Shown one piece after another: positions 1 to 64,000 of a stretch of 64,000 nucleotides of DNA (positions are counted from its first letter, which is position 1; each line of letters begins with the position of its first letter). The stretch lies in assembly GCA_033648345.1 (NCBI GenBank), contig GCA_033648345.1_4121.1. One strand, written 5' to 3'. Origin of the DNA: a phage. The position numbers and the translations under genes were made by a program. Under the pieces are notes generated by a model. It saw only the letters and a program-made list of their open reading frames with translations. It made no database searches and had not been told where the DNA came from.

Positions 1-18
1 CAAAACAGGCAACATTCG

Positions 19-240
19 GTGGCTTGTGTAAATATGAGGACTAAACATATGTTGATTTACCAATGTGATAACATTCGTGTTATGCAGCATCCCTACTTAC
101 AAATCTTTGATGTGCAGCAGTATATGGAAGGTGATGACCCAAGAACCTATGGTCGTAAGTATGATTACTTCACTGTAAAGCAGTGTCATAACATCAAAGA
201 AGTACGACAATTAGTTCAAGAACTTCAAAATAAAGGTTGA
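19..240 (+). CDS. hypothetical protein (73 aa)
   Basis: Intact ORF; its stop codon lies inside the terminator/promoter hairpin at 235-266. Confidence 0.5.
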   Translation: MACVNMRTKHMLIYQCDNIRVMQHPYLQIFDVQQYMEGDDPRTYGRKYDYFTVKQCHNIKEVRQLVQELQNKG

Positions 241-266
241 CTTCGGTCAACCTTTTTTGTTATAAT
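235..266 (+). promoter_or_regulatory. terminator-hairpin/promoter composite (PeSL-like)
   Basis: GGTTGAC-TTCG-GTCAACC hairpin + T-tract; TTGACT in stem serves as -35, TATAAT at 261-266. Confidence 0.6.
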
Positions 267-295
267 TATTTCATCAACTACTGGGGATTTTAATT

Positions 296-736
296 ATGTA
301 CGTATATCGTTTTGAACTTAAATTCAGTTATATTGAACCTAACTTAGATCCAGCAAAAACAGTAGGGCCGTTCGCACGGTACTCTTCACGATACAGTACT
401 AAAAATGGATTTGACCGTTTGTGCATGACCACGCCTTCGCAATTCCAACCAGAACCAACTGAAGATGGAATCTATTCAATCAAACGTGGCTGGGCATTTG
501 GCTGTCAGAGTTTGAATGATTTGTTTAAGTTCTTTACTATGGACTTGGGTAAATTACATCGTGCAGGGTTTGCTGTATCAGTATATGAAGTTCCTGATAA
601 TCATGTTGACATTGGTCGTAGTCAGGTTCAGTACTATTGTGGTAGTGCCAATCTGGTTCGTATTATGTCAGTGAGAGAAGCAAAGGATGAGTACCGCCAA
701 AGTAAAAGAGTAATACATGAGGCTGTATATGGATAA
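296..736 (+). CDS. hypothetical protein (146 aa)
   Basis: ORF immediately downstream of composite promoter; GGGGA SD-like upstream. Confidence 0.6.
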   Translation: MYVYRFELKFSYIEPNLDPAKTVGPFARYSSRYSTKNGFDRLCMTTPSQFQPEPTEDGIYSIKRGWAFGCQSLNDLFKFFTMDLGKLHRAGFAVSVYEVPDNHVDIGRSQVQYYCGSANLVRIMSVREAKDEYRQSKRVIHEAVYG

Positions 737-1073
737 GACTCAAATAGAATTAAAAAAATTTGTATCGTTTTATCTACCCAATGACCCACGTTGTACACAA
801 TATGATGTTGCATATTACAATGCATTGACTACACAGTTAATGAAGAAATTCAAACAGTGTTTGACTGTATTCAATGATGATGGTAGACGTAGATATAGAA
901 TCATTCCAATGAATGATGAAAACGATAACTACTTTGACTTTGATGTTGTTTTTCGAGCATACAATGATGATAGAATAAAATTAAATTATGAGCAAATAAT
1001 GCTTGACCTGAGTGTTATCTGTGTTATAATTACTCACATAGCCGAACTTGATGGTTTAAAAGAATGGTATTGA
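729..1073 (+). CDS. hypothetical protein (114 aa)
   Basis: ORF; start moved to ATG 729 with GAGG 6 nt upstream; overlaps end of previous gene. Confidence 0.5.
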   Translation: MDKTQIELKKFVSFYLPNDPRCTQYDVAYYNALTTQLMKKFKQCLTVFNDDGRRRYRIIPMNDENDNYFDFDVVFRAYNDDRIKLNYEQIMLDLSVICVIITHIAELDGLKEWY

Positions 1074-1087
1074 CTTAGAGGATAATC

Positions 1088-1354
1088 ATGAAGCTTAAAT
1101 TACAATACAATGGTTTTACTTTGCGTAACGACACTGAGTTTGTCAATCGTTCACCAGGTGCTGAGTTGTTTTTGCGAGAGATGAACATTCCTTTCGTCAT
1201 CACTACTGTTGGTGACCGTGAAGTTCTACAATACGCAGAGCATCCAGTTATTGATGTTCCGTGGTATTCTGAGCATATGTATATGGATATGGCCCGTCGC
1301 TACGACTGTAAGTTCGTAGTTGAAGGTGATAAAATTACAGTCCAATTCAAATAA
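1088..1354 (+). CDS. hypothetical protein (88 aa)
   Basis: ORF with GAGGA SD. Confidence 0.6.
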   Translation: MKLKLQYNGFTLRNDTEFVNRSPGAELFLREMNIPFVITTVGDREVLQYAEHPVIDVPWYSEHMYMDMARRYDCKFVVEGDKITVQFK

Positions 1355-1365
1355 GGTAACTTAAA

Positions 1366-1659
1366 ATGATCAGTACTTCAGTAAATGCAAGCATCGTGGC
1401 AGACGTAGAAATGGTTAAAGAATGTACAGACGAAACCCTTCGCAACATGTACATCAACGATTTGATTTCAGAGTACGGAAGTCGTGGTGTTCATGAGTTT
1501 GTTCGCCTGAGCGGTGAATTGATGAAGAATCGCATTCGTATGAAGCTTAATGTGCATCCAAAAGCATGGGCGTTTACAATGAAGTACGCTGAAGATATTG
1601 TTGAGTTGCGTCGCAATGATGTGTATAATCGTTTACACAATGGTACATTAAAGGACTAA
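1366..1659 (+). CDS. hypothetical protein (97 aa)
   Basis: ORF with AAGGT SD; followed by hairpin terminator. Confidence 0.6.
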   Translation: MISTSVNASIVADVEMVKECTDETLRNMYINDLISEYGSRGVHEFVRLSGELMKNRIRMKLNVHPKAWAFTMKYAEDIVELRRNDVYNRLHNGTLKD

Positions 1660-1664
1660 ATTAT

Positions 1665-1692
1665 AGGAATCCGTAAAAGGATTCCTGTTCTT
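1665..1692 (+). terminator. putative rho-independent terminator
   Basis: AGGAATCC-GTAAA-AGGATTCCT hairpin followed by U-rich tract. Confidence 0.45.
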
Positions 1693-1709
1693 GTTTATAA
1701 GGTAATAAA

Positions 1710-1934
1710 ATGAAATATCTAGTACTAGTACTGCTATTCTTGAGTACTGTTGTATGTGCTAAACCAAAGTATCATGTAGTGTGTGTCAACGAGATGGAAG
1801 GATATACTGAAACATATAAGAACCATATTGTTGAAGTTGTAGCCCAAGGTTCCTATGGGACCATCATCTTCCTTAAGAACAATGTGATTGTTCAGTACAA
1901 AAAAGATTCAAATTGTAAAGTGACTAAAAAATGA
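1710..1934 (+). CDS. small secreted protein (74 aa), signal peptide
   Basis: N-terminus MKYLVLVLLFLSTVVCA is signal-peptide-like; AAGGT SD. Confidence 0.6.
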   Translation: MKYLVLVLLFLSTVVCAKPKYHVVCVNEMEGYTETYKNHIVEVVAQGSYGTIIFLKNNVIVQYKKDSNCKVTKK

Positions 1935-2004
1935 TCTAGATCAATTTTTCAGATATTCTCTGTAAATAATAGCAGTACAGAACATTATTTTACGGAGGTG
2001 TAAT

Positions 2005-2241
2005 ATGGAAACTATAATCATCATATGTGCGTTGTTTGCATTTTTGGTAATGTGGTCACCAACATTCATTGCATATAAAATGAAAAATAAAAATGCAGAA
2101 GCAATTATGTACGTAAACTTATGTTGCATACTAACTTATGGAATACTTTTATTCTTTACTGAATTTACATTAATCCCAGTAGTAGTTTGTTCATCAATGT
2201 TTATTTGGTTGTTTCTGCTTTATGAATCTATTAAAAAATAA
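2005..2241 (+). CDS. small membrane protein (78 aa)
   Basis: Two hydrophobic segments; GGAGG SD. Confidence 0.6.
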   Translation: METIIIICALFAFLVMWSPTFIAYKMKNKNAEAIMYVNLCCILTYGILLFFTEFTLIPVVVCSSMFIWLFLLYESIKK

Positions 2242-2249
2242 AAGATATA

Positions 2250-2276
2250 GGGTTGGTATTATACCAACCCTTTTAC
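2250..2276 (+). terminator. putative rho-independent terminator
   Basis: GGGTTGGTAT/ATACCAACCC hairpin followed by TTTTAC. Confidence 0.55.
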
Positions 2277-2295
2277 TTTATGTGGGGTTTAATTA

Positions 2296-2868
2296 ATGAA
2301 TAGAAAAGGTAAGTTTAAAGTATCAAAGAAGAACAAAAGTTCTAGATTTAGACCTATAACTTTAACTTTTAAGGCTAAAGAAGAATTAACTGCACTTAGT
2401 AAAAAGATAATTTCATCTAAGATTAAAGTATCATACGTAAATTCGGTAAAATTTCAAAAGGTTAAACCACAAGACAAACTCATTTCACTTATATTTAAAC
2501 GTAATGATTTTGAGATATTAGTAGATGATTATAGAGCCTATAATGCTGGATTCATTCATGTCACTTGTAATACCGAACTAACTGAGTTGGAACATTTGAC
2601 ATGTATCATAAGTGTAGATAACGGTGTGGTGAAGTACAATTTTTTACATTTTACCAATATCAATAATGGAATGGGTGTACAATCCAGACCTATAGTACCT
2701 ACATGTGATGTGACTAATTTAGCAAAGCTCAATGAAGAAGAATATTTTCAAGAAAGCATTGTAACTGAGCATTTAGATGCTATAATAGCAACTTACAAAG
2801 AATGCATATGGGTTTTGAATGCGATAAAGCCCAAATTGTGTTTAATGAATGTCGTTCGTGATTTATAA
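2296..2868 (+). CDS. hypothetical protein (190 aa)
   Basis: ORF; no recognisable motif. Confidence 0.6.
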   Translation: MNRKGKFKVSKKNKSSRFRPITLTFKAKEELTALSKKIISSKIKVSYVNSVKFQKVKPQDKLISLIFKRNDFEILVDDYRAYNAGFIHVTCNTELTELEHLTCIISVDNGVVKYNFLHFTNINNGMGVQSRPIVPTCDVTNLAKLNEEEYFQESIVTEHLDAIIATYKECIWVLNAIKPKLCLMNVVRDL

Positions 2869-2881
2869 CTGGAGATGTAGT

Positions 2882-3325
2882 ATGGGTTGGATTAACGTTA
2901 ATAGCATTGAACTAAATGAGCAAGACATATTTGCCTTTGTTAATTTGGTAGAGAACATTGCTATTAAAGGTCGTCTGTTTAGTTCATCGGACGGTAAAAA
3001 ATGGATCTCTCTTATGAACGACAATGGCGAGATTTATGACGTTATGCAACTACCTCATTGGGCTTATAAGAATACATCTGATGATGTGATGGCTGCTGTT
3101 ATGCGTGAGTTTGAAAAGCTACCTGGTGGTGATATTAAGAACATCGTATTCAATGCAGAACGCATGAACTACACACCGGAGCAGCTTCAACAGTTGGCAA
3201 TTGCTGCCTATCAAGCTGCCATTAAGAAACCTGAATGTGTGATATTAAAGTACACACCGGACTTGAAGTTAACACTAGAAGATATGGATTCCTTTATCTT
3301 CAGTTCAGAACTTAAACAGTACTGA
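2882..3325 (+). CDS. hypothetical protein (147 aa)
   Basis: ORF; start set to ATG 2882 with GGAG SD just after previous stop. Confidence 0.55.
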   Translation: MGWINVNSIELNEQDIFAFVNLVENIAIKGRLFSSSDGKKWISLMNDNGEIYDVMQLPHWAYKNTSDDVMAAVMREFEKLPGGDIKNIVFNAERMNYTPEQLQQLAIAAYQAAIKKPECVILKYTPDLKLTLEDMDSFIFSSELKQY

Positions 3326-3436
3326 TTTGACTTTGGGACAACCATTTCATACGTGATATAATCTTAAGTGTCTGTAGAAATAAACAGCACATGAAGTATA
3401 AATATTAAAGTAATTTATCTCTTTAAGGAGTATGAA

Positions 3437-3820
3437 ATGGTTGATAAATGGAATAAGAAAGAACCATCGCATGATGTGGATATTTCTGGAATTGATAATG
3501 CACATAAGCATAAGTATCTTGATTCACTAGGTCTACTAAAGCCTGACCAAAGTCTTGCACATGAACGCCCATCCCGCGAAAAAGCTTTCAGTCTAGAATC
3601 TCTAGGTCATGAATTGAATCGTGTGTTTGAAGATCATCCAATTTATGTACGTGATATCATTGAGAAACTTAAAGTAACTCCTAAAGAGCACTTCAAGGCA
3701 ACAGTTCACGCAGCATTCCGTGCACTACATGAAGCACTAAAGAAAACTCATAACCTTCGTAAGATTCATGATGATATCGTGAACTCCATTGAAGGCGAAA
3801 AACATAAGTTTAAAAAATAA
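3437..3820 (+). CDS. hypothetical protein (127 aa)
   Basis: ORF with AAGGAG SD. Confidence 0.65.
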   Translation: MVDKWNKKEPSHDVDISGIDNAHKHKYLDSLGLLKPDQSLAHERPSREKAFSLESLGHELNRVFEDHPIYVRDIIEKLKVTPKEHFKATVHAAFRALHEALKKTHNLRKIHDDIVNSIEGEKHKFKK

Positions 3821-3826
3821 TTAAAA

Positions 3827-3860
3827 GGGGTTGACTTCGGTCAGCCCTTTGTCGTATAAT
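3827..3860 (+). promoter_or_regulatory. terminator-hairpin/promoter composite (PeSL-like)
   Basis: GGGGTTGAC-TTCG-GTCAGCCC hairpin, T-rich, TATAAT 3855-3860. Confidence 0.6.
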
Positions 3861-3906
3861 ATTTTCATTGCTAGAACATAAACCAACTGAGGTAATCATA
3901 TCAAAC

Positions 3907-4164
3907 ATGGCAGAAACATTATCACTATATGCATTAGTACTGTTATTTGTCGGATTTCTTCCCGCACTTATTACAGCCATTCGTGTTGTTAAACATGAAG
4001 CTGCGTTGATTGTATGTAGTATTGGGGCGAACATTCTATTGTATTTCTTTTTAACAAATACTATTGTACTGTTTGCTTTCTTTATCATGATTCTGTGGGT
4101 ACTTGTAATTCTCGGATTCTTCATTTGGTCATTGGTTGATCCTAAGAAAAAACAGGAGAAGTGA
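3907..4164 (+). CDS. small membrane protein (85 aa)
   Basis: Hydrophobic ORF; track start 3868 (TTG) lies at the predicted transcript start so ATG 3907 chosen. Confidence 0.5.
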   Translation: MAETLSLYALVLLFVGFLPALITAIRVVKHEAALIVCSIGANILLYFFLTNTIVLFAFFIMILWVLVILGFFIWSLVDPKKKQEK

Positions 4165-4165
4165 A

Positions 4166-4462
4166 ATGAAATTAATTATTGTAATGATGATGTGTTTGGT
4201 TTTCCCAGTACTGGCTACTCCTAATCTGGACTGCACACTGATGCGTTCAGATGGTGACACACTTGAAATCAACACATATGAACTCTTTGGTCCAAGTGTA
4301 GTGGAGAATGAAACCACCTACAATTTCAAAGCTATTGACTTTGAAGGTAATGTTCCAGTACTAACTACAATGACTATTGACAAAACTACTTTACTCGGAC
4401 GAATCACCACACAACGCGGAGAAAGTAAAACATTCACAGCGAAAGCTGACTGTAACTACTAA
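4166..4462 (+). CDS. secreted protein (98 aa), signal peptide
   Basis: AGGAGA SD then ATG 4166; N-terminus MKLIIVMMMCLVFPVLA. Confidence 0.6.
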   Translation: MKLIIVMMMCLVFPVLATPNLDCTLMRSDGDTLEINTYELFGPSVVENETTYNFKAIDFEGNVPVLTTMTIDKTTLLGRITTQRGESKTFTAKADCNY

Positions 4463-4483
4463 TGGTATAGTACAGTGAAAATA

Positions 4484-4514
4484 GGGTTGACTTCGGTCAA
4501 CCTTTATATATAAT
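4484..4514 (+). promoter_or_regulatory. terminator-hairpin/promoter composite (PeSL-like)
   Basis: GGGTTGAC-TTCG-GTCAACC hairpin; TATAAT 4509-4514. Confidence 0.6.
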
Positions 4515-4527
4515 GGAAGAAATAAAC

Positions 4528-5055
4528 ATGGAACGTTGGAAATTAATTCCTGATTATGACTATTCAATTTCTGATCATGGAAGAGTAAGAAACGAACAAA
4601 CTGGATATATAAGTTGTGGATTTAAAAATAAAGATGGGTATGTGAAGGTCGATTTGTATCGCAATTCTGTGAAAAATAGAAAGGCGATTCATCGACTAGT
4701 AGCTGAAGCATTTTTACCACCACCCACACAGAAACAGTTACAGTGGGCGAGTAGAACAAAGAAAAAAGTTGTTCACATAAACCATAAAGATTGTAATAGA
4801 AGTAACAATCACTATTTGAATTTGGAATGGAGCACAGCATCTGAAAACGTACTATATTCTTATTCACATGGTAACGCAACAACTAATCGTGGTGCTGCTG
4901 TGTTGACATGGGAAATTGTAAGAGAAATAAGAAAAGATTATAATGATAATTATAATGATGTGATAGAATATGCACGAGAAAATTGTAATAAATACCGTGT
5001 ATGTAAAAAAACAATACGTCGTATTTTATACAATCAAACATGGATAGAGGATTAA
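4528..5055 (+). CDS. HNH homing endonuclease (NUMOD4-like N-terminus + HNH)
   Basis: WKLIPDYDYSISDHGRVRN motif, then AIHRLVAEAF...HINHKDCNRSNNHYLNLEW HNH motif; ATG 4513 is inside the -10 box so 4528 used. Confidence 0.8.
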   Translation: MERWKLIPDYDYSISDHGRVRNEQTGYISCGFKNKDGYVKVDLYRNSVKNRKAIHRLVAEAFLPPPTQKQLQWASRTKKKVVHINHKDCNRSNNHYLNLEWSTASENVLYSYSHGNATTNRGAAVLTWEIVREIRKDYNDNYNDVIEYARENCNKYRVCKKTIRRILYNQTWIED

Positions 5056-5059
5056 AAAT

Positions 5060-6553
5060 ATGCCACAAGATAATGGGGATATGAAACATCGTAATGGTGG
5101 ACTAGTACAACACTCGGATAAATGGGCCGACCGAAATCGTCGCAAAAATAGTTATCAAGCAGGACAAGGTTCACGTGGTTCCAGAAACCAAGGAACGGGA
5201 CTTGCTGGTAAGGCAAACGCAGAAGCAGGTGAAGTTAAGAGTACTGAGAACATGACTGAGCTAGAAAAGCTACGTTATGTTAACTCATTAGGTCTTCTTA
5301 ACGCAACACAGAAACAACGCCTTGCTGATATGGAACGTGCTGAGAAAGAACAAGCAGTTCCTAAAGAAGAACCAAAACCAGAAGCTCCTAAAGCAGCTAA
5401 CCCTGTTAAAGAGTTATCTGATAACTTAGGTAAGATCTTTGCTAACAAACCACAGTTGATTCAGGGTATTGTCAAAGCACTACAGGCAGTTCCTAAAGAA
5501 GAACTCAAAGGTAAAGCACAAGCTGTACTTGATGCAATGAAAGGTAATAAGAGCACTGAACCCACTGAAGTATTCAGTACTATCATGCGTGCACTTGAAG
5601 GTACACACAAAGAAGATTCCAAAGAACCTGAACAGGGTGAAGCAAGTCTTGATGGTATTCTTAAAACTTTTGATAGTATTGGTAAAGCAGACCGTGCTAA
5701 TGCCCAGCAAGTCAAGAATGTACTGGCTAAACTTGAAAACCGTTTAGAAGGTAAAGATGATAAGGTTAAGCTCGTATCAGATGCAGTTAACAGTGCACTT
5801 AAATCTTATGTACAAGGTGAGAAAAGTCGCTTCGTAACAGCTATGGATGCTGCATTCAACACTATGAAAAAGTATGAAGCAGAACATGGTGAGAAAGTGA
5901 CACCTGATGGATATCTACTACGTAAAGATGAAGAAGGTGCAGTTGAACAGAAAGATGTTGAGCCTGAGCAAGAAGATCTACCTGATACCGTTGATATGGA
6001 TGGATACATTCATCGTCCTGAGATGGAAGAGTTTGGGTCAGATAAAGAAGGTTTTGAACATGCAATGGCAGTATATAAAGCATTAGTTAAAAATCCAGAT
6101 TATGCTAACCGTTTTGTTGACGAGTTTGATAGTGCATGGAATAACTACAAAGAGAAAGGTTATGATTTCCCTGCTGAAGCTGCATTCTTTGAACTTGGTA
6201 AACTATTAGCTAAACATGGAATTGACGTTGGTTCATCTGATTCCGAAGGTATGGAAGAAGAACATCTTGAAATGACCGATAAATCAATTCATGAACTTCA
6301 AAAGCTAATGATGTGGATATCCGAGATTGGTAAAAAAGCAGGTGCTGATAGTAAAAGTATCAACAAAAACATTAGTTGGATTAAAGATAATGTTGGTAAC
6401 AATGCTCGTAAACTACAAAAGGCGTGGGCTGATTTAGTAAATGGTGCAGATGATGTTGACATTGAATCACCAGAAGCATATGAGTATGCACTAACTACGC
6501 TCGATAACTCATTCAAAGAGTACGACCGTGGTGTTGGAAAAGATAAAAAATAA
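5060..6553 (+). CDS. acidic Lys/Glu/Ala-rich protein (497 aa), probable coiled coil
   Basis: Long ORF with GAGGA SD; low-complexity charged composition. Confidence 0.7.
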   Translation: MPQDNGDMKHRNGGLVQHSDKWADRNRRKNSYQAGQGSRGSRNQGTGLAGKANAEAGEVKSTENMTELEKLRYVNSLGLLNATQKQRLADMERAEKEQAVPKEEPKPEAPKAANPVKELSDNLGKIFANKPQLIQGIVKALQAVPKEELKGKAQAVLDAMKGNKSTEPTEVFSTIMRALEGTHKEDSKEPEQGEASLDGILKTFDSIGKADRANAQQVKNVLAKLENRLEGKDDKVKLVSDAVNSALKSYVQGEKSRFVTAMDAAFNTMKKYEAEHGEKVTPDGYLLRKDEEGAVEQKDVEPEQEDLPDTVDMDGYIHRPEMEEFGSDKEGFEHAMAVYKALVKNPDYANRFVDEFDSAWNNYKEKGYDFPAEAAFFELGKLLAKHGIDVGSSDSEGMEEEHLEMTDKSIHELQKLMMWISEIGKKAGADSKSINKNISWIKDNVGNNARKLQKAWADLVNGADDVDIESPEAYEYALTTLDNSFKEYDRGVGKDKK

Positions 6554-6563
6554 ACATTTAAAA

Positions 6564-6600
6564 GGTTGACTTCGGTCAACCTTTTTTTGTAAATATTGTA
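6564..6600 (+). promoter_or_regulatory. terminator-hairpin/promoter composite (PeSL-like)
   Basis: GGTTGAC-TTCG-GTCAACC hairpin + TTTTTTT, weak -10 TAAATA. Confidence 0.55.
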
Positions 6601-6624
6601 GAGGGTTTTATAAGAGGTAATGCA

Positions 6625-6876
6625 ATGTTTAAATATGTTTTATTTTCACTTGTATTGTTTACTGATATAGTTTATAGTACTGAATACCAGTGCTCCATTG
6701 CTAGACAGGAGTTTAGAAACGGTGAGTTCTATACCAAGTCTTACACTAGAGGATTGGTACATGACAATAATAAAACTATAGGGTTCAATGCATTTGATAA
6801 CAAAGATCGATATACGTCTGGAATACTATCTGAACGTAAGTCGGATATACTAGGTATCGAGCGTGAATTCCGGTGA
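6625..6876 (+). CDS. hypothetical protein (83 aa) with signal-peptide-like N-terminus
   Basis: ORF; MFKYVLFSLVLFTDIVYS; may be the 5' part of a frameshifted longer gene. Confidence 0.5.
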   Translation: MFKYVLFSLVLFTDIVYSTEYQCSIARQEFRNGEFYTKSYTRGLVHDNNKTIGFNAFDNKDRYTSGILSERKSDILGIEREFR

Positions 6877-6886
6877 CACGGTTGCA

Positions 6887-7237
6887 ATGTGTAATGATAT
6901 TGAGAGTACTAAGAAAGTATATACTAATGGTGAAAATACTTTTAGATTCCACAATCTTACTACCAATGAAAGTTTATACTTCTACAACTGTAAAGAGTTC
7001 ATTAAACCTGTGGATAACTCATGTGATATGCCGGAGCCAAAAGCTGCTGTATGTGAGGAACCACAATCCAAAGCTGACAAAGATTCAAAAGATAAGAAAG
7101 ACAAAGCTGACAAATCGGATAAAAAAGAAAACAAAAAGAAAGCTAAAGATGATAAAGATAAAAAGTCCCCTAAGCCAAATCCATTTGAAAAGCCAAAGAA
7201 TGAAAAGCCAAAACCAGACATGACATGTAAAATATAA
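6887..7237 (+). CDS. Lys/Asp-rich low-complexity protein (116 aa)
   Basis: ORF in a different frame overlapping the previous stop; KDKKDKADKSDKKENKKK tail. Confidence 0.4.
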   Translation: MCNDIESTKKVYTNGENTFRFHNLTTNESLYFYNCKEFIKPVDNSCDMPEPKAAVCEEPQSKADKDSKDKKDKADKSDKKENKKKAKDDKDKKSPKPNPFEKPKNEKPKPDMTCKI

Positions 7238-7244
7238 AAGAAAA

Positions 7245-7277
7245 GGGTTGACTTCGGTCGGCCCTTTTTGCTATAAT
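7245..7277 (+). promoter_or_regulatory. terminator-hairpin/promoter composite (PeSL-like)
   Basis: GGGTTGAC-TTCG-GTCGGCCC hairpin + T-tract; TATAAT 7272-7277. Confidence 0.6.
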
Positions 7278-7303
7278 CATTTCATCAACTACTGGAGGTA
7301 AAC

Positions 7304-7717
7304 ATGTTAAAAGTTATTTTCCGTTCTATCAGTTCATTACTTCTTATGATTAGTTCAGTTTGTTATGCAAATGAAGTATCTGATTTATTTGAGAAGAATT
7401 ACCCAACCGCACAAGAGATGGGTGTTTTAAAATGCAAGCTAACTTCGTACAACATCATCGGCAGTAAACTTGTACTGGAACATGAACGTAGTACACCAAT
7501 CCCTCTAGTAGAAGAAGGCAGTACCTTTAGCTTCAAGTACGGGGTGAATGTAACATCTGGTGTAATGAACAATGTTGATGCAGAGACTGGTTCAACATGG
7601 AGTACTAGCGGTAAAGATGTGTTTCATCGTATGCGTGAAAATGGTAAACTGAAGTACGTATATGAAAGTTCATTCATGAAACGTGTATTCATTATAAAAA
7701 ATTGTGTACCAGCATAA
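7304..7717 (+). CDS. secreted protein (137 aa), signal peptide
   Basis: GGAGG SD; N-terminal hydrophobic leader ending ...SSVCYA. Confidence 0.65.
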   Translation: MLKVIFRSISSLLLMISSVCYANEVSDLFEKNYPTAQEMGVLKCKLTSYNIIGSKLVLEHERSTPIPLVEEGSTFSFKYGVNVTSGVMNNVDAETGSTWSTSGKDVFHRMRENGKLKYVYESSFMKRVFIIKNCVPA

Positions 7718-7728
7718 GGAACAACATC

Positions 7729-8004
7729 ATGCGTTCATTTGAAAACTTAATCGGTAAACTTCGCTTACAAGAAATTGAAGATGATGTGAAGGAATTATCT
7801 GAAACTAAGAGTTACATTCATTTAGATGAACTGTTTATTAAGTACGGTGAGATTGGTTTTAAGTCATTATTTGTTTTTGTCATGAAGGTGCATAGTTTAA
7901 AGTACTTTGATTTGAGTTCAAAAGACGGACAACCAAATCTGTATTACATGTATTATCTTAAGAACATAGACGAAGCTAATACATTATTCTTAGAATATAT
8001 GTAG
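7729..8004 (+). CDS. hypothetical protein (91 aa)
   Basis: AAGGAA SD then ATG 7729. Confidence 0.6.
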   Translation: MRSFENLIGKLRLQEIEDDVKELSETKSYIHLDELFIKYGEIGFKSLFVFVMKVHSLKYFDLSSKDGQPNLYYMYYLKNIDEANTLFLEYM

Positions 8005-8014
8005 GGGTAAAAAA

Positions 8015-8353
8015 ATGGAACAACATTTTGAATTAATTAATAAGGTATCATTTTATGTAGTATCGTTAATTTGGGTGTATTACATGTTTTGTTACATTAT
8101 TGCATTCTTCCGATACACAACCTTGTATCAACGCATATACTACGATGCACCCATTTCATTTATGATGTTCTGTGCATGTACGTGGGGGATAATTGAAGCA
8201 CTGGTATGTGGATATAGTACTGACGAATTAAATCTCGTATCGGTGTTGACATTACTAACAATTGCTACTATGATAGCTACTGTTCCGATATTTTTGCTCT
8301 TTAAACTGCTTCATCGCATCGATGAGTGGCGTAATAAAATCCCTGAAAAGTAA
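8015..8353 (+). CDS. small membrane protein, family M member 1 (112 aa)
   Basis: 3-4 hydrophobic helices, basic C-terminal tail (…WRNKIPEK); paralogous to 8363, 8706 and 13394-15833. Confidence 0.65.
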   Translation: MEQHFELINKVSFYVVSLIWVYYMFCYIIAFFRYTTLYQRIYYDAPISFMMFCACTWGIIEALVCGYSTDELNLVSVLTLLTIATMIATVPIFLLFKLLHRIDEWRNKIPEK

Positions 8354-8362
8354 GGATTGATA

Positions 8363-8704
8363 ATGATTTTTTACACTAATGCGTTTGCTTATGCCGTTGC
8401 ATCAATCTACATTGTGTACTTCTTATTTGGTGGAGTACTGTACTTCTTTAAGTACAAAACATTGTTTAACCGAATGTATCCAAATCATCCAATTGTAGTA
8501 GTACTTTTGATTATTTCTGTTGCTCACATCATTGTAGAAACAATAATGGGTATCAGTGCAGTACATTACAGTCTAGGTACTATTGTAATTATTACTATGA
8601 TCATCGCATACATTTTAGTAATGGGTTTTGGTTTATTTGGAAATGTAGCAATGAAATTGTATAATCGAATCAAAACATTACGTGATAATCTACCGGAGCG
8701 TTGA
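8363..8704 (+). CDS. small membrane protein, family M member 2 (113 aa)
   Basis: AAGGA SD then ATG 8363; C-terminus …LRDNLPER. Confidence 0.65.
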   Translation: MIFYTNAFAYAVASIYIVYFLFGGVLYFFKYKTLFNRMYPNHPIVVVLLIISVAHIIVETIMGISAVHYSLGTIVIITMIIAYILVMGFGLFGNVAMKLYNRIKTLRDNLPER

Positions 8705-8705
8705 G

Positions 8706-9050
8706 ATGTATAATTTAAATTTAATATCATATATCATAACAACACTGTTTACTTTCTATGCCTTTGTTGGTATACTCCTACTGTACTTTAAATTTTATAA
8801 ACTTTTTGATCGTTTTTATCCGTCATTAGAACATGAATTCTTATTAGTGATGTACATATGTCTAACGTTTATGTCTACATTTTTCACTGCATCTGATGGT
8901 ATCATTGGTATTAAAGCTGAAGAACCAAATGGGAGTACGCTTGTTGCCTTTATTCTGGTAGGATTTTTCAGTACTTATATTACCTTTATTTCAGGATGTA
9001 CCGTGATTGATTATCTTGTGAAATTACGAGATAAAATGCCAAATCGATAG
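8706..9050 (+). CDS. small membrane protein, family M member 3 (114 aa)
   Basis: Start overlaps previous stop (TGAGATG); C-terminus …LRDKMPNR. Confidence 0.6.
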   Translation: MYNLNLISYIITTLFTFYAFVGILLLYFKFYKLFDRFYPSLEHEFLLVMYICLTFMSTFFTASDGIIGIKAEEPNGSTLVAFILVGFFSTYITFISGCTVIDYLVKLRDKMPNR

Positions 9051-9059
9051 GGGATTGCT

Positions 9060-9317
9060 ATGTTTGCATTGCGTAATAAAAATACAAAAGAGATTCTGTG
9101 TATCTCAACAGTATGGGATTGTGCAGGAAGTGAAATGATTCTCGAAGAAGGTTCAGGTGATTGTGTTTATGTTGTTCAGGATCGTCGCGAACTGGAATCA
9201 TTACTTGACGAATTTAATGCTGGTGGAAATCCTAAAAGTACTCAATTCCCTGAGATCAGGAATCCAGCACCACCAGGCTCTTATGAAATTCTACAACTGT
9301 GGGAGATGGATAAGTAA
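9060..9317 (+). CDS. hypothetical protein (85 aa)
   Basis: ORF; contains a Chi octamer at 9219-9226. Confidence 0.55.
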   Translation: MFALRNKNTKEILCISTVWDCAGSEMILEEGSGDCVYVVQDRRELESLLDEFNAGGNPKSTQFPEIRNPAPPGSYEILQLWEMDK

Positions 9318-9697
9318 TGCGTCAAATGCACAAAGTAACCGAGCTAAACAAGCGTCTGATTAAACAATCAATGTTTGAGGATAAAGAGTCTTACTATAAC
9401 TTCAAACGTGCTGTAGAGGCTGCTATCCACATTCAGAAGCTTAAAGATAGTGGATGTATTATTCTCGAAAATGGTTCTGACGTTGTTACTGATGACTTCA
9501 GTGTAGCGTTTGATGTTTCACCTGATGGTTCGCTATCAATGCCACGCTTAGGGACTGGTGACATGACTGTGTGGGTAGGTTTCACTATGGGGAATGTACC
9601 AGGCACGGTGTATGTAGATGATGCTGAGTTGAAAGAAAGCTTCAAAAACTTATCGCATCTTGAACCACAATACGCACATGAAATGAATTTATTTTGA
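9317..9697 (+). CDS. hypothetical protein (126 aa)
   Basis: ORF; start overlaps previous stop. Confidence 0.55.
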   Translation: MRQMHKVTELNKRLIKQSMFEDKESYYNFKRAVEAAIHIQKLKDSGCIILENGSDVVTDDFSVAFDVSPDGSLSMPRLGTGDMTVWVGFTMGNVPGTVYVDDAELKESFKNLSHLEPQYAHEMNLF

Positions 9698-9698
9698 G

Positions 9699-9758
9699 TT
9701 GACAAACTCATTCAGTACTGTATAATGTTTATCAAGGGGATGAACTTCTCATCCCCAC
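9699..9758 (+). promoter_or_regulatory. sigma70-type promoter with 5' stem-loop
   Basis: TTGACA 9699-9704, 16-nt spacer with AGTACTG, TATAAT 9721-9726, then GGGGATGA…TCATCCCC hairpin before SD. Confidence 0.6.
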
Positions 9759-9773
9759 AATCGAGGAATTGTC

Positions 9774-10328
9774 ATGATTACTTTTAAGAAAACTGCTAAC
9801 CACATCCATGAGATCTACATTAACGGTCACAAAGCTGGCCTTCTTCGTTTACTCGCCCATCATCCGAATATTACCGTATCTGATAATGAACCTAAAGATT
9901 GGCGTGTATTTTTCTTTGGAAAGTACAGTGATTTTCAAGTATCAAACCTGAAGAACATTCGTTCAGTATGCACGTTAACTGAAATTAAAGAAAAGTTAAC
10001 CAAAGCATTGAAAACTAATCCAGATAGTGTTCTTCCACCTGATAACTTTGTAGAGAAAGGATATGCCTTAGCTCATTTCAAAGATGGTACTATTCAATCT
10101 ATCAGTACTGAATATGAATATCAATGGACTGAGTACTTCACTTATGGATCGCGTAATACATTGATGGCTTCACGTAGTAAATTGGAAGAAGTACTGACTC
10201 GTATGAATGAACGCGAGCGTCAATTTTATGACAAACCAGAAATGTGGAGTTCAACTTACATTGACCGTATTGACTATGTTATTATGACTCCAATCTTTGA
10301 CACTGCTTACTATGATTCTTTGAAATAA
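9774..10328 (+). CDS. hypothetical protein (184 aa)
   Basis: ORF with GAGGA SD. Confidence 0.65.
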   Translation: MITFKKTANHIHEIYINGHKAGLLRLLAHHPNITVSDNEPKDWRVFFFGKYSDFQVSNLKNIRSVCTLTEIKEKLTKALKTNPDSVLPPDNFVEKGYALAHFKDGTIQSISTEYEYQWTEYFTYGSRNTLMASRSKLEEVLTRMNERERQFYDKPEMWSSTYIDRIDYVIMTPIFDTAYYDSLK

Positions 10329-10339
10329 GGATAACTTAT

Positions 10340-10516
10340 ATGAAACTACGTACTCGTAATCGACTGATGGATGCACTGTACCATGAACAGCTTTCACTGA
10401 ATGAAGTGAAGCGTCAGTTAATGTACACATATCTGTTACCCGCTCGCATTGCAAAACAACGTGCTAAAGAATTGCTGAAAGAAGCAATCGAGTACTGGGA
10501 ATCTGATTCGTACTAA
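10340..10516 (+). CDS. hypothetical small protein (58 aa)
   Basis: ORF below track threshold; AAGGA SD 8 nt upstream. Confidence 0.45.
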   Translation: MKLRTRNRLMDALYHEQLSLNEVKRQLMYTYLLPARIAKQRAKELLKEAIEYWESDSY

Positions 10517-10544
10517 TTGTCACGTTAATTAAGTGAGGCGATAA

Positions 10545-10796
10545 ATGAAAATTTTATTAGTTCTAATACTACTAATTGTTTTACCATTTACGTTAGTATC
10601 CCCTGAACTTGCATGGAATGTGTTTGTGTACTTACTATGTACTATTGTAGTAAATGGTATCTTGTTCTTAGTTCTATTCATAAATGGAATAGGACACGGT
10701 GGAGGATGGACCAGTACTGCTGATATTGTACATAAAACCACTATGTCTTTATTTGTAGTGTGGAATTTATTCTGGACTTGGTTTGTGTTCTTCTAA
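10545..10796 (+). CDS. small membrane protein (83 aa)
   Basis: Hydrophobic ORF with GAGG SD. Confidence 0.55.
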   Translation: MKILLVLILLIVLPFTLVSPELAWNVFVYLLCTIVVNGILFLVLFINGIGHGGGWTSTADIVHKTTMSLFVVWNLFWTWFVFF

Positions 10797-10805
10797 TTAA
10801 AAAAT

Positions 10806-11177
10806 ATGAATATAGATTTGAAAGGTGCAACCCGAACTGTCATACTCATTGGGGAATATGCTATCAAGATTCCAACCTTTAAAAGTTGGAAGCTATTCTT
10901 AACAGGGATGATAGCTAACCTCAATGAACGTTCTTGGATGCAGTACTCCAAGCGTAGTGATAGTGGTATCTGCCCTACGTTGTGGTCATCATGTACTGGA
11001 CTAGTAACTGTACAGAAACGTTGTAAGCCAGTACAACATAGGGGTTTATTTTGGGTGGAGTTGTGTGCTTTAGCATTGGATTCAGAGTTGAGTACTGACT
11101 TCTTCTATTCAGATGCGAAGCCAGAAAACTTTGGGTATCTGGGTGGTAAGTTAGTTAAACTTGATTATGGAGATTAA
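10806..11177 (+). CDS. minimal protein-kinase-like protein (123 aa)
   Basis: Motif order AIK … DAKPENFG … KLDYGD resembles kinase beta3-Lys, catalytic loop and DFG-like; ends just after DYG. Confidence 0.45.
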   Translation: MNIDLKGATRTVILIGEYAIKIPTFKSWKLFLTGMIANLNERSWMQYSKRSDSGICPTLWSSCTGLVTVQKRCKPVQHRGLFWVELCALALDSELSTDFFYSDAKPENFGYLGGKLVKLDYGD

Positions 11178-11178
11178 T

Positions 11179-11601
11179 ATGTACGCACTGTATAATAAAG
11201 AAAAGAAACAATTTGCTAAGGTTGAAAAATCGATTGATACATTTGGCATGTTTAAGTACTGTATTGTGACGGACCCATATGCTAACTTGTATTACGTTCT
11301 TGATGACGTATCAGTACTGCAACGATTGCTTGAACGTTCCAAAAGCCAATGTCAAGGTATCCATGATGGTTCAACTTATGAAACACCTGAGTGTTCCTAT
11401 GGCTATCTGGATGGGTATGAGATTGTGAAGTTGGGTGCATTGTTGATTAATGAGGAATTTATGAAACTATGTACATGTGATGATTGTGGTAAACAAATAC
11501 CAGAAAGTGAAGTATATCGTAATGAAACTGCATTCGGTGATGATGGTGACTACTGTCAGGATTGTTTTTACGAGAACCATTATGATTTTGGCGATGATTA
11601 A
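11179..11601 (+). CDS. hypothetical protein with Cys-rich C-terminus (140 aa)
   Basis: GGAG SD; C-terminal CTCDDCGK…CQDC suggests a zinc ribbon. Confidence 0.55.
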   Translation: MYALYNKEKKQFAKVEKSIDTFGMFKYCIVTDPYANLYYVLDDVSVLQRLLERSKSQCQGIHDGSTYETPECSYGYLDGYEIVKLGALLINEEFMKLCTCDDCGKQIPESEVYRNETAFGDDGDYCQDCFYENHYDFGDD

Positions 11602-11607
11602 AACAAA

Positions 11608-11640
11608 GGGTTGACTTCGGTCAGCCCTTTTTGTTATAAT
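11608..11640 (+). promoter_or_regulatory. terminator-hairpin/promoter composite (PeSL-like)
   Basis: GGGTTGAC-TTCG-GTCAGCCC hairpin + T-tract; TATAAT 11635-11640. Confidence 0.6.
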
Positions 11641-11668
11641 CATTTCATCGAAACGAGAGGATGAATAC

Positions 11669-12145
11669 ATGACACGCATTAACTTAGTACACGTTAAAGA
11701 ACTTGCTGACCAACATCTGATGGCTGAATATCGTGAACTCCCACGTGTATTTGGTGCTGTACAAAAACACGTTCAAGCACGTAAGCGTGTACGTGATTTC
11801 AAAATTAACAGTACTTACCTGTTAGGTTCAGGTCATGTAACATTCTTCTACAACAAGTTATTGTACTTACAGAAGCGTCATATTGAAATTGTTAACGAAT
11901 GTTTGCGTCGTGGTATGAAGATTCAAAACATTGAATTAAACGACATTAGCGGCTTCCCTGCTGAGTTTTGTAATGACTACGTACCATCGGAGTCAGAGAT
12001 TAAAATGTCTCGTGAGCGTTTGATTGAGAAGCTACAGATGAAGCCTACGTGGTATAAGTTTACTGATGTTGAATGTCCACAGTACGTTAAAGATATGTTG
12101 AATGAAATTGAAGAACAAATCAAAGATGAAATGAATAACTATTAA
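11669..12145 (+). CDS. denV: pyrimidine-dimer DNA glycosylase / endonuclease V (T4 DenV family)
   Basis: N-terminus MTRINL…[21 protein letters not shown]…KRVRDFKI…GHVTFFY…RPTWYK recalled as near-identical to T4 endonuclease V over most of the length. Confidence 0.93.
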
Positions 12146-12151
12146 AGGAAA

Positions 12152-12186
12152 AGGTTGACTTCGGTCAGCCATTTTTGTTATTATAG
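12152..12186 (+). promoter_or_regulatory. terminator-hairpin/promoter composite (PeSL-like)
   Basis: GGTTGAC-TTCG-GTCAGCC hairpin + T-tract, then -10-like TTATTATA. Confidence 0.55.
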
Positions 12187-12214
12187 CTCTATCGAAACGA
12201 ATGAGGATTAAGTA

Positions 12215-12472
12215 ATGATTAAATTAAAATTTGAAGGTATGCGTGATGGGAATGGTAACCTAATCATTACACGAGGTACTAAAGCAGTACGATGCTTAGA
12301 AGAACATGGTATTGAATTTACTATTCCATACGATGATATCAGGATTAAAGAGGATACGGTACTGGAATTGCCACTCACTACATTTGAAGAATTGAATGCA
12401 TTTTGTCAAACATATAATGCACTAATCACTTTCGATGAACGTAATTGTGTTATTGAATTTTTACAACACTGA
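12215..12472 (+). CDS. hypothetical protein (85 aa)
   Basis: ORF with GAGGA SD. Confidence 0.6.
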   Translation: MIKLKFEGMRDGNGNLIITRGTKAVRCLEEHGIEFTIPYDDIRIKEDTVLELPLTTFEELNAFCQTYNALITFDERNCVIEFLQH

Positions 12473-12491
12473 TGATTAAGTAATAAAGAAA

Positions 12492-12524
12492 GGGTTGACA
12501 CTAGTCAGCCCTTTTTGCTATAAT
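12492..12524 (+). promoter_or_regulatory. terminator-hairpin/promoter composite (PeSL-like, loop variant)
   Basis: GGGTTGACA-CTA-GTCAGCCC hairpin + T-tract; TATAAT 12519-12524. Confidence 0.55.
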
Positions 12525-12552
12525 CATTTCATCAACTCAAGAGGATAAAGAC

Positions 12553-13326
12553 ATGACCCGTACAGAGAAAGCAATCCAAATCGAAAAGAACTTCAACAGC
12601 ATGATGGCAGCTTTGGAATGTTTACTTGATACCCAAGCTAATTCAATCAATTCCCTGATTGTATCTGGTAAAGGTGGTGTTGGTAAAACTTACAACGTTG
12701 ACCAGCGTTTACAGAAAGCTGATGATAACTTTGAAATCGACTACAAAAAGATCAGCGGTAAAGTAACCACTATGGGTTTGTACGAAGCACTGTATCGTTC
12801 ACGTCATGCCGCTTCAGTACTGTTACTTGATGACGTTGATATCTTCTCTGACGAGACTAATATTGATTTGCTTAAAGCTGTGTTGGATACGTCAGAGAAG
12901 CGTGTAGTTTCTTACGCGACTTCTGCTAAGTACCTGGAACAGCAGGGTATCCCTAAGCAGTTTGAATTCCGTGGTAAAGTAATCTTTCTGACTAACAAAA
13001 ACCTGTCACAGATTGCTAAAGGTAAAAGCAGCTTAGCACCACACATCGATGCACTGATCACTCGTAGTATCTTTGTTGACCTGCAACTGTTCACCAACGA
13101 AGAAGTGATGATTCACATTGAGAACATCATGAACAAAACTAACATCCTTGAAAACAATGGTGTTAACAAAAATGGTTGTAAAGCAATCCTGAATTGGATG
13201 CTGAACAACGAAGAACGTTTGCGTAGTCCATCACTGCGTATGCCAGTACTGATCGCTGGTCTGTATAATAAATTCCCATACGATTGGGAATCAATGGCAG
13301 AGAATATGTTCCTTGAGAAAATTTAA
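12553..13326 (+). CDS. P-loop NTPase with deviant Walker A (257 aa)
   Basis: Walker A SGKGGVGKT and Walker B-like VLLLDDVD. Confidence 0.75.
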   Translation: MTRTEKAIQIEKNFNSMMAALECLLDTQANSINSLIVSGKGGVGKTYNVDQRLQKADDNFEIDYKKISGKVTTMGLYEALYRSRHAASVLLLDDVDIFSDETNIDLLKAVLDTSEKRVVSYATSAKYLEQQGIPKQFEFRGKVIFLTNKNLSQIAKGKSSLAPHIDALITRSIFVDLQLFTNEEVMIHIENIMNKTNILENNGVNKNGCKAILNWMLNNEERLRSPSLRMPVLIAGLYNKFPYDWESMAENMFLEKI

Positions 13327-13393
13327 TTACATGTATTGACAGCACTACACTATGGTAGTACTATAACTTAATATTCACCACCGGAGATACGAT

Positions 13394-13732
13394 ATGCTTG
13401 AGTTTTTTAATTCAGATACAATGCTTAGTATTACTTTGATTTATCTGTTTGGTTTTTTCTTTTATCATGCACTAGTTGTAGTACTATGGTATTTTAAAAA
13501 GAAAATCGTTTTCAAACTGTATCCTGATGGAAACATTTCACTACTTCTTTTCACTATTATCCAAGGTATGTTTGCAATTGTTGGTCTTATCGCACACTTA
13601 ATTTATTGTGCTAATCCACAGTTGAACTCAATATCACAATATATTGTATTCCTTGGATTACTAATTTGGGTGCTGATATACTTGTTTAATATCATCATTA
13701 ATGGTCGAGCAAAAATTCGTGGGGACTTCTAA
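13394..13732 (+). CDS. small membrane protein, family M member 4 (112 aa)
   Basis: GGAGA SD; 3-4 TM segments. Confidence 0.65.
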   Translation: MLEFFNSDTMLSITLIYLFGFFFYHALVVVLWYFKKKIVFKLYPDGNISLLLFTIIQGMFAIVGLIAHLIYCANPQLNSISQYIVFLGLLIWVLIYLFNIIINGRAKIRGDF

Positions 13733-14079
13733 TGTTTGAATCTTATCTTGAGTTTTTAAAGAGTAGTTCTGTTGCACATTCAATTGCAGGGATTATTCTA
13801 ACAGGTTATGTAACATTTTGGGTAGTTATGTTTCTAGGATGGTATTTTAAACGACAATTCTATAAGCGTAATGGTGAAGATTTTATGAATTCTGTTATTA
13901 ATCAATCGTTGTTTGCATCAACATTGATAGCATGTATTGTAGCAACACTCACAGGAAAGGTACTGCCAGCATTCTCCGCAGTTTACGGTACATTGGGTAT
14001 GATATGTGTAGTTTTTTACTTGATCATTAAACTTTGTTGTGTTATGATTGACCTTCGAAACAAGATACCGGAGGAATGA
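13732..14079 (+). CDS. small membrane protein, family M member 5 (115 aa)
   Basis: Start overlaps previous stop; C-terminus …LRNKIPEE. Confidence 0.65.
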   Translation: MFESYLEFLKSSSVAHSIAGIILTGYVTFWVVMFLGWYFKRQFYKRNGEDFMNSVINQSLFASTLIACIVATLTGKVLPAFSAVYGTLGMICVVFYLIIKLCCVMIDLRNKIPEE

Positions 14080-14414
14080 TGGAATATTTTTTACACTTAC
14101 TGCCGTGGTATATGAAAGTTAGTACTATGTACTATATTCTTAGTGCTGGATTCTACTTTCTGATGTGGTTCTTCAAACGACCAATTTCAGTATTCATCTC
14201 TGATAACATGCTGCAATTAAAATTACACGCATGGTTTTTTATGGCGATGTTTATGCCTATTATTCACTACTCAATGATTAGTAGAGGTTTACGTTCTAAT
14301 GGTGAACCAATTATATTAGTATTCTATTGGGGTTCAACTATTGCATATGTAAGTTTGTTGTTGATCCCAGCCGTTCATAAATTACGTGCTAAAGTTCCTG
14401 ATGCGAGGTACTAA
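14076..14414 (+). CDS. small membrane protein, family M member 6 (112 aa)
   Basis: ATGA overlap; GGAGG SD; C-terminus …LRAKVPDARY. Confidence 0.65.
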   Translation: MMEYFLHLLPWYMKVSTMYYILSAGFYFLMWFFKRPISVFISDNMLQLKLHAWFFMAMFMPIIHYSMISRGLRSNGEPIILVFYWGSTIAYVSLLLIPAVHKLRAKVPDARY

Positions 14415-14728
14415 TGGATATCGTAACATTGATTTACACGCTTTATTCATTCTATTTTATTATGTGTTGGGTTGGATTTTTATTTGTATTGAAGATGTTT
14501 GATTATGTTGAAAAACAGATAAAAGAATTTTGTATTCCTTTTATTGGGTCAACCATAATTAGTATTACTTGTTTGTATTATTTGGTATGTGATCCACCTG
14601 TTAATACAGCAATGATTGACTTCATGTTATTACCAACAACTGTTATTTTTTTATGTAGTCTGATGCCACCGATTAGTCGTGGGCTAACCGAATTTAGACG
14701 CAATCAAAAGCGTAAACGAGGGATGTGA
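14414..14728 (+). CDS. small membrane protein, family M member 7 (104 aa)
   Basis: Overlapping start; basic C-terminal tail. Confidence 0.6.
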   Translation: MDIVTLIYTLYSFYFIMCWVGFLFVLKMFDYVEKQIKEFCIPFIGSTIISITCLYYLVCDPPVNTAMIDFMLLPTTVIFLCSLMPPISRGLTEFRRNQKRKRGM

Positions 14729-15096
14729 TGGAAATTGCACTTATTATATTAACTGCTATGTTGTTTATTAGTACAATTGTTATTATTGGCAAGTTCTTCT
14801 GTGTATCCTTCTTGGAAACCGTATACGATGAAATTGCTGATGATTATGAATTACATGCGGGATTTTTTACTACGTATTGGATTAGTTTATTACTACTTAT
14901 CACTGTATGGATTTTACATATATTCAAATGGGGTATGGTAGATGGTGATCCAGTACTGGCAATTATCTGTGTAGTGTTTGGTCTACTCGGTGGTGCTGTC
15001 CATAATCTGATGGTAATTTGGCAAACCGTACAATATGTATTAGTTCCACATTTTCAGAGAATGCATCAAAGCATCAAATACCGCAAACGAGGATAA
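14728..15096 (+). CDS. small membrane protein, family M member 8 (122 aa)
   Basis: ATG 14728 directly after previous stop (track start 14725 is GTG). Confidence 0.6.
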   Translation: MEIALIILTAMLFISTIVIIGKFFCVSFLETVYDEIADDYELHAGFFTTYWISLLLLITVWILHIFKWGMVDGDPVLAIICVVFGLLGGAVHNLMVIWQTVQYVLVPHFQRMHQSIKYRKRG

Positions 15097-15097
15097 C

Positions 15098-15460
15098 ATG
15101 AATAATATTGAATTATCTTTTATTGGTCAATTAATGGTAATGGCGTATACATTTATCTTCTCACTGAATGCATTCGTGTGCATTGGGAAGTACTTCCATA
15201 AGCGACCATTATCAAATATATATGATGTAATACAAAGGAGATATAGTCCAGCATATACTGTGTTGAGTACAGCATTCAATTTTGGTTTTATTCTAATGCT
15301 GGTTGCATTATTAACATCGAGTTTAAATTTTATAACATTTGGTATTATGGTATGTTCACTAACACTGAGTGTGGTTATTCTCTGTGCATCCGTTGAGTTG
15401 ATGGCGTGGATGTATTATAAGATTTCCGAAATCCATGACCGTTTAGGTAAGAGGAACTAA
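15098..15460 (+). CDS. small membrane protein, family M member 9 (120 aa)
   Basis: Hydrophobic ORF; C-terminus …RLGKRN. Confidence 0.6.
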   Translation: MNNIELSFIGQLMVMAYTFIFSLNAFVCIGKYFHKRPLSNIYDVIQRRYSPAYTVLSTAFNFGFILMLVALLTSSLNFITFGIMVCSLTLSVVILCASVELMAWMYYKISEIHDRLGKRN

Positions 15461-15461
15461 A

Positions 15462-15833
15462 ATGAGTTATCGTGAAATATTTTCGATCATTACTATTATT
15501 GTTTTTAGTTTAGGTTCTTTGGTGTGGTTATTGTATTACTTCTGTGTAACCCCAGTATATAATATGCTAAATTCAGTACGCTCTGATGTTGGTATTGTTT
15601 CTTTTATTATCTTCATGGCATATTATATGCTAAGTATCACAGGTTTGGTTTTGGTTGTTATCTTTGACCTTGGACCGAATCAAGATGGTATGGAGGTGTG
15701 GGAATTGATAACGATGTTTGCATGTATGATACCTGCATTTGGTGTATGTGCTGGTGTATTTTATGGGTTATGTAAAGGTGTGAACTACTTAAAAAATATC
15801 CACAATACTATTCGTAAAAAACGTATGTTATAA
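15462..15833 (+). CDS. small membrane protein, family M member 10 (123 aa)
   Basis: GAGGAA SD; C-terminus …IRKKRML. Confidence 0.6.
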   Translation: MSYREIFSIITIIVFSLGSLVWLLYYFCVTPVYNMLNSVRSDVGIVSFIIFMAYYMLSITGLVLVVIFDLGPNQDGMEVWELITMFACMIPAFGVCAGVFYGLCKGVNYLKNIHNTIRKKRML

Positions 15834-15839
15834 TAAAAA

Positions 15840-15866
15840 TCCAGTACTATTATAGTACTGGATTAA
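15840..15866. terminator. bidirectional hairpin terminator between convergent genes
   Basis: TCCAGTACT-ATTAT-AGTACTGGA hairpin flanked by A/T tracts. Confidence 0.55.
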
Positions 15867-15868
15867 TT

Positions 15869-16993
15869 TTAATTATCTAAGCCACCAATTACACTGAACT
15901 GTGTGGTAACGTCTGAATTATTATCTATGTAAGTTCTTCTACCAACATAATATAGTTGTCCTTTAGCTTGAATAAAAGTTACGGTCCCTGTATTGAATGT
16001 TATAATATCATTGTATGTAATGTCAGGTGGTAGTGCTGCTGATAACGCAGTAACTTTACTTAATGCAGCACTAGCACTACCATTTATACCAGCAGCAATA
16101 CTACCAGTACCATAGAACTTATTATCTTTACCAATGAATACGTTGGCTGATGCTTGTGTAGCTGATGTTATTGCCTTACCAATTTGGAATGCGGTTCCTA
16201 TGGTGTATGGTGTGCTCCTGGCAGCGTCTATGCTTTGTGTATATCCATCCCCTAGCTGACCATTAACTTTGTCACCACATGAGTATAGAGTACCATTGTG
16301 GCTGTATATGATCCCACGGTTAGAGAAGCTAACAGCTTCTGCATTAGTCCATACTGGTGCGGTGTATGAGTTTACACGACTAGCGGTAGTTCCTAGACCT
16401 AGTATACCATATGTGTTATCACCACATCCAAACCATTGTCCAGAACTGTTTTGATAGAACACTGAACGTTCTGTTGATTCCATGCGTACAGCATCCACAG
16501 CACCACTTTTAACGAACGAAGTTGATGAGGATGTAGTACCAGTACCCAATGCACCATAAGTGTTTGTACCAATCGCATATATTGATCCTAGTGGTGTCAT
16601 AACACGTATGCAGTTATATCCCAATTGAACTTTACATTCAAATAGGTTGTCCCATATTTCAGGAACAGCAGAAAATAAATTTGTAATTTCGAACCATGAT
16701 GTTGTCGAACCAGTTAATCCTATACTGCTTTTGTTTCCTAAAATGAAAACAGTTTTGTCCTTCTTAATTATCCATGATGATAGGAAACCTATCTCACAGC
16801 TATGAACATTTGATTCTATTTGGGTAATATAATACTTAACTGTGTTATCACCCATGAATGCCGCAGCACCGGATGCAAAAAGGTTTCCAGTTTGTTTATT
16901 TAAAATGTAGTTATTGTTTCCATATACACTAACATCATAAGAACTTTCTTGTTTTTCGTTCCCATAATCAAATAACAATACGAAAGGTAACAT
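15869..16993 (-). CDS. RCC1-like beta-propeller repeat protein, array member 15 (374 aa)
   Basis: Starts MLPFVLLFDYGN; repeated […YxxGxNxxGxLGxG] blade-type motifs. Confidence 0.75.
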   Translation of the reverse strand: MLPFVLLFDYGNEKQESSYDVSVYGNNNYILNKQTGNLFASGAAAFMGDNTVKYYITQIESNVHSCEIGFLSSWIIKKDKTVFILGNKSSIGLTGSTTSWFEITNLFSAVPEIWDNLFECKVQLGYNCIRVMTPLGSIYAIGTNTYGALGTGTTSSSTSFVKSGAVDAVRMESTERSVFYQNSSGQWFGCGDNTYGILGLGTTASRVNSYTAPVWTNAEAVSFSNRGIIYSHNGTLYSCGDKVNGQLGDGYTQSIDAARSTPYTIGTAFQIGKAITSATQASANVFIGKDNKFYGTGSIAAGINGSASAALSKVTALSAALPPDITYNDIITFNTGTVTFIQAKGQLYYVGRRTYIDNNSDVTTQFSVIGGLDN

Positions 16994-17070
16994 GATAAAA
17001 TCTCCTTGTGTTATACTTTATTTAATCATTTTATAATGTACAATTTTACAGCGATTTAATTGAGGTACTC

Positions 17071-17721
17071 ATGAATAAAAGAAGTAAGTTCTATCAAGAA
17101 TATTTCACTAAACAGAAACGATTCACAAAAAAATACTTTACATCATCCCACCGACCAGTTGCAAGTTACAAACGTCCTAATACTAACTATCTTACTGGTG
17201 GCAAGTTTAGTGCAAAGTTCGAATTACTTATGCGTGAAAAGAATATCAAGATGCATTACGCAGAGACGAGAAAAAACTCATCAATTATTTGTTCTGATTT
17301 TCTTGAGTACGGTTGCTTAACTTATAAATTCAATGATGTATATTTGTATATTGATGTTGATTGTAACAGTACTCTTATGTTTGAGATTTCAATTCACCCA
17401 AATCACAACCGTTATATAAACATTAACTTGATTGATAAAGTACTGATTGGTATATCTAGTACTGATGGTGGTGGATTTGAATTTATTGCTTCAAAATATG
17501 ATGAAGATTTCGTACTTTACCCAGTACTTGATGATGTGAAAGATATACTCAATTCATTAAAAGGAAGTCAATACAAATTATCTGAAGAACAGCTATTTCA
17601 GTACTCACTTATTCATGATGATATCGAGATATACTTAGAGTGTGCGAGAATATTGGAGTATCTTTATAATGAACTAACAACAACTGGTAAAGTGACAGCA
17701 TTCACATTATATAATATGTAA
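17071..17721 (+). CDS. hypothetical protein (216 aa), opposite strand inside the array
   Basis: ORF with GAGGT SD; flanked by the array's hairpin terminator. Confidence 0.6.
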   Translation: MNKRSKFYQEYFTKQKRFTKKYFTSSHRPVASYKRPNTNYLTGGKFSAKFELLMREKNIKMHYAETRKNSSIICSDFLEYGCLTYKFNDVYLYIDVDCNSTLMFEISIHPNHNRYININLIDKVLIGISSTDGGGFEFIASKYDEDFVLYPVLDDVKDILNSLKGSQYKLSEEQLFQYSLIHDDIEIYLECARILEYLYNELTTTGKVTAFTLYNM

Positions 17722-17728
17722 AAGAAAA

Positions 17729-17752
17729 GCCAGTACATAGTACTGGCATTAT
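17729..17752. terminator. hairpin terminator (array type)
   Basis: GCCAGTAC-ATAG-TACTGGC hairpin with flanking A/T tracts. Confidence 0.5.
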
Positions 17753-17753
17753 A

Positions 17754-18890
17754 TTAAACTGGTGGAGAATTATATGGCTCAAATTTATAAGTTGTCGTAG
17801 CAGTACCAGCAATGGCGTTGTTAGCTAGTATGTACATAGTCCTGTAGTCGATTACCACTACAGTAATACTACCACCAAAAGCATAGTCTGTTATGTTATT
17901 AGTGTTGAATGGTAAATTAGATGAACTGGTCCATGTATTAGCTGTTGTGCTATTTGTACCATTGGAATAACCTACACTAGATGCACCAGTTGTCCATAAG
18001 TTTCCATCATTGAACAAGGAGACATGGTTAGTTGTATATGATTTATTAGGTATAGAACTATCAATTGGTGTATTCCAAACTTTAGTAACCCATGTTGTAA
18101 CTGCTGTATTATTAGTAACGCCATTACCTAATGAACCATTTATTGGTATACCTCTTATATAAGAAGTGTTAGTACTAGGGTCAACATATCCAAATGTATA
18201 TGTATCAAATGCAAATTGAAAACAATCAGAACTCGGTAATGTGTACAGTAATGTATATGAAGACGTGTTTATTGATGAATTTGTACCGTTCACGCCTTGG
18301 TATAAAATACCACTAGCCAATATTTGATTATTATTTTTTGTTATAGTGTTCATTGATGGATATGTTTTCACATCACGCACATCATTAGTCACATATGTTT
18401 GTGTTGATAATGCAACGTTACTACCATTACCTATAACCCCTGTATTTGCACCACTCCCATAAAGTGAACCATCATTCAAAAGAACCATTGTAACATTACC
18501 ATTTCCCGTAATTGTTTTAATATTACTAACATCCACCGCAGCAAATACAGTTGATGTTAAATCAGTGAAACGTGTATAATGTGATGTTGTGCCATTGATT
18601 GGTGTCGCAAAACCAGAATACAATATTCTATTTTCTTTGGTAATAAGGAATGTTCCAGTAACACCATTTGAATGGATATCAACAATATTATCTCCCATTA
18701 ATACCCAATCACTTACGAATGTTGTTGTACCAGTACCTAACCCATGTGTAGTGTTGTAACCACGTCCATACACTCTACCATCACTGAGTAATGTTACCAC
18801 ACATTGACCACCACCACCAAGGATAACTTTTTGGATAGTACTCTTTACTTTTATATTCCCGTACTTAACCATTCTTGCAAAAGGTAACAT
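17754..18890 (-). CDS. RCC1-like beta-propeller repeat protein, array member 14 (378 aa)
   Basis: Starts MLPFARMVKYGN; RCC1-type motifs e.g. YGRGYNTTHGLGTG. Confidence 0.75.
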   Translation of the reverse strand: MLPFARMVKYGNIKVKSTIQKVILGGGGQCVVTLLSDGRVYGRGYNTTHGLGTGTTTFVSDWVLMGDNIVDIHSNGVTGTFLITKENRILYSGFATPINGTTSHYTRFTDLTSTVFAAVDVSNIKTITGNGNVTMVLLNDGSLYGSGANTGVIGNGSNVALSTQTYVTNDVRDVKTYPSMNTITKNNNQILASGILYQGVNGTNSSINTSSYTLLYTLPSSDCFQFAFDTYTFGYVDPSTNTSYIRGIPINGSLGNGVTNNTAVTTWVTKVWNTPIDSSIPNKSYTTNHVSLFNDGNLWTTGASSVGYSNGTNSTTANTWTSSSNLPFNTNNITDYAFGGSITVVVIDYRTMYILANNAIAGTATTTYKFEPYNSPPV

Positions 18891-39370: not shown

Positions 39371-39550
39371 ATGAACGAACACAAAGACTTCTATATAAGA
39401 AAACTAACATTCGTCCCCGTAAAAATATATAAAGAATGCGACCCAAGATTATACCTATGGCACTTCAATGAGTGCATAAAAGATTCTATATACCCTAAGA
39501 ACTATAAAGAACAATTGTGCTCAGTACTAACACTAGTACTATCATATTAA
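39371..39550 (+). CDS. small protein, family S member 20 (59 aa)
   Basis: Below track threshold; MNEHKDFYIRKL…. Confidence 0.5.
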   Translation: MNEHKDFYIRKLTFVPVKIYKECDPRLYLWHFNECIKDSIYPKNYKEQLCSVLTLVLSY

Positions 39551-39563
39551 TAGAGATAATACT

Positions 39564-39755
39564 ATGCATAAAGACTATAAAGAGTACTATATAAGTAAAC
39601 TCAAAGAGAATGAACAAGCATGGGTTAACAATTTAATCCCCCTGGCAATGACTCAATACGAATTTAATATGTGTACAAAGATTGTTTTAACTAGTAATGA
39701 TATCTCTAATACGTACTACTTCCTATTAAGAGTACTATATGGTACTTTGAAATAA
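39564..39755 (+). CDS. small protein, family S member 21 (63 aa)
   Basis: MHKDYKEYYISKLKENEQAW…FNMCTKIV…. Confidence 0.6.
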   Translation: MHKDYKEYYISKLKENEQAWVNNLIPLAMTQYEFNMCTKIVLTSNDISNTYYFLLRVLYGTLK

Positions 39756-39766
39756 TAAGGTATACT

Positions 39767-39973
39767 ATGCAGAACATAAAAAACTATAAAGAGTACTATA
39801 TAAGTAAACTACCACCGACTGACCAAGCATGGATTAGATCTATAATAGTACTGGCATTTAATAGATATGCATTTAACAGATGTACCGAGATTGCTATAGA
39901 CCCTTATAATATTAAAGAGAATGTACAGCATAATCAGTACTACTATATGTTAATGCTTATATATAGGAAGTAA
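39767..39973 (+). CDS. small protein, family S member 22 (68 aa)
   Basis: MQNIKNYKEYYISKLPPTDQAW…FNRCTEIA…MLMLIYRK. Confidence 0.6.
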   Translation: MQNIKNYKEYYISKLPPTDQAWIRSIIVLAFNRYAFNRCTEIAIDPYNIKENVQHNQYYYMLMLIYRK

Positions 39974-40022
39974 TTCAACATATAGACAGGGGAAGCTCCG
40001 CAGGGAAAGCATTGGACAGGCT

Positions 40023-40045
40023 TTAACATATGTTATATATGTTAA
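40023..40045 (+). other. perfect 9-bp inverted repeat hairpin TTAACATAT-GTTAT-ATATGTTAA at the end of the small-protein array
   Basis: Palindrome read directly; possible terminator or binding site. Confidence 0.4.
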
Positions 40046-40127
40046 AATTCAGCCTGCTCGACGTCTGAATTGTTAAAATTCAGCCTGGACAAATGCGATC
40101 ACTAGGATTCTCCCCAGGCTAAACCCC

Positions 40128-40420
40128 GTAATCATATGTAGTCATAAGTAATCATATATAAACATTTATGTAATCATTTATAATCATTGTAGTGATTAGT
40201 ATTGAGTACTAGAGTGTAATAGAGTGTAATAGAGTACAGGAATGTGCACGTTTAATCAAGAACGTAGCAGTACTGCCCCAAAAGTATTCAGTACTGAAGG
40301 TGTCGATATCCCACTAAGTAGGCAGAGGAAGTCTGCCGTACTTTTTAGTTTCCAAGCTCCTTTTCCATTTTGCAAATTACATCAAATGTAATCAAAAGTA
40401 ATCACGCAATGATTAGTACT
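40128..40420. repeat. iteron-like cluster: GTAATCA x5 direct plus inverted TGATTAC-like copies; AGTGTAATAGAGT x2
   Basis: GTAATCA at 40128, 40148, 40170, 40388, 40399; GTGTAATAGAGT tandem at 40213-40235. Confidence 0.55.
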
Positions 40421-40892
40421 GAATTATTACTTTCACCTTAATTTCAATTACCCCTTTACCCTTCGGGGTAAAATTCCATTACCCCTTGAGGCTCCAGCAA
40501 AAAGTTGGTTAGTACTCCATCCTAAATCTCGATCCTAAAAATTTTGGAGTACCTATGAAATAAAAGTTGGATCTTCGAAAGTTGAAATTTACGTTGGGAC
40601 GTTTGTGATTTGTGGGATATAATGATGTTTGTAGTCGGGTAGTTCTCAAGAATATCAGTACTGAATGGTGAAAGAAAGTTATTGACATTATGATTCAGTA
40701 CTGTATAATGTTTTACATAGAGAGATGAGTTGCCGCAAACAATTCATTCACTCTACTTCCTGTCGTGAGACAGTACAGAAAGATAGTTCCTCCTATGGGT
40801 GGTACATCTTTTAGAACCTCTTTTTTCGTAATATGAACAGTACTGATATTAACAGAATGGTGTCAATACTGATTTTAATCTAAAGCATTATG

Positions 40893-40912
40893 CCACCAGC
40901 TTGTGCTGGTGG
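40893..40912. repeat. inverted Chi pair forming a hairpin (CCACCAGC-TTGT-GCTGGTGG)
   Basis: GCTGGTGG at 40905-40912 and its reverse complement at 40893-40900. Confidence 0.6.
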
Positions 40913-41097
40913 ATTCCCTCTAACAGTATTCAGTACTACATGATAGTCTTCATCCTCCTAGGGTAACATAGTGAGGGCTATGATGGCAGTACTGAATACT
41001 CCTTTCACAAGATAGATCTATGGTATAGTACTGACGTATTTTGGGCGTAGTTACCCTGGATGGATTTTGGACGTAGATATGTCTAGCCCTCCAGAAG

Positions 41098-41239
41098 TCT
41101 GGAAGTAAATATGGCTATCCATCTAGACGGCTAAACGGCTAGATTTCTGGATGGCTGGGTGGCTGGGTGGCTGGGTGGCTAGACGTTTGGACGGCTAAAC
41201 GGCTAGATGGTTACACGTCTGGAAGTATAGACGGCTAAA
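41098..41239. repeat. nested direct repeats: GGCTGGGT x3 tandem (41153-41176), GACGGCTAAACGGCTAGA x2, TCTGGAAGTA x2
   Basis: Repeats read directly; no ORF with SD covers them. Confidence 0.6.
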
Positions 41240-41402
41240 TCAAAATTTTATTTTGTTTTTTCCAATAGTTCCCCTACCGCGTGGGGATAGTTTCCCCGCA
41301 GTATCTGGAGTTAGATTTTTCTGAATCTGGAATCATTATCTTATAAACTGGGGGCAATGTCAACAGCCTGGACGGATATTTTTAAAAATTTTTTCAGTAC
41401 TG

Positions 41403-41460
41403 AATTTTGGGCGTAACTATGCACCCGGTGGGCTTGAGTCTTTCTCGACTTGATGGAACT
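41403..41460 (-). ncRNA. candidate small RNA/leader with conserved CCCACCGGGTGCAT core (element family E)
   Basis: Minus-strand TATAAT-like box at 41461-41466 followed by …CATCAAGTCGAGAAAG…AGCCCACCGGGTGCATAG…. Confidence 0.3.
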
Positions 41461-41621
41461 ATTATACAGTACTGGAAAAATAAAGCAATACCCTGGAAGC
41501 AAAAAAGTTTTAATTAATTTGCTTGCTATCCTGGGCCGGACTATGGTACTATATTTCAGTACTGAGAAAGTGCGTTTACCTGCTAGGGTGCGGGAGTGTA
41601 TCCTTTTTTTATATCTTGAAT

Positions 41622-41675
41622 TTTGGGCGTAATTCCGCACCCTCTGGGGTTTCCGCTTTCTCGCGTCTATGTAGT
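41622..41675 (-). ncRNA. candidate small RNA/leader, divergent element E copy
   Basis: Minus strand: TATAAT then CTACATAGACGCGAGAAAGCGGAAACCCCAGAGGGTGCGGAATTACGCCCAAAAT. Confidence 0.25.
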
Positions 41676-41998
41676 AATTATACGCTTTTTCAGGATCAAG
41701 TCAATACCTAAAAACAAAATAATTGAAAATAATTTAACGCGTTTAAACGGCCAGTAAAGCCCTGGAATGATTGGAATGGTGCAAATGTATAGCTTAGGTG
41801 TATTAATGCGTTAGAATGCGTCTGAGGCCGTTTTATGGGGTATAGGGATGATTTGGTGGATTGATTCAGTACTGAATAATAGTACTACTATATAGAAAGA
41901 TAGTTCCCCTGGATGGTTGCAGTACTGAATGATAGTACTGAATAATAGTTCCCCTATATAGAAAGAAAACTATTTTAAAAAGTATTTGTAGAAAGTAC

Positions 41999-42058
41999 TT
42001 GCAAACTAAGTTTAACGGCGTATAATGTTTTACATCGAGAGCGGGAACACTTCCCGCT
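41999..42058 (+). promoter_or_regulatory. early-type promoter (TTGCAA…TATAAT) with 5' stem-loop
   Basis: AGTACTTGCAAACTAAGTTTAACGGCGTATAATGTTTTACATC then GCGGGAACACTTCCCGC hairpin before SD. Confidence 0.6.
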
Positions 42059-42081
42059 ACATATTACGAGAGATTAAAACG

Positions 42082-42444
42082 ATGGCGACTCAAATCACTA
42101 AAATTATTGCTAACCTGGTTAACTTCCGCGACGAGATGAAAGGTCTTCCGGCTGAAACGGTAAAAATTCACATCGCAGCTTATCGGGAACTTATTGCAAT
42201 GTTGCCGCTTAAGCGTGAACAATACGCCGCGACCGTGATGCTTGATGCGATGATCCATAAGATGATCGCCAGTGATTTGACGATGGCGTATCAGTATATG
42301 GGTGAATTGTTCGCGGTGTATAGTAAACCAGTACCAGGAATGGAAAGTACAGAAGTATTACACGGTTTAAATTTAAAACAAGATGCATGGGATAATATGC
42401 CTCGTTTCCTGGTATGGGCTGACAGTGGCAAGATTTACGAATAA
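42082..42444 (+). CDS. hypothetical protein (120 aa)
   Basis: ATG after promoter hairpin and GAGAG SD; track start 42025 lies inside the promoter. Confidence 0.6.
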   Translation: MATQITKIIANLVNFRDEMKGLPAETVKIHIAAYRELIAMLPLKREQYAATVMLDAMIHKMIASDLTMAYQYMGELFAVYSKPVPGMESTEVLHGLNLKQDAWDNMPRFLVWADSGKIYE

Positions 42445-42458
42445 GTTTTAGAAAGTAC

Positions 42459-42516
42459 TTGCAAACTAAGTTTAAAAGCGTATAATGTTTTACATCAGGT
42501 GGGGAATAGTTCCCCA
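42459..42516 (+). promoter_or_regulatory. early-type promoter with 5' stem-loop
   Basis: Same consensus; hairpin GGGGAATAGTTCCCC. Confidence 0.6.
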
Positions 42517-42536
42517 CTATATAAGAGGATTAAAAA

Positions 42537-42776
42537 ATGGCTAAATCAAAAATGTTCTTAGGTCACAAAAACAAAACTCATTGGAATGTAAGCCTTTGGA
42601 TTAATAACGATGAGTCATTGTACCGGTTGGCCCTGGACTTTATTGCCGCCAATACTAATCGCAATGATGCGGCCCGTCATATGATGTTATTTTTAGAACA
42701 GACTGGACAAGATAAAACACCGGACGGATTCAAATATAGCACTACTGCGATCCGTGCGGCGATGGTTGGAATGTAA
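42537..42776 (+). CDS. hypothetical protein (79 aa), paralogue of 44576-44815
   Basis: AGAGGA SD; shares …GHKNKT[HQ]WNVSLWINN…TPDGFKYSTTAIRAAMVGM with 44576. Confidence 0.65.
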   Translation: MAKSKMFLGHKNKTHWNVSLWINNDESLYRLALDFIAANTNRNDAARHMMLFLEQTGQDKTPDGFKYSTTAIRAAMVGM

Positions 42777-42861
42777 TAGAATTTATTTAAAGTACTATCG
42801 CAAAAAATGATAGTACTTTATAATAGTGTTTTATTCATACACCAACGATAAGGGCAACAGC

Positions 42862-43128
42862 ATGAATATTAAGTATTTTGCGACGCGTGAACAAGCTCGG
42901 ATCGCCGCACGCCAGGACGGGGCAACGTTTAAAGATATGGGCGTACAATCGGAACGTGGTAAACGTTGGGCCATTATAAAGCGTAGTACCGCCAGATCAT
43001 TACAGTACTGGTTAGCGGCGTTAAAAAGTCCCGATAGTGTATCGCGTCGAGTGGTAGAAATAAAGCTCGACCGAAAGGGCAACCGCGTGACCGTGTACCG
43101 TACTAAAAAGATTGCAGTACTTGAATAA
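42862..43128 (+). CDS. hypothetical protein (88 aa), paralogue of 55885-56280
   Basis: AAGGG SD; shares FATREQARI…FKDMG…KRWA…DRKGNRVTVY with 55885. Confidence 0.6.
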   Translation: MNIKYFATREQARIAARQDGATFKDMGVQSERGKRWAIIKRSTARSLQYWLAALKSPDSVSRRVVEIKLDRKGNRVTVYRTKKIAVLE

Positions 43129-43135
43129 AAAGTAC

Positions 43136-43195
43136 TTGCAAACTATGTTTAATGGCGTATAATGTTTTACATCGAGAGCGGGAACACTTCCCGCC
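43136..43195 (+). promoter_or_regulatory. early-type promoter with 5' stem-loop
   Basis: TTGCAA 43136-43141, TATAAT, GCGGGAACACTTCCCGCC hairpin. Confidence 0.6.
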
Positions 43196-43215
43196 TATAA
43201 CCTGGAGTAATAAAA

Positions 43216-43446
43216 ATGACTAATATGTATATGACTGAAGTTAAAACCGTAAAAGATACTACCACGAATAAAACTACTTACTTACAGCGGATCTGCGGTG
43301 TATGGCAACGTATCAGCAAATCAAAGTACTTTAAATTAACATCATATGCAAACCGTTCGGATTCATTCAGTACTGAAATAAAAGGTAATAAAGTACACCA
43401 ATACGGCACTTATTATTATTATAGCCTGGACGCGATTGCAGTATAA
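43216..43446 (+). CDS. hypothetical protein (76 aa)
   Basis: GGAG SD. Confidence 0.6.
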   Translation: MTNMYMTEVKTVKDTTTNKTTYLQRICGVWQRISKSKYFKLTSYANRSDSFSTEIKGNKVHQYGTYYYYSLDAIAV

Positions 43447-43476
43447 GCAGTTTACAAATCTTTACAATTGCCGGTA

Positions 43477-43505
43477 TTGACTTATTTTGTCAGTACTGGC
43501 ATAAT
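43477..43505 (+). promoter_or_regulatory. sigma70-type promoter driving element E copy
   Basis: TTGACT 43477-43482, spacer with AGTACTG, CATAAT 43500-43505. Confidence 0.5.
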
Positions 43506-43509
43506 GTAT

Positions 43510-43557
43510 TCATTGGCAGATAAGCCGTAGCCCATAGGGTGCGGGAGTGTATCTATA
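43510..43557 (+). ncRNA. candidate small RNA/leader (element E)
   Basis: …AGCCCATAGGGTGCGGGAGTGTATCTATAG immediately downstream of a promoter; no ORF. Confidence 0.3.
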
Positions 43558-43577
43558 GAAAAAGTAGTTTATTACAG

Positions 43578-43620
43578 TTACAATTGTGCACCCGGTGGGT
43601 TAGCTGTTGTCATGGGGTAT
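43578..43620 (-). ncRNA. candidate small RNA/leader (element E, opposite strand)
   Basis: Minus strand: CATAAT (43621-43626) then …CATGACAACAGCTAACCCACCGGGTGCACAATTG; convergent with 43510 copy. Confidence 0.3.
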
Positions 43621-43649
43621 ATTATGCCAGTACTTGATAATGCTGTCAA
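43621..43649 (-). promoter_or_regulatory. minus-strand sigma70-type promoter
   Basis: Reverse complement reads TTGACA-17-CATAAT. Confidence 0.5.
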
Positions 43650-43695
43650 TACTTTTTTTTACTATTCAGTACTGAAAACTATTTTTAAAAAGTAC

Positions 43696-43723
43696 TTGCA
43701 AACTATGTTTAAAGGCGTATAAT
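43696..43723 (+). promoter_or_regulatory. early-type promoter (upstream member of a tandem pair)
   Basis: TTGCAA 43696-43701, TATAAT 43718-43723. Confidence 0.55.
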
Positions 43724-43730
43724 GTTTTAC

Positions 43731-43810
43731 ATCAGGACGGGGAACGAAATAAGTAACTCCCCGTTAAGTAGCCCAGGAGTAAGGCACACGAAAAACTCCC
43801 CTGATAAAAT
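43731..43810 (+). ncRNA. conserved non-coding leader between tandem promoters (element L)
   Basis: ATCAGGACGGGGAACGAAATAAGTAACTCCCCGTTAAGTAGCCCAGGAGTAAGG…ACGAAAAACTCCCC; no start codon; repeated at 54691 and 46677. Confidence 0.35.
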
Positions 43811-43813
43811 AGT

Positions 43814-43841
43814 TTGACAAATGTTTTTAAAAGCGTATAAT
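43814..43841 (+). promoter_or_regulatory. sigma70-type promoter (downstream member of tandem pair)
   Basis: TTGACA 43814-43819, TATAAT 43836-43841. Confidence 0.55.
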
Positions 43842-43873
43842 ACTTACATCAACTACTGAATGAGGGTTACAAA

Positions 43874-44485
43874 ATGAAAACTATCACTACTACTACTTTC
43901 GTTATGGATTTTTCTGAATTGAACGCAGAACAAAAAACGTCAGCTATCGAACTGGTTCGGGAACGTGAAAAAAACTCAAACGACAATTATTTTTCTGAAA
44001 GTGAAATTGAATACTATAAAGAAACAGTACTACCGGAATATGGCATTAATGACGCTGAAATACAATTCAGTGGTTTTTGGTCCCAGGGTGACGGTGCATC
44101 AATCAGTACTGACCACGTTGACGGTGTGAAGTTTTTACGCAAGGTAAGAGCATTAACTAAGTATCGCTCAATCCGTCACTTGCTGAATGAAGATGATTTG
44201 GCGATGAGTGTAAAGCGTTCTCATTCTTTGTACTTGCATGAGAATACTGTAAGCGGGTACATTGAATCGGCTTACACTGATTTAACCGCAAAACAAGAAA
44301 CGTTAGTTAATGAGCTTGAGGAACTACTCACTGAAACTATTCGTGAATTATCCCGCAAGTTGTACCGTGATTTAGAGAATGCATATGAGGATCAATTCAC
44401 TACTGAAAACATCGTATCACTGATTGAGGGTAACGAATATCAATTCAATGTTATTGATGGCGTAGTAGAATCAATCGAATATTAA
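43874..44485 (+). CDS. hypothetical protein (203 aa)
   Basis: GAGGG SD. Confidence 0.65.
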   Translation: MKTITTTTFVMDFSELNAEQKTSAIELVREREKNSNDNYFSESEIEYYKETVLPEYGINDAEIQFSGFWSQGDGASISTDHVDGVKFLRKVRALTKYRSIRHLLNEDDLAMSVKRSHSLYLHENTVSGYIESAYTDLTAKQETLVNELEELLTETIRELSRKLYRDLENAYEDQFTTENIVSLIEGNEYQFNVIDGVVESIEY

Positions 44486-44575
44486 TTCAAAAAGTACTTG
44501 CAAACTAAGTTTAAAAGCGTATAATACTTTATATCGAGGCGGGGAGTGGTTCCCCGCTCAAACGAGGATTTAAAA

Positions 44576-44815
44576 ATGGCTAGTACTAAAACTTATAACG
44601 GACACAAAAACAAAACTCAATGGAATGTAAGCCTTTGGATTAATAACGGTGAGTCATTGTATCGGCTTGCACAAAGTTGTATCGCACAAAGTAGAACTAA
44701 AGATATTGCAGCGGAATGCATGTACCGCAGATTAAAAGCCAACGGTACTACTACAACGCCGGACGGCTTTAAGTATAGCACTACTGCGATCCGTGCTGCA
44801 ATGGTTGGAATGTAA
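44576..44815 (+). CDS. hypothetical protein (79 aa), paralogue of 42537-42776
   Basis: Promoter + GGCGGGGAGTGGTTCCCCGC hairpin + GAGGA SD then ATG 44576. Confidence 0.65.
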   Translation: MASTKTYNGHKNKTQWNVSLWINNGESLYRLAQSCIAQSRTKDIAAECMYRRLKANGTTTTPDGFKYSTTAIRAAMVGM

Positions 44816-44873
44816 TATTCAGTACTGTAACAATGGCGGGGAATGGTTCCCGCCTTTATTGAGGGTTTATCTA

Positions 44874-45134
44874 ATGAGTAAAGTAATTAACTATACAGTA
44901 CTAAGCAAGTCATTGTCTATCAGTGAATGCACCGATGGTTTTTGGCTTTATGATGAAACGCGTGGAATGAATTTAGCTATGCGTGTAAAAACTGCTGAGG
45001 CGGCGTATCTTGAGGCACTGGAATACTACCAGGAACGTTTAACGGAAGTAGAAGAAGATTATAAAAGCCTCAAAGCGAAAGTAGATCATTTCGTCGGTCA
45101 ATTCATCGAGGAAGACGACGATAAACAATACTGA
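44874..45134 (+). CDS. hypothetical protein (86 aa)
   Basis: Intercistronic hairpin GGCGGGGAATGGTTCCCGCC, GAGGG SD, ATG 44874. Confidence 0.55.
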   Translation: MSKVINYTVLSKSLSISECTDGFWLYDETRGMNLAMRVKTAEAAYLEALEYYQERLTEVEEDYKSLKAKVDHFVGQFIEEDDDKQY

Positions 45135-45222
45135 AAAAAAGTACTTGCAATTAGTTTTCAGTACTGTATAATAGTTTACATCAAGTGGAGAAATGGTTCT
45201 CCCTGGTAATGAGGAAAATAAA

Positions 45223-45444
45223 ATGGCTAATATCACTACTCTTTCCCAACTGGAAGCACTGGTTAAATCTATGCGGGAACATGCCGACAAAATCGGCGTA
45301 CAAGATCCAGCCGTTTGCTTCTGCGACGAATTGAATGATGATACCCTTGTAATAGCAGAAGTCCAGGACGTTTCTAACTATTCCTCGCGTTACACTGGCG
45401 GCGTAGCAAATAAAGGCGACTTCTGTTTATACCTTACAAAATAA
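45223..45444 (+). CDS. hypothetical protein (73 aa)
   Basis: Promoter TTGCAA 45145/TATAAT 45167, hairpin, GAGGA SD. Confidence 0.6.
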   Translation: MANITTLSQLEALVKSMREHADKIGVQDPAVCFCDELNDDTLVIAEVQDVSNYSSRYTGGVANKGDFCLYLTK

Positions 45445-45449
45445 CAACG

Positions 45450-45479
45450 CGGGGAGATAATAACTCCCCGTTACTTTTT
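45450..45479. terminator. rho-independent terminator
   Basis: CGGGGAGATAATAACTCCCCG hairpin + TTACTTTTTC. Confidence 0.6.
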
Positions 45480-45502
45480 CAGTACTGAATCATTTAATAG
45501 AC

Positions 45503-45550
45503 GGATCTATGCACCCGGTGGGTTAGTGACTGTTTCGTCTTGATGTAGTA
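45503..45550 (-). ncRNA. candidate small RNA/leader (element E, opposite strand)
   Basis: Minus strand: CATAAT (45551-45556) then TACTACATCAAGACGAAACAGTCACTAACCCACCGGGTGCATAGATCC. Confidence 0.3.
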
Positions 45551-45579
45551 ATTATGCCAGTACTGGATGCAGTTGTCAA
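45551..45579 (-). promoter_or_regulatory. minus-strand sigma70-type promoter
   Basis: Reverse complement reads TTGACA-17-CATAAT. Confidence 0.5.
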
Positions 45580-45687
45580 CAACTATTTTTCAAATACTTT
45601 TTATTAAAATACTTGCAATTAGTTTTTAAACGCGTATAATGTTTTGCATAGGGGGAGCGGTTCCCCTGGTAACTAAGGAATAATAAA

Positions 45688-45924
45688 ATGCTTGAACAAA
45701 TCAAATCAACGTCTGCGAATGTAACGGGAACGGTAGCACACTTTACTAGTGATGAATCGCGGGGCGTTCCCTATTGTGCTGTACATGTAAACACTGATGG
45801 CAACTACTGGTTTACGGTTTACGGATCATATTCATTTGGACGGCCTGGGCATCAAAAAATTCTGGATAAAGTACAACCAACGGGTAAAAATATCACTGCC
45901 GAAATGTTTTATAAAAAATCATAA
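45688..45924 (+). CDS. hypothetical protein (78 aa)
   Basis: Promoter TTGCAA 45613/TATAAT 45635, hairpin GGGGGAGCGGTTCCCC, AAGGAA SD. Confidence 0.6.
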   Translation: MLEQIKSTSANVTGTVAHFTSDESRGVPYCAVHVNTDGNYWFTVYGSYSFGRPGHQKILDKVQPTGKNITAEMFYKKS

Positions 45925-46008
45925 AGTACTTGATAATAGTTTTTAGTACTGTATAATATTTTACATCGCAAGGGGGAGCGGTTCCCCCTAGTAACTAAGG
46001 ATAATCAA

Positions 46009-46308
46009 ATGAAAATTGCAATCATCGCCCTGGCTTTATCTGTTTCCTCTTTCGCTGTTAATGCGTCATTAGATGTAAGTAGTGAAAAATTCATTCAGTG
46101 CACTGTTGCAATGACCGATGAAAGAACTGGCGAGATTGTATTAAAGGATTTAGAGATCCAGCCGGAAGCATTTAAAAACGGCCCGTTCCATGAAGAAGAC
46201 GAAAACGGTAGCACAACAATTTATTATGATGCCAGTACTAAACGCGGTTCGGTCACTGTAATGGATACTGAGAAAGTAACTCATACTGGCGTTATTAATT
46301 GCCGTTGA
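46009..46308 (+). CDS. secreted protein (99 aa), signal peptide
   Basis: MKIAIIALALSVSSFAVNA leader; own promoter and hairpin. Confidence 0.65.
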   Translation: MKIAIIALALSVSSFAVNASLDVSSEKFIQCTVAMTDERTGEIVLKDLEIQPEAFKNGPFHEEDENGSTTIYYDASTKRGSVTVMDTEKVTHTGVINCR

Positions 46309-46329
46309 TAGATACTACGGGGTAACATC

Positions 46330-46560
46330 ATGACTAAGCGAATTGTTTTACTTAACGAAAGCAGTACTACACAACTACTTAACGCCGTGCATTATGATAT
46401 TGAAACGAGCGTTAATCTTATCAGTACTGTAGTACTGTTGGACACTGGAAAGGTCGCCAATGATAAAGCGATTGCAGGTATATTAACGGATCTTGAGCCT
46501 GGTAGCAGTGCACCAATAACGTTAAATGGTAAAGTGTTTAATATTTTACTCACTGATTAA
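46330..46560 (+). CDS. hypothetical protein (76 aa)
   Basis: ORF followed by strong terminator. Confidence 0.55.
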   Translation: MTKRIVLLNESSTTQLLNAVHYDIETSVNLISTVVLLDTGKVANDKAIAGILTDLEPGSSAPITLNGKVFNILLTD

Positions 46561-46566
46561 GTACAT

Positions 46567-46592
46567 AGCCCACCTGGTGGGCTTTTTTGTTT
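46567..46592 (+). terminator. rho-independent terminator
   Basis: AGCCCACC-T-GGTGGGCT hairpin + TTTTTTGTTTTT. Confidence 0.7.
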
Positions 46593-46676
46593 TTGTAGTA
46601 TCGTAGTACTGAGATACTTTGAAAATAGTTTTAAAAAAGTAGTTGACATTACCGCAGAAAAGCGTAGAATGTATTA

Positions 46677-46750
46677 CATCAAGACGGGGAGCACTAAGTA
46701 GACCGCCAGTAAGTCGAACGAAAAACTGGACACGTCGAGAAAACTTTGAT
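46677..46750 (+). ncRNA. conserved non-coding leader (element L, divergent copy)
   Basis: TTGACA 46643/TAGAAT 46665 then ATCAAGACGGGGAGCACTAAGTAGACCGCCAGTAAG…ACGAAAAACTGG. Confidence 0.3.
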
Positions 46751-46793
46751 ACACTAATAAACGTAAACTAAACTTTAATTGAGGATTTATAAA

Positions 46794-47276
46794 ATGGCTA
46801 ATGTAAAATCATTCATCAAAGCACTGGTAGCAAATGAAACTAACGTCGCGGCAGAGATCCTGGCTGAACTGGATAACGATACCATGAAAGCGGTACGCAA
46901 TAATTTTAACATCGCGTACAGTACTGCGAAAGAACTACAAGCAAATAAAGCAGCAGAGATCGAGGCAGCAAAGGCGGCCCGTGAAGCAGAACTACAAGCA
47001 ACAATTGAAAGTATTCAGGCGGCAGTAGTTGGATTGGATCTGGAAGTAGTTACAGAGATGGCACAAAAAGCCCTGGCGAAAAAGTACGGGGAAGACAAGC
47101 CAGAAGTAAAAGCCAAAAAATGGATTCAAGAACGTGTAGCGGTAGTACTTGATAATGGGGAAGAATATCTGATTCCGGTGCGTGGTAACTGCATTGCTGT
47201 AGTACTGGATGCGATTAACTCCAGCGGTATGACTCGCGAGGAATGGATCGAAGCTCATCGCAAAGTGGAAGCATAA
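46794..47276 (+). CDS. hypothetical protein (160 aa)
   Basis: GAGGA SD then ATG 46794. Confidence 0.65.
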   Translation: MANVKSFIKALVANETNVAAEILAELDNDTMKAVRNNFNIAYSTAKELQANKAAEIEAAKAAREAELQATIESIQAAVVGLDLEVVTEMAQKALAKKYGEDKPEVKAKKWIQERVAVVLDNGEEYLIPVRGNCIAVVLDAINSSGMTREEWIEAHRKVEA

Positions 47277-47297
47277 CAATTAAAGTACTGAATCACT

Positions 47298-47326
47298 AGC
47301 CCACTGTATAAGTGGGCTTTTTTGTG
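47298..47326 (+). terminator. rho-independent terminator
   Basis: AGCCCACT-GTATA-AGTGGGCT hairpin + TTTTTTG. Confidence 0.7.
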
Positions 47327-47342
47327 TTTATCGTTTACCAGG

Positions 47343-47412
47343 CCACCAGCACCGCCTAGAATCGATTCTAACGCATTAAACTGATTATCTGATGCATCGC
47401 CCTAGCTGGTGG
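47343..47412. repeat. inverted Chi pair (CCACCAGC … GCTGGTGG) flanking a TAGAATCGATTCTA palindrome
   Basis: Reverse-complement Chi at 47343-47350, Chi at 47405-47412; 14-bp perfect palindrome between them. Confidence 0.55.
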
Positions 47413-47550
47413 AGTTAAGGCCGTTAGAATGCGATTTAGAGCGTTTAAAGTATTTTGCAAAAAGTAATAAAAAGTACTTGCACGATTCAGAGATTAGCGT
47501 ATAATGTTTTACATCAAGGCGAAACACCTTAACTAACTGAGGATATAAAG

Positions 47551-47703
47551 ATGAATACTTATGAACTGGATTGTTTCACTATGCAAGTAATGTTAGTATG
47601 CAGTAAAAAAGAATGGTCATCAAAGGAATTTAAAGCAGTTATTGCGTGTGCAAAACACGGCAAGACTATCAATGAAACGGCATCAATCATTGATAAACTT
47701 TAA
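47551..47703 (+). CDS. hypothetical small protein (50 aa)
   Basis: Below track threshold; promoter (TATAAT 47500) + GAGGA SD then ATG. Confidence 0.5.
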   Translation: MNTYELDCFTMQVMLVCSKKEWSSKEFKAVIACAKHGKTINETASIIDKL

Positions 47704-47773
47704 AAAATAGTTTGACAATAGTTTTAAGTACTGACATAATACATACATCAACTACTGAATAGGAATCAAAACA

Positions 47774-48001
47774 ATGGCTATCGTAATCACTCGCGTATCT
47801 GGTACTACTGGCAATTCTTCTACTGTTGCTGTAATTACTAATAAGAAAGGTGCGGAATTACATTTTGCAATGAATACCTGGGCGGTGAATGAGTTCGGTC
47901 AGTGGGCTAGTGTAGAATACATTGAAACCTATCAAGTGCCAACCATTAGCTTAACGGATCTCGGCGTAGATCGTATCTTATGCCTGGATGAATTAAATTA
48001 A
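47774..48001 (+). CDS. hypothetical protein (75 aa)
   Basis: Promoter TTGACA 47712/CATAAT 47735; AGGAA SD. Confidence 0.6.
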   Translation: MAIVITRVSGTTGNSSTVAVITNKKGAELHFAMNTWAVNEFGQWASVEYIETYQVPTISLTDLGVDRILCLDELN

Positions 48002-48086
48002 AAAAGTACTTGCAAAGTAAATCAAATAAAGTATAATACATTACATCAAGGGGAGAAATGGTTCTCCCCACTACAAGGAAACTAAA

Positions 48087-48236
48087 ATGAAAACTTGTCA
48101 ATGTGGTCAGAAATCTATTACGGGTTTAAAGCGGGGCGTTGCTCTTTGCCAGTACCATTATAATTTACAAGTATGGGGTAAAGAATGGGCCGACCAGGTG
48201 GAAGCAGCAAAGAAAGCAAAAAGTAAGTAAAAATAT
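48087..48236 (+). CDS. small Cys-containing protein (49 aa), possible zinc ribbon
   Basis: Below track threshold; promoter + hairpin + AAGGAA SD; CQCG…CQYH. Confidence 0.5.
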
Positions 48237-48248
48237 TATCACAGTACT

Positions 48249-48277
48249 ATTGACATAGTTTGATAGTACTGGCATAA
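48249..48277 (+). promoter_or_regulatory. sigma70-type promoter (duplicated module, copy 1)
   Basis: TTGACA 48249-48254, spacer GTTTGATAGTACTGG, CATAAT 48272-48277; about 80 bp repeated at 48525-48605. Confidence 0.6.
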
Positions 48278-48311
48278 TAGATTTTATCAAGACAACTAAG
48301 AGGAAACAATA

Positions 48312-48524
48312 ATGGCTATCATCACAAAAATCAAAGTAAACAAATCACTGGTTAAGCTGGAAGAAGTGAAAGAAGGTTATAAAGTATCGTGGTGCGGCAT
48401 GTATCGGATTTTTACAGATGTTGACGATGCAATCAATTACTACACTGACACGGTAAAAAACTTTGTTCGTGCTGATGTGGTTATGGCAGTGGCAACACAC
48501 AAAGCATCGAAAGAAAGTAAGTAA
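48312..48524 (+). CDS. hypothetical protein (70 aa)
   Basis: AGAGGA SD. Confidence 0.6.
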   Translation: MAIITKIKVNKSLVKLEEVKEGYKVSWCGMYRIFTDVDDAINYYTDTVKNFVRADVVMAVATHKASKESK

Positions 48525-48543
48525 AAATATTATCACAGTACTA

Positions 48544-48572
48544 TTGACATAGTTTGATAGTACTGGCATAAT
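48544..48572 (+). promoter_or_regulatory. sigma70-type promoter (duplicated module, copy 2)
   Basis: Identical to copy at 48249. Confidence 0.6.
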
Positions 48573-48605
48573 AGATTTTATCAAGACAACTAAGAGGAAA
48601 TTAAA

Positions 48606-48950
48606 ATGGCTAACATCAACACTATCGCAGCACAAAATATCAACCTGTCTTCTGTTGAAGTTGTACATATTGCCGCTCGGCGTTGGTTCCAGGCTTCATA
48701 TGGTAACACTTATTTCTCTTTAAGTGTAGACGTAGAAATTGATGGTAATTTTATTGAAGTAGTAAACGTGCCGTTCCAATATGGATACGGGGATCATTTT
48801 GACACTGTAGCAATGGAAGAATTTAGCAAGGTTATTAATATGGAAGGTAAAGAGTTTTTACGCGGTTCTTATCTTTCACGTTTTTGCCGTGATAATAATA
48901 TCACTGTTTACAGTTCGGTAACTGATGTTAAACGCAAAAAAGATCTTTAA
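48606..48950 (+). CDS. hypothetical protein (114 aa), paralogue of 55466-55789
   Basis: Shared GNTY…YGYG…VKRKKD with 55466. Confidence 0.65.
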   Translation: MANINTIAAQNINLSSVEVVHIAARRWFQASYGNTYFSLSVDVEIDGNFIEVVNVPFQYGYGDHFDTVAMEEFSKVINMEGKEFLRGSYLSRFCRDNNITVYSSVTDVKRKKDL

Positions 48951-49030
48951 TTAGCTTTACTTTATGCAGATACTTTGATATAGTGTCTGCATAGGGGAAA
49001 GAAATTAAATTAACTTAAGAGGATAGTATA

Positions 49031-49300
49031 ATGAAAAATATCAGTACTTTAATTGATGCAGGTACACATGTTCGGCGGTCTATGGTTGCAACCAGTACTA
49101 CAAAACAAGTAGCAAGCGGTTATCTTGTATTTGTGCACGATGGAAAACTCCTGGAACGTTCAATCAATTTTGATGTTAAAAACAATTGCCGTTTTATTAT
49201 TTTTAAGCGTGAACAATATAAAATTGATTTACCAGCGAAGCCCATTAGCGGGGCGTATAACGTCTATTCATTGTTTGAGCGTCAACCATACACCTATTAA
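49031..49300 (+). CDS. hypothetical protein (89 aa)
   Basis: AGAGGA SD. Confidence 0.6.
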   Translation: MKNISTLIDAGTHVRRSMVATSTTKQVASGYLVFVHDGKLLERSINFDVKNNCRFIIFKREQYKIDLPAKPISGAYNVYSLFERQPYTY

Positions 49301-49351
49301 TCAAAACATCGTTAGCGGTCGATTTAGGCCGCTTATATTGGGGATTATACC

Positions 49352-49624
49352 ATGAACGTTAATCAAGTACTGAATGAGATCGAAAGCATCATTAAACCAA
49401 TGAAACGCATTGATGCTATGTTAACACCGGAAGAATGCCGCCTTTATGAGCGTTACAGCGTCGAACAAGTCCAGGCAATGGCTATGGCTACCCCAGCCGT
49501 TAAACAGCCTGAGAACGCGTTACAGGACGTTACAGGGGATTATATCATCAATCCAGTACTAGGGAAGATGGCGGCAATCACCGAAGATCAACAAGACTAC
49601 TTAAGCCAGTACTTAAAAGGTTAA
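49352..49624 (+). CDS. hypothetical protein (90 aa)
   Basis: ORF, weak SD. Confidence 0.55.
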   Translation: MNVNQVLNEIESIIKPMKRIDAMLTPEECRLYERYSVEQVQAMAMATPAVKQPENALQDVTGDYIINPVLGKMAAITEDQQDYLSQYLKG

Positions 49625-49629
49625 TTAAT

Positions 49630-49839
49630 ATGCTTACTGTACAGGATAAGATCGACATCTTAAAGGTTAATATGTATGTGATTGATGCCGTACCTGGTAA
49701 AGTATTTGCATACGATGACACTACTGTAAGCGATTTCTACTATAGCCAGGCCGTGGGGGATCTTTCTGTACAGTCGGTTATTGAAAACGTAGTTAATGCA
49801 GCGTATGAGCATTTACTTTCAAATAGTACTTGCAATTAG
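49630..49839 (+). CDS. hypothetical protein (69 aa)
   Basis: ORF closely following previous stop. Confidence 0.55.
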   Translation: MLTVQDKIDILKVNMYVIDAVPGKVFAYDDTTVSDFYYSQAVGDLSVQSVIENVVNAAYEHLLSNSTCN

Positions 49840-49908
49840 TTTTTAAACGCGTATAATGTTTTACATGAAGGGGAGAAATGATTCTCCCCACTAATTAAGG
49901 AATATGAA

Positions 49909-50055
49909 ATGAAAGCATCAAAAAAGAGTAATACTAAGAAAGCACGTTCACCTTTCGCTGGGGTATTCCCTTTACGTTTCGTTGATGAAGTGGTTTCCTA
50001 CCCGCCGGGCCTTACTCCTGAGATGGTAGAAAGTTTGCGTAAATCTAAAAAATAG
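49909..50055 (+). CDS. hypothetical basic small protein (48 aa)
   Basis: Below track threshold; promoter + GGGGAGAAATGATTCTCCCC hairpin + AAGGA SD. Confidence 0.45.
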   Translation: MKASKKSNTKKARSPFAGVFPLRFVDEVVSYPPGLTPEMVESLRKSKK

Positions 50056-50136
50056 TACTTGCAATTAGTTTTTAAACGCGTATAATGTTTTACATAGAGG
50101 GGAGAAATGGTTCTCCCCAATAACAGGAGAATCAAA

Positions 50137-50289
50137 ATGAAACAATACAATGCTCGGTTTGATGTTACTATCGGCAACGGCAAAGGTCAATTTTCTTTCA
50201 GTACTCGCCGCAGTTATACAGAAAACTTCCTGCGTAATTGTGCACTGACCGCCGCACAAATTAAACATTACTTCCAGGCTAAAAAATGA
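50137..50289 (+). CDS. hypothetical small protein (50 aa)
   Basis: Promoter + hairpin + AGGAGA SD; track start 50107 is inside the hairpin. Confidence 0.55.
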   Translation: MKQYNARFDVTIGNGKGQFSFSTRRSYTENFLRNCALTAAQIKHYFQAKK

Positions 50290-50375
50290 AATCATTAGCT
50301 TATTACAGTTCAGCGGTGATCGGTGCATTGATCGCGGCATTGTTAGTAACCTATCTATTCTTTATGGTGATTTAA
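50286..50375 (+). CDS. tiny hydrophobic peptide (29 aa)
   Basis: ATGA overlap with previous stop; MKSLAYYSSAVIGALIAALLVTYLFFMVI. Confidence 0.35.
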   Translation: MKSLAYYSSAVIGALIAALLVTYLFFMVI

Positions 50376-50510
50376 ATGAATCCTAACGGTTTAATTTACA
50401 GTACTCCTAAAACGAAAGCAGATAAAGCGAAAGCACGTAAAGCGAAAGTAAAGGAGTACATTAAGCAAGGCATGACGCGAAAGGCGGCAGTACTGAAAGC
50501 TAAAAAATAA
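50376..50510 (+). CDS. Lys-rich small protein (44 aa)
   Basis: ATG immediately after previous stop (TAAATG). Confidence 0.35.
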   Translation: MNPNGLIYSTPKTKADKAKARKAKVKEYIKQGMTRKAAVLKAKK

Positions 50511-50520
50511 ATGAAAAAAG

Positions 50521-50554
50521 TGGTTGACTTCGGTCAGCCATTTTGCTATTATAT
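50521..50554 (+). promoter_or_regulatory. terminator-hairpin/promoter composite (PeSL-like)
   Basis: GGTTGAC-TTCG-GTCAGCC hairpin + TTTTGCTATTATAT. Confidence 0.6.
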
Positions 50555-50555
50555 A

Positions 50556-50606
50556 TTCATTGAGAGATAGCTCACTAGCCCACCGGGTGCATAAGTGTAT
50601 CTATTA
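50556..50606 (+). ncRNA. candidate small RNA/leader (element E) downstream of PeSL
   Basis: TTCATTGAGAGATAGCTCACTAGCCCACCGGGTGCATAAGTGTATCTATTATAT. Confidence 0.3.
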
Positions 50607-50724
50607 TATAAGTATTGAGTACTGAAAACTATTTTTAAAAAGTACTTGCAAACTATCTCAATAAGCGTATAATGTTTTACATCGAAAGGGGAAACGGTTT
50701 CCCCTGGTAATAAGGAAACAAATC

Positions 50725-51066
50725 ATGACTATTGCAATTGCTCAATCTAACTTTGAAAATGAAATCATCGCCCAGGCACTGCGTTTAAATGATGGTCGGG
50801 CCGAAATTAATTACGGTTTCAATTCAGGCGGTTGTGAAAAATATCAGTACTTTGTAACTGCTGATGGCGGTGTCCTGGGCATCAATACCGTTATTGTAAA
50901 CATTCAGAAAATTAATTTCAATGATCCAGACGATAGCCAGTTTTACATTGTAGGCGTAGACGTGAACTATGAGGATGACTCACTAACTGATGATCACACT
51001 GGCGAGCGGTTAGAAAGTGCATACGGTGAAGATGATTATCAGTCCGGTCCAGAAGATTTCGAATAA
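50725..51066 (+). CDS. hypothetical acidic protein (113 aa)
   Basis: Promoter + GGGGAAACGGTTTCCCC hairpin + AAGGAAA SD. Confidence 0.65.
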   Translation: MTIAIAQSNFENEIIAQALRLNDGRAEINYGFNSGGCEKYQYFVTADGGVLGINTVIVNIQKINFNDPDDSQFYIVGVDVNYEDDSLTDDHTGERLESAYGEDDYQSGPEDFE

Positions 51067-51157
51067 TATAAAAAATAGTTTGACAATAGATTATAGTACT
51101 GTATAATTAATTACATCAAGGGGAGAATAGTTCTCCCCAACTAAGAGGAAAAAGAAA

Positions 51158-51340
51158 ATGGCTGAATTAATCGCTCGGAATACAATTGCAGGCGTTGAAG
51201 ATGTAACATTATCATATGATTCAGATAAACAAGTTTACGTCGTTCGTTATGGTCTGATTGGTGTTAACGTTGATTATATTGATGAAGCCTTTGAAAAATA
51301 CTTTGAATTTATTAATATGGCTTATAATGATTATCGTTAA
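51158..51340 (+). CDS. hypothetical protein (60 aa)
   Basis: Promoter TTGACA…TATAAT + hairpin + AGAGGA SD. Confidence 0.6.
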   Translation: MAELIARNTIAGVEDVTLSYDSDKQVYVVRYGLIGVNVDYIDEAFEKYFEFINMAYNDYR

Positions 51341-51430
51341 AAAATAGTTTGACAATAGATTATAGTACTGTATAATAGTTTACATCAAGGGGAGAAAAAC
51401 TTCTCCCCACTAACAGAGAGAGAAAACAAA

Positions 51431-51643
51431 ATGGCTAATATCTGCACTGTACTGAAAAATGCAAAACAAGTTTTATTTTCTGATCACGATCATTTAAACA
51501 AGGATATTACGGGCGTTCGGAATATCAAAGATGTAAAAAGTGTTATGGGTATCTATTGCAATATGAAACGTGTCGGCACGTTCGGCGATAAAGTACTATA
51601 CCAGGCAGGGGATTATAACTTCACATTAACCATCATCAATTAA
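51431..51643 (+). CDS. hypothetical protein (70 aa)
   Basis: Near-duplicate of the promoter upstream of 51158. Confidence 0.6.
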   Translation: MANICTVLKNAKQVLFSDHDHLNKDITGVRNIKDVKSVMGIYCNMKRVGTFGDKVLYQAGDYNFTLTIIN

Positions 51644-51733
51644 AATATATTACCAGTACTATTGACAACGTTTGATAGTACTGTATAATAAGTTTTATAA
51701 ACAGTAGTTAACTTAACCTAAGAGAGAAACAAA

Positions 51734-51877
51734 ATGATCGCACTGGATTCATTCATCGACGCAGTACTGGCAAAAACTGGCGAGGATCTGACCGCAGAAC
51801 AATACGCGATGATCGAGCAATGTCAGCAAAACGGTAAATCGGTGAAAGATACTGTTAAGATTATCCGCAAGATGTAA
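51734..51877 (+). CDS. hypothetical small protein (47 aa)
   Basis: Below track threshold; promoter TTGACA…TATAAT + AGAGAGA SD. Confidence 0.45.
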   Translation: MIALDSFIDAVLAKTGEDLTAEQYAMIEQCQQNGKSVKDTVKIIRKM

Positions 51878-51886
51878 TATTATAGC

Positions 51887-51912
51887 CCACTGGTTAACGC
51901 TGGTGGGCTTTA
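51887..51912 (+). terminator. hairpin terminator containing a Chi octamer
   Basis: AGCCCACTGG-TTAAC-GCTGGTGGGCT hairpin; weak U-tract. Confidence 0.45.
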
Positions 51913-51982
51913 ATCATTTACCCTATACAATGCCAGTACTCAACCGTTTATCTCGTTAGAATGCGTTACAGGACGTTTGACA

Positions 51983-52180
51983 ATGATTAGCATGAAATCA
52001 GTACAAAAACAAATAGAAACATTATCAAAAATTAAACGTAAACAATACTCCTTAGAATATACAATCAATGGTAACTATCATCTAATGAAAGAAAATAATT
52101 TTATAGTCATTGATGAATCATTGCAAATTATTAGTATAGTACTGAAAGCATTAATCAATGACAGAAAAAAATTAAAATAA
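51983..52180 (+). CDS. hypothetical protein (65 aa)
   Basis: ORF; start uncertain (ATG 51983 or 51992). Confidence 0.45.
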   Translation: MISMKSVQKQIETLSKIKRKQYSLEYTINGNYHLMKENNFIVIDESLQIISIVLKALINDRKKLK

Positions 52181-52183
52181 TTG

Positions 52184-52212
52184 TTGACATACAATGCCAG
52201 TACTGGCATAAT
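52184..52212 (+). promoter_or_regulatory. sigma70-type promoter driving element E copy
   Basis: TTGACA 52184-52189, 17-nt spacer with AGTACTG, CATAAT 52207-52212. Confidence 0.55.
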
Positions 52213-52217
52213 ACTTA

Positions 52218-52266
52218 CATCAAGACGAGAACGTCACTAACCCATAGGGTGCACAAATGTAACTAT
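52218..52266 (+). ncRNA. candidate small RNA/leader (element E)
   Basis: CATCAAGACGAGAACGTCACTAACCCATAGGGTGCACAAATGTAACTAT; no ORF. Confidence 0.3.
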
Positions 52267-52508
52267 ATAATATCGATCAATAAATGATCAAAAAAGTACT
52301 GGATCAATTTAGCATAAGGAGTATAATTCTGATCAATTCTTGATCAAAGGCAATATACGCAGTTGAATTTATATAGACAGTACAAAGGCGTTACTATCCG
52401 TGGTAATGCTGGTGGATATGTAGTATCATATGGTTTGAATAAGATTAGCACTAGTAGTATTATTGTAGCATTACAGTACTATAGTATTTTTATAATGAGG
52501 TTAAAATA

Positions 52509-52766
52509 ATGGCTGTTGGATTCGCGAAGGACGGGGCCGAGCAAGACGAGATTAACGCAGTGATTCAGGCCGCTGTAAACCACGCTAGAAAGCAAATTAA
52601 CGCACAAAGAGAATCACTGGTACATTGCCTCGACTGCGGCGATAAAATCCCTGAGAATCGACGCCAGGCCGTTATAGGGTGCATGTATTGTATTACTTGC
52701 CAGGAGGATCATGATAGTACTTTTAAAAGAGATCCGCGTAATTGTTGGCATAGATCTATGAGATAA
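52509..52766 (+). CDS. TraR/DksA-type C4 zinc-finger protein (85 aa)
   Basis: CLDCGDKIPENRRQA…CMYCITC four-cysteine motif. Confidence 0.7.
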   Translation: MAVGFAKDGAEQDEINAVIQAAVNHARKQINAQRESLVHCLDCGDKIPENRRQAVIGCMYCITCQEDHDSTFKRDPRNCWHRSMR

Positions 52767-52830
52767 AAAGTAATTGACAGTACTGAAAGATAGTGTATAA
52801 TGTTTTATATCTTAACTGAGGATTGAAATC

Positions 52831-53187
52831 ATGGGTATTCAACACATCACGCGTACTACTGACAATGGCGAGATCACTGGTTATCAGGTACAGGGCAAAG
52901 TAGCACAATTGCAGTACTGGTTTGTTAAACGTGGAATCATTGCACCGGATCTTGATTATGACCGTGTAGCGTTTATTGATTCTCTTTATGTTGATCCTGA
53001 TAGTCGGGGCAATGGTGAAGGTAACGAATTAATGAATGCCTTTATTGATGCCGCCGATGATTCAGATTGTATCATCTTAGAATGCGATACGGGAGAAGAT
53101 AACGCCTTTAATCTTAAAGAATGGTACGAAGGCTTCGGATTCGAGGTATTGATAGATAGTGAATATCCTATCATGATTTTATCATAG
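52831..53187 (+). CDS. possible GNAT-family acetyltransferase (118 aa)
   Basis: IDSLYVDPDSRGNGEGNELMNAFID resembles acetyl-CoA binding motif A; assignment tentative. Confidence 0.45.
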   Translation: MGIQHITRTTDNGEITGYQVQGKVAQLQYWFVKRGIIAPDLDYDRVAFIDSLYVDPDSRGNGEGNELMNAFIDAADDSDCIILECDTGEDNAFNLKEWYEGFGFEVLIDSEYPIMILS

Positions 53188-53266
53188 TACTTGCATTTAG
53201 TTTTCAGTACTGTTATAGTACTTGCATCAAGGGGAAACATCTTCCCCTACTAAGAGGAAATAAAAA

Positions 53267-53455
53267 ATGGAAAACTTATCAAGTATTTTAGTACAAGATG
53301 ATTTCGGTAATCCTGGAAGTGCTATCATTGTTCGGGGCAATAAAGCAACGTTTGTTATTGCTGGTGGACCCGTACAGCGTAGCATTAAAAATAATGCTGT
53401 TACCATTAATAATGTACGCTATCGCTTAGATAAAGAATTAATTCATAAACTGTAA
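53267..53455 (+). CDS. hypothetical protein (62 aa)
   Basis: Promoter + hairpin + AGAGGA SD. Confidence 0.6.
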   Translation: MENLSSILVQDDFGNPGSAIIVRGNKATFVIAGGPVQRSIKNNAVTINNVRYRLDKELIHKL

Positions 53456-53482
53456 TATTAATTTAATAGAGGATAACAATAA

Positions 53483-53806
53483 ATGTACATTCATACTACT
53501 ATCACAAAGGAAGTCCGTTGCCAGTTCGAAAGTATTCCGGGCGTATGTTTCATCACTGGTACGTTTTCCCCTGGTGATCGTGATAATCCAGTACTGTTAC
53601 AATTACGCCATCCATCATGGGATAAAGCATTTGATCTACCGTTGAATGAATTCGCAACTACTGCTGAAAAGTACATTAAAAATATTCGCGAGAATGATCG
53701 ACTATTCATTAATGCTTTTAGTGATTCCGCGTTAAGCGAGATCCACGGCGTATTGGTTGCAATCATGGAATCAATGCAGAAAACTAAATTCAAACAAGGT
53801 GAATAA
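53483..53806 (+). CDS. hypothetical protein (107 aa)
   Basis: AGAGGA SD. Confidence 0.6.
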   Translation: MYIHTTITKEVRCQFESIPGVCFITGTFSPGDRDNPVLLQLRHPSWDKAFDLPLNEFATTAEKYIKNIRENDRLFINAFSDSALSEIHGVLVAIMESMQKTKFKQGE

Positions 53807-53889
53807 AAACTATTGACAATGCAATCCAGTACTGTATAATAGTTTACATGAAGGGGAGAAATGATTCTCCCCACTAAGAGGAAAGAAAA

Positions 53890-54102
53890 ATGCAAGGTCA
53901 ACTAATCGTTCGTAAATGGTCTGATACTAACGAAAAACCGTGGGATGTACAATACATCGCCCCAAATGGTGAATCCAGATATCAACCAGGTGTAACGCAT
54001 AGTACTGAGCAATTCGCCGCCGCTCATCGCGAACGTCTGTTACAATCAATGCAGCAAGGTTCCGGTGAAAAATTCATTCAGGATCATTGGCTGAAAGATT
54101 AA
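53890..54102 (+). CDS. hypothetical protein (70 aa)
   Basis: Promoter + GGGGAGAAATGATTCTCCCC hairpin + AGAGGA SD. Confidence 0.6.
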   Translation: MQGQLIVRKWSDTNEKPWDVQYIAPNGESRYQPGVTHSTEQFAAAHRERLLQSMQQGSGEKFIQDHWLKD

Positions 54103-54188
54103 AAAGTACTTGCACTGTACTGAATAAAGTGTATAATGTTTTATATCGGAAGGGGAATAGTTCCCCTCCGAACAAAGAGGAAAGTATA

Positions 54189-54362
54189 ATGGTCCAGGTA
54201 GAATTAACAGTACTGAAAGATCTGTTTTATCGGATTGGTACTACTGGCGAATATCCGAAGGGTGATAATGCAAAACTTTACGTATCACTCGACTTATGGC
54301 AACGCGAACAATTAGCAACGGCCTGGCGTAAAGGCAAAGCAGATCGAGAGGTGAAAGCATGA
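54189..54362 (+). CDS. hypothetical small protein (57 aa)
   Basis: Promoter + GGAAGGGGAATAGTTCCCCTCC hairpin + AGAGGA SD; track start 54087 is in the promoter. Confidence 0.55.
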   Translation: MVQVELTVLKDLFYRIGTTGEYPKGDNAKLYVSLDLWQREQLATAWRKGKADREVKA

Positions 54363-54508
54363 AAGAATTCTTATTTGAAGTAGTGTTTCAAGGTGTCGGC
54401 AATAACCAACTGATTCGATCAAGTGGTTATAATGTTAACCAGGCATGGAATAACATTAAACAAATGTACCCGAACGCTATCACATATCGCAACCCGAAAG
54501 AAGTTTAA
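54359..54508 (+). CDS. hypothetical small protein (49 aa)
   Basis: ATGA overlap with previous stop. Confidence 0.4.
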   Translation: MKEFLFEVVFQGVGNNQLIRSSGYNVNQAWNNIKQMYPNAITYRNPKEV

Positions 54509-54522
54509 AAATAATTGAAAAA

Positions 54523-54558
54523 GGGATTGACTCCGGTCAGTCCCTTTGCTATTATATA
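54523..54558 (+). promoter_or_regulatory. terminator-hairpin/promoter composite (PeSL-like)
   Basis: GGGATTGAC-TCCG-GTCAGTCCC hairpin + TTTGCTATTATATA. Confidence 0.6.
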
Positions 54559-54603
54559 CGCATAGAAACAAATTAGCCCACCGGGTGCATAAATGTATCT
54601 ATT
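54559..54603 (+). ncRNA. candidate small RNA/leader (element E) downstream of PeSL
   Basis: …AATTAGCCCACCGGGTGCATAAATGTATCTATTG followed by a Chi octamer at 54608. Confidence 0.3.
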
Positions 54604-54690
54604 GTTTGCTGGTGGCTAGTACTATCAAGTACTGAAAACTATTTTTAAAAAGTACTTGCAAAGTATCACGATAAGCGTATAATGTTTTAC

Positions 54691-54770
54691 ATCAGGACGG
54701 GGAACGAAACAAGTAACCCCGTTAAGTAGTCCAGGAGTAAGACATACGAAAAACTCCCCTGATAAAATAG
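54691..54770 (+). ncRNA. conserved non-coding leader between tandem promoters (element L)
   Basis: Near-identical to 43731-43810. Confidence 0.35.
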
Positions 54771-54832
54771 TTTGACAATAGAAAGTAAACGAGTATAATA
54801 CTTACATCAACCACTGATAAGGAAACATTAAA

Positions 54833-55108
54833 ATGCGGATTCTACTGACAGCTAACGAAATCGAACAAGTACTGACTACTAACCTGGAAGACTGGAAACG
54901 TGAAGCAGATATCCAGGCGGTTCAATGGCTTAACGATAAGTTAACGCCGGATGACTTAAGCAAGATTGTAGATCCTCAATTCTACGAAGATATTCACGAC
55001 ACCGCGTTAAGCGTCGAGGATGTACTTGATAAGCACTACATTGATACTGATTTACATGTTTACGGTCGTAAAAACTTTATCACTATTCACGACATTTACA
55101 ATACTTAA
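54833..55108 (+). CDS. hypothetical protein (91 aa)
   Basis: AAGGAAA SD. Confidence 0.6.
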   Translation: MRILLTANEIEQVLTTNLEDWKREADIQAVQWLNDKLTPDDLSKIVDPQFYEDIHDTALSVEDVLDKHYIDTDLHVYGRKNFITIHDIYNT

Positions 55109-55196
55109 GTATTGACAAAGTATCTTAGTACTGTATAATAGTTTACATCAAGTGAGGGGAAACGGTTCCCCTCCTAACAAAGAGAGAGAAATAAAA

Positions 55197-55379
55197 ATGG
55201 CTAAGTGCACTATCTGCAAGAAAGAAATAGTATTAGTTCCAAGTGCCCGTGAACGTGCCGCTCGGTTTGGTGGCAAAGCGTCAGACTATACAAAAATGTT
55301 TACTGCCCATACAGCTTGCCAGGTAGCAAAACGTTCACAAGAAAGCGTAGAATTAATGCGTAAACTTTCCAAAAAATAA
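55197..55379 (+). CDS. small Cys-containing protein (60 aa)
   Basis: Promoter TTGACA…TATAAT + GAGGGGAAACGGTTCCCCTC hairpin; MAKCTICKK…HTAC. Confidence 0.55.
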   Translation: MAKCTICKKEIVLVPSARERAARFGGKASDYTKMFTAHTACQVAKRSQESVELMRKLSKK

Positions 55380-55465
55380 GTATTGACAAAGTATCTTAGT
55401 ACTGTATAATAGTTTACATCAAGTGAGGGGAAACGGTTCCCCTCCTAACAGAGAGAGAAATAAAA

Positions 55466-55789
55466 ATGGCTATGATCCTTACCCAGAAAGTGGAATTGAA
55501 AATTGTAACCTCCTTTGACATTAAAGTTAATCGGTGGACTGATTCACACGGCAATACTTACCACTCTTGCTACGTGTCTGCGTTAATTGGCGACCGCTGG
55601 GAAGACCTGGGACACGAAACCTTTACATACGGTTACGGTACGCAAGGCGAATACACTGGTTTGGAGATCATTAAAGAAACCGTTATAGGTTTCAACCCGA
55701 AAGAAAAAGTTATTCACCGCATCGAAAAAGAGATTAACAAAGAAATAACAGTTCGCTACTACGATGTAAAACGTAAGAAAGACATGTAA
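55466..55789 (+). CDS. hypothetical protein (107 aa), paralogue of 48606-48950
   Basis: Exact duplicate of the promoter module upstream of 55197. Confidence 0.65.
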   Translation: MAMILTQKVELKIVTSFDIKVNRWTDSHGNTYHSCYVSALIGDRWEDLGHETFTYGYGTQGEYTGLEIIKETVIGFNPKEKVIHRIEKEINKEITVRYYDVKRKKDM

Positions 55790-55884
55790 TAGAATCCATT
55801 TAAAGTACTATTTGACATTGCCCAGATAGTACTTTATAATAGACTCTAACTTGTAGTACTAACTCAACTAATAGGATGTATACC

Positions 55885-56280
55885 ATGATTACTAAATTCT
55901 ACGCTACCCGTGAAGCTGCCCGTATTGTTGCACGCGAGGAAGGAGCAGCATTTAAAGACATGGGAACGACAGCACCGAAAGGTCAACGCTGGGCCGTACA
56001 GTTCAAAGAAATCTCTGATATTGTGAATTCACCTGAGCCAGTACTGACAGCAGCAGAACTAAAACGAGCGGATATGCTGGCGGCAATACTTGACGCACAA
56101 GATGAGTTTATCGCTGATTCTGATATCAAAGTACAGGTAAACCACACCGCATGGACTCACGCGGATCACCTGGCAAACCTTAAGCGTCCAAGTGAACTGA
56201 TTCGCAACCAGAAAGAGATCCGACATGATCGTAAGGGTAATCGTGTAACAGTATACAGTAAACGCCGCCAGGTTATCTAA
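55885..56280 (+). CDS. hypothetical protein (131 aa), paralogue of 42862-43128
   Basis: Promoter TTGACA…TATAAT; AGGATG SD then ATG 55885. Confidence 0.6.
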   Translation: MITKFYATREAARIVAREEGAAFKDMGTTAPKGQRWAVQFKEISDIVNSPEPVLTAAELKRADMLAAILDAQDEFIADSDIKVQVNHTAWTHADHLANLKRPSELIRNQKEIRHDRKGNRVTVYSKRRQVI

Positions 56281-56302
56281 TAACTTGCAGTACTAACAAC
56301 AC

Positions 56303-56328
56303 GGCGGGATCAGTTCCCGCCTTTTTTA
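56303..56328 (+). terminator. rho-independent terminator
   Basis: GGCGGGATCAGTTCCCGCC hairpin + TTTTTT. Confidence 0.7.
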
Positions 56329-56341
56329 TAGGACAAACAAA

Positions 56342-56596
56342 ATGATTAAGGTTCAACTATATAAAGATAACATCTTACGGGTACACTATAAAGCACCGAA
56401 GAGAATCATCACAAAGGCCGTACAGCTTGCTAATGAGTTTATTAATGGTAACCTATTACCGAGGAAGTTAAGCAACGGGAAACTGCGTGTAATCGACGTG
56501 GACACTAACAACAGGATAGTAATCGAGAACACAGGAAAGATAAACCTTTATGAGCATCAACAATACAATAAGAAAATAAAACTAATATCACGTTGA
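56342..56596 (+). CDS. hypothetical protein (84 aa)
   Basis: ORF, weak SD. Confidence 0.5.
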   Translation: MIKVQLYKDNILRVHYKAPKRIITKAVQLANEFINGNLLPRKLSNGKLRVIDVDTNNRIVIENTGKINLYEHQQYNKKIKLISR

Positions 56597-56649
56597 CAGT
56601 ACTCAATTGTTTTAGTATTATGTACACATACCAACACGGGAGAAACAAA

Positions 56650-56868
56650 ATGAAATTATCTAAAATCGAAAAGAAAACTATTGATGAAGCAGTTAAGCAC
56701 GGTTATACCTTTCGTAATGATTCACATTTTACCAATTATCAACAAGGGTATCGTACTATTAAAAAACTTATTGACAAAGGTTTATTAGTTGAAGTCAATA
56801 ACGGCAATGGCATTGAGTATCAACCAACACAGGACGCATTTTATTTTAAGAAATATAATATTATCTAA
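56650..56868 (+). CDS. hypothetical protein (72 aa)
   Basis: Promoter TTGACAGTACTCAA…; GGGAGA SD then ATG 56650. Confidence 0.55.
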   Translation: MKLSKIEKKTIDEAVKHGYTFRNDSHFTNYQQGYRTIKKLIDKGLLVEVNNGNGIEYQPTQDAFYFKKYNII

Positions 56869-56926
56869 TTGACAGTACTCAAATGTTTTAGTACTATATG
56901 TACATACCAACACGGGGGAAAACAAA

Positions 56927-57169
56927 ATGATTACTTTAGAAAAACGTATCAAAGAAACTACATCGCTGGTGGAATTGTTAACAGTACTCAAATGTAAAAC
57001 AACACCATTCAGCACGCCGGACTTTATTAATATGGTTGATGTTAACGGTCGTTATCGCATTGCAGTAGAACATGGAACAGCGAAAGTATTCAGTACTAAA
57101 AACACTAAGGAAGTGATTCACGCGGTTAGTGTGAAAAAAGTGGTTGCCATTGATAGTAAAGTACTGTAA
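56927..57169 (+). CDS. hypothetical protein (80 aa)
   Basis: Near-duplicate of the promoter upstream of 56650. Confidence 0.6.
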   Translation: MITLEKRIKETTSLVELLTVLKCKTTPFSTPDFINMVDVNGRYRIAVEHGTAKVFSTKNTKEVIHAVSVKKVVAIDSKVL

Positions 57170-57200
57170 TATAGTTTCATTAACTCAAGGAGTAAATGCA

Positions 57201-57785
57201 ATGCGTAATTATACTAAATTCATCCGTACACTGTCAGAAATGGAAACCAACAAAGAGATCCTTTCAGCTTGTCGGTTAGCTGGCCTGGAGATCATCGGTG
57301 CTGGTTCTTCCCGTATAGTATTCGCTTTAAATGATCGGTTAGTGATTAAGGTCGCGAATTGTGATGCGGGTGTAGAACAAAATGAAACTGAATGTAAGGT
57401 ATGGAATTTTTTAGACTATGACCGCCCTCAGTTGAAACAGTACTTTGCAAAGGTGCATATGCATTTATGCGATCCTGATAATATGTTTATCGTTATGGAT
57501 CGGTTGAGTACTGCAAGCAAAGGCAGTGTGAAGCACGTTAACGCGTGCAATGAATTAAAGTACAATATTAAACGTAATGCAATCGAACGCCAGCACCGCT
57601 TTGCTGATGCACTACAACACGTTGATGATACATTATCAACACTAACGATAAGAGATATCAGAAAACAGAATATCGGCCAGGATCGTAATGGCCTTATTAA
57701 AGTACTTGATTACGGTTTAACCAGCAATATCTGGAATCAGTACTATAAAAAGCGTGATGTGGCAGCAAGTAAAGTAACACGATAA
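57201..57785 (+). CDS. protein-kinase-like protein (194 aa)
   Basis: AAGGAG SD; GAGSSRIVF (Gly-rich loop), VIKV, IRDIRKQNIG (catalytic-loop-like), KVLDYG (DFG-like) in kinase order. Confidence 0.55.
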   Translation: MRNYTKFIRTLSEMETNKEILSACRLAGLEIIGAGSSRIVFALNDRLVIKVANCDAGVEQNETECKVWNFLDYDRPQLKQYFAKVHMHLCDPDNMFIVMDRLSTASKGSVKHVNACNELKYNIKRNAIERQHRFADALQHVDDTLSTLTIRDIRKQNIGQDRNGLIKVLDYGLTSNIWNQYYKKRDVAASKVTR

Positions 57786-57800
57786 AAAAAGATTAAAAAA

Positions 57801-57836
57801 GGGATTGACTCCGGTCAGTCCCTTTGCTATTATATA
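57801..57836 (+). promoter_or_regulatory. terminator-hairpin/promoter composite (PeSL-like)
   Basis: GGGATTGAC-TCCG-GTCAGTCCC hairpin + TTTGCTATTATATA. Confidence 0.6.
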
Positions 57837-57892
57837 TTCATTGAGAGATAACTCACTGACCCATAGGGTGCGGAAGTGTATCTATTATATAA
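57837..57892 (+). ncRNA. candidate small RNA/leader (element E) downstream of PeSL
   Basis: TTCATTGAGAGATAACTCACTGACCCATAGGGTGCGGAAGTGTATCTATTATAT. Confidence 0.3.
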
Positions 57893-58008
57893 GCATTCAG
57901 TACTGAAAACTATTTTAAAAAAGTACTTGCATTGTACTTAGAATCAAGTATAATGTTTTATATCGAGAGGGGGAAATGGTTCTCCCTGGTACATTAAGGA
58001 ATAAAATC

Positions 58009-58416
58009 ATGACTACTACTAATCAAGCTCGGTCCATCGCCAACGATAAAAATCATGCTGCAATGGTCGCTGGTTACATTGAAGCTATGCAATTCAGTAC
58101 TGTACACAATGAGAACGGCGAATACCTGGAAGATTATGAATTATCAGAGCAAGCCCATCAAGCGGCAGTGATTGCATGTTCACGTTTCCTTGCTGTACAT
58201 GGTGAAGATATGGAAACAGTACAAAAACACCATAATCCTGATTATACTTATAGTCATGCAGGTCATGATCTCTTTCTTACTCGCGAAGGTCACGGCACTG
58301 GTTTTTGGGATCGTGATATCGGTCACTATGATGATATATTCACTAAGTACTGCGAAGAAATCAACGTTTGCGATCCCTATGTAGGCGATGATAATCTAAT
58401 CTATATGGGCGAATAA
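58009..58416 (+). CDS. hypothetical protein (135 aa)
   Basis: Promoter + GGGGGAAATGGTTCTCCC hairpin + AAGGAA SD; track start 57976 is in the hairpin. Confidence 0.6.
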   Translation: MTTTNQARSIANDKNHAAMVAGYIEAMQFSTVHNENGEYLEDYELSEQAHQAAVIACSRFLAVHGEDMETVQKHHNPDYTYSHAGHDLFLTREGHGTGFWDRDIGHYDDIFTKYCEEINVCDPYVGDDNLIYMGE

Positions 58417-58504
58417 AAGTATTTGACAAAGTATATCAGTACTGTATAATAGTTTACATCAAGGGGAGAATAGTTCTCCCCCACCAATAAAAGGAAACAA
58501 AATT

Positions 58505-58777
58505 ATGTCCAGCTACTCCGCTACTATGATCATTAAAGATATGAACGGTAATCCTACTTCTGCTGGTGGATCATTTGGAAACATTAATTTAGATGGTCGG
58601 TTATCCATGCAATCAGCCATCGATGCAGCGAAAGAAGTTTTTAAGAATGAATGTACTGTAAGTAAGCTGGATTATATGGGATTCGCTATCGAAAAAACTA
58701 ATCGTTTTGTGAACTACAAAAATCCACTGATGATCGATACTAACCTGAAAGCAAACGAAGTGGGGTACTTATTATGA
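58505..58777 (+). CDS. hypothetical protein (90 aa)
   Basis: Promoter TTGACA…TATAAT + hairpin + AAGGAA SD. Confidence 0.6.
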   Translation: MSSYSATMIIKDMNGNPTSAGGSFGNINLDGRLSMQSAIDAAKEVFKNECTVSKLDYMGFAIEKTNRFVNYKNPLMIDTNLKANEVGYLL

Positions 58778-58965
58778 CAGTTGAAGAAGTTAAAAAAGTA
58801 CTGGCAGTACTACGCTATCATAATCATTGCAAGGTGAAGAATGATCCTGATTATCTCGATTCATCCCTGGAAGAGGATACACTACAAGCAATAAGCCATA
58901 TGCAAAAAATGCTTAAGCGTATGACCGAAAAGAATAGGCCGGACTATATCGGAAATAAAATTTAA
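58774..58965 (+). CDS. hypothetical protein (63 aa)
   Basis: ATGA overlap with previous stop. Confidence 0.55.
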   Translation: MTVEEVKKVLAVLRYHNHCKVKNDPDYLDSSLEEDTLQAISHMQKMLKRMTEKNRPDYIGNKI

Positions 58966-59052
58966 AAAGTACTTGCATTGTAGTTAGATTAACGTATAAT
59001 GTTTTATATCGAGAGGGGGAAATGGTTTCCCCTCAAGTCCAGGAGATACACC

Positions 59053-59316
59053 ATGAACACTATCGAAATCACTATCAATGCACACGTATACGACAACGTA
59101 GTACTGCAAACTACTATGACCGCTAATGATACCAGTACTTTGCGGAATACTGTTATTAGTGCCGTATGTGCTGCAATCGGTGATGTATCCCTGGAAAATG
59201 CAGAACATATCAACAACGGTTTCACTATGTGCAAGCGTGATAACGCAAAACATATCATCGTGGAAGGTTACGGCGGTGTAGAATTTAATGTTTATATGAA
59301 AAAAGTACTTGCATAA
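59053..59316 (+). CDS. hypothetical protein (87 aa)
   Basis: Promoter + hairpin + AGGAGA SD then ATG 59053. Confidence 0.6.
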   Translation: MNTIEITINAHVYDNVVLQTTMTANDTSTLRNTVISAVCAAIGDVSLENAEHINNGFTMCKRDNAKHIIVEGYGGVEFNVYMKKVLA

Positions 59317-59383
59317 TAACTAAAACAAAGTATAATGTTTTGCATAGGGGGAGATATCCTCCCCCACTAAAAGGAGTAATAAA

Positions 59384-59608
59384 ATGGCTAACTTTGATGA
59401 ACTGATGCGGGAAGTAGCTAACCTGGCAGAAGAGAAGAAATCATTCGATTCTATCTATAACACCGCTCACCGTGATTCAGTACTGGCATGTAACCAGGAT
59501 CAAAAAGATGAACTAATCGCCACCTATCATGAAGCATGGAAGTACTACCGACAATGGGAGAAAGAAGAAAGTGAGTCTACCATTGACGGCCTCAATAATC
59601 TAATCTAA
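59384..59608 (+). CDS. hypothetical protein (74 aa)
   Basis: Promoter + GGGGGAGATATCCTCCCCC hairpin + AAGGAG SD. Confidence 0.6.
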   Translation: MANFDELMREVANLAEEKKSFDSIYNTAHRDSVLACNQDQKDELIATYHEAWKYYRQWEKEESESTIDGLNNLI

Positions 59609-59684
59609 AAGTTTTATTTCAGTACTATTGACATAGCTTGATAGTACTGATGTAATAACTTTACTAACTACAAGGGGAAACATA

Positions 59685-59942
59685 ATGGAACAGTTCACAC
59701 AATATCGGGTAAATCCACAAGCTATGGCCTACGTAGAAGACCATAAAACGTTACCAGTACTGCAACCAGTTAAAGGCCGTATCTATCGTGGCCTTGCCTG
59801 GGATACGGCCCAGGATGGATATAAAACCGTCGCCGTGGGGATGTATTGCGGGAATGGTGAATGGTTTGATCCTAGCAATCCGATTGCACTTGACAGTACT
59901 GAAAAAATGAAATGGGCCGACTACATCGAAGATATTTCATAA
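59685..59942 (+). CDS. hypothetical protein (85 aa)
   Basis: Promoter TTGACA…; AAGGGGA SD. Confidence 0.6.
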   Translation: MEQFTQYRVNPQAMAYVEDHKTLPVLQPVKGRIYRGLAWDTAQDGYKTVAVGMYCGNGEWFDPSNPIALDSTEKMKWADYIEDIS

Positions 59943-60032
59943 AAACTATTTGACAGTACTAACCAGTAATGTATAATGTTTTACATAGAGCGGGGGAATA
60001 GTTCTCCCGCCAATAGTTTGGAGTTAAACATT

Positions 60033-60233
60033 ATGTCTATCGCTATCGCCCTGGTTGAAGTACTGAAAGAAGCTAAAGCCAACCAGATCGACGTAAAGAT
60101 CCAGGAACTACAAAACGGCTTAATCGGCTGTACTTGTACCGCTGGTGGAGCGGCAGACTATCGAGAACACGAATCACTCGAATCACTGGTTCGGTATCTT
60201 ACCATGATCGTTGATGATTGGAGAATCATCTAA
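60033..60233 (+). CDS. hypothetical protein (66 aa)
   Basis: Promoter + GCGGGGGAATAGTTCTCCCGC hairpin + GGAG SD; contains Chi at 60141. Confidence 0.55.
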   Translation: MSIAIALVEVLKEAKANQIDVKIQELQNGLIGCTCTAGGAADYREHESLESLVRYLTMIVDDWRII

Positions 60234-60251
60234 CAAAAAAAGAATAAAAAA

Positions 60252-60288
60252 GGGATTGACTCCGGTCAGTCCCTTTGCTATTATATAC
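60252..60288 (+). promoter_or_regulatory. terminator-hairpin/promoter composite (PeSL-like)
   Basis: GGGATTGAC-TCCG-GTCAGTCCC hairpin + TTTGCTATTATATA. Confidence 0.6.
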
Positions 60289-60332
60289 GCATAGACAAAA
60301 ACTAGCCCACAGGGTGCATAGGTGTATCTAAA
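60289..60332 (+). ncRNA. candidate small RNA/leader (element E) downstream of PeSL
   Basis: CGCATAGACAAAAACTAGCCCACAGGGTGCATAGGTGTATCTAAAAT; Chi at 60364 follows. Confidence 0.3.
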
Positions 60333-60480
60333 ATATATAGTTAATAACGGTGAGTAACTATCTGCTGGTGGAGTGAAAACTATTAATAAAAAAAACTATT
60401 GACAAAGTATATCAGTACTGCAATAATGTATCTCGTAGGGCGGCAATGGTGCGACGGCCCACAAAGTTAGGAGATTCAAA

Positions 60481-60813
60481 ATGAGTACTTCAATCGCTAT
60501 CGTTAAAGCTTTCATCCGTACCAATGTTTCATCTGTATTCATCGACGGTCTGGATCGGGAAGTAGAATACTCAATCATTATCGCACAGACTGCAAACGGT
60601 GCTCGGTATATCCTTAATAATAGTGAAGCAAATCACTACTACTTCACTAAAGCTACTGGCTTTAAACGCATCGATGCTGACGTAGTATACACTAAGATGA
60701 ATAAGCTGGTAGACAAGATTAACGCGAAAGGTACTATCGATTTACAGTACTGGACCGAAACCGATCCAGAATATGGATCTCACCGCTACCTGAATCCAGG
60801 TATTAAAATGTAA
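60481..60813 (+). CDS. hypothetical protein (110 aa)
   Basis: Promoter TTGACA…; AGGAGA SD. Confidence 0.6.
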   Translation: MSTSIAIVKAFIRTNVSSVFIDGLDREVEYSIIIAQTANGARYILNNSEANHYYFTKATGFKRIDADVVYTKMNKLVDKINAKGTIDLQYWTETDPEYGSHRYLNPGIKM

Positions 60814-60902
60814 AAAGTACTTGCATAGTACTTAGATTCATGTATAATGTTTTACATAGAGAGGGGGAAATGGTTCTCCCTCCTAAATTAAGGAGTTTTA
60901 TC

Positions 60903-61304
60903 ATGACCTTCTCAATCACTTCCTTCGCTGACGTTTTAGTACTGGCTCGGACTTTTGGTAAAGCTGGCCTTGAGCACGCTGTAAGTAATGGTCATATGCA
61001 CCCTGAATATTGCCGCATCATTGGAAGCTGTAAACGTTGGGCTGTGTCCCGTAACATTGAGATTGAAAACTTCAATGACGGTAACAACGAATATACAGTT
61101 GATGCAGTATTCGAAGTCGTTGATCTCGGCGGTATCTATAACACTAACCTGAATGATGTGCGTATCGTTCGCACGGGGTTCGGTGCTTATGATGTATCTA
61201 TCCGTGAAGCTATGGACAAGGGATACATTAGCAAGGACCAGTTAGCTTACATCATGCAGCAAACTAAGGAACGTAACGAAGCACGCACTATCTTAGGACT
61301 GTAA
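60903..61304 (+). CDS. hypothetical protein (133 aa)
   Basis: Promoter + GAGGGGGAAATGGTTCTCCCTC hairpin + AAGGAG SD; track start 60840 is inside the -10 box. Confidence 0.6.
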   Translation: MTFSITSFADVLVLARTFGKAGLEHAVSNGHMHPEYCRIIGSCKRWAVSRNIEIENFNDGNNEYTVDAVFEVVDLGGIYNTNLNDVRIVRTGFGAYDVSIREAMDKGYISKDQLAYIMQQTKERNEARTILGL

Positions 61305-61372
61305 GCGTTACACATCACCAAACATCATAGGCCGCCTTGTAGCGGCCTTAACTATATCAGGAGGGCATACAT

Positions 61373-61582
61373 ATGTTCTATACAGTATACAGCGTTCTAG
61401 GTACTATTGCAGGCGTACATGATAACGTCAATGATGCTATGCGTACAGTACTGCAACAGGTTCCACTAAAGCCTAAGACCATTAAGCAGATGACAGCACG
61501 ACTAACCAGGGCGACGGCTGGCGTGGAAGTATGGCAGGACTATGGGGATACACAGATAATCGTAAGCGTAACGAAGGATTAA
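61373..61582 (+). CDS. hypothetical protein (69 aa)
   Basis: CAGGAGG SD. Confidence 0.6.
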   Translation: MFYTVYSVLGTIAGVHDNVNDAMRTVLQQVPLKPKTIKQMTARLTRATAGVEVWQDYGDTQIIVSVTKD

Positions 61583-61865
61583 TGCGTAAAAGGATTTAGT
61601 ACTGAATCATAAAAAAGTCAAGGCATTTTTAAACTTCAGCGTTAAAAAAATGCATAGGTAATCCCTTGACTTTTATGAATAAAAAGGGATTGGACTATGG
61701 CAAAATGCGTAGGGGGCTTAACTGCGGGTAACCTTAGCGACTTCGAAAAAAGGAGTGATAGGGGCTTGACTTTTTATATAATTCTGATAATATATAGTCT
61801 ATATTATATTTCATTCATATTTTATATGTTAGTTACATTAACTCAACATTAGAGGTCACAGAACT

Positions 61866-62231
61866 ATGAATCCATCATCTAATAAATGTGGTACTTCCTT
61901 TAATGTAGAATGGTTATTTTTTAAACCCACATCTACTATAAAATCATTCATTGCTGATATCACTGAAGCACCTGACACCCTTGTATCAGTTGTTAACAAC
62001 AATAACGAAATGGTATTTTCTATTGATGAAAATCAATATGCAGATATCTATTCATTGAGTCGTATAAAAAACTTAGTTGTACTGTCCGAGAAAGCGTTCG
62101 CAAAAGAAGCGAAGAAATGGGATTTTAAACTTCCTATTGAATTGGTACGTGAAATACAAAAATTGGGATGTACTACTATTGAGAATTGTAAAGACTCACG
62201 TGCTACTGGGAATATTTCATTTGAAGTATAA
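61866..62231 (+). CDS. hypothetical protein (121 aa)
   Basis: AGAGG SD; upstream region has a different promoter style (CTTGACT…TATAAT-like). Confidence 0.6.
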   Translation: MNPSSNKCGTSFNVEWLFFKPTSTIKSFIADITEAPDTLVSVVNNNNEMVFSIDENQYADIYSLSRIKNLVVLSEKAFAKEAKKWDFKLPIELVREIQKLGCTTIENCKDSRATGNISFEV

Positions 62232-62254
62232 TGCATTTATATGAACAAAACATC

Positions 62255-62283
62255 TTGACATCATGCCTCACATGGGGTATGAT
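62255..62283 (+). promoter_or_regulatory. sigma70-type promoter for the GTNYQ array
   Basis: TTGACA 62255-62260, 17-nt spacer, TATGAT 62278-62283. Confidence 0.5.
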
Positions 62284-62317
62284 GTTTTTTCACATATGAA
62301 CCTATGGATTTTATCCT

Positions 62318-62515
62318 ATGCGTATTTTAACTAAAGAACAGCACCACGAAAGACTTATCAATAACATGGCTATGATAATGTATAAGTCCCATGACCGTGG
62401 TATTGCATATAAGCGTGAATTGGTTATGGCACTATTCATTGGAACTAACTTTCAGGAAAGGTATGTCAAGGATTGGATTTGGTATTTAATTGAAGATATA
62501 ACGAGTAAACTATGA
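62318..62515 (+). CDS. small protein, family G member 1 (65 aa)
   Basis: MRILTKEQ…IGTNFQERYV…L; head of overlapping-start array. Confidence 0.6.
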   Translation: MRILTKEQHHERLINNMAMIMYKSHDRGIAYKRELVMALFIGTNFQERYVKDWIWYLIEDITSKL

Positions 62516-62712
62516 AAATGCGTATTTTAAATAAAGAAGAATATCAATCACTGTTACGTAAAAACTACGTAAAGATTTACAACACAGACACACACGTAGA
62601 ACGAATGGAGTTATACCTTTTGATTACATTGGGAACAAACTATCAGGGTAGATGGGTGTGGCAATATATGGATACATTGAAAAATAAAATATTGTCCACG
62701 AGGAAACAATGA
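62512..62712 (+). CDS. small protein, family G member 2 (66 aa)
   Basis: ATGA overlap; …LGTNYQGRWV…. Confidence 0.6.
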   Translation: MKMRILNKEEYQSLLRKNYVKIYNTDTHVERMELYLLITLGTNYQGRWVWQYMDTLKNKILSTRKQ

Positions 62713-62918
62713 AAACTATAACACGAACCCAATCATTAGGTCTTATCTTGAAATACATGGACTTAATGTTGGATATCAGCAAAGACCTTCCTAAAACTGA
62801 AATCCAAGTTGCAAGAGCAGAGATCCGCATGTTAGCTGTACTGAACACAAACCATCAGGAAGAGTATGTTGACGATTGGATTCGATTTTTAATAGAAGAT
62901 ATTAAGAGTAAACTATGA
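62709..62918 (+). CDS. small protein, family G member 3 (69 aa)
   Basis: ATGA overlap; GAGGA SD; …LNTNHQEEYVDDWIRFLIEDIKSKL. Confidence 0.6.
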   Translation: MKTITRTQSLGLILKYMDLMLDISKDLPKTEIQVARAEIRMLAVLNTNHQEEYVDDWIRFLIEDIKSKL

Positions 62919-63130
62919 ATATCATTACAAACTCAAATCAATATACCGAACGCGTCGCTGCCAGACAACTTGAAATTCTCATAGTATATGAAGAGACTGA
63001 TGATTTGAACTTAGCATTAGTATTGGAAAATGATATACTATTGGGTGCATTCCTCGGCACAGATTATCAGGAGCACTTCTTGAATGAGTATATAATTGCA
63101 CTCCAGAAATACATTAAGAGCAAACTATGA
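62915..63130 (+). CDS. small protein, family G member 4 (71 aa)
   Basis: ATGA overlap; …LGTDYQEHFL…. Confidence 0.6.
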   Translation: MNIITNSNQYTERVAARQLEILIVYEETDDLNLALVLENDILLGAFLGTDYQEHFLNEYIIALQKYIKSKL

Positions 63131-63345
63131 AACATTTAAGTAACTCCGAGAAGAATAAAATTATCATTGCTGCAATAAACAAATATTTTACACTTCCTCA
63201 CACAGAAGGTTTATGTGTAAGGGAACACAGGATAAACACCACCGATATACGCATGATGGCTGTACTGGGGACGAACTTTCAGGAAGAGTATGTTGTTGCA
63301 CACATAGTTGCCCTCACTGATCTAATAAGGGACAAATGCAAATGA
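63127..63345 (+). CDS. small protein, family G member 5 (72 aa)
   Basis: ATGA overlap; …LGTNFQEEYV…. Confidence 0.6.
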   Translation: MKHLSNSEKNKIIIAAINKYFTLPHTEGLCVREHRINTTDIRMMAVLGTNFQEEYVVAHIVALTDLIRDKCK

Positions 63346-63560
63346 AAGACATAAACACTCAAGAATATCTTAAACGATTAGAACAAGGGAAGAACTTTAG
63401 ACTTCAAGTTTACGATGATGAATCACTAACATCCAATGAAAAGTATGTTATACTAACAGACTCAACATTAATACCATTTGTAGGAACAAACTATCAGGAG
63501 GTTATGGTAGACAACCACATCACGGCCTTAAAATGTCATGTCAGGGATTTAGGTAAATGA
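63336..63560 (+). CDS. small protein, family G member 6 (74 aa)
   Basis: Overlapping start; …VGTNYQEVMV…. Confidence 0.6.
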   Translation: MQMKDINTQEYLKRLEQGKNFRLQVYDDESLTSNEKYVILTDSTLIPFVGTNYQEVMVDNHITALKCHVRDLGK

Positions 63561-63814
63561 GACGCTTAACACAAGATGAATATGAAACTATAGTTCGTAA
63601 ACTAACCCCCGTCGCCAGTATAGTCTACGATGACCCCAGCCTTACATGGAACCAAATGCGAGCTAAAGTTAATGAGCTATGGTTGCTGTACTTTATGGGG
63701 ACTCAATATCAAGATAAGTTTTGCACAGAATATGTCGAACAATTAATGAATGTTATACAGGATAAACTAGATGATTATTGGCTCACAAAACATGAAGACT
63801 TTATCAGGAGTTGA
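63557..63814 (+). CDS. small protein, family G member 7 (85 aa) with C-terminal read-through extension
   Basis: …MGTQYQDKF…VIQDKL then 14 extra residues; the usual CTATGA stop/start junction reads CTAGATGA here. Confidence 0.55.
   Translation: MRRLTQDEYETIVRKLTPVASIVYDDPSLTWNQMRAKVNELWLLYFMGTQYQDKFCTEYVEQLMNVIQDKLDDYWLTKHEDFIRS

Positions 63815-64000: not shown

Follow-up and report, generated by a model that had tools for sequence, protein, structure and literature searches.

A T4-type endonuclease V with a linker-less acidic C-terminal tail in an Asteriusvirus-like jumbo coliphage

Endonuclease V of phage T4 (DenV, T4-pdg; structures 2END, 1VAS, and 2FCC) is the reference for the gene analysed here. 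In the T4 enzyme, Glu23 is the catalytic residue, and Arg3, Arg22, Arg26, Arg117, and Lys121 are contacts to the DNA and to the lesion phosphates. The nucleophile is the alpha-amino group of Thr2, which becomes free once the initiator Met is removed. A second described system is formed by the acidic C-terminal tails of T7 gp2.5, T4 gp32, and E. coli SSB, which compete with DNA for the binding surface and recruit partner proteins. DenV is also found in Rak2-like jumbo phages; it is mentioned in comparative papers (PMC5259590, PMC7824862, PMC11895373) and is already annotated in dozens of genomes. A literature search returned no usable description of any DenV C-terminal extension. Finally, promoter-early stem-loop (PeSL) cassettes have been proposed as mediators of modular shuffling in T4-like phages (PMC2839356, PMC4122927).

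The denV gene described below lies in a 64,000-nucleotide stretch of phage DNA (contig GCA_033648345.1_4121.1 of assembly GCA_033648345.1), the whole of which is called the window. A sequence-only reading had placed a DenV homologue of 158 aa at 11669-12145; the coordinates, the + strand, and the open reading frame are exact, and no in-frame start codon occurs between the preceding stop and the denV ATG. The gene and its parts are as follows.

11669-12145, + strand: denV coding sequence, ATG start, 158 codons and a TAA stop; predicted pyrimidine-dimer DNA glycosylase/AP lyase of the T4 endonuclease V family
11655-11661, + strand: denV ribosome-binding site GAGAGGA, 7 nt 5' of the ATG and kept in relatives
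11669-12061, + strand: catalytic core, codons 1-131, collinear with T4 DenV residues 1-131
12062-12103, + strand: proximal tail, codons 132-145; the predicted C-terminal helix starts at residue 138
12104-12142, + strand: distal tail, codons 146-158, the acidic amphipathic terminal 13-mer

The DNA around denV is 85-98% identical, in patches, to the jumbo coliphages 121Q, PBECO4, WPEC3, CMSTMSU, and UE-S1. Judged by its DNA and protein neighbours, the window belongs to an Asteriusvirus-like (121Q/PBECO4, Rak2-like) jumbo coliphage of about 350-385 kb and not to a T4-like phage. The earlier suggestion that the gene anchors the phage lineage needs a qualification: the gene is of the T4 type, yet its carrier is not T4-like. 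No copy was found in the complete E. coli genomes searched, and the phage is therefore not a resident element there. In NCBI nr a 100%-identical 158 aa protein (P0001) is entered as pyrimidine dimer DNA glycosylase/endonuclease V; this is an unexceptional jumbo-coliphage DenV orthologue that had been annotated before. What the analysis adds is descriptive: i) the C-terminus of DenV in this clade comes in interchangeable alleles; ii) one of these carries a conserved, predicted acidic helix that nearly neutralizes the charge of the enzyme; and iii) the allele in the window is a linker-deleted derivative of it.

The assignment to the endonuclease V family rests on several independent matches. BLASTP aligned the protein to T4 DenV with 83 of 131 residues identical (63%) and no gaps, a similarity to endonuclease V far beyond chance. 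The Pfam model PF03013 (Pyr_excise) matched with 56.9 bits (cut-off 23; E 2.7e-15), PHROG 1183 ("endonuclease V N-glycosylase UV repair enzyme") with an E of 4.5e-58, and T4 endonuclease V (2END) with an E of 4.4e-53, residues 1-131 aligning to 1-131. NCBIfam gave no DenV model match, its best hit being a chance one of 18.7 bits against a cut-off of 370. The N-terminus reads MTRINL, with Thr directly after the initiator Met, and the core carries Thr2, Arg3, Gln15, His16, Arg22, Glu23, Arg26, Arg117, Lys121, and Trp128-Tyr129-Lys130. Across 89 homologues, no substitution occurs at M1, T2, R3, Q15, H16, R22, E23, R26, or R117, and K121 is kept in at least 90%. Position 23 is precisely where the mutant structures 1ENJ and 1ENK in the PDB depart from the wild type. 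In the C-terminal aromatic segment W128, Y129, and K130 are kept, Tyr131 of T4 is conservatively replaced by Phe, and Tyr132 by Thr. All the Rak2-like jumbo-phage DenVs compared have WYKF(T/S) at this place, versus WYKYY (residues 128-132) in T4.

The predicted structure is that of the T4 enzyme as well. An AF2 model built from the 89 homologues has a mean pLDDT of 93.8 (87-98 in the core), with helices at 14-36, 64-80, and 108-124. Foldseek superimposed it on 2END with an E of 1e-15, a target-normalised TM of 0.94, and an rmsd of 1.2 Å over 133 columns. Because of the homology, the essential residues, and the modelled fold, we infer that the protein is an active pyrimidine-dimer glycosylase/AP lyase. 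With the chemistry taken from T4, the Thr2 alpha-amino group, aided by Glu23, would attack C1' of the 5' pyrimidine in a cyclobutane dimer; the glycosyl bond would be cut first and the backbone after it, by beta-elimination, which would initiate base-excision repair of the UV-damaged phage DNA. The view that the phage carries its own UV-damage repair is, to the extent that homology speaks to it, well supported.

Compared with T4 endonuclease V, the window protein thus has the same modelled all-alpha fold, the MTRINL start, the catalytic and contact residues and, presumably, the glycosylase/AP-lyase chemistry. It differs in the replacements at residues 131 and 132 and in three further respects: T4 ends with YGKAIYA at residue 138, where the window protein has 27 unrelated residues; the pI is 9.4 in T4 versus 7.7 for the whole window protein; and the gene sits in a jumbo phage of ~350 kb and not in a member of the Straboviridae. 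As a whole, the gene is very probably a functional T4 endonuclease V orthologue that is expressed from a hairpin promoter and carries an accessory acidic tail from a long-tail allele. As a separate observation, the core is 63-66% identical to the DenVs of T4-like phages with no insertions or deletions; for phage groups so distant this seems high, and denV may have been exchanged horizontally among enterobacterial phages.

The distinctive part of the protein is its C-terminus. The homology to T4 ends at residue 131, leaving 27 non-homologous tail residues versus 7 in T4. The protein had been described as about 20 residues longer than the T4 enzyme and as ending in an acidic tail; T4 DenV is 138 aa long in NC_000866, so that the difference is exactly 20, and the tail has a net charge of -6. 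The DenVs of 121Q, UE-S1, WPEC3, Turkey3, PBECO4, RaK2, XbC2, GAP32, one T4-like phage, and T4 were aligned, and the alignment was then extended to metagenomic relatives. A proximal extension, TDVExPxY(Y/V)xxM, is common to all the Rak2-like jumbo-phage DenVs compared. Three alleles are distinguished by what follows it.

Short allele, 144-147 aa (WPEC3, Turkey3, PBECO4, RaK2, GAP32, CBB): stops after the proximal extension
Long allele, 167-179 aa (121Q, UE-S1, ph0011, XbC2, P0010, P0018): a linker, then a terminal motif
Window allele, 158 aa (window, P0001, P0002): the terminal motif directly, without the linker

The linker of the long allele is rich in Ser, Thr, and Asn and is 9, 13, or ~21 residues long; the terminal motif after it is E[IV]E[EQR]QIK[DEN]EMN[NL][YE]. 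The terminal 13-mer of the window protein fits this motif and is identical to that of 121Q. The long form was seen in the genome records of 19 Asteriusvirus phages and, independently of these, in XbC2; of the long-tail alleles, the P0003 cluster alone comprises 134 sequences. The DenVs of 121Q (gp217, AIT14107.1, 171 aa), UE-S1, and ph0011 (167 aa) are 96% identical to the window protein over the aligned positions; for the 121Q type the identity is 88% by tblastn with the 13-aa gap counted. They share with it the terminal 13-mer, the stop codon, a remnant of the cassette that follows, and the hairpin-promoter upstream, and differ in the Ser/Asn-rich linker of 13 aa (121Q) or 9 aa (ph0011) that the window protein lacks. 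The short-tail DenVs share the core and the proximal extension, but have ~13-16 tail residues, no acidic terminal motif, and a tail charge of -1 to -3. Some of them are very close to the window gene: WPEC3, Turkey3, and PBECO4 show 0-2 differences in the first ~300 nt, yet end at 144-145 aa.

The 9-21-residue linker of the long allele is absent from the window protein, which is thus a linker-less derivative. Relative to 121Q, 39 nt (13 aa) are missing, and in 121Q these are bordered on both sides by GATATG; in the window a single GATATG stands at the junction, at 12092-12097 (Asp142-Met143). Because the repeats in 121Q flank exactly the missing 39 nt, the window allele is read from the aligned sequences as an in-frame 39-nt deletion between 6-bp direct GATATG repeats of a long-tail allele. 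The gene as a whole is mosaic: over the first 300-380 nt it nearly coincides with WPEC3/Turkey3, and over the last ~100 nt with 121Q. Its 5' two-thirds are closer to WPEC3/Turkey3 than to 121Q.

An extension of this kind could arise as an artefact if a private mutation, or an error in sequencing or assembly, removes a stop codon or imitates a deletion. The exact 158 aa form occurs in no phage GenBank record, and the long forms there all align with gaps, as such an error would have it. The same protein is nonetheless found in NCBI nr and, again identical, on one independent Logan contig. A 94%-identical 158 aa allele (P0002) is present on 7 contigs from at least 4 samples. In all of these contigs, the identical one included, genes of 85 aa and 257 aa always lie downstream, and the upstream genes vary. 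The deletion, moreover, is in frame with the GATATG repeat at its borders, and the terminal motif and stop codon agree with 121Q. An artefact is therefore extremely improbable and, in effect, already refuted.

The gene is set between two copies of a repeated element that combines a hairpin with a promoter. The element and its copies are listed here; promoters and terminators were called as consensus matches.

11605-11640, + strand: upstream hairpin-promoter cassette, AAAGGGTTGAC-UUCG-GTCAGCCCTTT, then a T run
12153-12184, + strand: downstream hairpin-promoter cassette, GGTTGAC-UUCG-GTCAGCC, ATTTTT, -35 TTGACT, -10 TATTAT
235, 3829, 4485, 6564, 7246, 11609, 12153, 50522, 54525, 57803, and 60254, + strand: copies of the hairpin core

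In the upstream cassette the -35 TTGACT (11611-11616) lies inside the 5' arm and is followed, after an 18-nt spacer, by a TG-extended -10 TATAAT (11635-11640). The promoter matches the consensus at 11 of 12 positions, and the hairpin has a dG of -17.6 kcal/mol (z -5.6). This cassette is kept 5' of denV in Asteriusvirus phages, RaK2, and XbC2, with a loop that is mostly UUCG and is GAGA in XbC2. It is probably both the terminator of the preceding gene and an early sigma-70 promoter of denV. The downstream hairpin (dG -13.8 kcal/mol, z -4.2) is a probable denV terminator combined with a promoter of the next gene (12215-12472). Placed between them, denV probably has its own promoter, embedded in a hairpin, for early transcription by the sigma-70 RNA polymerase of the host; as far as the consensus matches go, the transcript would be roughly monocistronic and would stop at the next hairpin. 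In 121Q and UE-S1 the downstream cassette breaks off after the loop, where the gene order departs from that of the window, and it is absent after the short-tail alleles.

The 18-nt hairpin core GGTTGAC-TTCG-GTCAGCC occurs 11 times in the window versus 0.01 expected, always on the + strand. An A-rich stretch in which the preceding gene has its stop codon leads into each copy; a T run and TATAAT come after it, and the -35 TTGACT lies inside the 5' hairpin arm. Promoter-like sites as such are not in excess in the region (21 versus 21.1 expected); it is the repeated cassette itself that is highly non-random. By sequence features the flanking elements are of the PeSL type as defined in PMC4122927, a paper in which neither 121Q nor GAP32 is mentioned. 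Like the PeSL cassettes of T4-like phages, they combine a stem-loop with a near-consensus sigma-70 promoter, are repeated on one strand between small early genes, and are placed at junctions where the gene content differs between close relatives. Unlike those, they have the -35 within the 5' hairpin arm and are carried by a Rak2-like jumbo phage. By analogy, PeSL-like modular shuffling probably also shapes the early regions of jumbo phages. The idea that the DenV tail is merely the translated edge of this cassette was tried and rejected: when the 11 copies were aligned together with 90 nt upstream, just ~10 A-rich nt 5' of the hairpin were shared.

AF2 predicts a single tail helix at 138-156 (pLDDT 82-94) in the window protein and, in the 171 aa form, one helix of 32 residues at 138-169 (pLDDT ~77-83). 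The net charge is +7 in the core (pI 9.5) and -6 in the tail; the long forms have a pI of 5.5-6.6. Residues 138-158 have a helical hydrophobic moment of 0.50, a value higher than in any of 2000 shuffles, and, as read from the sequence, V140, L144, I147, I151, M155, and Y158 fall on one face with 3-4 spacing. The tail is thus predicted to be one acidic amphipathic helix that extends a short helix common to the Rak2-like jumbo-phage DenVs.

A helix of this form might serve in self-association or partner binding, for example as a short coiled coil that dimerizes the glycosylase or tethers it to a replication or repair protein. The prediction of a single long helix (19 residues here, 32 in the 171 aa form) and the hydrophobic face with its moment would suit such a role, and a conserved end behind a variable linker resembles tethered interaction motifs. 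The ~2.5 heptads are, however, short for a stable coiled coil, and a deletion of 13 residues does not amount to an integral number of heptads. Copies of the motif were looked for elsewhere without success: no other open reading frame of the window contains or ends in EMNN, IEEQ, or NNY, and a tblastn search with the 22-aa tail among 50,697 phage records (E up to 10) returned the denV of the 19 Asteriusvirus records only. The neighbouring genes vary and are without known function, and no conserved partner gene is linked to denV. A coiled-coil or oligomerization role is therefore quite improbable, and a weaker rival to charge tempering or docking, which are taken up below.

Extensions at this end are widespread in the family. 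When 1.84 billion cluster representatives were searched exhaustively with HMMER, 1430 clusters of the family were recovered. The best 150 of these have a median length of 145 aa, and 30 of them reach 158 aa or more; 24 of 146 of the best-matching representatives extend by at least 27 residues past the core. A C-terminal extension is unremarkable for the family, and T4 is at the short end. The charge is another matter: with a crude motif-based definition of the tail, none of 27 other tails of 20-60 aa has a net charge of -4 or below, and by that crude definition a strongly acidic tail is unusual in the family.

Some constraint on the tail is suggested by the sequence comparisons, with the conservation of the 13-mer drawn from few independent lineages. 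The linker changes its length in frame only (0, 9, 13, or ~21 aa) and the terminal 13-mer is kept, 10-13 of its 13 residues being identical where the cores are 65-100% identical. Between 121Q and XbC2, for example, the cores are ~70% identical and the downstream DNA is unrelated, and the 13-mer is 10/13 identical; the replacements in it are conservative, and one further change is synonymous. The 121Q and UE-S1 proteins differ by 5 replacements in the linker and by 1 in the 13-mer. A compensating charge in the cores was also looked for in the short- versus long-tail relatives and was not seen, both close groups being at +7 to +8; compensation was rejected for the wider sets too (long-tail +5 to +8, short-tail +3 to +8).

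The same comparisons show, at the level of sequence, that the 3' ends of denV turn over fast and are frequently exchanged. Other, unrelated tails are found at the same junction (P0008, P0014, P0017, and P0006). Since close relatives lack the acidic helix, the tail is apparently a lineage-specific accessory module that is dispensable for a viable phage. It may then be a neutral by-product, one of a set of peptides swapped at a recombination-prone cassette junction and tolerated at a solvent-exposed C-terminus. The mosaic structure of the gene, WPEC3/Turkey3-like in its 5' part and 121Q-like in its 3' part, speaks for this, as do at least 5 unrelated tail types after the same TDVExPxY segment and the coexistence of short and long alleles both in Asteriusvirus and in Mimasvirus (GAP32 versus XbC2). 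The downstream gene content changes with each allele, the truncated cassette after the tail in 121Q and UE-S1 is a mark of recombination within the cassette, and heterogeneous C-terminal extensions are common across the family. Set against a neutral tail are the persistence of the 13-mer through at least 3 linker lengths, all in frame, and between genera with 65-72% core identity; the faster divergence of the linker between 121Q and UE-S1; an amphipathicity stronger than is expected from random AT-rich read-through; and the position of the tail-coding DNA outside the repeated cassette. Neutrality is accordingly a serious possibility, although short of an even one.

The functional reading is that the tail offsets part of the charge of the basic enzyme and so moderates how it binds undamaged DNA and slides along it, and/or that the tail docks a partner. 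The acidic helix would weaken the electrostatic hold of a very basic enzyme on undamaged DNA, and may offer a docking handle for a partner protein. This reading, drawn by analogy to the acidic tails of T7 gp2.5, T4 gp32, and SSB, is put forward tentatively. As in those proteins, the order is a basic DNA-binding domain, a flexible segment, and then an acidic end, which here terminates in an aromatic residue. Unlike them, the window tail has no sequence similarity to those tails and is predicted to be helical, not disordered, and the enzyme is a double-stranded DNA glycosylase where the others are single-stranded DNA-binding proteins. If the tail does modulate the scanning of non-target DNA, it would offer a natural way into the classic problem of lesion search by T4 endonuclease V.

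A more specific form of self-regulation can be imagined, in which the acidic helix is a built-in regulator that, without DNA, folds onto the basic face as a DNA mimic and so tunes sliding or the hand-over to a partner. We regard this as unlikely. If it were true, the variable linker would set the reach of the helix, and the long, linker-less, and short alleles would constitute a natural "scanning-range" series.

The genes around denV are small and of the early type without informative Pfam or PHROG function, apart from a 257 aa AAA-like protein, and the Pfam and PHROG searches of the neighbours gave no sign of a repair operon. The gene is in a hyperplastic spot (11000-12600, compared with L001-L004 and L010-L016) where the inserts just upstream of denV differ between close relatives: an HNH endonuclease in WPEC3; GmrSD_N, HNH, and a 278 aa gene in L011; and a putative N6-adenine methyltransferase in ph0011. 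The genes just downstream differ as well. The gene upstream of denV (11179-11598, + strand) encodes 140 aa, of which a PHROG 8563 match covers residues 1-87 only. The extra ~50 C-terminal residues contain a CxxC...CxxC pattern (CTCDDCGKQ...YCQDCF) and an acidic end, DFGDD; relatives of this product are versions of 89-95 aa, and the sequence suggests an added zinc-ribbon-like module. The 257 aa protein (12553-13326, + strand) matches the AAA_16 P-loop family weakly, short of the Pfam cut-off, and strongly matches PHROG 1250 (phrog_1250), of unknown function; the ph0011 record notes it as 'Phi92_gp231'. Its gene is linked to the 158 aa and 167 aa denV alleles in all contigs examined. In Salmonella phage SD-2_S15 (P0006, 242 aa) the DenV core, to residue ~136, is fused to an unrelated C-terminal region of 107 aa; this is perhaps a genuine gene fusion, or else an artefact of a deletion or of annotation.

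The window holds 0 tRNA genes and 0 Rfam families at the gathering score. A second cassette is repeated on the + strand at 50000-61500, with at least 12 copies in 11 kb. It consists of an A-rich stretch, AAAAAGTACTTGCA or TTTGACA, 17 nt, GTATAATGTTTTACAT with the GC hairpin GGGGAGAAATGGTTCTCCCC directly after it, a ribosome-binding site, and a small open reading frame, and looks like an early promoter with a 5'-UTR stem-loop. In addition, four of the hairpin-promoter cassettes have a conserved element of ~30 nt, TAGCCCACCGGGTGCATAAGTGTATCTATT, about 30 nt after the -10. The element has no Rfam or tRNA match and is located at the following sites.

about 50575-50605: TAGCCCACCGGGTGCATAAGTGTATCTATT, first site
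about 54575-54601: TAGCCCACCGGGTGCATAAGTGTATCTATT, second site
about 57850-57879: TAGCCCACCGGGTGCATAAGTGTATCTATT, third site
about 60305-60330: TAGCCCACCGGGTGCATAAGTGTATCTATT, fourth site

Follow-up and report, generated by a model that had tools for sequence, protein, structure and literature searches.

A conserved non-coding stretch as the probable terminal leader of a long-repeat jumbo coliphage

Between an array of small-protein genes and a gene block at 42-61 kb, the phage DNA analyzed here (a window of 64,000 nucleotides) carries about two kilobases of repeats, hairpins and promoter-like boxes, beginning at position 39974 and hereafter called the hub. The initial annotation read this stretch as a possible replication origin or as a packaging or partition site, which raises the question of what the hub does for the phage. 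We conclude that, in a jumbo phage with a long direct terminal repeat (DTR), the hub is probably a non-coding leader at the genome terminus and the region of the concatemer junction, with roles in terminal packaging, in end protection and as a leader for early promoters; no evidence was found for a replication origin.

Extent and conservation of the hub

The window comes from an Asteriusvirus jumbo coliphage of the 121Q/PBECO4/G17 group, a virulent myovirus with a genome of ~350 kb. ORFs of 25 to 99 aa exist in the hub, and frameshifts or stop codons hit each of them in several of 11 relatives. A coding reading of these ORFs (49, 59, 99 aa and others) was therefore rejected and the hub is truly non-coding, as had been proposed. 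The two-kilobase gap described before the first gene of the following block is also real, but that gene begins with the ATG at 42082 and not at 42025. Every element listed in the initial annotation was found in its place, and three things absent from it were added, namely CAGTACTG palindromes, the predicted end of the genome at 40317 and a box conserved across genera, with its core at 40511-40553 (Table 1).

In an alignment of 12 genomes, conservation reaches 85-100% at 40317-41840, and the only coding stretch aligned, the tail of the small-protein gene at 39900-39973, is 50-82% conserved. High conservation without coding reflects functional constraint on the hub. Its first part is conserved in patches, at 93-99% in 40080-40160 and variably in 40020-40060 and 40200-40300. 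A search of 38-63 kb against Rfam 15 (E<=1) gave no match except one weak, sub-threshold chance hit outside the hub, and ARAGORN found no tRNA or tmRNA.

Table 1. Features of the hub and of the associated terminal repeat (window coordinates; cut positions are predicted from the ends of relatives)
Feature	Coordinates	Strand	Description
Unique side of left DTR junction	39974-40316		once per virion, immediately before the right-hand DTR copy
AT-rich perfect hairpin	40023-40045		lineage-specific; column conservation 0.09-0.44
Heptad cluster A	40128-40200	+	GTAATCA and variants, phased at ~10-11 bp, with a single inverted TGATTAG; located 117-189 bp outside the cut
Two CAGTACTG palindromes	40268-40296		49 and 28 nt before the cut
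Left terminase cut site (predicted)	40310-40323		cccaCTA^AGTAgg; cut between 40316 and 40317
Terminal inverted repeat	40317-40342		AGTAGGCAGA-ggaag-TCTGCCgTACT; 10 bp; begins at the genome's first base
Whole DTR	40317-61734	+	21,418 bp, by comparison with G17 and fEgEco12; the hub is its leader
Heptad cluster B	40381-40415	+	two GTAATCA plus inverted TGATTAG; 64-98 bp inside the cut; 94-96% conserved
TTTACCC-TTCG-GGGTAAA hairpin	40454-40471	+	annotated as an ARNOLD terminator in G17
Pan-genus conserved box	40492-40558	+	core 40511-40553, AGTACTCCA-TCCTAAATCTCGATCCTAAAAATTT-TGGAGTACC; 195 bp inside the end
Consensus sigma-70 promoter	40682-40709	+	TTGACA-16-TATAAT, 12/12; CAGTACTG in spacer; reads inward; no ORF after it; 95-96% conserved
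Inverted Chi pair	40893-40912		CCACCAGC-ttgt-GCTGGTGG; RecBCD from the left end would meet its first active Chi here, on the bottom strand, at 577 bp
Array of 22 in-register octamers	41066-41241	+	consensus (G/T)CT(A/G)GA(C/A)G; includes GGCTGGGT and GACGGCTAAACGGCTAGA
Conserved block with leftward promoter	41257-41363	-	TTGACA-17-GATAAT (41363-41335, 11/12) at block end
Leftward mini transcription unit	41357-41495	-	TTGCTT-16-TATAAT promoter, then box CCCACCGGGTGCA (41420-41432); 94-100% conserved
Leftward mini transcription unit	41573-41704	-	promoter 41704-41677 (11/12), box CCCAGAGGGTGCG (41636-41648)
First DTR gene promoter and 5' leader	41999-42081	+	TTGCAA-16-TATAAT; leader with hairpin GCGGGAAcacTTCCCGC; gene ATG 42082
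Right terminase cut site (predicted)	61688-61741		aaCCT^TAGCga; cut after 61734; GATTGGACTATG conserved 35-46 nt inside; partner of the hub cut

Genome ends and the terminal repeat

The termini of two relatives have been determined, those of G17 from coverage (PMC6563267) and those of fEgEco12 by PhageTerm and restriction digests (PMC13070987). The right end of the G17 record (as reverse complement) and position 1 of fEgEco12 both start with AGTAGGCAGAGGAAGTCTGCC, which is the window sequence from 40317 onward, and the opposite ends of the two records map to 61734^61735. By transfer from these relatives, which are 83.5-87% identical to the window over the terminus-proximal 727 bp and 93-94% identical over the whole hub, we predict that the virion DNA has its left physical end, and the DTR its left boundary, at 40316^40317, within the hub. 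In the G17 record a ~20.7-kb repeat occurs at each end, where genes are duplicated. Because the ends map at 40316^40317, the hub divides into a unique flank of 343 bp and the first 1.76 kb of the DTR, and because the right boundary maps at 61734, the 42-61 kb block corresponds to a ~21.4-kb DTR of early genes. Within this repeat lie ~50 small early genes, served by sigma-70 promoters, as well as 12 Chi sites and every copy of a CCCA-NN-GGGTGC box. The window holds one DTR copy between unique sequences, as in replicating DNA. Exact identity with the ends of both relatives, along with GTAATCA heptads on both sides of the boundary, supports the proposal of a packaging site, and with the termini mapping inside the hub rather than elsewhere this proposal survives.

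The inverted repeat that starts at the left end (dG -6.9, z -4.2) is 97% conserved. Inverted repeats of other sequence begin at nucleotides 1-4 in the Klebsiella relative fENko-Kae01 and in IMG/VR contig L030, and a terminal inverted repeat was found in three of four lineages. A search for a hairpin at the right end found none. The right cut of fENko-Kae01 reads tgCCT^TAGCca and is accompanied by an identical GATTGGACTATG, and the outside of both cut sites reads 5'-TAG(Y) in this phage as in the window. The relatives have fixed ends and an exact DTR, and not the permuted, imprecise ends of headful packaging.

Recognition elements, Chi sites and promoters

Five GTAATCA iterons with inverted copies had been described near what is now the predicted cut. 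The five + strand copies are exact (40128, 40148, 40170, 40388 and 40398); inverted copies are present as well, but as TGATTAG, one mismatch away from the exact form. The heptad is not enriched across the window (17 copies versus 15.5 expected), and 5 of the 17 copies lie inside 277 bp, where ~0.07 would be expected by our Poisson estimate. Cluster A has a lag-10 self-match of 0.61, is 85-99% conserved in Asteriusvirus and is a candidate binding array for terminase or an accessory protein. Repeated short motifs of this type occur on both sides of the cut, at -189..-117 and +64..+98, in the style of P1 and SPP1 pac sites. The heptads were not seen in other genera.

The CAGTACTG palindrome occurs 11 times in the hub and 63 times in the window, where ~1 copy is expected. 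In fENko-Kae01, as in IMG/VR contigs L026, L029 and L030, the left junction is likewise preceded by AGTACT-type motifs. A literature search for CAGTACTG returned unrelated primer sequences only.

The 43-nt core of the conserved box forms an inverted repeat around two TCCTAAA repeats and is present once in the window. The box is 95-100% conserved in Asteriusvirus; identity is 93% in fENko-Kae01 and Munch, where it occupies positions 86-128, and in 7t3, SE_PL and PHA46, where it is internal, and 82% in XbC2 (positions 54-120); three further IMG/VR contigs of ~370 kb carry it 73-115 nt past a CCGCTA^TATCT junction. In every case its distance inward from a left end or junction is 54-195 nt. The box is our best candidate for a shared terminase or end-recognition element. 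A T5-type nick consensus was considered as a reading of the box and set aside because the BF23 paper gives no consensus. The Asteriusvirus cut is ~60-100 nt farther from the box than in other lineages, and a cross-genus MAFFT alignment of the junctions does not place it homologously. We note that the candidate recognition elements compete, as the heptads are genus-specific and the cut-to-box distance differs between lineages.

The initial annotation also pointed to two hairpins and a set of nested repeats. The hairpin at 40023-40045, with its perfect 9-bp stem, is readily found (DNA dG -6.2 kcal/mol, z -5.3); it falls in a local duplication (TGTTAAAATTCAGCCTG twice, and a 17-nt direct repeat at 40040-40056 and 40071-40087), to which it is probably incidental, and was rejected as a key element because it is not conserved. 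The TTTACCC-TTCG-GGGTAAA hairpin is present and modest (dG -5.4, z -2.2). The GGCTGGGT and GACGGCTAAACGGCTAGA repeats (41098-41239) are real and belong to the larger octamer array, which has a lag-8 self-match of 0.58, a core copy number that varies among relatives and a homologous 8-bp array in XbC2 at 641-800.

The reported inverted Chi pair is exact (dG -9.8, z -5.0) and is part of a marked excess. Exact Chi (GCTGGTGG) occurs 13 times in the window versus 0.72 expected, with 12 of the 13 in the DTR (~0.2-0.5 expected there); the + strand has 10 copies versus 0.47 under a third-order Markov model, and the 24 one-mismatch variants total only 5. Eight active + strand sites lead toward the right end, from 1.36 kb inward. 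By the rule that orientation determines whether a Chi site is active for RecBCD entering at an end (PMC12315714), the orientation of the sites in the DTR suits stopping RecBCD that enters from either end. About 7-8 of the 12 DTR sites are intergenic; ~4-5 lie inside + strand ORFs, and coding bias could therefore account for some of the bias in orientation. Chi positions are conserved in four Asteriusvirus DTRs, with the pair at 577-586 bp, and fENko-Kae01 repeats the polar pattern with 14 sites and a pair at 484/496 bp. The DTR of one relative holds 11 of the 28 Chi sites of its genome in 6% of the length, and the remaining 17 are spread over 329 kb. Chi function needs access by RecBCD, and these phages may carry end-protecting proteins or RecBCD inhibitors.

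Several promoter-like boxes had been noted, and scoring confirmed one 12/12 promoter on the + strand and two 11/12 promoters on the - strand in addition to that of the first gene, whose promoter and leader design is repeated across 42-61 kb. The block at 41257-41363 shares 70% identity over 109 nt with fENko-Kae01 813-921. XbC2 matches the leftward unit at 41573-41704 with 91% identity over 65 nt, and fENko-Kae01 does so with 75% over 105 nt; the unit is oriented convergently to a + strand GGGTGCGGGAGTGTATCC-T7 terminator-like hairpin (41585-41604). Both leftward units are members of a family, confined to the DTR, that combines a promoter with a CCCA-NN-GGGTGC box. Structured RNA was rejected for this box family because RNAalifold, applied to 10 paralogues, returned only an invariant 3-bp hairpin and no covariation. 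Across genera the layout is collinear, running from the box through CAGTACTG and the Chi pair to the 8-bp array, the leftward promoter block and the leftward unit.

Mechanism, rival readings and known systems

These elements suggest how the terminal region might work. Terminase, with any accessory protein, would recognize signals on both sides of the left boundary, of which the 43-nt box (+195) would be the foremost, alongside the phased heptads (-189..-117 and +64..+98) and the two CAGTACTG copies at -49 and -28, and would make the left cut at the foot of the 10-bp inverted repeat. The right cut would fall at CCT^TAGC, and DNA synthesis would duplicate the DTR, the route taken by other phages whose DTRs have exact ends. 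Once the DNA is ejected, the leader, being free of genes, would be expendable end DNA. RecBCD coming from the left end would reach an active Chi after 577 bp and from the right end would meet eight active sites, from 1.36 kb inward on; degradation would then switch to RecA loading, favoring DTR-by-DTR recombination into circles or concatemers. Host RNA polymerase would start at the inward consensus sigma-70 promoter and at the three leftward promoters, the latter yielding short non-coding transcripts, and, downstream, every small DTR gene would be served by its own early promoter.

Only tentatively do we extend this scheme to the whole clade, to propose both that its DTR (~20 kb; Asteriusvirus, the fENko-Kae01/Munch group and Mimasvirus) is built to use host RecBCD-Chi and that the 43-nt box AGTACTCCATCCTAAATC...TTTTGGAGTACC is a shared packaging end-recognition signal. 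We know of no such signal described for the clade. If the proposal holds, RecBCD attack on either end would result in RecA loading and DTR recombination that circularizes or concatemerizes a 350-kb genome, and the Chi pair ~0.5 kb from the left end and the polar run toward the right end would be a design for RecBCD use. The DTR-restricted promoter plus CCCA-NN-GGGTGC units and the 8-bp array would add more cis elements, so far undescribed, to the terminal module.

A replication origin is very unlikely. Under this reading, the iterons would bind an initiator and the strong promoters would open adjacent AT-rich DNA, as in the transcription-activated origins of T7 and T4; phased heptads, strong conserved promoters that lack genes, non-coding conservation and a cumulative GC-skew minimum at the hub, both in the window and genome-wide, are all consistent with it. 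However, in the whole-genome profile of a collapsed relative the skew maximum is only ~25 kb from the minimum on the circle and the profile follows gene orientation, which does not describe two replichores, and GC skew was rejected as origin evidence. The heptads are phased like iterons, yet they bracket the mapped terminase cut and are absent from genera that share the rest of the layout. No initiator gene is annotated or called next to the hub, whose neighbors encode small hypothetical proteins. Of the 14 matches to the DnaA box TTWTNCACA in the window, none lies within 39974-42081, a result that led us to reject both a DnaA-box origin and a stop signal of the T5 type. Nothing supports the suggested partition site. 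The absence of DnaA boxes weighs on a second reading, in which the right-hand DTR copy enters the cell first, transfer pauses as in T5 at the hub, which forms the inner edge of that copy, and the early DTR genes are expressed before the rest. The hub resembles T5 Repeat Region 3 (Davison, bioRxiv 10.1101/866236). Both phages have a long DTR that contains early genes, and in both a ~1-2 kb untranslated block of direct and inverted repeats and palindromes, with 9 tandem DRD copies in T5 and the array of 22 octamers in the hub, straddles the DTR boundary and is better conserved than neighboring ORFs; most of the T5 signal lies in the terminal repeat and it overruns the boundary by 270 bp, compared with 343 bp in the hub. 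Nevertheless, DnaA boxes are the proposed defining feature of the T5 signal, the two sequences share no similarity and two-step transfer is without report for these phages. The DTR promoters all direct transcription away from the left end, a layout that suits left-end-first entry no less well, and we judge an injection stop to be unlikely.

Rather doubtful, if less so, is the reading that the hub consists mainly of ncRNA genes or regulatory transcription units and that its position at the terminus is incidental. It draws on four to five conserved sigma-70 promoters that lack ORFs, on the two leftward units of the DTR-restricted family, one of them 91% conserved across genera, and on PA5oct, a related phage with two abundant ncRNAs in a DTR that host RNA polymerase transcribes early (PMC7318152). 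Against it, Rfam gave no match in the hub, the box family lacks covarying structure, and the box at 40511-40553, which is conserved more widely than any other element, sits upstream of the strong promoter and accompanies the genome end in every lineage. Transcription units of this kind are compatible with a terminal leader and concatemer junction rather than an alternative to it.

A terminal leader of this kind would have practical value. Among the ~40 public genomes of the group, the 2-kb stretch is left blank or filled with spurious "hypothetical proteins" and most records have arbitrary start points, for which ends at 40317 and 61734 would provide a common coordinate origin. The short list of cis elements (box, cut-site context and heptads) renders the packaging signal of Rak2-like jumbo phages testable. 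The papers on G17, fEgEco12, fENko-Kae01, CBB and PA5oct and a 2026 jumbo-phage review describe DTRs or promoters and do not mention the leader, the cut-site context or Chi.

The closest known systems are T5 Repeat Region 3, for which Chi arrays are not reported, and the genome ends, rich in Chi, of P1 and of lambdoid phages of the LLS type. In the latter (PMC12315714; Subramaniam and Smith 2022, as cited there), exact E. coli Chi is strongly over-represented, clustered at packaged ends and active for entering RecBCD, as in the DTR. The sites in the window differ in lying within an exact-end 21-kb DTR, polar to both ends (a pair 0.58 kb from the left and a + strand run rightward), in a virulent 350-kb myovirus. 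Such polar Chi arrays, kept across genera with barely alignable DTRs, suggest a way for a very large linear genome to survive and recombine in RecBCD-positive hosts; such arrays would extend the P1/LLS principle to virulent jumbo phages and are relevant to phage engineering and to predicting the host range of therapy candidates.

In the P1 pac hexamers and in SPP1 pacL, pacC and pacR, short motifs phased near one helical turn flank the terminase cleavage point. The hub shares repeated motifs on both sides of the cut but has precise ends and a fixed DTR instead of the imprecise, permuted ends of headful packaging. T7 has exact DTR ends with a 160-bp repeat, an inverted repeat or hairpin implicated in processing and a gene-free left leader with strong inward host-polymerase promoters; it differs in the length of the repeat (21 kb here), in having no sequence relationship to the hub and in using a RecBCD inhibitor protein where the window phage has Chi. 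PA5oct (PMC7318152), from the related jumbo clade, likewise combines a long DTR expressed early by host polymerase with gene-free, highly transcribed stretches.

The left genome end within the non-coding hub

In a jumbo phage with long direct terminal repeats (DTRs), the non-coding hub at 39974–42024 forms the terminal leader and the region of the concatemer junction, and it contains the left genome end, the position of which is shown by identity with relatives whose ends have been mapped. By nucleotide search, 42 phage records match the 2,051-bp hub region at 80 to 96% identity, all from jumbo coliphages of ~350 kb in the Asteriusvirus group (121Q, PBECO4, G17, BF17, fEgEco12, and others), and most have no annotation under the match. 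Many longer records (366–386 kb) place the hub ~20 kb from one of their ends, and the first ~20.7 kb of the G17 record are repeated gene for gene at its opposite end. In window orientation, this G17 end starts with AGTAGGCAGAGGAAGTCTGCC, as does position 1 of fEgEco12, and this start corresponds to window position 40317; the two records close at their other ends with ...GGGCGGGTAACCT, which maps to 61734. The terminal redundancy of G17 was inferred from coverage (PMC6563267), and for fEgEco12, whose DTR measures 20,993 bp, PhageTerm assigned the termini and restriction digests confirmed them (PMC13070987). Because these ends map to 40317 and 61734, the window represents a collapsed or concatemer form, arranged as the small-protein array, 343 bp of unique flank, a cut, a 21,418-bp DTR, a second cut, and unique DNA. 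The block originally delimited as 42–61 kb is the DTR, which is packed with small genes, each preceded by a strong sigma-70 promoter.

As the initial annotation had stated, the hub lacks a convincing coding ORF, because every small ORF is frameshifted or stopped in several of 11 relatives. An alignment of relatives revealed 85 to 100% nucleotide conservation from 40317 to ~41840, more than in the tail of the small-protein gene next to the hub. By these sequence comparisons, the hub is non-coding yet constrained. The protein genes annotated there in GenBank (fEgEco12 g614, UE-S1 UES1_225, and the 'hypothetical protein x3-8' of WPEC5, WPEC3, JP4, and E9.1) are probably spurious, since their frames are not kept in relatives. 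No tRNA genes were found in the window. The 139-aa ORF call at 42025–42444, annotated in G17 and fEgEco12, begins within the −10 hexamer of the promoter that serves it, and the plausible start for the first DTR gene is the ATG at 42082 (MATQITK...), as in the BF17 and 121Q annotation.

The hub had been proposed to be a replication origin or a packaging/partition site. Packaging is upheld in outline by the genome end located through mapped relatives, whereas an origin finds no specific support. Although the cumulative GC skew of the window reaches its minimum at ~40 kb, the whole-genome profile tracks gene strand and is positive nearly throughout, being negative only in the 25-kb block directly upstream of the hub, and therefore its minimum and maximum are ~25 kb apart on the circle. 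Moreover, the hub holds no DnaA boxes, and no initiator gene was seen adjoining it. The hub also has the topology of T5 Repeat Region 3, an untranslated stretch of 1.2 kb, dense in repeats and palindromes, that extends 270 bp past the terminal-repeat boundary, is conserved better than local ORFs, and is proposed to be an injection stop signal acting via paired DnaA boxes (Davison, bioRxiv 10.1101/866236). Despite this likeness, the absence from the hub of the DnaA boxes that are paired in T5 leaves a T5-like injection role as a minor alternative to the terminal leader and concatemer junction.

In the + strand array at 35000–39973, which encodes paralogous small proteins of ~60 aa, the GC skew is −0.12 to −0.25 and the AT skew is strongly positive at +0.15 to +0.23, whereas the GC skew of the adjoining + strand DTR genes is positive. 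The switch thus occurs at the hub rather than at the gene-strand change at ~35 kb.

Sequence elements at the cuts and across genera

Sequence reading and repeat finders recovered every hub element listed initially. The 9-bp hairpin at 40023–40045, the most striking item of that list, has a perfect stem (dG −6.2, z −5.3) but is among the few non-conserved parts of the hub. The GTAATCA iterons (five + strand copies between 40128 and 40404) are at chance frequency in the window as a whole (17 versus 15.5 expected) but are clustered in the hub with a phasing of 10–11 bp. The TTCG hairpin is present as described, the inverted Chi pair is exact, and the GGCTGGGT and GACGGCTAAACGGCTAGA repeats both belong to a larger octamer array. 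Promoter scans resolved the promoter-like boxes into one perfect sigma-70 consensus, two − strand matches at 11/12, and the promoter that serves the first gene downstream; the hub promoters are conserved in the alignment of relatives.

Coordinates of repeated and regulatory elements
Element	Position	Strand or note
GTAATCA-type heptads	117–189 bp outside and 64–98 bp inside the cut
Two CAGTACTG palindromes	49 and 28 nt ahead of the left cut
Perfect consensus sigma-70 promoter	40682–40709	+
Octamer array	41066–41241	22 in-register copies
Mini-unit boxes	41420–41432(−), 41636–41648(−), 43531(+), 43599(−), 45522(−), 50579(+), 52241(+), 54577(+), 57860(+), 60306(+)	in parentheses
Terminator-promoter fusions	237, 3831, 4487, 7248, 11611, 12495, 50540, 54540, 57820, 60270
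CAGTACTG palindromes (examples)	9713, 40696, 43491, 45159, 53827, 58437

An inverted repeat, AGTAGGCAGA-ggaag-TCTGCCgTACT, opens at the first base of the genome (dG −6.9, z −4.2). Terminal inverted repeats of other sequence begin at nucleotides 1–4 in fENko-Kae01, a phage of another genus with PhageTerm-defined termini and a 19,736-bp DTR, and in the IMG/VR contig L030; none was found in the XbC2-type lineage or at the right end. The left cuts compare as CTA^AGTA and CTA^TATC, and the right cut, CCT^TAGC, is the same in the window and fENko-Kae01, so the DNA just outside each end reads 5′-TAG(Y). Both also carry GATTGGACTATG ~40 nt inside the right end.

Distant BLASTN comparisons revealed a box at 40511–40553, an inverted repeat (AGTACTCCA / TGGAGTACC) enclosing two TCCTAAA repeats, that is 93% identical in fENko-Kae01, Munch, 7t3, SE_PL, and PHA46, all of other genera; the region is 82% identical in XbC2. 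The box occupies positions 86–128 in fENko-Kae01 and Munch and 54–120 in XbC2. An exact-pattern scan of IMG/VR placed it 73–115 nt past a conserved junction, ACCCCCTTCCGCTA^TATCT, in three further ~370-kb contigs, and the XbC2 record begins exactly at this junction. The hub and the distant leaders are collinear through the box, CAGTACTG and the Chi pair, an 8-bp array (XbC2), a block that ends in a TTGACA promoter reading leftward, and a leftward unit (91% identity over 65 nt with XbC2). From position, orientation, and cross-genus conservation, we infer the roles of single hub elements in recognition, as hairpin, in Chi protection, and as promoters.

The palindrome CAGTACTG occurs 63 times in the 64-kb window, where ~1 copy is expected, and a 350-kb relative has 202, with the highest density in the DTR. 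It often occupies the spacer of TTGACA...TATAAT promoters, is found in ORFs too, and is just as abundant in distant genera. Such over-representation of a ScaI site is unusual in a phage. In one IMG/VR contig, 12 copies of CCAGTACTAT stand in tandem directly ahead of the left junction.

Chi sites of the DTR

The window has 13 copies of the RecBCD recognition octamer Chi (GCTGGTGG; 0.72 expected), 12 of them in the DTR and only one in the remaining 42.6 kb. The + strand alone carries 10 (0.47 expected under a third-order Markov model), and the 24 one-mismatch variants total five. Counted from the left end, the sites lie at 577(−), 589(+), 7027(−), and 7089(+), followed by eight (+) sites, the last 1.36 kb from the right end. 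Because RecBCD recognizes Chi from its 3′ side (PMC12315714), the first site from the left and all eight from the right are actively oriented. The 12 DTR sites show polarity toward both ends, and approximately 7 to 8 of them are intergenic.

Chi positions are kept in four Asteriusvirus DTRs, and a collapsed relative of 350 kb has 28 sites, of which 11 are in the DTR, a region that makes up 6% of its genome. The fENko-Kae01 DTR, despite having little sequence alignable with the window, holds 14 sites arranged alike, with a pair at 484/496 ahead of mostly (+) sites that run to 375 bp short of the right end. P1 and LLS-type lambdoid phages are known to carry oriented Chi clusters at their termini (PMC12315714), and the Chi-rich DTR extends this principle rather than introducing another.

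Intergenic hairpins enclose several of the DTR Chi sites, among them 51899 and the pair 47343/47405. Outside the DTR, the relative EC22.5-2 has three bottom-strand sites at 9277, 9535, and 9790 (spacing ~255 bp), which may fall within 'chromosome condensation regulator' genes, tandem paralogues upstream of the small-protein array; a repeated coding motif, rather than selection for Chi, may account for them.

Transcription units of the hub and DTR

The two leftward hub units are members of a family of 10 to 11 mini-units, each consisting of a sigma-70-type promoter followed, 22–28 nt after the −10, by an invariant CCCA-NN-GGGTGC(R). All copies found in the window, one whole relative genome, and the fENko-Kae01 DTR (9 copies) are restricted to the DTR, where they occupy both strands, sometimes as convergent pairs. 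The family yielded no covarying RNA structure and no Rfam match. From GG..N8..GTG downstream, we infer a resemblance to the E. coli elemental pause consensus. The hub may plausibly give rise to non-coding transcripts, because the DTR of the related phage PA5oct is transcribed early by the host polymerase, with two abundant ncRNAs (PMC7318152).

A terminator-promoter fusion also recurs, in which the hairpin GGG(G/A)TTGACT(T/C)CGGTCA(G/A)CCC is followed by T's. Because the stem holds the −35 (TTGACT) and a −10 (TATAAT/TATTAT) follows, a single element could end one transcript and start the next.

Follow-up and report, generated by a model that had tools for sequence, protein, structure and literature searches.

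Promoter-proximal RNA signals are known in several phages. The put sites of HK022 (putL and putR) occur in two copies per genome, both reading into genes, and are about 65-70 nt long. The nut sites of lambda combine a boxA with a boxB, a small hairpin with a fixed, purine-rich pentaloop to which an N protein binds. The hairpins stabilising ompA (hp1) and T7 phi10 mRNAs lie a few nt from the 5' end, and have free stems and no conserved sequence. P4 CI RNA and ColE1 RNA I/II are the comparators for sense/antisense pairing. Pseudo-ToxI of phage TE and the RNA anti-CRISPRs (Racr) are short structured phage non-coding RNAs, sometimes multi-copy, which bind a host protein. PeSL cassettes of T4-like phages (Arbiol 2010, Comeau 2014) combine a strong early sigma70 promoter, preceded by AT-rich sequence, with a G/C-rich stem-loop terminator that overlaps or adjoins it, and recur in regions of small ORFan genes; each runs up to the SD and start codon of the gene behind it, and nothing else is transcribed between (PMC2839356). 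In the terminal repeat of PA5oct, a related jumbo phage, RNA-seq supports strongly expressed non-coding RNAs, ncRNA001 and ncRNA002 (236 and 451 nt), each single copy and accounting for 1-5% of phage reads (PMC7318152).

The window analysed here, a 64 kb stretch of phage DNA, hosts an element of about 50 nt whose features support an RNA structure rather than a duplex DNA site. With a covariance model derived from relatives, exactly ten copies were identified on the two strands; they are the same ten as in a preliminary description that had counted at least ten in both orientations. The core CCCA(YM/GA)GGGTGC has 10 matches at up to one mismatch against 0.32 expected, and an 18-mer of the element 9 matches against 0.00 expected. 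All copies reside in the direct terminal repeat (DTR), ~21 kb long, of an Asteriusvirus, a Rak2-like jumbo phage of E. coli. In fEgEco12, the closest relative, annotated genes begin at about window position 42005, and none of them contains any of the ten copies, in keeping with the earlier remark that copies overlap no plausible ORF.

The anatomy goes beyond what had been described. A 5'-terminal hairpin, H1, of 3-5 bp with a purine-rich loop of 6-8 nt ending in AA is followed by a CUA linker, an almost invariant mini-hairpin, H2 (RCCC-N3/4-GGGU), GC, a purine-rich hexamer (RRARRU), and a conserved unpaired tail, GUAUCUAU, to which the TGTATCT part of the original consensus belongs. H1 is absent in about a quarter of the copies, which begin with 14-15 unpaired nt. 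The copies, with covariance model scores, are:

41405..41454, minus strand: copy 1, H1 AGUC/GACU with loop GAGAAA, H2 GCCC-ACC-GGGU, variant tail by sequence (..UUACGCCCAAAA); 47.0 bits
41621..41670, minus strand: copy 2, H1 CGC/GCG with loop GAGAAA, H2 ACCC-CAGA-GGGU, variant tail; 27.2 bits, E 1e-4
about 41578..41603, plus strand: degenerate, partial eleventh copy (CCUGCUAGGGUGCGGGAGUGUAUCC) facing copy 2, terminator-like at 41585-41604
43510..43558, plus strand: copy 3, H1 UGGC/GCCG with loop AGAUAA; 47.5 bits
43572..43610, minus strand: copy 4, without H1, 5' end A-rich (AUGACAACAGCUA), convergent with copy 3; 32.9 bits
45495..45544, minus strand: copy 5, H1 GAC/GUC with loop GAAACA, antisense to the flanking plus-strand genes; 56.9 bits
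50557..50606, plus strand: copy 6, H1 UGAG/CUCA with loop AGAUAG; 59.0 bits
52219..52268, plus strand: copy 7, H1 GACG/CGUC, tail GUAACUAU; 59.0 bits
54560..54604, plus strand: copy 8, without H1, 5' end AUAGAAACAAAUUA; 36.7 bits
57838..57887, plus strand: copy 9, H1 UGAG/CUCA with loop AGAUAA; 62.2 bits
60295..60333, plus strand: copy 10, without H1, 5' end AUAGACAAAAACUA; 40.8 bits

The H1 stem changes freely in sequence while pairing is kept, and GC, CG, AU and UA are all in use. Among 80 distinct copies from several phage genera, 95.8% of cells pair, against 76.9% upon shuffling (0 of 500 shuffles reach the observed value) and at most 46% when partners are slid; double changes fill 103 cells where 40 are expected. 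The three inner pairs of H1 are paired in 97-100% of these copies, by four pair types, and rank first to third by mutual information in the alignment, the whole of which shows no covariation elsewhere. At the base of H2, A-U changes to G.U, and in two copies CCC/GGG has become CCU/AGG. Single copies have no remarkable folding energy (z +0.5 to -2.2). Since a duplex DNA-binding site would conserve sequence, not complementarity alone, the covarying stem indicates an RNA. The covariance analysis proposed at the outset yielded compensatory changes across related genomes, and the reading as a short promoter-proximal RNA gained support.

Each copy is preceded on its own strand by a -35/-10 pair of sigma70 type with an AT-rich upstream tract (10/10), which bears out both the position just downstream of a -10 box and the promoter types (PeSL, TTGACA…CATAAT, minus-strand) first reported. 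Four promoters are terminator-embedded (TTGACT-17-TATTAT), four are of the form TTGAC(A/T)-17-TGGCATAAT, and two, at the left end, carry TATAAT. Except for the first, read from the sequence, all come from a promoter scan:

41461..41488, minus strand: promoter of copy 1, TTGCTT-16-TATAAT, AGTACT within the spacer
41677..41704, minus strand: promoter of copy 2, TTGACT-16-TATAAT, 11/12
43477..43505, plus strand: promoter of copy 3, TTGACT-17-TGGCATAAT
43621..43649, minus strand: promoter of copy 4, TTGACA-17-TGGCATAAT
45551..45579, minus strand: promoter of copy 5, TTGACA-17-TGGCATAAT
50517..50552, plus strand: promoter of copy 6, terminator-embedded (PeSL-like), TTGACT-17-TATTAT
52184..52212, plus strand: promoter of copy 7, TTGACA-17-TGGCATAAT
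54520..54555, plus strand: promoter of copy 8, terminator-embedded
57798..57833, plus strand: promoter of copy 9, terminator-embedded
60249..60284, plus strand: promoter of copy 10, terminator-embedded

A conserved CAT, whose A is the predicted start, lies 5-6 nt after every -10 box. The element begins a few bases from this site in all ten copies, and where H1 is present its stem starts 2-5 nt downstream. The DTR contains about 45 strong sigma70 promoters by the scan, 12 of them perfect. Nine promoters lacking the element were read: they have a short leader and an SD-like purine run, with an ATG within about 60 nt in 8 of the 9, a layout shared by none of the ten element promoters. The distance from the -10 box to the invariant core varies from 21 to 28 nt, and the core is therefore not phase-locked to the promoter.

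The likeness to PeSL extends to promoter strength, AT-rich upstream tract and repetition among small ORFan genes. The terminator hairpin around -35 is present at four of the ten copies (50517, 54520, 57798, 60249) and absent at the other six. In contrast to PeSL, the element also follows other promoters, is predicted to be transcribed as two small hairpins with a conserved tail, and has a second promoter, a terminator or a partner copy behind it where PeSL has a gene. At 50.5, 54.5 and 57.8 kb an arrangement of terminator/promoter, element, AGTACT and second promoter is repeated as a cassette of 200-230 bp, with 77-88% identity, and in T4-like phages PeSL cassettes are known to act as substrates for recombination (PMC2839356). 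The element might then be a passenger of a mobile ~200-bp PeSL-like cassette spread by duplication or gene conversion, or a protein-binding DNA site, with no function as RNA. Either is already disfavoured and seems highly improbable, because promoters of different types share the element, whether or not the cassette is present, and it persists between genera with barely alignable genomes (fHe-Yen9-03 has 23.7 in the ANI % column of a comparison table; PMC13070987). The covarying stem counts against a duplex site as well as against mere recent copying. Together with the variable spacing to the -10 box, it also speaks against the DNA site recognised at initiation that had been offered as the alternative.

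Element units rarely run straight into a gene. In 88 rows of element plus context, in which categories overlap, the element is followed by a second promoter (34 rows), a convergent partner no more than 90 nt away (23 rows) and a terminator (14 rows), the last by a crude rule which missed at least the terminator of copy 5. For several copies a good terminator is found within 20-50 nt. About 30% of the copies are oriented against the genes, which are uniformly on the plus strand, an arrangement easier to reconcile with an RNA product than with a cis-acting leader. Of the leader reading initially put forward the RNA part is supported; for the most part, though, the units look self-contained and not like plain gene leaders. 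The features found downstream in the window include:

45450..45470, minus strand: bidirectional terminator hairpin (fold), predicted to stop the transcript of copy 5 after about 100 nt
50646..50673, plus strand: second promoter (P2) after copy 6, TTGCAA-16-TATAAT, directly serving the gene at 50725-51066
54608: Chi site after copy 8 (plus strand), with P2 at 54656 (sequence, promoter scan)
60364: Chi site after copy 10 (plus strand), with P2 at 60399 (sequence, promoter scan)

By fold, two window copies would give discrete terminated RNAs, of ~100 nt (copy 5) and ~147 nt (copy 3). At the four cassette copies (50.5, 54.5, 57.8 and 60.3 kb) no terminator was seen between element and P2; the RNA would enter the gene, and a cis leader is equally possible there.

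An element right behind early promoters could also promote processive antitermination in cis. Early-region terminators would be read through into delayed-early genes while transcripts from ordinary promoters stop, the nascent RNA either staying on the polymerase, as for HK022 put, or recruiting a phage or host factor, as for lambda nut. Like put, the element lies on the transcribed strand outside ORFs, and would be a small RNA with conserved unpaired residues and no obvious need for a protein; two hairpins plus conserved unpaired bases are reportedly the general layout of put (King et al. 1996; Komissarova et al. 2008). Two adjacent stem-loops occur in about 75% of the copies, H1 being absent in about 25%. 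The purine-rich H1 loop recalls boxB, four copies coincide exactly with the terminator/promoter boundaries that delimit transcription units of 3-4 kb, and the restriction to one promoter subclass is what two classes of transcripts would require. Yet the element occurs in about 10-12 copies per repeat. Read-through from the ~30% of copies that are antisense or convergent would yield antisense RNA or head-on collisions, which argues against terminator resistance in cis, and a terminator stands close behind many copies. The element model, used to look for this motif in HK022 (24.0-38.5 kb), gave matches of at most 10 bits, in coding DNA only. The boxA motif YGCTCTTWA has 52 matches against 47.7 expected, 0 of them beside an element. 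The H1 loop is variable even among copies of one genome (GAGAAA, GCGAAA, AGAUAA, AGAACAA), unlike boxB, and nut has no counterpart to the invariant second hairpin and tail. Pfam scans of 51 terminal-repeat ORFs recognised neither an N-like protein nor any RNA-binding domain. Antitermination is regarded as unlikely, though it and 5' stabilisation are the leading rival readings.

The position of H1 so close to the predicted start, and a stem in which pairing is kept and sequence is free, as expected if structure alone matters, recall the ompA and T7 phi10 hairpins. The element might be a generic 5' stabiliser or insulator against 5'-end-dependent decay (RppH, RNase E), acting without a specific partner. 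We consider this improbable: the near-invariance of H2 and tail across genera is left unexplained, the copies without H1 expose an unpaired 5' end, and stand-alone and antisense units carry no message to protect. Moreover, in the window cassette copies that were read, gene-proximal promoters have 5' hairpins of their own.

Copies 3 and 4 form a face-to-face pair (window 43510/43610). The copy-3 transcript (43512-43660) is predicted to fold into one long hairpin ending in U8 (-49 kcal/mol, z -3.7). Convergent pairs recur in Asteriusvirus loci, in Yersinia and Klebsiella phage loci, in a contig taken as CBB and in two metagenomic contigs. Outside the window they were located at:

L001, 283/414: convergent pair
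L001, 2547/2660: convergent pair
L002, 11642/11779: convergent pair
L014, 12509/12621: convergent pair
L015, 6036/6161: convergent pair
L018, 1227/1356: convergent pair

For a given copy, the anti-element would find matches of about 25-28 nt in other copies. RNAs from such pairs, carrying the complement of H2 and tail, might therefore pair with all element-bearing leaders, and early transcripts be shut off or processed by RNase III cleavage or termination. Most copies are unpaired, however, the transcript of a paired copy folds on itself in competition with pairing in trans, and covariation is confined to H1, all of which makes a sense/antisense network very unlikely.

An RNA acting in its own right, as an abundant immediate-early protein-binding handle or decoy, is the reading tentatively favoured, with somewhat less than even confidence. 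Own promoters, the rarity of units running into genes, and the ~30% of copies opposing genes favour an independent product. Host sigma70 RNA polymerase would transcribe from a dedicated subclass of strong early DTR promoters, beginning at the A of the conserved CAT, and the module would form the very 5' terminus of these RNAs. About ten element genes per repeat would fire upon DNA entry and release a burst of small RNA; since the DTR is present at both ends, a packaged genome should carry twenty copies. H1 may shield the 5' end, and a conserved partner may recognise the surface of the invariant H2 and tail; this partner could be a clade-specific phage protein or a host protein that Enterobacterales share, and the RNA would then serve as decoy or recruitment handle. 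We infer that these promoters fire, that the RNA is abundant and has the ends predicted here, and above all that it binds such a partner. The PA5oct RNAs are a precedent for an RNA product from the terminal repeat of a related jumbo phage, though unrelated in sequence: ncRNA001, the one compared, does not resemble the element.

A bolder version, to which we assign a low probability, is an RNA takeover or anti-defence device, a multi-copy immediate-early decoy whose H2-plus-tail surface sequesters a host factor or a small immune signal. If so, the target would be an Enterobacterales-wide nuclease, RNA chaperone, immune sensor or effector, hit in the opening minute of infection, at a time when no phage protein can yet have been made. 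RNA decoys such as pseudo-ToxI and Racr mimic a known host RNA, an antitoxin RNA or a CRISPR repeat, whereas the element is not a tandem repeat and a search of 5,426 complete E. coli genomes (E up to 1) gave no match to it. It resembles no protein-binding RNA known to Rfam 15, which gave no match at gathering score over the 64 kb and nothing overlapping any element over 41-61 kb at E up to 10. ARAGORN found no tRNA or tmRNA genes in the window. The literature searched yielded neither a described counterpart nor transcript data for phages of this group.

The element thus has the structure of a conserved two-hairpin RNA, outside described RNA families, common to giant phages of several gut bacteria. 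Four other loci of Escherichia, Klebsiella and Yersinia phages, searched whole with the covariance model, host 10 copies (fEgEco12), 11 (Yersinia phage locus), 8 (EJP2 locus) and 11 (Klebsiella RCIP0023 locus). Across genera H2 and tail are conserved while stems and flanks diverge, and copies were also found on contigs taken as RaK2, GAP32, CBB and 121Q.

The promoter-proximal element, a unit of about 50 nt occurring in ten copies on both strands between 41405 and 60333, is a well supported structured RNA motif, which belongs to no Rfam family and is a candidate new RNA family. Rfam gave no match at gathering score, and none overlapping the element at E up to 10; ARAGORN detected no tRNA in the window. 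The element is more sharply defined than could be seen in the preliminary description, in which at least ten copies had been placed just downstream of promoters. A number of ten is borne out by the occurrence in the window of a 12-nt core (10 against 0.32 expected) and of an 18-mer (9 against 0), and by a covariance model, trained mostly on relatives, which at E up to 1 picks up the ten copies and no others in the 64 kb. The placement holds as well: a sigma70-type promoter precedes each of the ten copies on its own strand, with a conserved CAT 5-6 nt after the -10 box.

Between 50 and 58 kb the window shares 96% identity with Escherichia phage fEgEco12, and 91-97% with further Asteriusvirus or PBECO4/121Q-like jumbo phages (350-385 kb). 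The direct terminal repeat (DTR) of fEgEco12 measures 20,993 bp, as confirmed by restriction digests (PMC13070987). Since position 1 of fEgEco12 aligns with 40317 (homology extending as far as 61750), and given the length of its DTR, the stretch from about 40.3 to 61.7 kb is the counterpart of this repeat, and all ten copies (41.4-60.3 kb) reside therein. The same ten, in unchanged order, are found in fEgEco12 as well. In every locus examined the element is confined to the terminal-repeat early region of Rak2-like jumbo phages. Because the DTR stands at both genome ends, the ten copies per repeat would make twenty per virion genome. BLAST identified the element in 39 phage records, among which Yersinia phage fHe-Yen9-03 and Klebsiella phage RCIP0023. 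In a pattern scan of IMG/VR true matches were restricted to jumbo-phage contigs, including three further metagenomic phage contigs; two other matches were due to chance. The motif-bearing contigs include some that match 121Q and fHe-Yen9-04 in length, and some which, by their size, we take to be RaK2, GAP32 (Cronobacter) and CBB (Pectobacterium/Erwinia).

From the start, the A of CAT, the motif is made of a 5' hairpin (H1), CUA, a mini-hairpin (H2, RCCC-N3/4-GGGU), GC, RRARRU and GUAUCUAU, and conservation drops about 16 nt past GGGUGC. Phages of Escherichia, Salmonella, Klebsiella and Yersinia share the conserved H2 and unpaired 3' tail, and so do the contigs taken to be GAP32 and CBB. CCC/GGG in H2 are near-invariant, with A-U or G.U as basal pair, and two copies carry a compensatory CCU/AGG. 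H1 stems vary by copy (UCCA/UGGA, CGAA/UUCG, AGACA/UGUCU, GGC/GCC, CCAC/GUGG, GAC/GUC, GAG/CUC and others), while position and purine-rich loop are kept. H1 is missing from roughly a quarter of the copies, whose 5' end is A-rich and unpaired. Window copies of this kind are:

43572, minus strand: copy without H1
54560, plus strand: copy without H1
60295, plus strand: copy without H1

From the ten window copies alone RNAalifold recovers only H2, a 4-bp hairpin, and single-copy folds are unremarkable (z from +0.5 to -2.2). The hairpin 5' of the core is plain in copies from relatives, and MAFFT puts H1 out of register. A seed with uniform geometry was needed, and the covariance model was built from 26 such copies; run on the window and 17 loci, it gave 96 matches, 80 of them distinct. 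In the 80-copy alignment, which is fitted to the model and hence leans towards structure, 95.8% of the cells are paired, against 76.9% in shuffles (0/500 attain 95.8%) and 46% or less with slid partners. Compensatory changes, which the preliminary description had proposed to seek across copies and related genomes, are found in these 80 copies, double-side changes amounting to 103 cells where 40 were expected. At the three inner H1 pairs, pairing reaches 97-100%, with GC, CG, AU and UA all in use. The same three pairs rank top in an independent scan, in which mutual information was taken over every pair of columns and which reveals no covarying pair beyond them in the 80 copies. A crude hairpin-finder discriminates only moderately from mononucleotide shuffles (stems of >=4 bp in 55% against 24%), and it is the fixed-geometry covariation, rather than this contrast, that is the real evidence for structure.

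Further pairings were discarded. Judging by the ten window copies and by folds of single sequences, an outer stem joining the 5' end to the TATCT tail (AGAUA/UAUCU, AGACG/CGUCU) had seemed plausible. Covariation in the 80 copies lends it no support, and its apparent 5' partner is the H1 loop or arm. Mutual-information analysis shows no signal for a pseudoknot in which the tail would pair with the loop of H1 or H2, and the third, tail hairpin of copy 5 (AUAGA-UCCG-UCUAU) lacks conservation. By eye, resemblances of the tail to boxA, IHF sites, -10-like pause elements or extended SDs, and resemblances to the sarcin-ricin loop and CsrA sites, are weak or limited to some copies; that to type I-F CRISPR repeats rests on CACUA, merely H1 arm plus linker in some copies. 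In copies 1 and 2 the complement of ATTTTGGGCGTA stands in place of the usual GUAUCUAU tail; this motif occurs three times in the window (41036-41052, 41405-41420, 41621-41636).

Stem sequences are free to change while complementarity is kept, the distance from the -10 box to the core varies from 21 to 28 nt, and orientation relative to the promoter is fixed. This speaks for a structure in the transcript. Of the two readings offered earlier, a promoter-proximal RNA gains support, whereas a DNA site recognised in initiation is at odds with free stem sequence and variable spacing. That the element is a DNA site, or a passive passenger of cassettes, is contradicted by covariation together with cross-genus conservation, and is the least credible explanation. 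The first 15-20 transcribed bases are purine-rich, which may reflect selection for fast promoter escape, the T5 N25 promoter being the comparison case.

Promoter density between 41001 and 61000 is extreme, with roughly one strong promoter per small gene: sigma70-like sites number 110 against 67 expected, and 12 promoters are perfect (TTGACA-16/17-TATAAT). At nine non-element promoters inspected a short leader is followed by an SD-like purine run, with an ATG within about 60 nt in eight. The promoters of the element are a distinct subclass, in which a gene start is not directly next. Eight of the ten have a 17-bp spacer with TATTAT or TGGCATAAT, and four of these eight are PeSL-like (promoter-early stem-loop), lying inside a terminator hairpin; the two at the left end have TATAAT. 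In the authors' definition a PeSL joins an upstream stop codon, via promoter and G/C-rich terminator, to the SD and ATG of the next gene (PMC2839356). The element is not a PeSL, being an extra transcribed module which non-PeSL promoters precede too.

Sequences downstream of the element, scored in 88 element-plus-context rows (categories overlap, and the crude rule missed at least one terminator, that of copy 5), and their arrangement in the window:

Second promoter next, the gene's actual one: 34/88 rows
Facing partner copy within 90 nt: 23/88 rows
Intrinsic terminator 20-50 nt on: 14/88 rows
Copies 1 and 2: leftward, out of the repeat, towards minus-strand genes adjoining the right-hand repeat copy
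Copy 3, 43510-43558: opposes copy 4; transcript is one long hairpin (-49 kcal/mol, z -3.7)
Copy 5, 45495-45544, minus strand: antisense to its neighbours, into a bidirectional terminator; predicted RNA of about 100 nt
Copies 6, 8, 9 and 10: repeated 200-230 bp cassettes of terminator/promoter, element, AGTACT, AT-rich tract and second promoter

At the base of the copy 3 hairpin the 5' end of the RNA pairs with the complement of the opposing -35, and U8 follows; a discrete RNA of about 147 nt would result. No terminator is visible ahead of the second promoter in copies 6, 8, 9 and 10. In annotated relatives about 30% of the copies oppose uniformly plus-strand genes. Of the suggestion that the copies are short RNAs or leaders, the RNA structure stands; most units look independent rather than like leaders running straight into a gene, as a second promoter, a terminator or a partner copy comes next.

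Each unit has a promoter of its own and lies, in either orientation, between a terminator on the upstream side and the promoter that serves the gene; several are terminator-bounded, there are ten per repeat, and one face, H2 plus tail, is kept across host genera. All this sits better with an RNA made for its own sake than with an obligatory cis leader. We tentatively propose that the element gives rise to an abundant immediate-early RNA, the product in its own right, in which H1 would shield the 5' end, and the invariant face would be bound by a conserved protein, for which it would act as decoy or recruitment handle. Pfam searches of 51 terminal-repeat ORFs revealed ParE-like, DksA/TraR, GNAT and kinase domains and DUFs, but no RNA-binding domain and no candidate partner, and no host look-alike of the element was found in 5,426 complete E. 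coli genomes at E up to 1. A precedent exists in PA5oct, a related phage with highly expressed ncRNAs in its terminal repeat (PMC7318152); the one compared, ncRNA001, shows no sequence similarity to the element.

The layout of put is the closest to that of the element, and put- or nut-like antitermination would be appealing in the case of the four copies that stand at unit boundaries. Yet it conflicts with antisense, convergent and terminator-bounded copies, and the sequence tests run here go against it: no boxA lies beside the element, and no similarity was found in the HK022 regions searched. Antitermination is unlikely. A generic 5' stabiliser, somewhat less probable again, accounts for H1, but leaves the invariant H2 and tail, as well as the H1-less copies, unexplained. 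A network of sense and antisense RNAs arising at the conserved convergent pairs is unsupported and looks highly improbable.

The element is unmentioned in the literature searched (PeSL, fEgEco12, CBB, phAPEC6 and PA5oct papers, and an Asteriusvirus transcriptome search). The onset of infection is almost unexplored in Rak2-like jumbo phages (350-380 kb), and the element flags early promoters unlike the rest. Being sharply defined, highly conserved, multi-copy and located on one subclass of the earliest promoters, the motif is a direct experimental way into the start of infection. If free, the RNA would add a decoy or scaffold to a mostly protein-based early host-takeover repertoire. If cis-acting, it would give a T4-related phage an antiterminator that needs no protein, and bear on the old question of delayed-early read-through. 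Either way, sequence diversity is sufficient for structural and genetic tests.

Second-promoter (TTGCAA-16-TATAAT) transcripts open with a GC-rich hairpin of their own before the SD (e.g. GGGGAAACggtTTCCCC), a separate conserved leader feature:

42035-42060: leader hairpin
50680-50705: leader hairpin
54690-54730: leader hairpin
57965-57990: leader hairpin

Promoter and leader are duplicated exactly at 48226-48290 and 48520-48585 (TTGACAtagtttgatagtactggCATAAT..atcaagacaactaagaggaaa), before two different small ORFs; weak matches to Rfam 'mir-1000' cover both copies.

In the 64 kb the AGTACT palindrome is present 275 times, where a first-order model predicts about 22, and CAGTACTG 63 times against about 1. 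Both coding and non-coding DNA carry AGTACT, and its density is higher in the terminal repeat (6.5 per kb) than elsewhere (3.2 per kb). Sites are found in promoter spacers beside the -10, just 5' of -35 boxes, in terminator stems (CCAGTACT..AGTACTGG), and 2-13 nt past most element tails (examples at 40268-40296, 43491, 45480 and 50488). Chi (GCTGGTGG) occurs 13 times in the window against 0.72 expected, with 12 in the terminal-repeat part (40893-60371), ten of these on the plus strand. About 580 bp separate a minus/plus pair (40893/40905) from the inferred left end; two sites (54608, 60364) are directly 3' of element tails, and in relatives Chi or its complement is found inside element-promoter spacers. 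The enrichment suggests that linear ends are protected from RecBCD.

Fur-box-like palindromes (cf. GATAATGATAATCATTATC), such as GAGAATGATAATCATTTAC, lie midway in face-to-face element pairs of Klebsiella, Yersinia and metagenomic relatives; the window's own face-to-face pair has none. Positions in relatives' loci searched with the covariance model are:

L001, about 345: Fur-box-like palindrome
L002, about 10840 and about 11700: Fur-box-like palindromes
L015, about 6090: Fur-box-like palindrome
L018, about 1290: Fur-box-like palindrome

A non-coding array of short repeats (GGCTAAACGGCTAGAT and TGGCTGGG, three times each, TTTGGACG and CTGGATGG) spans 41020-41240, at a distance of about 0.7-0.9 kb from where the terminal repeat is inferred to end on the left; it may serve as an origin, as iterons or as a packaging signal. 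The leftward element-bearing promoters at 41.4-41.7 kb transcribe towards it. Directly 3' of copy 7, GATC occurs five times in about 80 nt (52270-52350; tcGATCaataaatGATCaaaaaagtactgGATCaattt..ctGATCaattcttGATCaaagg).

Follow-up and report, generated by a model that had tools for sequence, protein, structure and literature searches.

PeSL-type promoter and leader-hairpin cassettes in an Asteriusvirus jumbo coliphage

Introduction

The promoter-early stem-loop (PeSL) family of cassettes was defined in the T4-like phages RB49/phi1, T4/PST and KVP40/nt-1 (Arbiol et al., 2010, PMC2839356; Comeau et al., 2014, PMC4122927). Its members share with the array described here a near-perfect sigma-70 promoter preceded by A/T-rich DNA, a stem-loop of the form G(n)-loop-C(n) and, 3' of these, an SD and ATG, with orphan ORFs downstream in a hyperplastic region where the cassettes bound insertions, deletions and replacements between close relatives. 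Further systems are relevant: the leader of phage T7 gene 10 has a 5' stem-loop (GGGAGACCACAACGGUUUCCC), 5' stabilisers of the ompA type tolerate an overhang of 2-4 nt, and the pre-early region of phage T5 is located in its terminal repeat, where I know of no report of a conserved leader hairpin. The 5' UTRs of E. coli ompA and papA likewise carry 5'-terminal stabilising hairpins (Emory, Bouvet and Belasco, 1992; listed in PMC3997798).

Results

The window, meaning the whole 64,000-nucleotide stretch of DNA analysed here, comes from an Asteriusvirus jumbo coliphage of the 121Q/PBECO4/phAPEC6 type and is matched by phAPEC6, CRJP21, JP4 and others at 93-96% identity. A direct terminal repeat (DTR) of ~21 kb can be placed within it: in phage JP4, window position 61734 is fused straight to 40317, the CRJP21 record stops at about window 61734, and homologous DNA in relatives carries a 21-kb DTR annotation (PMC13070987). 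The repeat holds ~50 small genes, all on the + strand and many encoding orphan proteins without assigned function, as well as every cassette but one (Table 1). Early, high transcription of DTR genes has been reported for the related phage PA5oct (PMC7318152). Many small host-takeover genes, very strong sigma-70 promoters and a long direct terminal repeat are the features shared with T5 and PA5oct. Unlike for T5, I know of no first-step DNA transfer in Asteriusvirus.

A full sigma-70 scan returned 36 gene-linked, near-consensus promoters on the + strand from 41999 to 60821, spaced only 200-600 bp apart. Each cassette runs from an A-rich upstream tract through the -35 and -10 boxes and the conserved initial transcribed sequence GTTTTACATC to the hairpin (in ~70%), then through 5-10 unpaired A-rich nt to a strong SD and to the ATG that opens a small orphan ORF. 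The -10/initial-transcribed block CGTATAATGTTTTACATC was matched 26 times (at most 3 mismatches; 0.16 expected), always on the + strand and between 40702 and 60858, and the -35 region reads AAAAAGTAC-TTGCAA in about half of the copies and TTGACA in the remainder.

A stable single hairpin followed by an unpaired SD and ATG stands behind 26 of the 36 promoters, and 26 of the ~50 genes have one. It is of the GGGG..CCCC type, with a G-run/C-run stem of 6-9 bp and a dG of -8 to -16 kcal/mol, and the pattern GGGGA-N5-12-TCCCC has 21 matches against 0.06 expected, 19 of them at 41.2-59.4 kb. For the 26 hairpin promoters the gap from the -10 box to the hairpin is 10.9±2.0 nt and that from the hairpin to the ATG 18.6±2.2 nt. 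The hairpin was the sole structure in every folded leader, leaving SD and ATG free, and z-scores were negative in 13 of 13 leaders (-1.2 to -3.8). What follows it is A-rich throughout (ACTAAG.., AACAAAG..). With the start site assumed 7-8 nt downstream of the -10 box, a predicted 3-7 nt would remain unpaired before the stem.

The preliminary description had seen a stereotyped early promoter with an obligatory 5'-terminal hairpin on nearly every early transcript at 42-61 kb. Promoter and hairpin are indeed both far above chance; the hairpin is frequent and not obligatory, as the fractions just given and the ortholog in phage W70 show, and "5'-terminal" should be read as a prediction that includes the short overhang. 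The proposed promoter motif was borne out for the -10 block and for only about half of the -35 regions, and the range is right apart from the copy at 9699-9776. Ten promoters have unstructured leaders of 22-27 nt (e.g. ATCAACTACTGAAT..SD), and one orthologous promoter and gene occurs in both states, with the hairpin in W70 and without it at 47712. The unit at 43696 has no ORF ahead of the next promoter. The DTR also holds a promoter-driven, small-RNA-like family that is possibly more novel than the hairpin cassettes.

Table 1. Features of the window (dG in kcal/mol; blank cells, no value given).
Feature	Position	Strand	Hairpin	ATG	dG	z	Remarks
DTR, putative	40317..61734	.					JP4 junction, CRJP21 record end, relatives' annotation
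Promoter-hairpin cassette	9699..9776	+	9736-9756	9774			GGGGATGA..TCATCCCC; sole such cassette outside DTR
Promoter-hairpin cassette	41999..42084	+	42040-42058	42082	-11.4	-3.55	-35 TTGCAA 41999, -10 end 42026
Promoter-hairpin cassette	42459..42539	+	42498-42518	42537	-13.2	-2.8	
Promoter-hairpin cassette	43136..43218	+	43175-43196	43216	-10.9		
Promoter, larger-loop hairpin	43696..43813	+	43736-43765				heads ~95-nt conserved structured leader/ncRNA
Promoter-hairpin cassette	44498..44578	+	44538-44558	44576	-14.5		
Promoter-hairpin cassette	45145..45225	+	45180-45207	45223	-8.1		
Promoter-hairpin cassette	45613..45690	+	45645-45671	45688	-12.6		
Promoter-hairpin cassette	45930..46011	+	45968-45992	46009	-13.3		
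Promoter-hairpin cassette	48010..48089	+	48050-48069	48087	-12.4		
Promoter-hairpin cassette	49830..49911	+	49870-49889	49909			
Promoter-hairpin cassette	50059..50139	+	50099-50118	50137			
Promoter-hairpin cassette	50646..50727	+	50687-50705	50725			
Promoter-hairpin cassette	51080..51160	+	51120-51138	51158			
Promoter-hairpin cassette	51349..51433	+	51389-51408	51431		-3.8	
Promoter-hairpin cassette	53191..53269	+	53230-53248	53267			
Promoter-hairpin cassette	53813..53892	+	53853-53872	53890			blastn probe
Promoter-hairpin cassette	54110..54191	+	54146-54171	54189	-15.6		
Promoter, hairpin, long conserved leader/ncRNA	54656..54771	+	54696-54723				second copy
Promoter-hairpin cassette	55112..55199	+	55151-55175	55197			
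Promoter-hairpin cassette	55383..55468	+	55422-55446	55466			near-duplicate of 55112
Promoter-hairpin cassette	57927..58011	+	57968-57987	58009			
Promoter-hairpin cassette	58423..58507	+	58463-58481	58505			
Promoter-hairpin cassette	58973..59055	+	59013-59034	59053			
Promoter-hairpin cassette	59309..59386	+	59347-59365	59384			
Promoter-hairpin cassette	59950..60035	+	59990-60010	60033			
Promoter-hairpin cassette	60821..60905	+	60857-60885	60903			
Hairpin-less cassette	43814..43876	+			-1.1	+0.4	leader ATCAACTACTGAATGAGGG
Promoter without G/C hairpin	47478..47553	+					conserved -10/ITS block
Hairpin-less cassette	47712..47776	+					hairpin in ortholog, rV5-like phage W70
Hairpin-less cassette	48250..48314	+					extended -10, TGgCATAAT
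Hairpin-less cassette	48544..48608	+					duplicate of 48250
Hairpin-less cassette	51662..51736	+					
Hairpin-less cassette	52774..52833	+					GNAT acetyltransferase gene downstream
Hairpin-less cassette	54772..54835	+					
Hairpin-less cassette	55812..55887	+					
Hairpin-less cassette	56593..56652	+					
Hairpin-less cassette	59628..59687	+					
Canonical intrinsic terminator	44835..44861	+					GGCGGGGAATGGTTCCCGCC + TTTATT
Canonical intrinsic terminator	56303..56327	+					GGCGGGATCAGTTCCCGCC + TTTTTT, 20 nt 5' of promoter-less gene
Terminator-promoter fusion	54520..54555	+					-35 TTGACT inside hairpin, then T-run, then TATTAT

The leader hairpins resemble intrinsic (Rho-independent) terminators in their G/C-rich 6-9 bp stem, 3-5 nt loop and G in the 5' arm, and differ in lying after a promoter rather than before one and in having no U-tract, which is absent after all 26 of them, so that they are not predicted as terminators. 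In a terminator scan none of them passed while 9 canonical terminators did, and the ARNold annotation of phage G17 marks canonical terminators and not leader hairpins. Those ~9 serve ~50 genes; at 44835 a true terminator combines a T-run with a hairpin nearly identical to those of the leaders, fusions of the type at 54520 recur at 50517, 57798 and 60249, and two true terminators also lie 19-20 nt before an ATG.

Covariation of the stems, a check that the preliminary description had proposed, is strong: compensatory changes affect 9 of 10 stem pairs, and double-sided changes occupy 48 cells against 15.2±3.5 in shuffles (0/500). Paired cells amount to 85%, compared with 67.5% for shuffles and no more than 62% with slid partners, the covariation score reaches 0.57 where shuffles give 0.21 and slid partners no more than 0.26, and hairpin dG is -11.8 with own arms and -7.1 with chimeric arms. 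This shows that the hairpin is a base-paired structure under selection and not a frozen repeat. Loops differ in sequence and length (CAC, UAG, AUGG, GCGG, ACAUC, GUAC and others) and several stem sequences coexist inside one genome, base-pairing alone being conserved; near-identical copies are also frequent in the window. The hairpin had no match in Rfam. A symmetric two-strand analysis gave no sense-strand G·U excess (interior G·U 22 vs 24), and for best-hairpin dG sense and antisense strands tied, each being the better one in 27 cases, so that RNA hairpin and DNA palindrome cannot be told apart by sequence alone. A sequence-specific DNA-binding site is ruled out by the compensatory variation.

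The same architecture with other stems (GGGGATAC/GTATCCCC, GAGATTCCAG/CTGGAATCTC, GGGAATGAA/TTCATTCCC, GGGGCAA/TTGCCCC) was found in the Klebsiella phages Muenster and fENko-Kae01 and the Erwinia phage Hallingskeid, where the hairpin-to-ATG distance stays near 20 nt and the -10-to-hairpin distance is 10-26 nt. The element recurs with differing stems in rV5-like phages, among which W70 has cassettes and ORFs in common with the window; in three other phage genera the hairpin is retained although its stem sequences are unrelated. No relative reached a region coverage of at least 80%. Homology-block boundaries fell inside cassettes in 20 of 30 cases, the cassettes making up 19.7% of the DNA (p=3e-8), and 5 more lay at most 7 nt from one. 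They are scattered over the whole cassette from A-tract to ATG, with no focus on the hairpin, and occur at hairpin-less cassettes too (e.g. 47761, 48295, 48587, 51702). This fits PeSL promoter/stem-loop shuffling, although any gene-replacement model would put breakpoints in intergenic DNA.

Discussion

The array matches PeSL cassettes and is therefore real and not a new kind of thing. These shuffling cassettes are the closest known explanation, and one absent from the preliminary description (PMC2839356, PMC4122927). The genome here is that of an Asteriusvirus jumbo phage and not of Straboviridae, the array lies in the direct terminal repeat, the U-tail is absent, and blastn against the RB49 cassettes gave no similarity. 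The stem-loop is here always 3' of the -10 box, in the predicted leader and ~19 nt from the ATG, while in RB49 it lies mostly in the -35/-10 spacer, and hence outside its own cassette's transcript, or overlaps the -10. If all PeSL stem-loops have one role, a role specific to the 5' UTR is impossible.

At about even confidence, I read the units as self-contained early-gene expression cassettes of the PeSL type in the DTR, with the hairpin most likely a passive structural module of the RNA. The hairpin probably acts in RNA, since it is located in the transcribed leader, immediately 5' of the ribosome-binding site. There it could shield the 5' end of its own mRNA, and in read-through transcripts also the 3' end of the preceding message, from exonuclease- or RNase E-dependent decay, and could keep the downstream SD and ATG single-stranded whatever the upstream sequence. 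Like the ompA, papA and T7 gene 10 elements it is a short G/C-clamped hairpin near the mRNA 5' end followed by an unstructured A-rich ribosome-binding site, and the one at 50687 (GGGGAAACGGUUUCCCC) resembles the T7 stem-loop. The predicted overhang is at or beyond the ompA-type limit and thus marginal for classical 5'-end protection, and in Muenster as much as ~20 nt can separate the hairpin from the predicted 5' end; a scanning RNase E also readily bypasses orthogonal stem-loops (PMC9943677). The constant hairpin-to-ATG spacing could merely reflect tight genome packing. Because some promoters and some orthologs are without one, the hairpin appears helpful yet dispensable. Judged from sequence, it is plausible that the hairpin protects mRNA ends or insulates the ribosome-binding site. 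The shared RNA-level control suggested in the preliminary description is partly supported, by the selected pairing, the retention in other genera, the hairpin's position and its lack of terminator features; G·U usage gives no evidence for it, and its regulator site, if sequence-specific, is argued against by the non-conserved loops.

It is rather unlikely that the hairpin attenuates or terminates polymerase arriving from the upstream cassette and so limits read-through build-up, the role first proposed for PeSL stem-loops (PMC2839356). The close spacing of promoters with few canonical terminators and the terminator-like G-run/C-run stem would suit it, and one RB49 PeSL stem-loop placed between promoter and lacZ reduced expression to roughly the same extent as rrnB T1 (PMC2839356). 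Neither terminator predictor called a leader hairpin, however, the phage has textbook terminators where needed, terminator-promoter fusions among them, and a terminator 3' of the start site would weaken transcription of its own cassette as well.

A site for a trans-acting RNA-binding protein of phage or host that co-regulates all early mRNAs, for instance by repressing translation, by antitermination or by marking phage mRNA for protection while the host is shut off, is the second idea of the preliminary description and is improbable: the G-run/C-run base, the adjacency to the SD, the recurrence on most early transcripts and in several genera and the many orphan DTR proteins speak for it, but loops vary freely, stems differ within one genome, and hairpin-less promoters and orthologs exist. 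Similarly doubtful is an inverted repeat acting in DNA, whether its hairpin or cruciform form is recognised by a structure-specific recombinase or nuclease or the repeat is a hotspot driving exchange, with its presence in the transcript incidental. The repeat is equally good on either strand and breakpoints concentrate in cassettes, but they spread well beyond the hairpin, and cruciform extrusion in duplex DNA needs longer stems than the 6-9 bp present here. The PeSL authors did place one crossover in the loop of a stem-loop and speculated on a GGGG..CCCC-binding recombination protein (PMC2839356). That the hairpin is a functionless remnant, such as a decapitated terminator that multiplied together with the promoter, is very improbable, since its many near-identical copies (GGGGAGAAATGGTTCTCCCC 6 times) and its loss without gene loss are outweighed by double compensatory changes that preserve pairing and by wholly different stems at the same position in distant genera; neutral decay would have erased stems so short.

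Under the PeSL-type reading, conserved cassettes would flank variable ORFs, and recombination would occur at the cassettes, since genes that are otherwise unrelated have no other homology to each other. The units recall integron gene cassettes and phage 'morons' as small mobile ORF units with conserved borders that bring or meet their own expression signals; with no integrase or attC sites here, exchange presumably proceeds by general homologous recombination between cassettes. What is new is the occurrence of PeSL-type cassettes in another phage lineage, with the hairpin in the leader, and recombination between them may swap, delete and insert genes, also across phage families.

Results

Early cassettes of the terminal repeat

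Genes and promoters were catalogued by combining a sigma-70 scan with an ORF/SD catalogue, in which a promoter within 110 nt was counted as a gene's own. About 50 + strand genes were found in 41.9-61.8 kb, 36 of them with their own promoter, and the about 50 early ORFs are 47-203 aa long, with a GNAT domain alone passing the Pfam cut-off among the 10 largest. Twelve of the 36 gene-linked promoters score 12/12 against TTGACA-N16/17-TATAAT and the rest 10-11/12, and a AAAAAGTAC-type tract lies upstream of all of them. Downstream of 26 there is a single stable hairpin (dG -8 to -16 kcal/mol) with a 3-5 nt loop and a stem of 6-9 bp, plus outer extensions. The -10 hexamer lies 10.9±2.0 nt upstream of the hairpin and the ATG 18.6±2.2 nt downstream of it, and the 3' tail is A-rich in every case. 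In the 13 leaders that were folded, the hairpin was the sole structure and left the SD/ATG region unpaired, with z-scores against dinucleotide shuffles that were negative throughout (-1.2 to -3.8). The 10 hairpin-less promoters have leaders of 22-27 nt with a dG near 0.

This pattern, the core of the preliminary description, is real and highly non-random: the CGTATAATGTTTTACATC block occurs in 26 copies at ≤3 mismatches versus 0.16 expected, all of them within 40.7-60.9 kb and on the + strand, and GGGGA-N5-12-TCCCC occurs 21 times versus 0.06 expected. Calling the hairpin obligatory, or present on nearly every early transcript, was an overstatement given the 26/36 promoters and a hairpin-less ortholog. 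The promoter and gene at 47712 lack the hairpin here, whereas their counterparts in W70, an rV5-like phage, have it (at 2102); a clean ~17-nt indel between CATCAA and the SD separates the two forms. The term 5'-terminal depends on a predicted start site, which when placed 7-8 nt after the -10 leaves 3-7 unpaired nt ahead of the stem.

An ATG or GTG in several hairpin loops (..GAAATGGTT..; Table) opens a reading frame 30 nt upstream of the true SD-linked start. Mechanical ORF calling therefore places the start of these genes within the hairpin, as some GenBank annotations possibly do too. As real starts, these loop codons (AAUGG) were judged coincidental, being in frame in only some cassettes and too near the SD-like arm.

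Megablast queries spanning 41.9-49.9 kb and 39-62 kb matched Asteriusvirus jumbo E. coli myophages (phAPEC6, SHEFM2K, CRJP21, JP4, fEgEco12, 121Q, and PBECO4) at 93-96% identity, always in patches, and every record covered <80% of the 23-kb query. In phage JP4, position 61734 is joined straight to 40317, the CRJP21 record stops at about 61734, and the homologous DNA in vB_Ec-M-J and fEgEco12 is a ~21-kb direct terminal repeat by annotation or experiment (PMC13070987), which places the terminal repeat of this phage at about 40317-61734. By GC skew, transcription is on the + strand from about 40 kb on, and terminal-repeat genes are among the highest-transcribed early genes of the related jumbo phage PA5oct (PMC7318152). 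The left ~1.7 kb of the inferred repeat is nearly ORF-free and contains a gene-less consensus promoter with a conserved ITS, two - strand small-RNA-like units, and several GGGGA..TCCCC hairpins.

Selection on hairpin pairing

A plain MAFFT alignment of whole leaders was structurally inconsistent and was replaced by an ungapped alignment centred on the loops. It comprised 26 distinct hairpins with 4-nt loops, taken from the window, from three further Asteriusvirus genomes, and from three other genera. Paired cells amounted to 85%, as against 67.5±1.6% with the 3' letters shuffled and 50-62% with the partners slid by 1-3 columns. Double-sided changes affected 9/10 stem pairs, giving 48 double-change cells versus 15.2±3.5 in shuffles (0/500), and the covariation score was 0.571 compared with 0.213 for shuffles and ≤0.263 for slid partners. 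Native arms folded with a mean energy of -11.8 kcal/mol, and chimeric 5'/3' arms with -7.1 kcal/mol. The stems clearly co-vary, and on this point the preliminary description is not refuted.

Other genera give still stronger evidence. The promoter-hairpin-SD layout recurs with quite different stems (GGGGATAC/GTATCCCC, GAGATTCCAG/CTGGAATCTC, GGGAATGAA/TTCATTCCC, GGGGCAA/TTGCCCC, and GGGAAGAG/CTCTTCCC) in two Klebsiella phages, Muenster and fENko-Kae01, and in Erwinia phage Hallingskeid, each time in the terminal repeat. In Muenster the spacing from promoter to hairpin ranges over 10-26 nt and that from hairpin to ATG is constant near 20 nt. These data show that the hairpin is a selected base-paired element with a fixed place between promoter and RBS.

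Gene exchange and comparison with PeSL cassettes

Promoter-early stem-loops (PeSLs) of T4-like phages precede orphan ORFs of hyperplastic regions and close with an SD and ATG. Each combines a near-perfect sigma-70 early promoter, A/T-rich on its upstream side, with a stem-loop of the form G(n)-loop-C(n). Their authors proposed that they serve as promoter/terminator units and as homology patches for gene shuffling, even yielding mini-circles (PMC2839356, PMC4122927). The window cassettes resemble them in their sequence features and in evolution. The early promoter is strong, sigma-70-like, and A/T-rich upstream, and at the 26 hairpin-bearing promoters a stable G(n)-loop-C(n) stem-loop lies in the same intergenic cassette. 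The cassette closes with an SD and start codon, the ORFs behind it are small and mostly orphans of a hyperplastic region, and indel or replacement boundaries between close relatives coincide with cassettes. When the window was compared with vB_Ec-M-J, CRJP21, and JP4, 20 of 30 non-redundant homology-block boundaries fell inside cassettes, which make up 19.7% of the DNA (binomial p=3e-8), and 5 further boundaries lay ≤7 nt from one, for a total of 25/30. This shows that cassettes bound units of gene exchange. Two pairs of adjacent near-identical cassettes with different ORFs downstream look like local duplication, or exchange caught mid-event.

Cassettes and several ORFs are also common to the window and the unrelated W70 at 75-88% nucleotide identity, and the rV5-like (Vequintavirinae) sharers of early orphan genes have genomes of about 140 kb. 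This sharing indicates that unrelated families of coliphages have recently exchanged early-gene modules.

The cassettes also differ from PeSLs. Unlike the T4-like phages, this genome belongs to Asteriusvirus, and its array sits in the terminal repeat; its stem-loop is uniformly in the leader, in contrast to RB49, where it occupies the -35/-10 spacer (GGGGATC..GATCCCC) or overlaps the -10. A blastn search with one window cassette returned 59 records, none of them T4-like, and the RB49 cassettes had no blastn similarity to the window or the comparison loci except an 18-nt identity with fENko-Kae01, a leader stretch shared by the two (CATCGAAACGAGATACAC). Sequence similarity or a T4-like genome marks how far the original description reached and is no mechanistic requirement, since PeSL sequences differ among T4-like groups too (PMC4122927). 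Stem-loops over the -10 box, the classical PeSL subclass, were seen in both fENko-Kae01 and RB49, an example being GGGGATAT-ga-TACAATATCCCC. In the Asteriusvirus, CBB, and rV5 literature, where promoters and terminators are listed, no mention of a leader hairpin or PeSL was found. Statistically the pattern is overwhelming and structurally it is selected. The window array represents a known cassette type in a new lineage, and the hairpin function is putative.

Further elements of the region

Ten promoter-driven, ORF-less units of ~55 nt with an invariant CCCAYNGGGTGC core occur in the window on both strands. Each runs from a sigma-70 promoter through a short hairpin that varies but whose stems compensate (GGC/GCC, GACG/CGTC, CGC/GCG...) and a 'cta(a/g)' spacer to the core, a CCC/GGG stem with a 3-nt loop, followed by 'ggaaGTGTATCTAT'. 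The units have no clear terminator, are always sense to their own promoter, and form some convergent pairs. About 10 per terminal repeat are found in Muenster, fENko-Kae01, and Hallingskeid, and no Rfam match was obtained at E up to 1. They may represent an undescribed phage ncRNA family. Highly expressed ncRNAs have been reported in the terminal repeat of PA5oct (PMC7318152).

A structured, conserved non-coding leader or ncRNA of ~95 nt is kept across three genera and an rV5-like phage and has no match in Rfam. Its 5' hairpin is followed by AAGUAG and by a helix that co-varies (CCAGGAG/CUCCCCUGG, CCAG/CUGG, ACCUG/CAGGU) and surrounds a conserved GUAAG.CA.ACGAAAAAC; downstream lie a second promoter and a gene. 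The palindrome AGTACT occurs 275 times versus 22 expected (12-fold) over the whole window, in coding and non-coding DNA and both transcription arms. In promoters it takes fixed places, as AAAGTAC-TTGCAA upstream of the -35 and cAGTACTG right before the -10, and the relatives from Klebsiella and Erwinia show the same. It may be a modification or binding site, or a spacer element of the promoter.

Table. Positions of cassette-related features in the window and in other phages.
Feature	Genome	Position	Strand	Remark
CCCAYNGGGTGC cores (first C)	window	43531, 50579, 52241, 54577, 57860, 60306	+	
CCCAYNGGGTGC cores (first C)	window	45522, 43599, 41649, 41432	-	
~95-nt leader/ncRNA	window	43724-43813, 54684-54771, 46671-46790		after promoters 43696, 54656, 46643
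~95-nt leader/ncRNA	W70 (L004)	2018-2103		
~95-nt leader/ncRNA	another phage (L005)	5051-5150		
~95-nt leader/ncRNA	fENko-Kae01 (L006)	3598-3703		
Segments shared with W70	window	42524-42778, 44576-45122, 45628-45915, 47704-48226, 48247-48623, 48654-48953		
Adjacent near-identical cassettes	window	48250-48314 / 48544-48608; 55112-55199 / 55383-55468		different ORFs downstream
ATG/GTG within hairpin loop	window	44546, 45193, 50107, 57976, 60870		
Terminator-promoter fusions	window	237, 3831, 4487, 7248, 11611, 12155, 12495	+	head ordinary genes
Terminator-promoter fusions	window	50517, 54520, 57798, 60249	+	terminal repeat; head small-RNA-like units
Stem-loop overlapping -10	fENko-Kae01 (L006)	6279, 8589, 11699, 16827, 17886		
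Stem-loop overlapping -10	RB49 (L008)	19938		
Nearly ORF-free left end of repeat	window	40317-41990		
Gene-less consensus promoter	window	40682		in left end
GGGGA..TCCCC hairpin (example)	window	41283-41297		in left end

Discussion

The hairpin probably acts in RNA. Compensatory variation, a stem too short for a cruciform (extrusion needs longer stems than 6-9 bp), the constant position in the predicted leader abutting the ribosome-binding site, and an SD that is left free together make the case. Strand asymmetry has no part in it. A first count of 31 G·U versus 0 A·C pairs in sense-called hairpins, with the sense strand more stable, was an ascertainment artefact that vanished once hairpins were called on each strand in its own right (interior G·U 22 on the sense and 24 on the antisense strand; better dG 27 vs 27). 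The sequence therefore carries no strand signal, and the test has no bearing on the choice between RNA and DNA. The purine-rich 5' arm (G-C 254, C-G 30) was likewise discarded as strand evidence, since a G(n)..C(n) palindrome is identical on both strands.

I infer that the hairpin serves as a passive module. It would shield two kinds of message, that of its own cassette at the 5' end and those reading through from upstream at the 3' end, and it would insulate the RBS from upstream sequence, an advantage for genes that keep changing their surroundings. In ompA-type 5' stabilisers the hairpin lies within about 2-4 unpaired nt of the transcript 5' end. Against this standard the overhang from the predicted start site is marginal at 3-7 nt in the window, and it would reach about 20 nt in Muenster; together with the finding that scanning RNase E bypasses orthogonal stem-loops (PMC9943677), a marginal overhang would argue against a classical ompA-type stabiliser. 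An essential role is argued against by the natural hairpin-less promoters and orthologs.

Among the rival explanations, a DNA-level recombination signal agrees with the exchange boundaries inside cassettes and is set against the points that favour RNA. Compensatory stem variation excludes a sequence-specific DNA operator, and an operator for a dimeric repressor was rejected because the half-sites co-vary rather than stay conserved. A functionless passenger would sit well with promoters that do without the hairpin and poorly with pairing under selection. The hairpin could also be a regulator-binding site, as the preliminary description suggested; its loops of 3-6 nt have no conserved sequence and its stems vary within one genome, and unlike lambda boxB/nut, MS2, or RegA-type operators the loops lack conserved protein-contact nucleotides. 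An Rfam 15 scan of 39500-62500 (E up to 1) gave three sub-threshold chance matches, none on the hairpins. A switch that sequesters the SD was rejected, as the 3' pyrimidine arm pairs weakly with the SD when the 5' arm is deleted (mostly -1 to -5 kcal/mol).

An attenuator of read-through is another rival of low probability. At sequence level the leader hairpins do not look like intrinsic terminators: a G/C-rich hairpin is there, yet 0/26 are followed by a T-run, and a scan that found 9 canonical + strand terminators in the region called none of them. The ARNold terminator annotation of phage G17 likewise contains canonical ones only. Real terminators appear to be used where termination is wanted, given the textbook terminator-promoter fusions in this genome. 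These fusions are a second PeSL-like subclass, in which a hairpin with a UUCG-type loop (GGGTTGACT-TCGG-TCAACCC) holds the -35, with a T-run next and TATAAT/TATTAT after it; they are found in the first 13 kb and in the terminal repeat.

I would give very little credence to a further idea, namely that the hairpin is read by its shape, a G/C clamp beside the SD, as a 'self' mark on immediate-early mRNAs of Rak2-like jumbo and rV5-like phages, and that a host or phage factor spares or preferentially translates marked messages during host mRNA shut-off. If it were true, early genes with and without the hairpin would fall into two classes under different regulation.

Current concepts are unchanged by the cassette findings, in which the hairpin function is presumptive. 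The cassette layout provides an annotation rule for early transcription units of jumbo phages, and the cassette itself is a compact natural expression module of UP element, consensus promoter, putatively insulating hairpin, and strong RBS. Natural pairs with and without the hairpin, on the same promoter and gene, make its function directly testable. The range of PeSL-type cassettes is extended past T4-like phages to rV5-like phages and to jumbo phages (Asteriusvirus, Alcyoneusvirus, and relatives), where they lie in the terminal repeats. There is evidence that these families exchange cassettes and orphan genes, which helps explain the mosaic terminal repeats of jumbo phages.

Follow-up and report, generated by a model that had tools for sequence, protein, structure and literature searches.

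Facing promoters and paired copies of a predicted structured RNA element in Asteriusvirus-type jumbo phage DNA

Two strong sigma70-type promoters face each other at positions 43477-43649 of the 64,000-nucleotide stretch of phage DNA analysed here (the window), and one copy per strand of a short conserved element lies between them. As predicted from the sequences, the element represents a family of ~50-nt structured RNAs that is present in about ten copies per early-gene terminal repeat of Rak2-like jumbo phages. We consider it slightly better than an even bet that the site consists of two autonomous, tail-to-tail cassettes, each an early promoter with a structured-RNA module, which bound each other and whose core acts in trans. 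The results obtained computationally are the promoters, the family, the covariation of the structure, the terminators behind solitary copies and the non-random pairing.

Genomic setting

The window corresponds to jumbo coliphages of the PBECO4/121Q/G17 type (genus Asteriusvirus), at 95-98% identity. Sequence comparison places base 1 of phage vB_Ec-M-J at window position 40317, and since the record of that phage annotates a 21.5-kb direct terminal repeat from base 1, the promoter pair would lie ~3.2 kb inside the terminal repeat. Repeat-flanked indels and rearrangements distinguish vB_Ec-M-J from the window. The terminal repeat region is densely occupied by small plus-strand ORFs, with a strong sigma70-type promoter ahead of each.

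The start of the annotated repeat (40317-41980) is a stretch of ~1.7 kb with few ORFs, which contains four copies of CTGGGTGG (41147-41180) and repeats of GGCTAGACG/GGCTAAACG (41112-41240); these repeats might be packaging or end-related signals. Just before the terminal repeat, at 37400-39973 on the plus strand, there are tandem paralogous ORFs of 59-81 aa, with DNA repeats that are 70-73% identical. We also considered that minus-strand copies of the element could be promoters for a minus-strand block to the left of the repeat, and rejected this because the window carries plus-strand ORFs at 36.5-40 kb.

The facing promoters

The plus-strand promoter (43477-43505) consists of TTGACT (43477-43482), a 17-bp spacer and CATAAT (43500-43505), with TG at 43497-43498, and scores 10/12 in the consensus scan; its spacer contains AGTACT and its predicted start is A43512. 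The minus-strand promoter (43649-43621) consists of TTGACA (43649-43644), a 17-bp spacer and CATAAT (43626-43621), with TG at 43629-43628 and a score of 11/12; an A8 tract lies upstream (43660-43653) and the start is predicted near 43613-43614. Both are of the extended -10 (TGn) type. The scan detects exactly these two promoters at the site, i.e. the pair that a first-pass annotation of this DNA had pointed out. Promoters of equal quality with a TG number 21 in the whole window vs 3.2 in dinucleotide shuffles, and there is one convergent pair within 200 bp, compared with none in 40 dinucleotide shuffles. The predicted start sites (43512 on the plus strand, 43613/4 on the minus strand) are ~102 bp apart, and the -10 hexamers 115 bp.

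Among 8 diverse Asteriusvirus genomes the plus promoter is invariant at 29 of 29 positions and the minus promoter is nearly invariant, while the transcribed part that forms hairpin H1 (see below) is swapped or shortened between orthologous loci. Orthologues of the site differ by 7-nt and segment replacements, and the complete convergent unit was found in 36 related phage genomes.

The -35 of the plus promoter is embedded in an inverted repeat (CCGGTATTGAC / GTCAGTACTGG, 43471-43499, plus strand) that corresponds to a hairpin of -18.5 kcal/mol in RNA folding and has no U tract. A stem containing TTGAC, i.e. a -35 embedded in a stable hairpin, is present in 25 of the 54 family promoters. The 12-bp hairpins at 50517-50544, 54520-54547, 57798-57825 and 60249-60276 are followed by a T-rich tract and were scored as terminator-like by the scan. 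Each of them embeds the promoter of a plus-strand family copy, namely 50524-50552 for the copy at 50555-50606, 54527-54555 for the copy at 54558-54604 (without the H1 stem), 57805-57833 for the copy at 57836-57887 (66 bits) and 60256-60284 for the copy at 60293-60333 (also without H1). These hairpins have UNCG loops; the -35 TTGAC of the next promoter forms their ascending stem, and its -10 lies in their T-rich tail. Such compact overlaps of terminator and promoter recur in other genera with compensatory stem changes.

Some further sequence features of the promoters deserve mention. The palindrome AGTACT occurs 275 times in 64 kb vs ~22 expected, and comparable 6-bp palindromes occur 8-40 times. 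Its sites cover the entire window, with a higher density in the terminal repeat (examples are at 43492, 43629, 43668 and 43691). At ordinary early promoters it overlaps the -35 or immediately precedes it; it also follows most element tails at a distance of 6-17 nt and lies in spacers beside extended -10 elements, and the spacers of both facing promoters carry one. In four genera some of the element promoters have another motif, ACAAATCTTTACAA(A), 8-12 nt ahead of the -35; it might act as an upstream promoter element or bind a factor. In the window it is found at 43454-43467, and elsewhere several times in L002 (11001-28461), at 6545 and 23535 in L003 (GAP32) and at 3745 in L004. Outside the terminal repeat, the plus strand of the window carries nine high-scoring TGn extended -10 promoters without element copies at 237-12524.

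The facing promoters do not lead into evident genes of their own. No ORF of at least 40 aa is found downstream of the minus promoter before the antisense run into ORF 43216-43446, and the next plus-strand gene (43874) has its own promoters at 43696-43723 and 43814-43841. A protein-coding reading of the site was rejected, since the only ORFs overlapping it are 20-36 aa long and the CDS annotations of 121Q, A4 and WPEC3 at this place lack conservation. These short hypothetical CDSs across the pair, 121Q gp270 (L007 365-550), A4_267 (L009 468-584) and WPEC3 CDS063/064 (L012 481-665), are probably spurious. A short peptide with GGGUG as its Shine-Dalgarno sequence was also dismissed, since start codons are not conserved among the copies.

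The element family

The sequence between the facing promoters was said to hold one element copy per orientation, and this agrees with the covariance model described below. The plus copy is located at 43508-43558 (47 bits, E 5e-9; core at 43531-43542) and the minus copy at 43572-43612 (27.5 bits, E 3e-4; core at 43599-43588; tail GUAACU at 43581-43576). Their cores had also been called partly complementary, which is not an adequate description: the copies are homologous sequences in opposite orientation, so that the two RNAs would resemble each other, and a long intramolecular hairpin would form only in a read-through transcript (z about -4).

The core, CCCNNNGGGTGC, occurs 10 times in the window vs 0.09 expected occurrences, and each window core lies ~28 nt downstream of its own promoter of the type TTGAC-N17-xATAAT. 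The covariance model was built from 14 same-register copies and was searched against the 64-kb window and ~125 kb (27-40 kb each) from four phages of other genera. It gives 55 matches at E<=1 in this set; 54 copies were used in the counts, and one truncated 28-nt match in CBB was set aside. The window contains 10 model matches, all within 41405-60333.

Each of the 54 copies follows a sigma70 promoter, with 3-5 nt (rarely up to 19) between the end of the -10 and the start of the model. A TGn is present in 34 of the 54 element promoters vs none of the 13 ordinary early promoters of the window. Identity to other genera is 83-86% over the 57 nt that run from the -10 to shortly beyond the core, whereas the flanks are unmatched at the DNA level. 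This 57-nt module is conserved in Klebsiella phages RaK2 and K64-1, Cronobacter phage GAP32, Pectobacterium phage CBB and Salmonella phage Munch. An exact-pattern scan of 2.9 million viral contigs located the element in 11 stretches: ten belong to contigs of 345-378 kb and the eleventh to a contig of 109 kb.

The same region of the window (41974-49894) harbours a second repeat family, with 12 or more copies of AAAGTACTTGCAA-N16-TATAAT (e.g. 43111-43200 and 43671-43760). Behind the promoter these cassettes have a GC-rich 5' hairpin, the stems of which vary, and a Shine-Dalgarno sequence, and they have the look of the PeSL cassettes discussed below.

The element family appears to be previously undescribed, as nothing like it was found in Rfam, in host genomes or in the literature searched. 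Rfam 15 gave no matches over the whole window at gathering thresholds and chance-level matches only at E<=10 within 43450-43680, ARAGORN found no tRNA or tmRNA genes in the window, and the literature searched contains no description of the element or of a transcriptome of these phages. A resemblance to E. coli tmRNA (GCGAAACCCAAGGUGCAU) was considered and rejected, as the covariance model gives ~0 bits on ssrA. A host copy or mimic was rejected as well, since BLAST searches of 5,426 complete E. coli genomes gave no match. The distant relative PA5oct has RNA-seq-defined ncRNAs in its terminal repeat, and a link to these was discarded because the model has no match in the first 40 kb of PA5oct. 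Finally, the 179-bp palindromic unit was considered as a transposon-like (MITE) insertion, a reading we abandoned since no target-site duplication is visible at its flanks.

Predicted RNA structure

The order of the module is a hairpin (H1) with an A-rich loop, a linker of 3-5 nt, the CCC-NNN-GGGUGC core and a pyrimidine-rich GYAUCY tail. H1 is a stem of 3-5 bp capped by an A-rich loop of 6-8 nt. The core can form a second hairpin (H2), and the tail, 6 nt past the core, can pair with GGGUGC as an alternative (H3). In the plus copy of the pair, U14/G15-G16-C17 pairs with G24-C25-C26/G27 around the loop AGAUAA to form H1, 43530-43533 pairs with 43537-43540 in H2, and 43537-43542 pairs with 43549-43554 in the alternative H3.

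In an alignment that was fitted to the model, so that pairing and pair counts favour structure, H1 shows double-sided changes at 4 of 4 modelled pairs (91 cells) and is 94% paired vs 34-50% in slid controls. A model-free search for the best hairpin finds 29 distinct stems, with a mean score of 9.4 vs a shuffle maximum of 8.1 (200 shuffles), and RNAalifold independently predicts both H1 and H2 (RCCC-NNN-GGGU). H2 is almost invariant, with an outer pair that alternates between G-U and A-U. In the same model-fitted alignment H3 is 92% paired vs 34-66% in slid controls and all variation keeps the pairing (G-U/G-C and U-A/U-G exchanges), yet this covariation is suggestive only, because the changes are one-sided and are transitions. 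The pairing is rich in G-U, which would be C-A on the opposite strand, so the structure belongs to the RNA made from the element's own promoter and is strand-specific. Taken singly, modules show no unusual stability (z -1.1 and +0.2).

About ten family copies, the minus copy at 43572-43612 among them, have an A-rich stretch without the H1 stem. The 5' part of this minus copy is 7 nt shorter, and its orthologues in EJP2 and WPEC3 retain H1 as GAC-GAGAAA-GUC. Since it has no H1 and a weak score (27.5 bits), the copy could be decaying.

Convergent pairs and solitary copies

Tail-to-tail pairing is found for 10 of the 19 minus copies vs 0.38 expected by random placement (maximum 4 in 5000 trials). 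Seven pairs, i.e. the window pair, three in CBB and three in GAP32, share an offset of 64-65 nt and a 21-nt AT-rich spacer. In the window this central spacer between the two tails is ATAGAAAAAGTAGTTTATTAC (43555-43575); in the six CBB and GAP32 pairs its sequence differs and its length is the same 21 nt. The identical 65-nt offset could reflect common descent rather than constraint. Pairs align across genera as whole units, those of CBB and GAP32 are syntenic, and the pairs of Munch and RaK2 are 76-88 nt apart with a small central palindrome. The RaK2 homologue of the window plus copy is solitary, which indicates that pairing is not required for the module.

A second, decayed pair is present in the window at 41580-41672. 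The minus copy at 41621-41672 (31.4 bits; promoter 41704-41677) is faced by a degenerate plus-strand relic (CTGCTAGGGTGCGGGAGTGTATCC + T7, 41580-41604), in which H3 and the U-run (41585-41604) were scored as a terminator.

Solitary minus copies are organised differently. In 7 of 8 a GC-rich hairpin flanked by A/U tracts, i.e. a bidirectional terminator, follows within ~30 nt, and these terminators predict discrete RNAs of ~100-110 nt. An example is the copy at 45495-45546, with its promoter at 45579-45551 and the terminator at 45450-45470, for which an RNA of ~108 nt is predicted, from 45544 to ~45437. The solitary minus copy at 41405-41456 (47.5 bits) has no clear terminator, and the downstream fold is unstable. 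Behind both copies of the pair at 43477-43649 an intrinsic terminator is absent. A terminator thus stands behind solitary minus copies and a partner behind paired ones, which argues for mutual bounding and not for a decision switch.

Most plus copies lack a terminator and continue into the following promoter or gene. The copy at 52217-52268 (promoter 52184-52212) is followed ~50 nt downstream by a Shine-Dalgarno-like AAGGAG, and as there is no other recognisable promoter before the AAGGAG it looks like an mRNA leader. Downstream of one plus copy of GAP32 (L003 8824-9320) there are ~440 bp without an annotated gene, with an annotated terminator (9199-9228) at the end; CBB has three extra small genes at this position, and the GAP32 stretch represents a gene that has decayed or else a longer transcript without coding function.

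Proposed mechanism and alternatives

In the following scheme the transcription, the RNA ends, the mutual truncation, the trans action and its target are inferred from sequence. The sigma70 RNA polymerase of the host would start 7 nt after the extended -10 and transcribe the ~50-nt module at once. With starts ~102 bp apart, the two modules of 45-50 nt do not overlap, and each polymerase could therefore finish its own module. It would then meet the opposing promoter complex or polymerase, so that the partner would play the role of an intrinsic terminator and two short RNAs of roughly 60-100 nt would result. From the approximately ten copies per terminal repeat the cell would be flooded with this RNA as soon as the DNA has entered, and if the terminal repeat is real in the window phage the copy dose would double per virion DNA. 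Acting in trans, the invariant core would most likely be bound by an abundant protein or serve as a decoy for one.

An abundant RNA that acts through its core is suggested by the number of copies, the strength of their promoters, the invariance of the core and the terminators behind solitary copies, and the core of such an RNA probably works by binding a protein. Host stable RNAs were rejected as antisense targets, as the longest complementarity to 16S, 23S and 5S rRNA, three tRNAs and the ssrA region was within the shuffle range, except for one variant-specific 13-mer. We speculate further, and only tentatively since we think it less likely to be right than wrong, that this is a new class of phage RNA, produced at very high dose from 20 or more gene copies in the first minutes after the DNA enters, whose core captures or reprograms a host factor and for which pairing is a way of making short RNAs without a terminator. 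Candidate host targets of such an RNA could be RNA polymerase, an RNA-binding global regulator or an RNA-sensing defence protein.

The main rival reading, rather unlikely in our view, is that the module is instead a cis-acting 5' leader that alters the fate of the nascent transcript or of its polymerase, be it by processive antitermination (as in HK022 put or lambda nut), by 5'-end stabilisation or by translation control of early mRNAs, with the minus-strand and paired copies as by-products or antisense brakes. The module does always lie at the very 5' end, at a fixed distance from the start site, and its two small hairpins with purine-rich loops recall boxB and put. Many plus copies come right after a strong terminator that embeds the -35, an arrangement of the 'stop then restart' kind. 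Most plus copies are unterminated and lead into genes, and the one at 52217 has no other promoter before the gene; these unterminated copies and the leader-like 52217 count against action in trans and fit a cis role at least as well. A leader would, however, be out of place in 7 of 8 solitary minus copies, where the terminator comes directly after the module with no gene beyond, and ten more minus copies fire into a partner. Furthermore, downstream genes usually have a strong promoter and a 5' hairpin of their own, and Rfam shows no homology to known antitermination RNAs.

An improbable explanation, in our view, is that the cassettes are of the PeSL type and only start and stop early transcription and provide substrates for recombination, in which case there would be no RNA function and the pair would be a by-product of recombination. 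A strong sigma70 promoter and a stem-loop between small ORFan genes are indeed PeSL-like (PMC2839356, PMC4122927), H1 segments are swapped between orthologous loci as recombination among copies would predict, and related genomes are separated by repeat-flanked indels. Yet conservation between genera is higher in the transcribed 50 nt than anywhere around them, these 50 nt show compensatory changes and strand-specific G-U pairing, the pairs recur non-randomly and are syntenic between CBB and GAP32, and ordinary early promoter cassettes of the same region lack the module.

The first-pass annotation had regarded overlapping antisense RNAs from the two promoters as suited to a toggle or mutual-interference switch. 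In such a switch firing on one side would repress the other through polymerase collision and antisense pairing, and alternative expression states would result. Overlapping transcripts are geometrically possible, with predicted starts ~102 bp apart; the modules themselves do not overlap. Interference between polymerases is physically expected if both promoters fire, and we nevertheless regard the switch as very improbable. Two strong facing promoters at this distance, read-through RNAs that are fully complementary and fold into a long hairpin, and a layout resembling pR/pL of coliphage 186 and PQ/PX of pCF10 would suit it. Against these points, there are no alternative outputs, as no ORF lies past the minus promoter and the gene on the plus side has promoters of its own, and no regulator gene or operator specific to the 43477-43649 site is apparent. 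The convergent unit is present 2-3 times per genome, the window pair is one of ten among the 54 family copies, most copies are unpaired, and the plus copy has a solitary homologue in RaK2.

Least credible of all is that the cassettes are replication origins similar to T4 oriF/oriG or ColE1, at which short G-rich transcripts form R-loops that prime leading-strand synthesis and a convergent pair would prime synthesis in either direction over the AT-rich spacer. A promoter, a G-cluster (GGGUGCGGGAG) and a 21-nt spacer rich in A and T are present in each unit, and the clade of the phage carries T4-like replication genes (PMC5259590), but ten or more origins in 20 kb are implausible, terminators follow the solitary minus copies and an R-loop primer has no need of covarying, conserved hairpins.

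Rak2-like jumbo phages are used in phage therapy and biocontrol, and their 20-kb terminal repeats are annotated almost wholly as hypothetical proteins. Should the cassettes be real RNA genes, the first expression of these phages would consist of small proteins together with a high dose of one conserved structured RNA, a new component of host takeover or anti-defence to look for. Convergent pairs would add a case in which facing promoters delimit short transcripts rather than encode a regulatory decision. Public annotation is corrected at the site, where several records have CDSs running across the pair. Experiments on the family should be easy to set up, as it is short, has an invariant core and offers natural compensatory variants, with and without H1, terminator or partner. 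The interest of the element would be higher if a trans-acting target were found.

Comparison with known systems

The known concept closest to the cassettes is that of the promoter-early stem-loop (PeSL) promoter/terminator cassettes of T4-type phages (Arbiol et al. 2010, PMC2839356; Comeau et al. 2014, PMC4122927). Both are repeated, dispersed intergenic cassettes among small non-essential early genes, and both have a near-consensus sigma70 promoter, an AT-rich upstream region, a stem-loop and signs of exchange between copies; the stem-loop is a terminator in PeSLs and is scored as terminator-like at four window copies of the element. The element cassettes differ in that they add a transcribed module of ~50 nt in which the core is invariant and one hairpin covaries, most of their promoters have an extended -10, and copies occur on both strands and in convergent pairs. 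A closer analogue of PeSL is found in the neighbouring ordinary early-promoter cassettes (AAAGTACTTGCAA-N16-TATAAT and a GC hairpin).

As far as the convergent arrangement is concerned, pR/pL of phage 186 and PQ/PX of the Enterococcus plasmid pCF10 are strong convergent promoters 60-220 bp apart that decide which of two gene sets is expressed, under the influence of dedicated regulators. The window pair resembles them in its face-to-face promoters, for which collision and antisense overlap are geometrically expected. In contrast, it has no dedicated coding output on either side, and the unit is multi-copy.

The put RNA of HK022 and the nut RNA of lambda are similar to the element in as much as they are short, promoter-proximal, consist of two stem-loops with purine-rich loops and are present in several copies. 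No sequence similarity was detected, many element copies lie directly before a terminator or face a partner, and there are 10-12 copies vs 2. Read-through genes downstream, as expected of put and nut, are lacking for the window minus copy and for 7 of 8 solitary minus copies, and are present for some plus copies.

Under the preferred reading, an abundant RNA that acts through its core, the element would share with the multi-site CsrB/RsmZ sponge RNAs and other abundant early small RNAs of phages a high dose of a short conserved motif presented on hairpins. Like those RNAs, solitary minus copies of the element have their own promoter and, in 7 of 8, a predicted Rho-independent terminator. The difference is that the element distributes its motif over many single-site genes instead of a single RNA with many sites, and that this motif has neither GGA nor another known binding motif.
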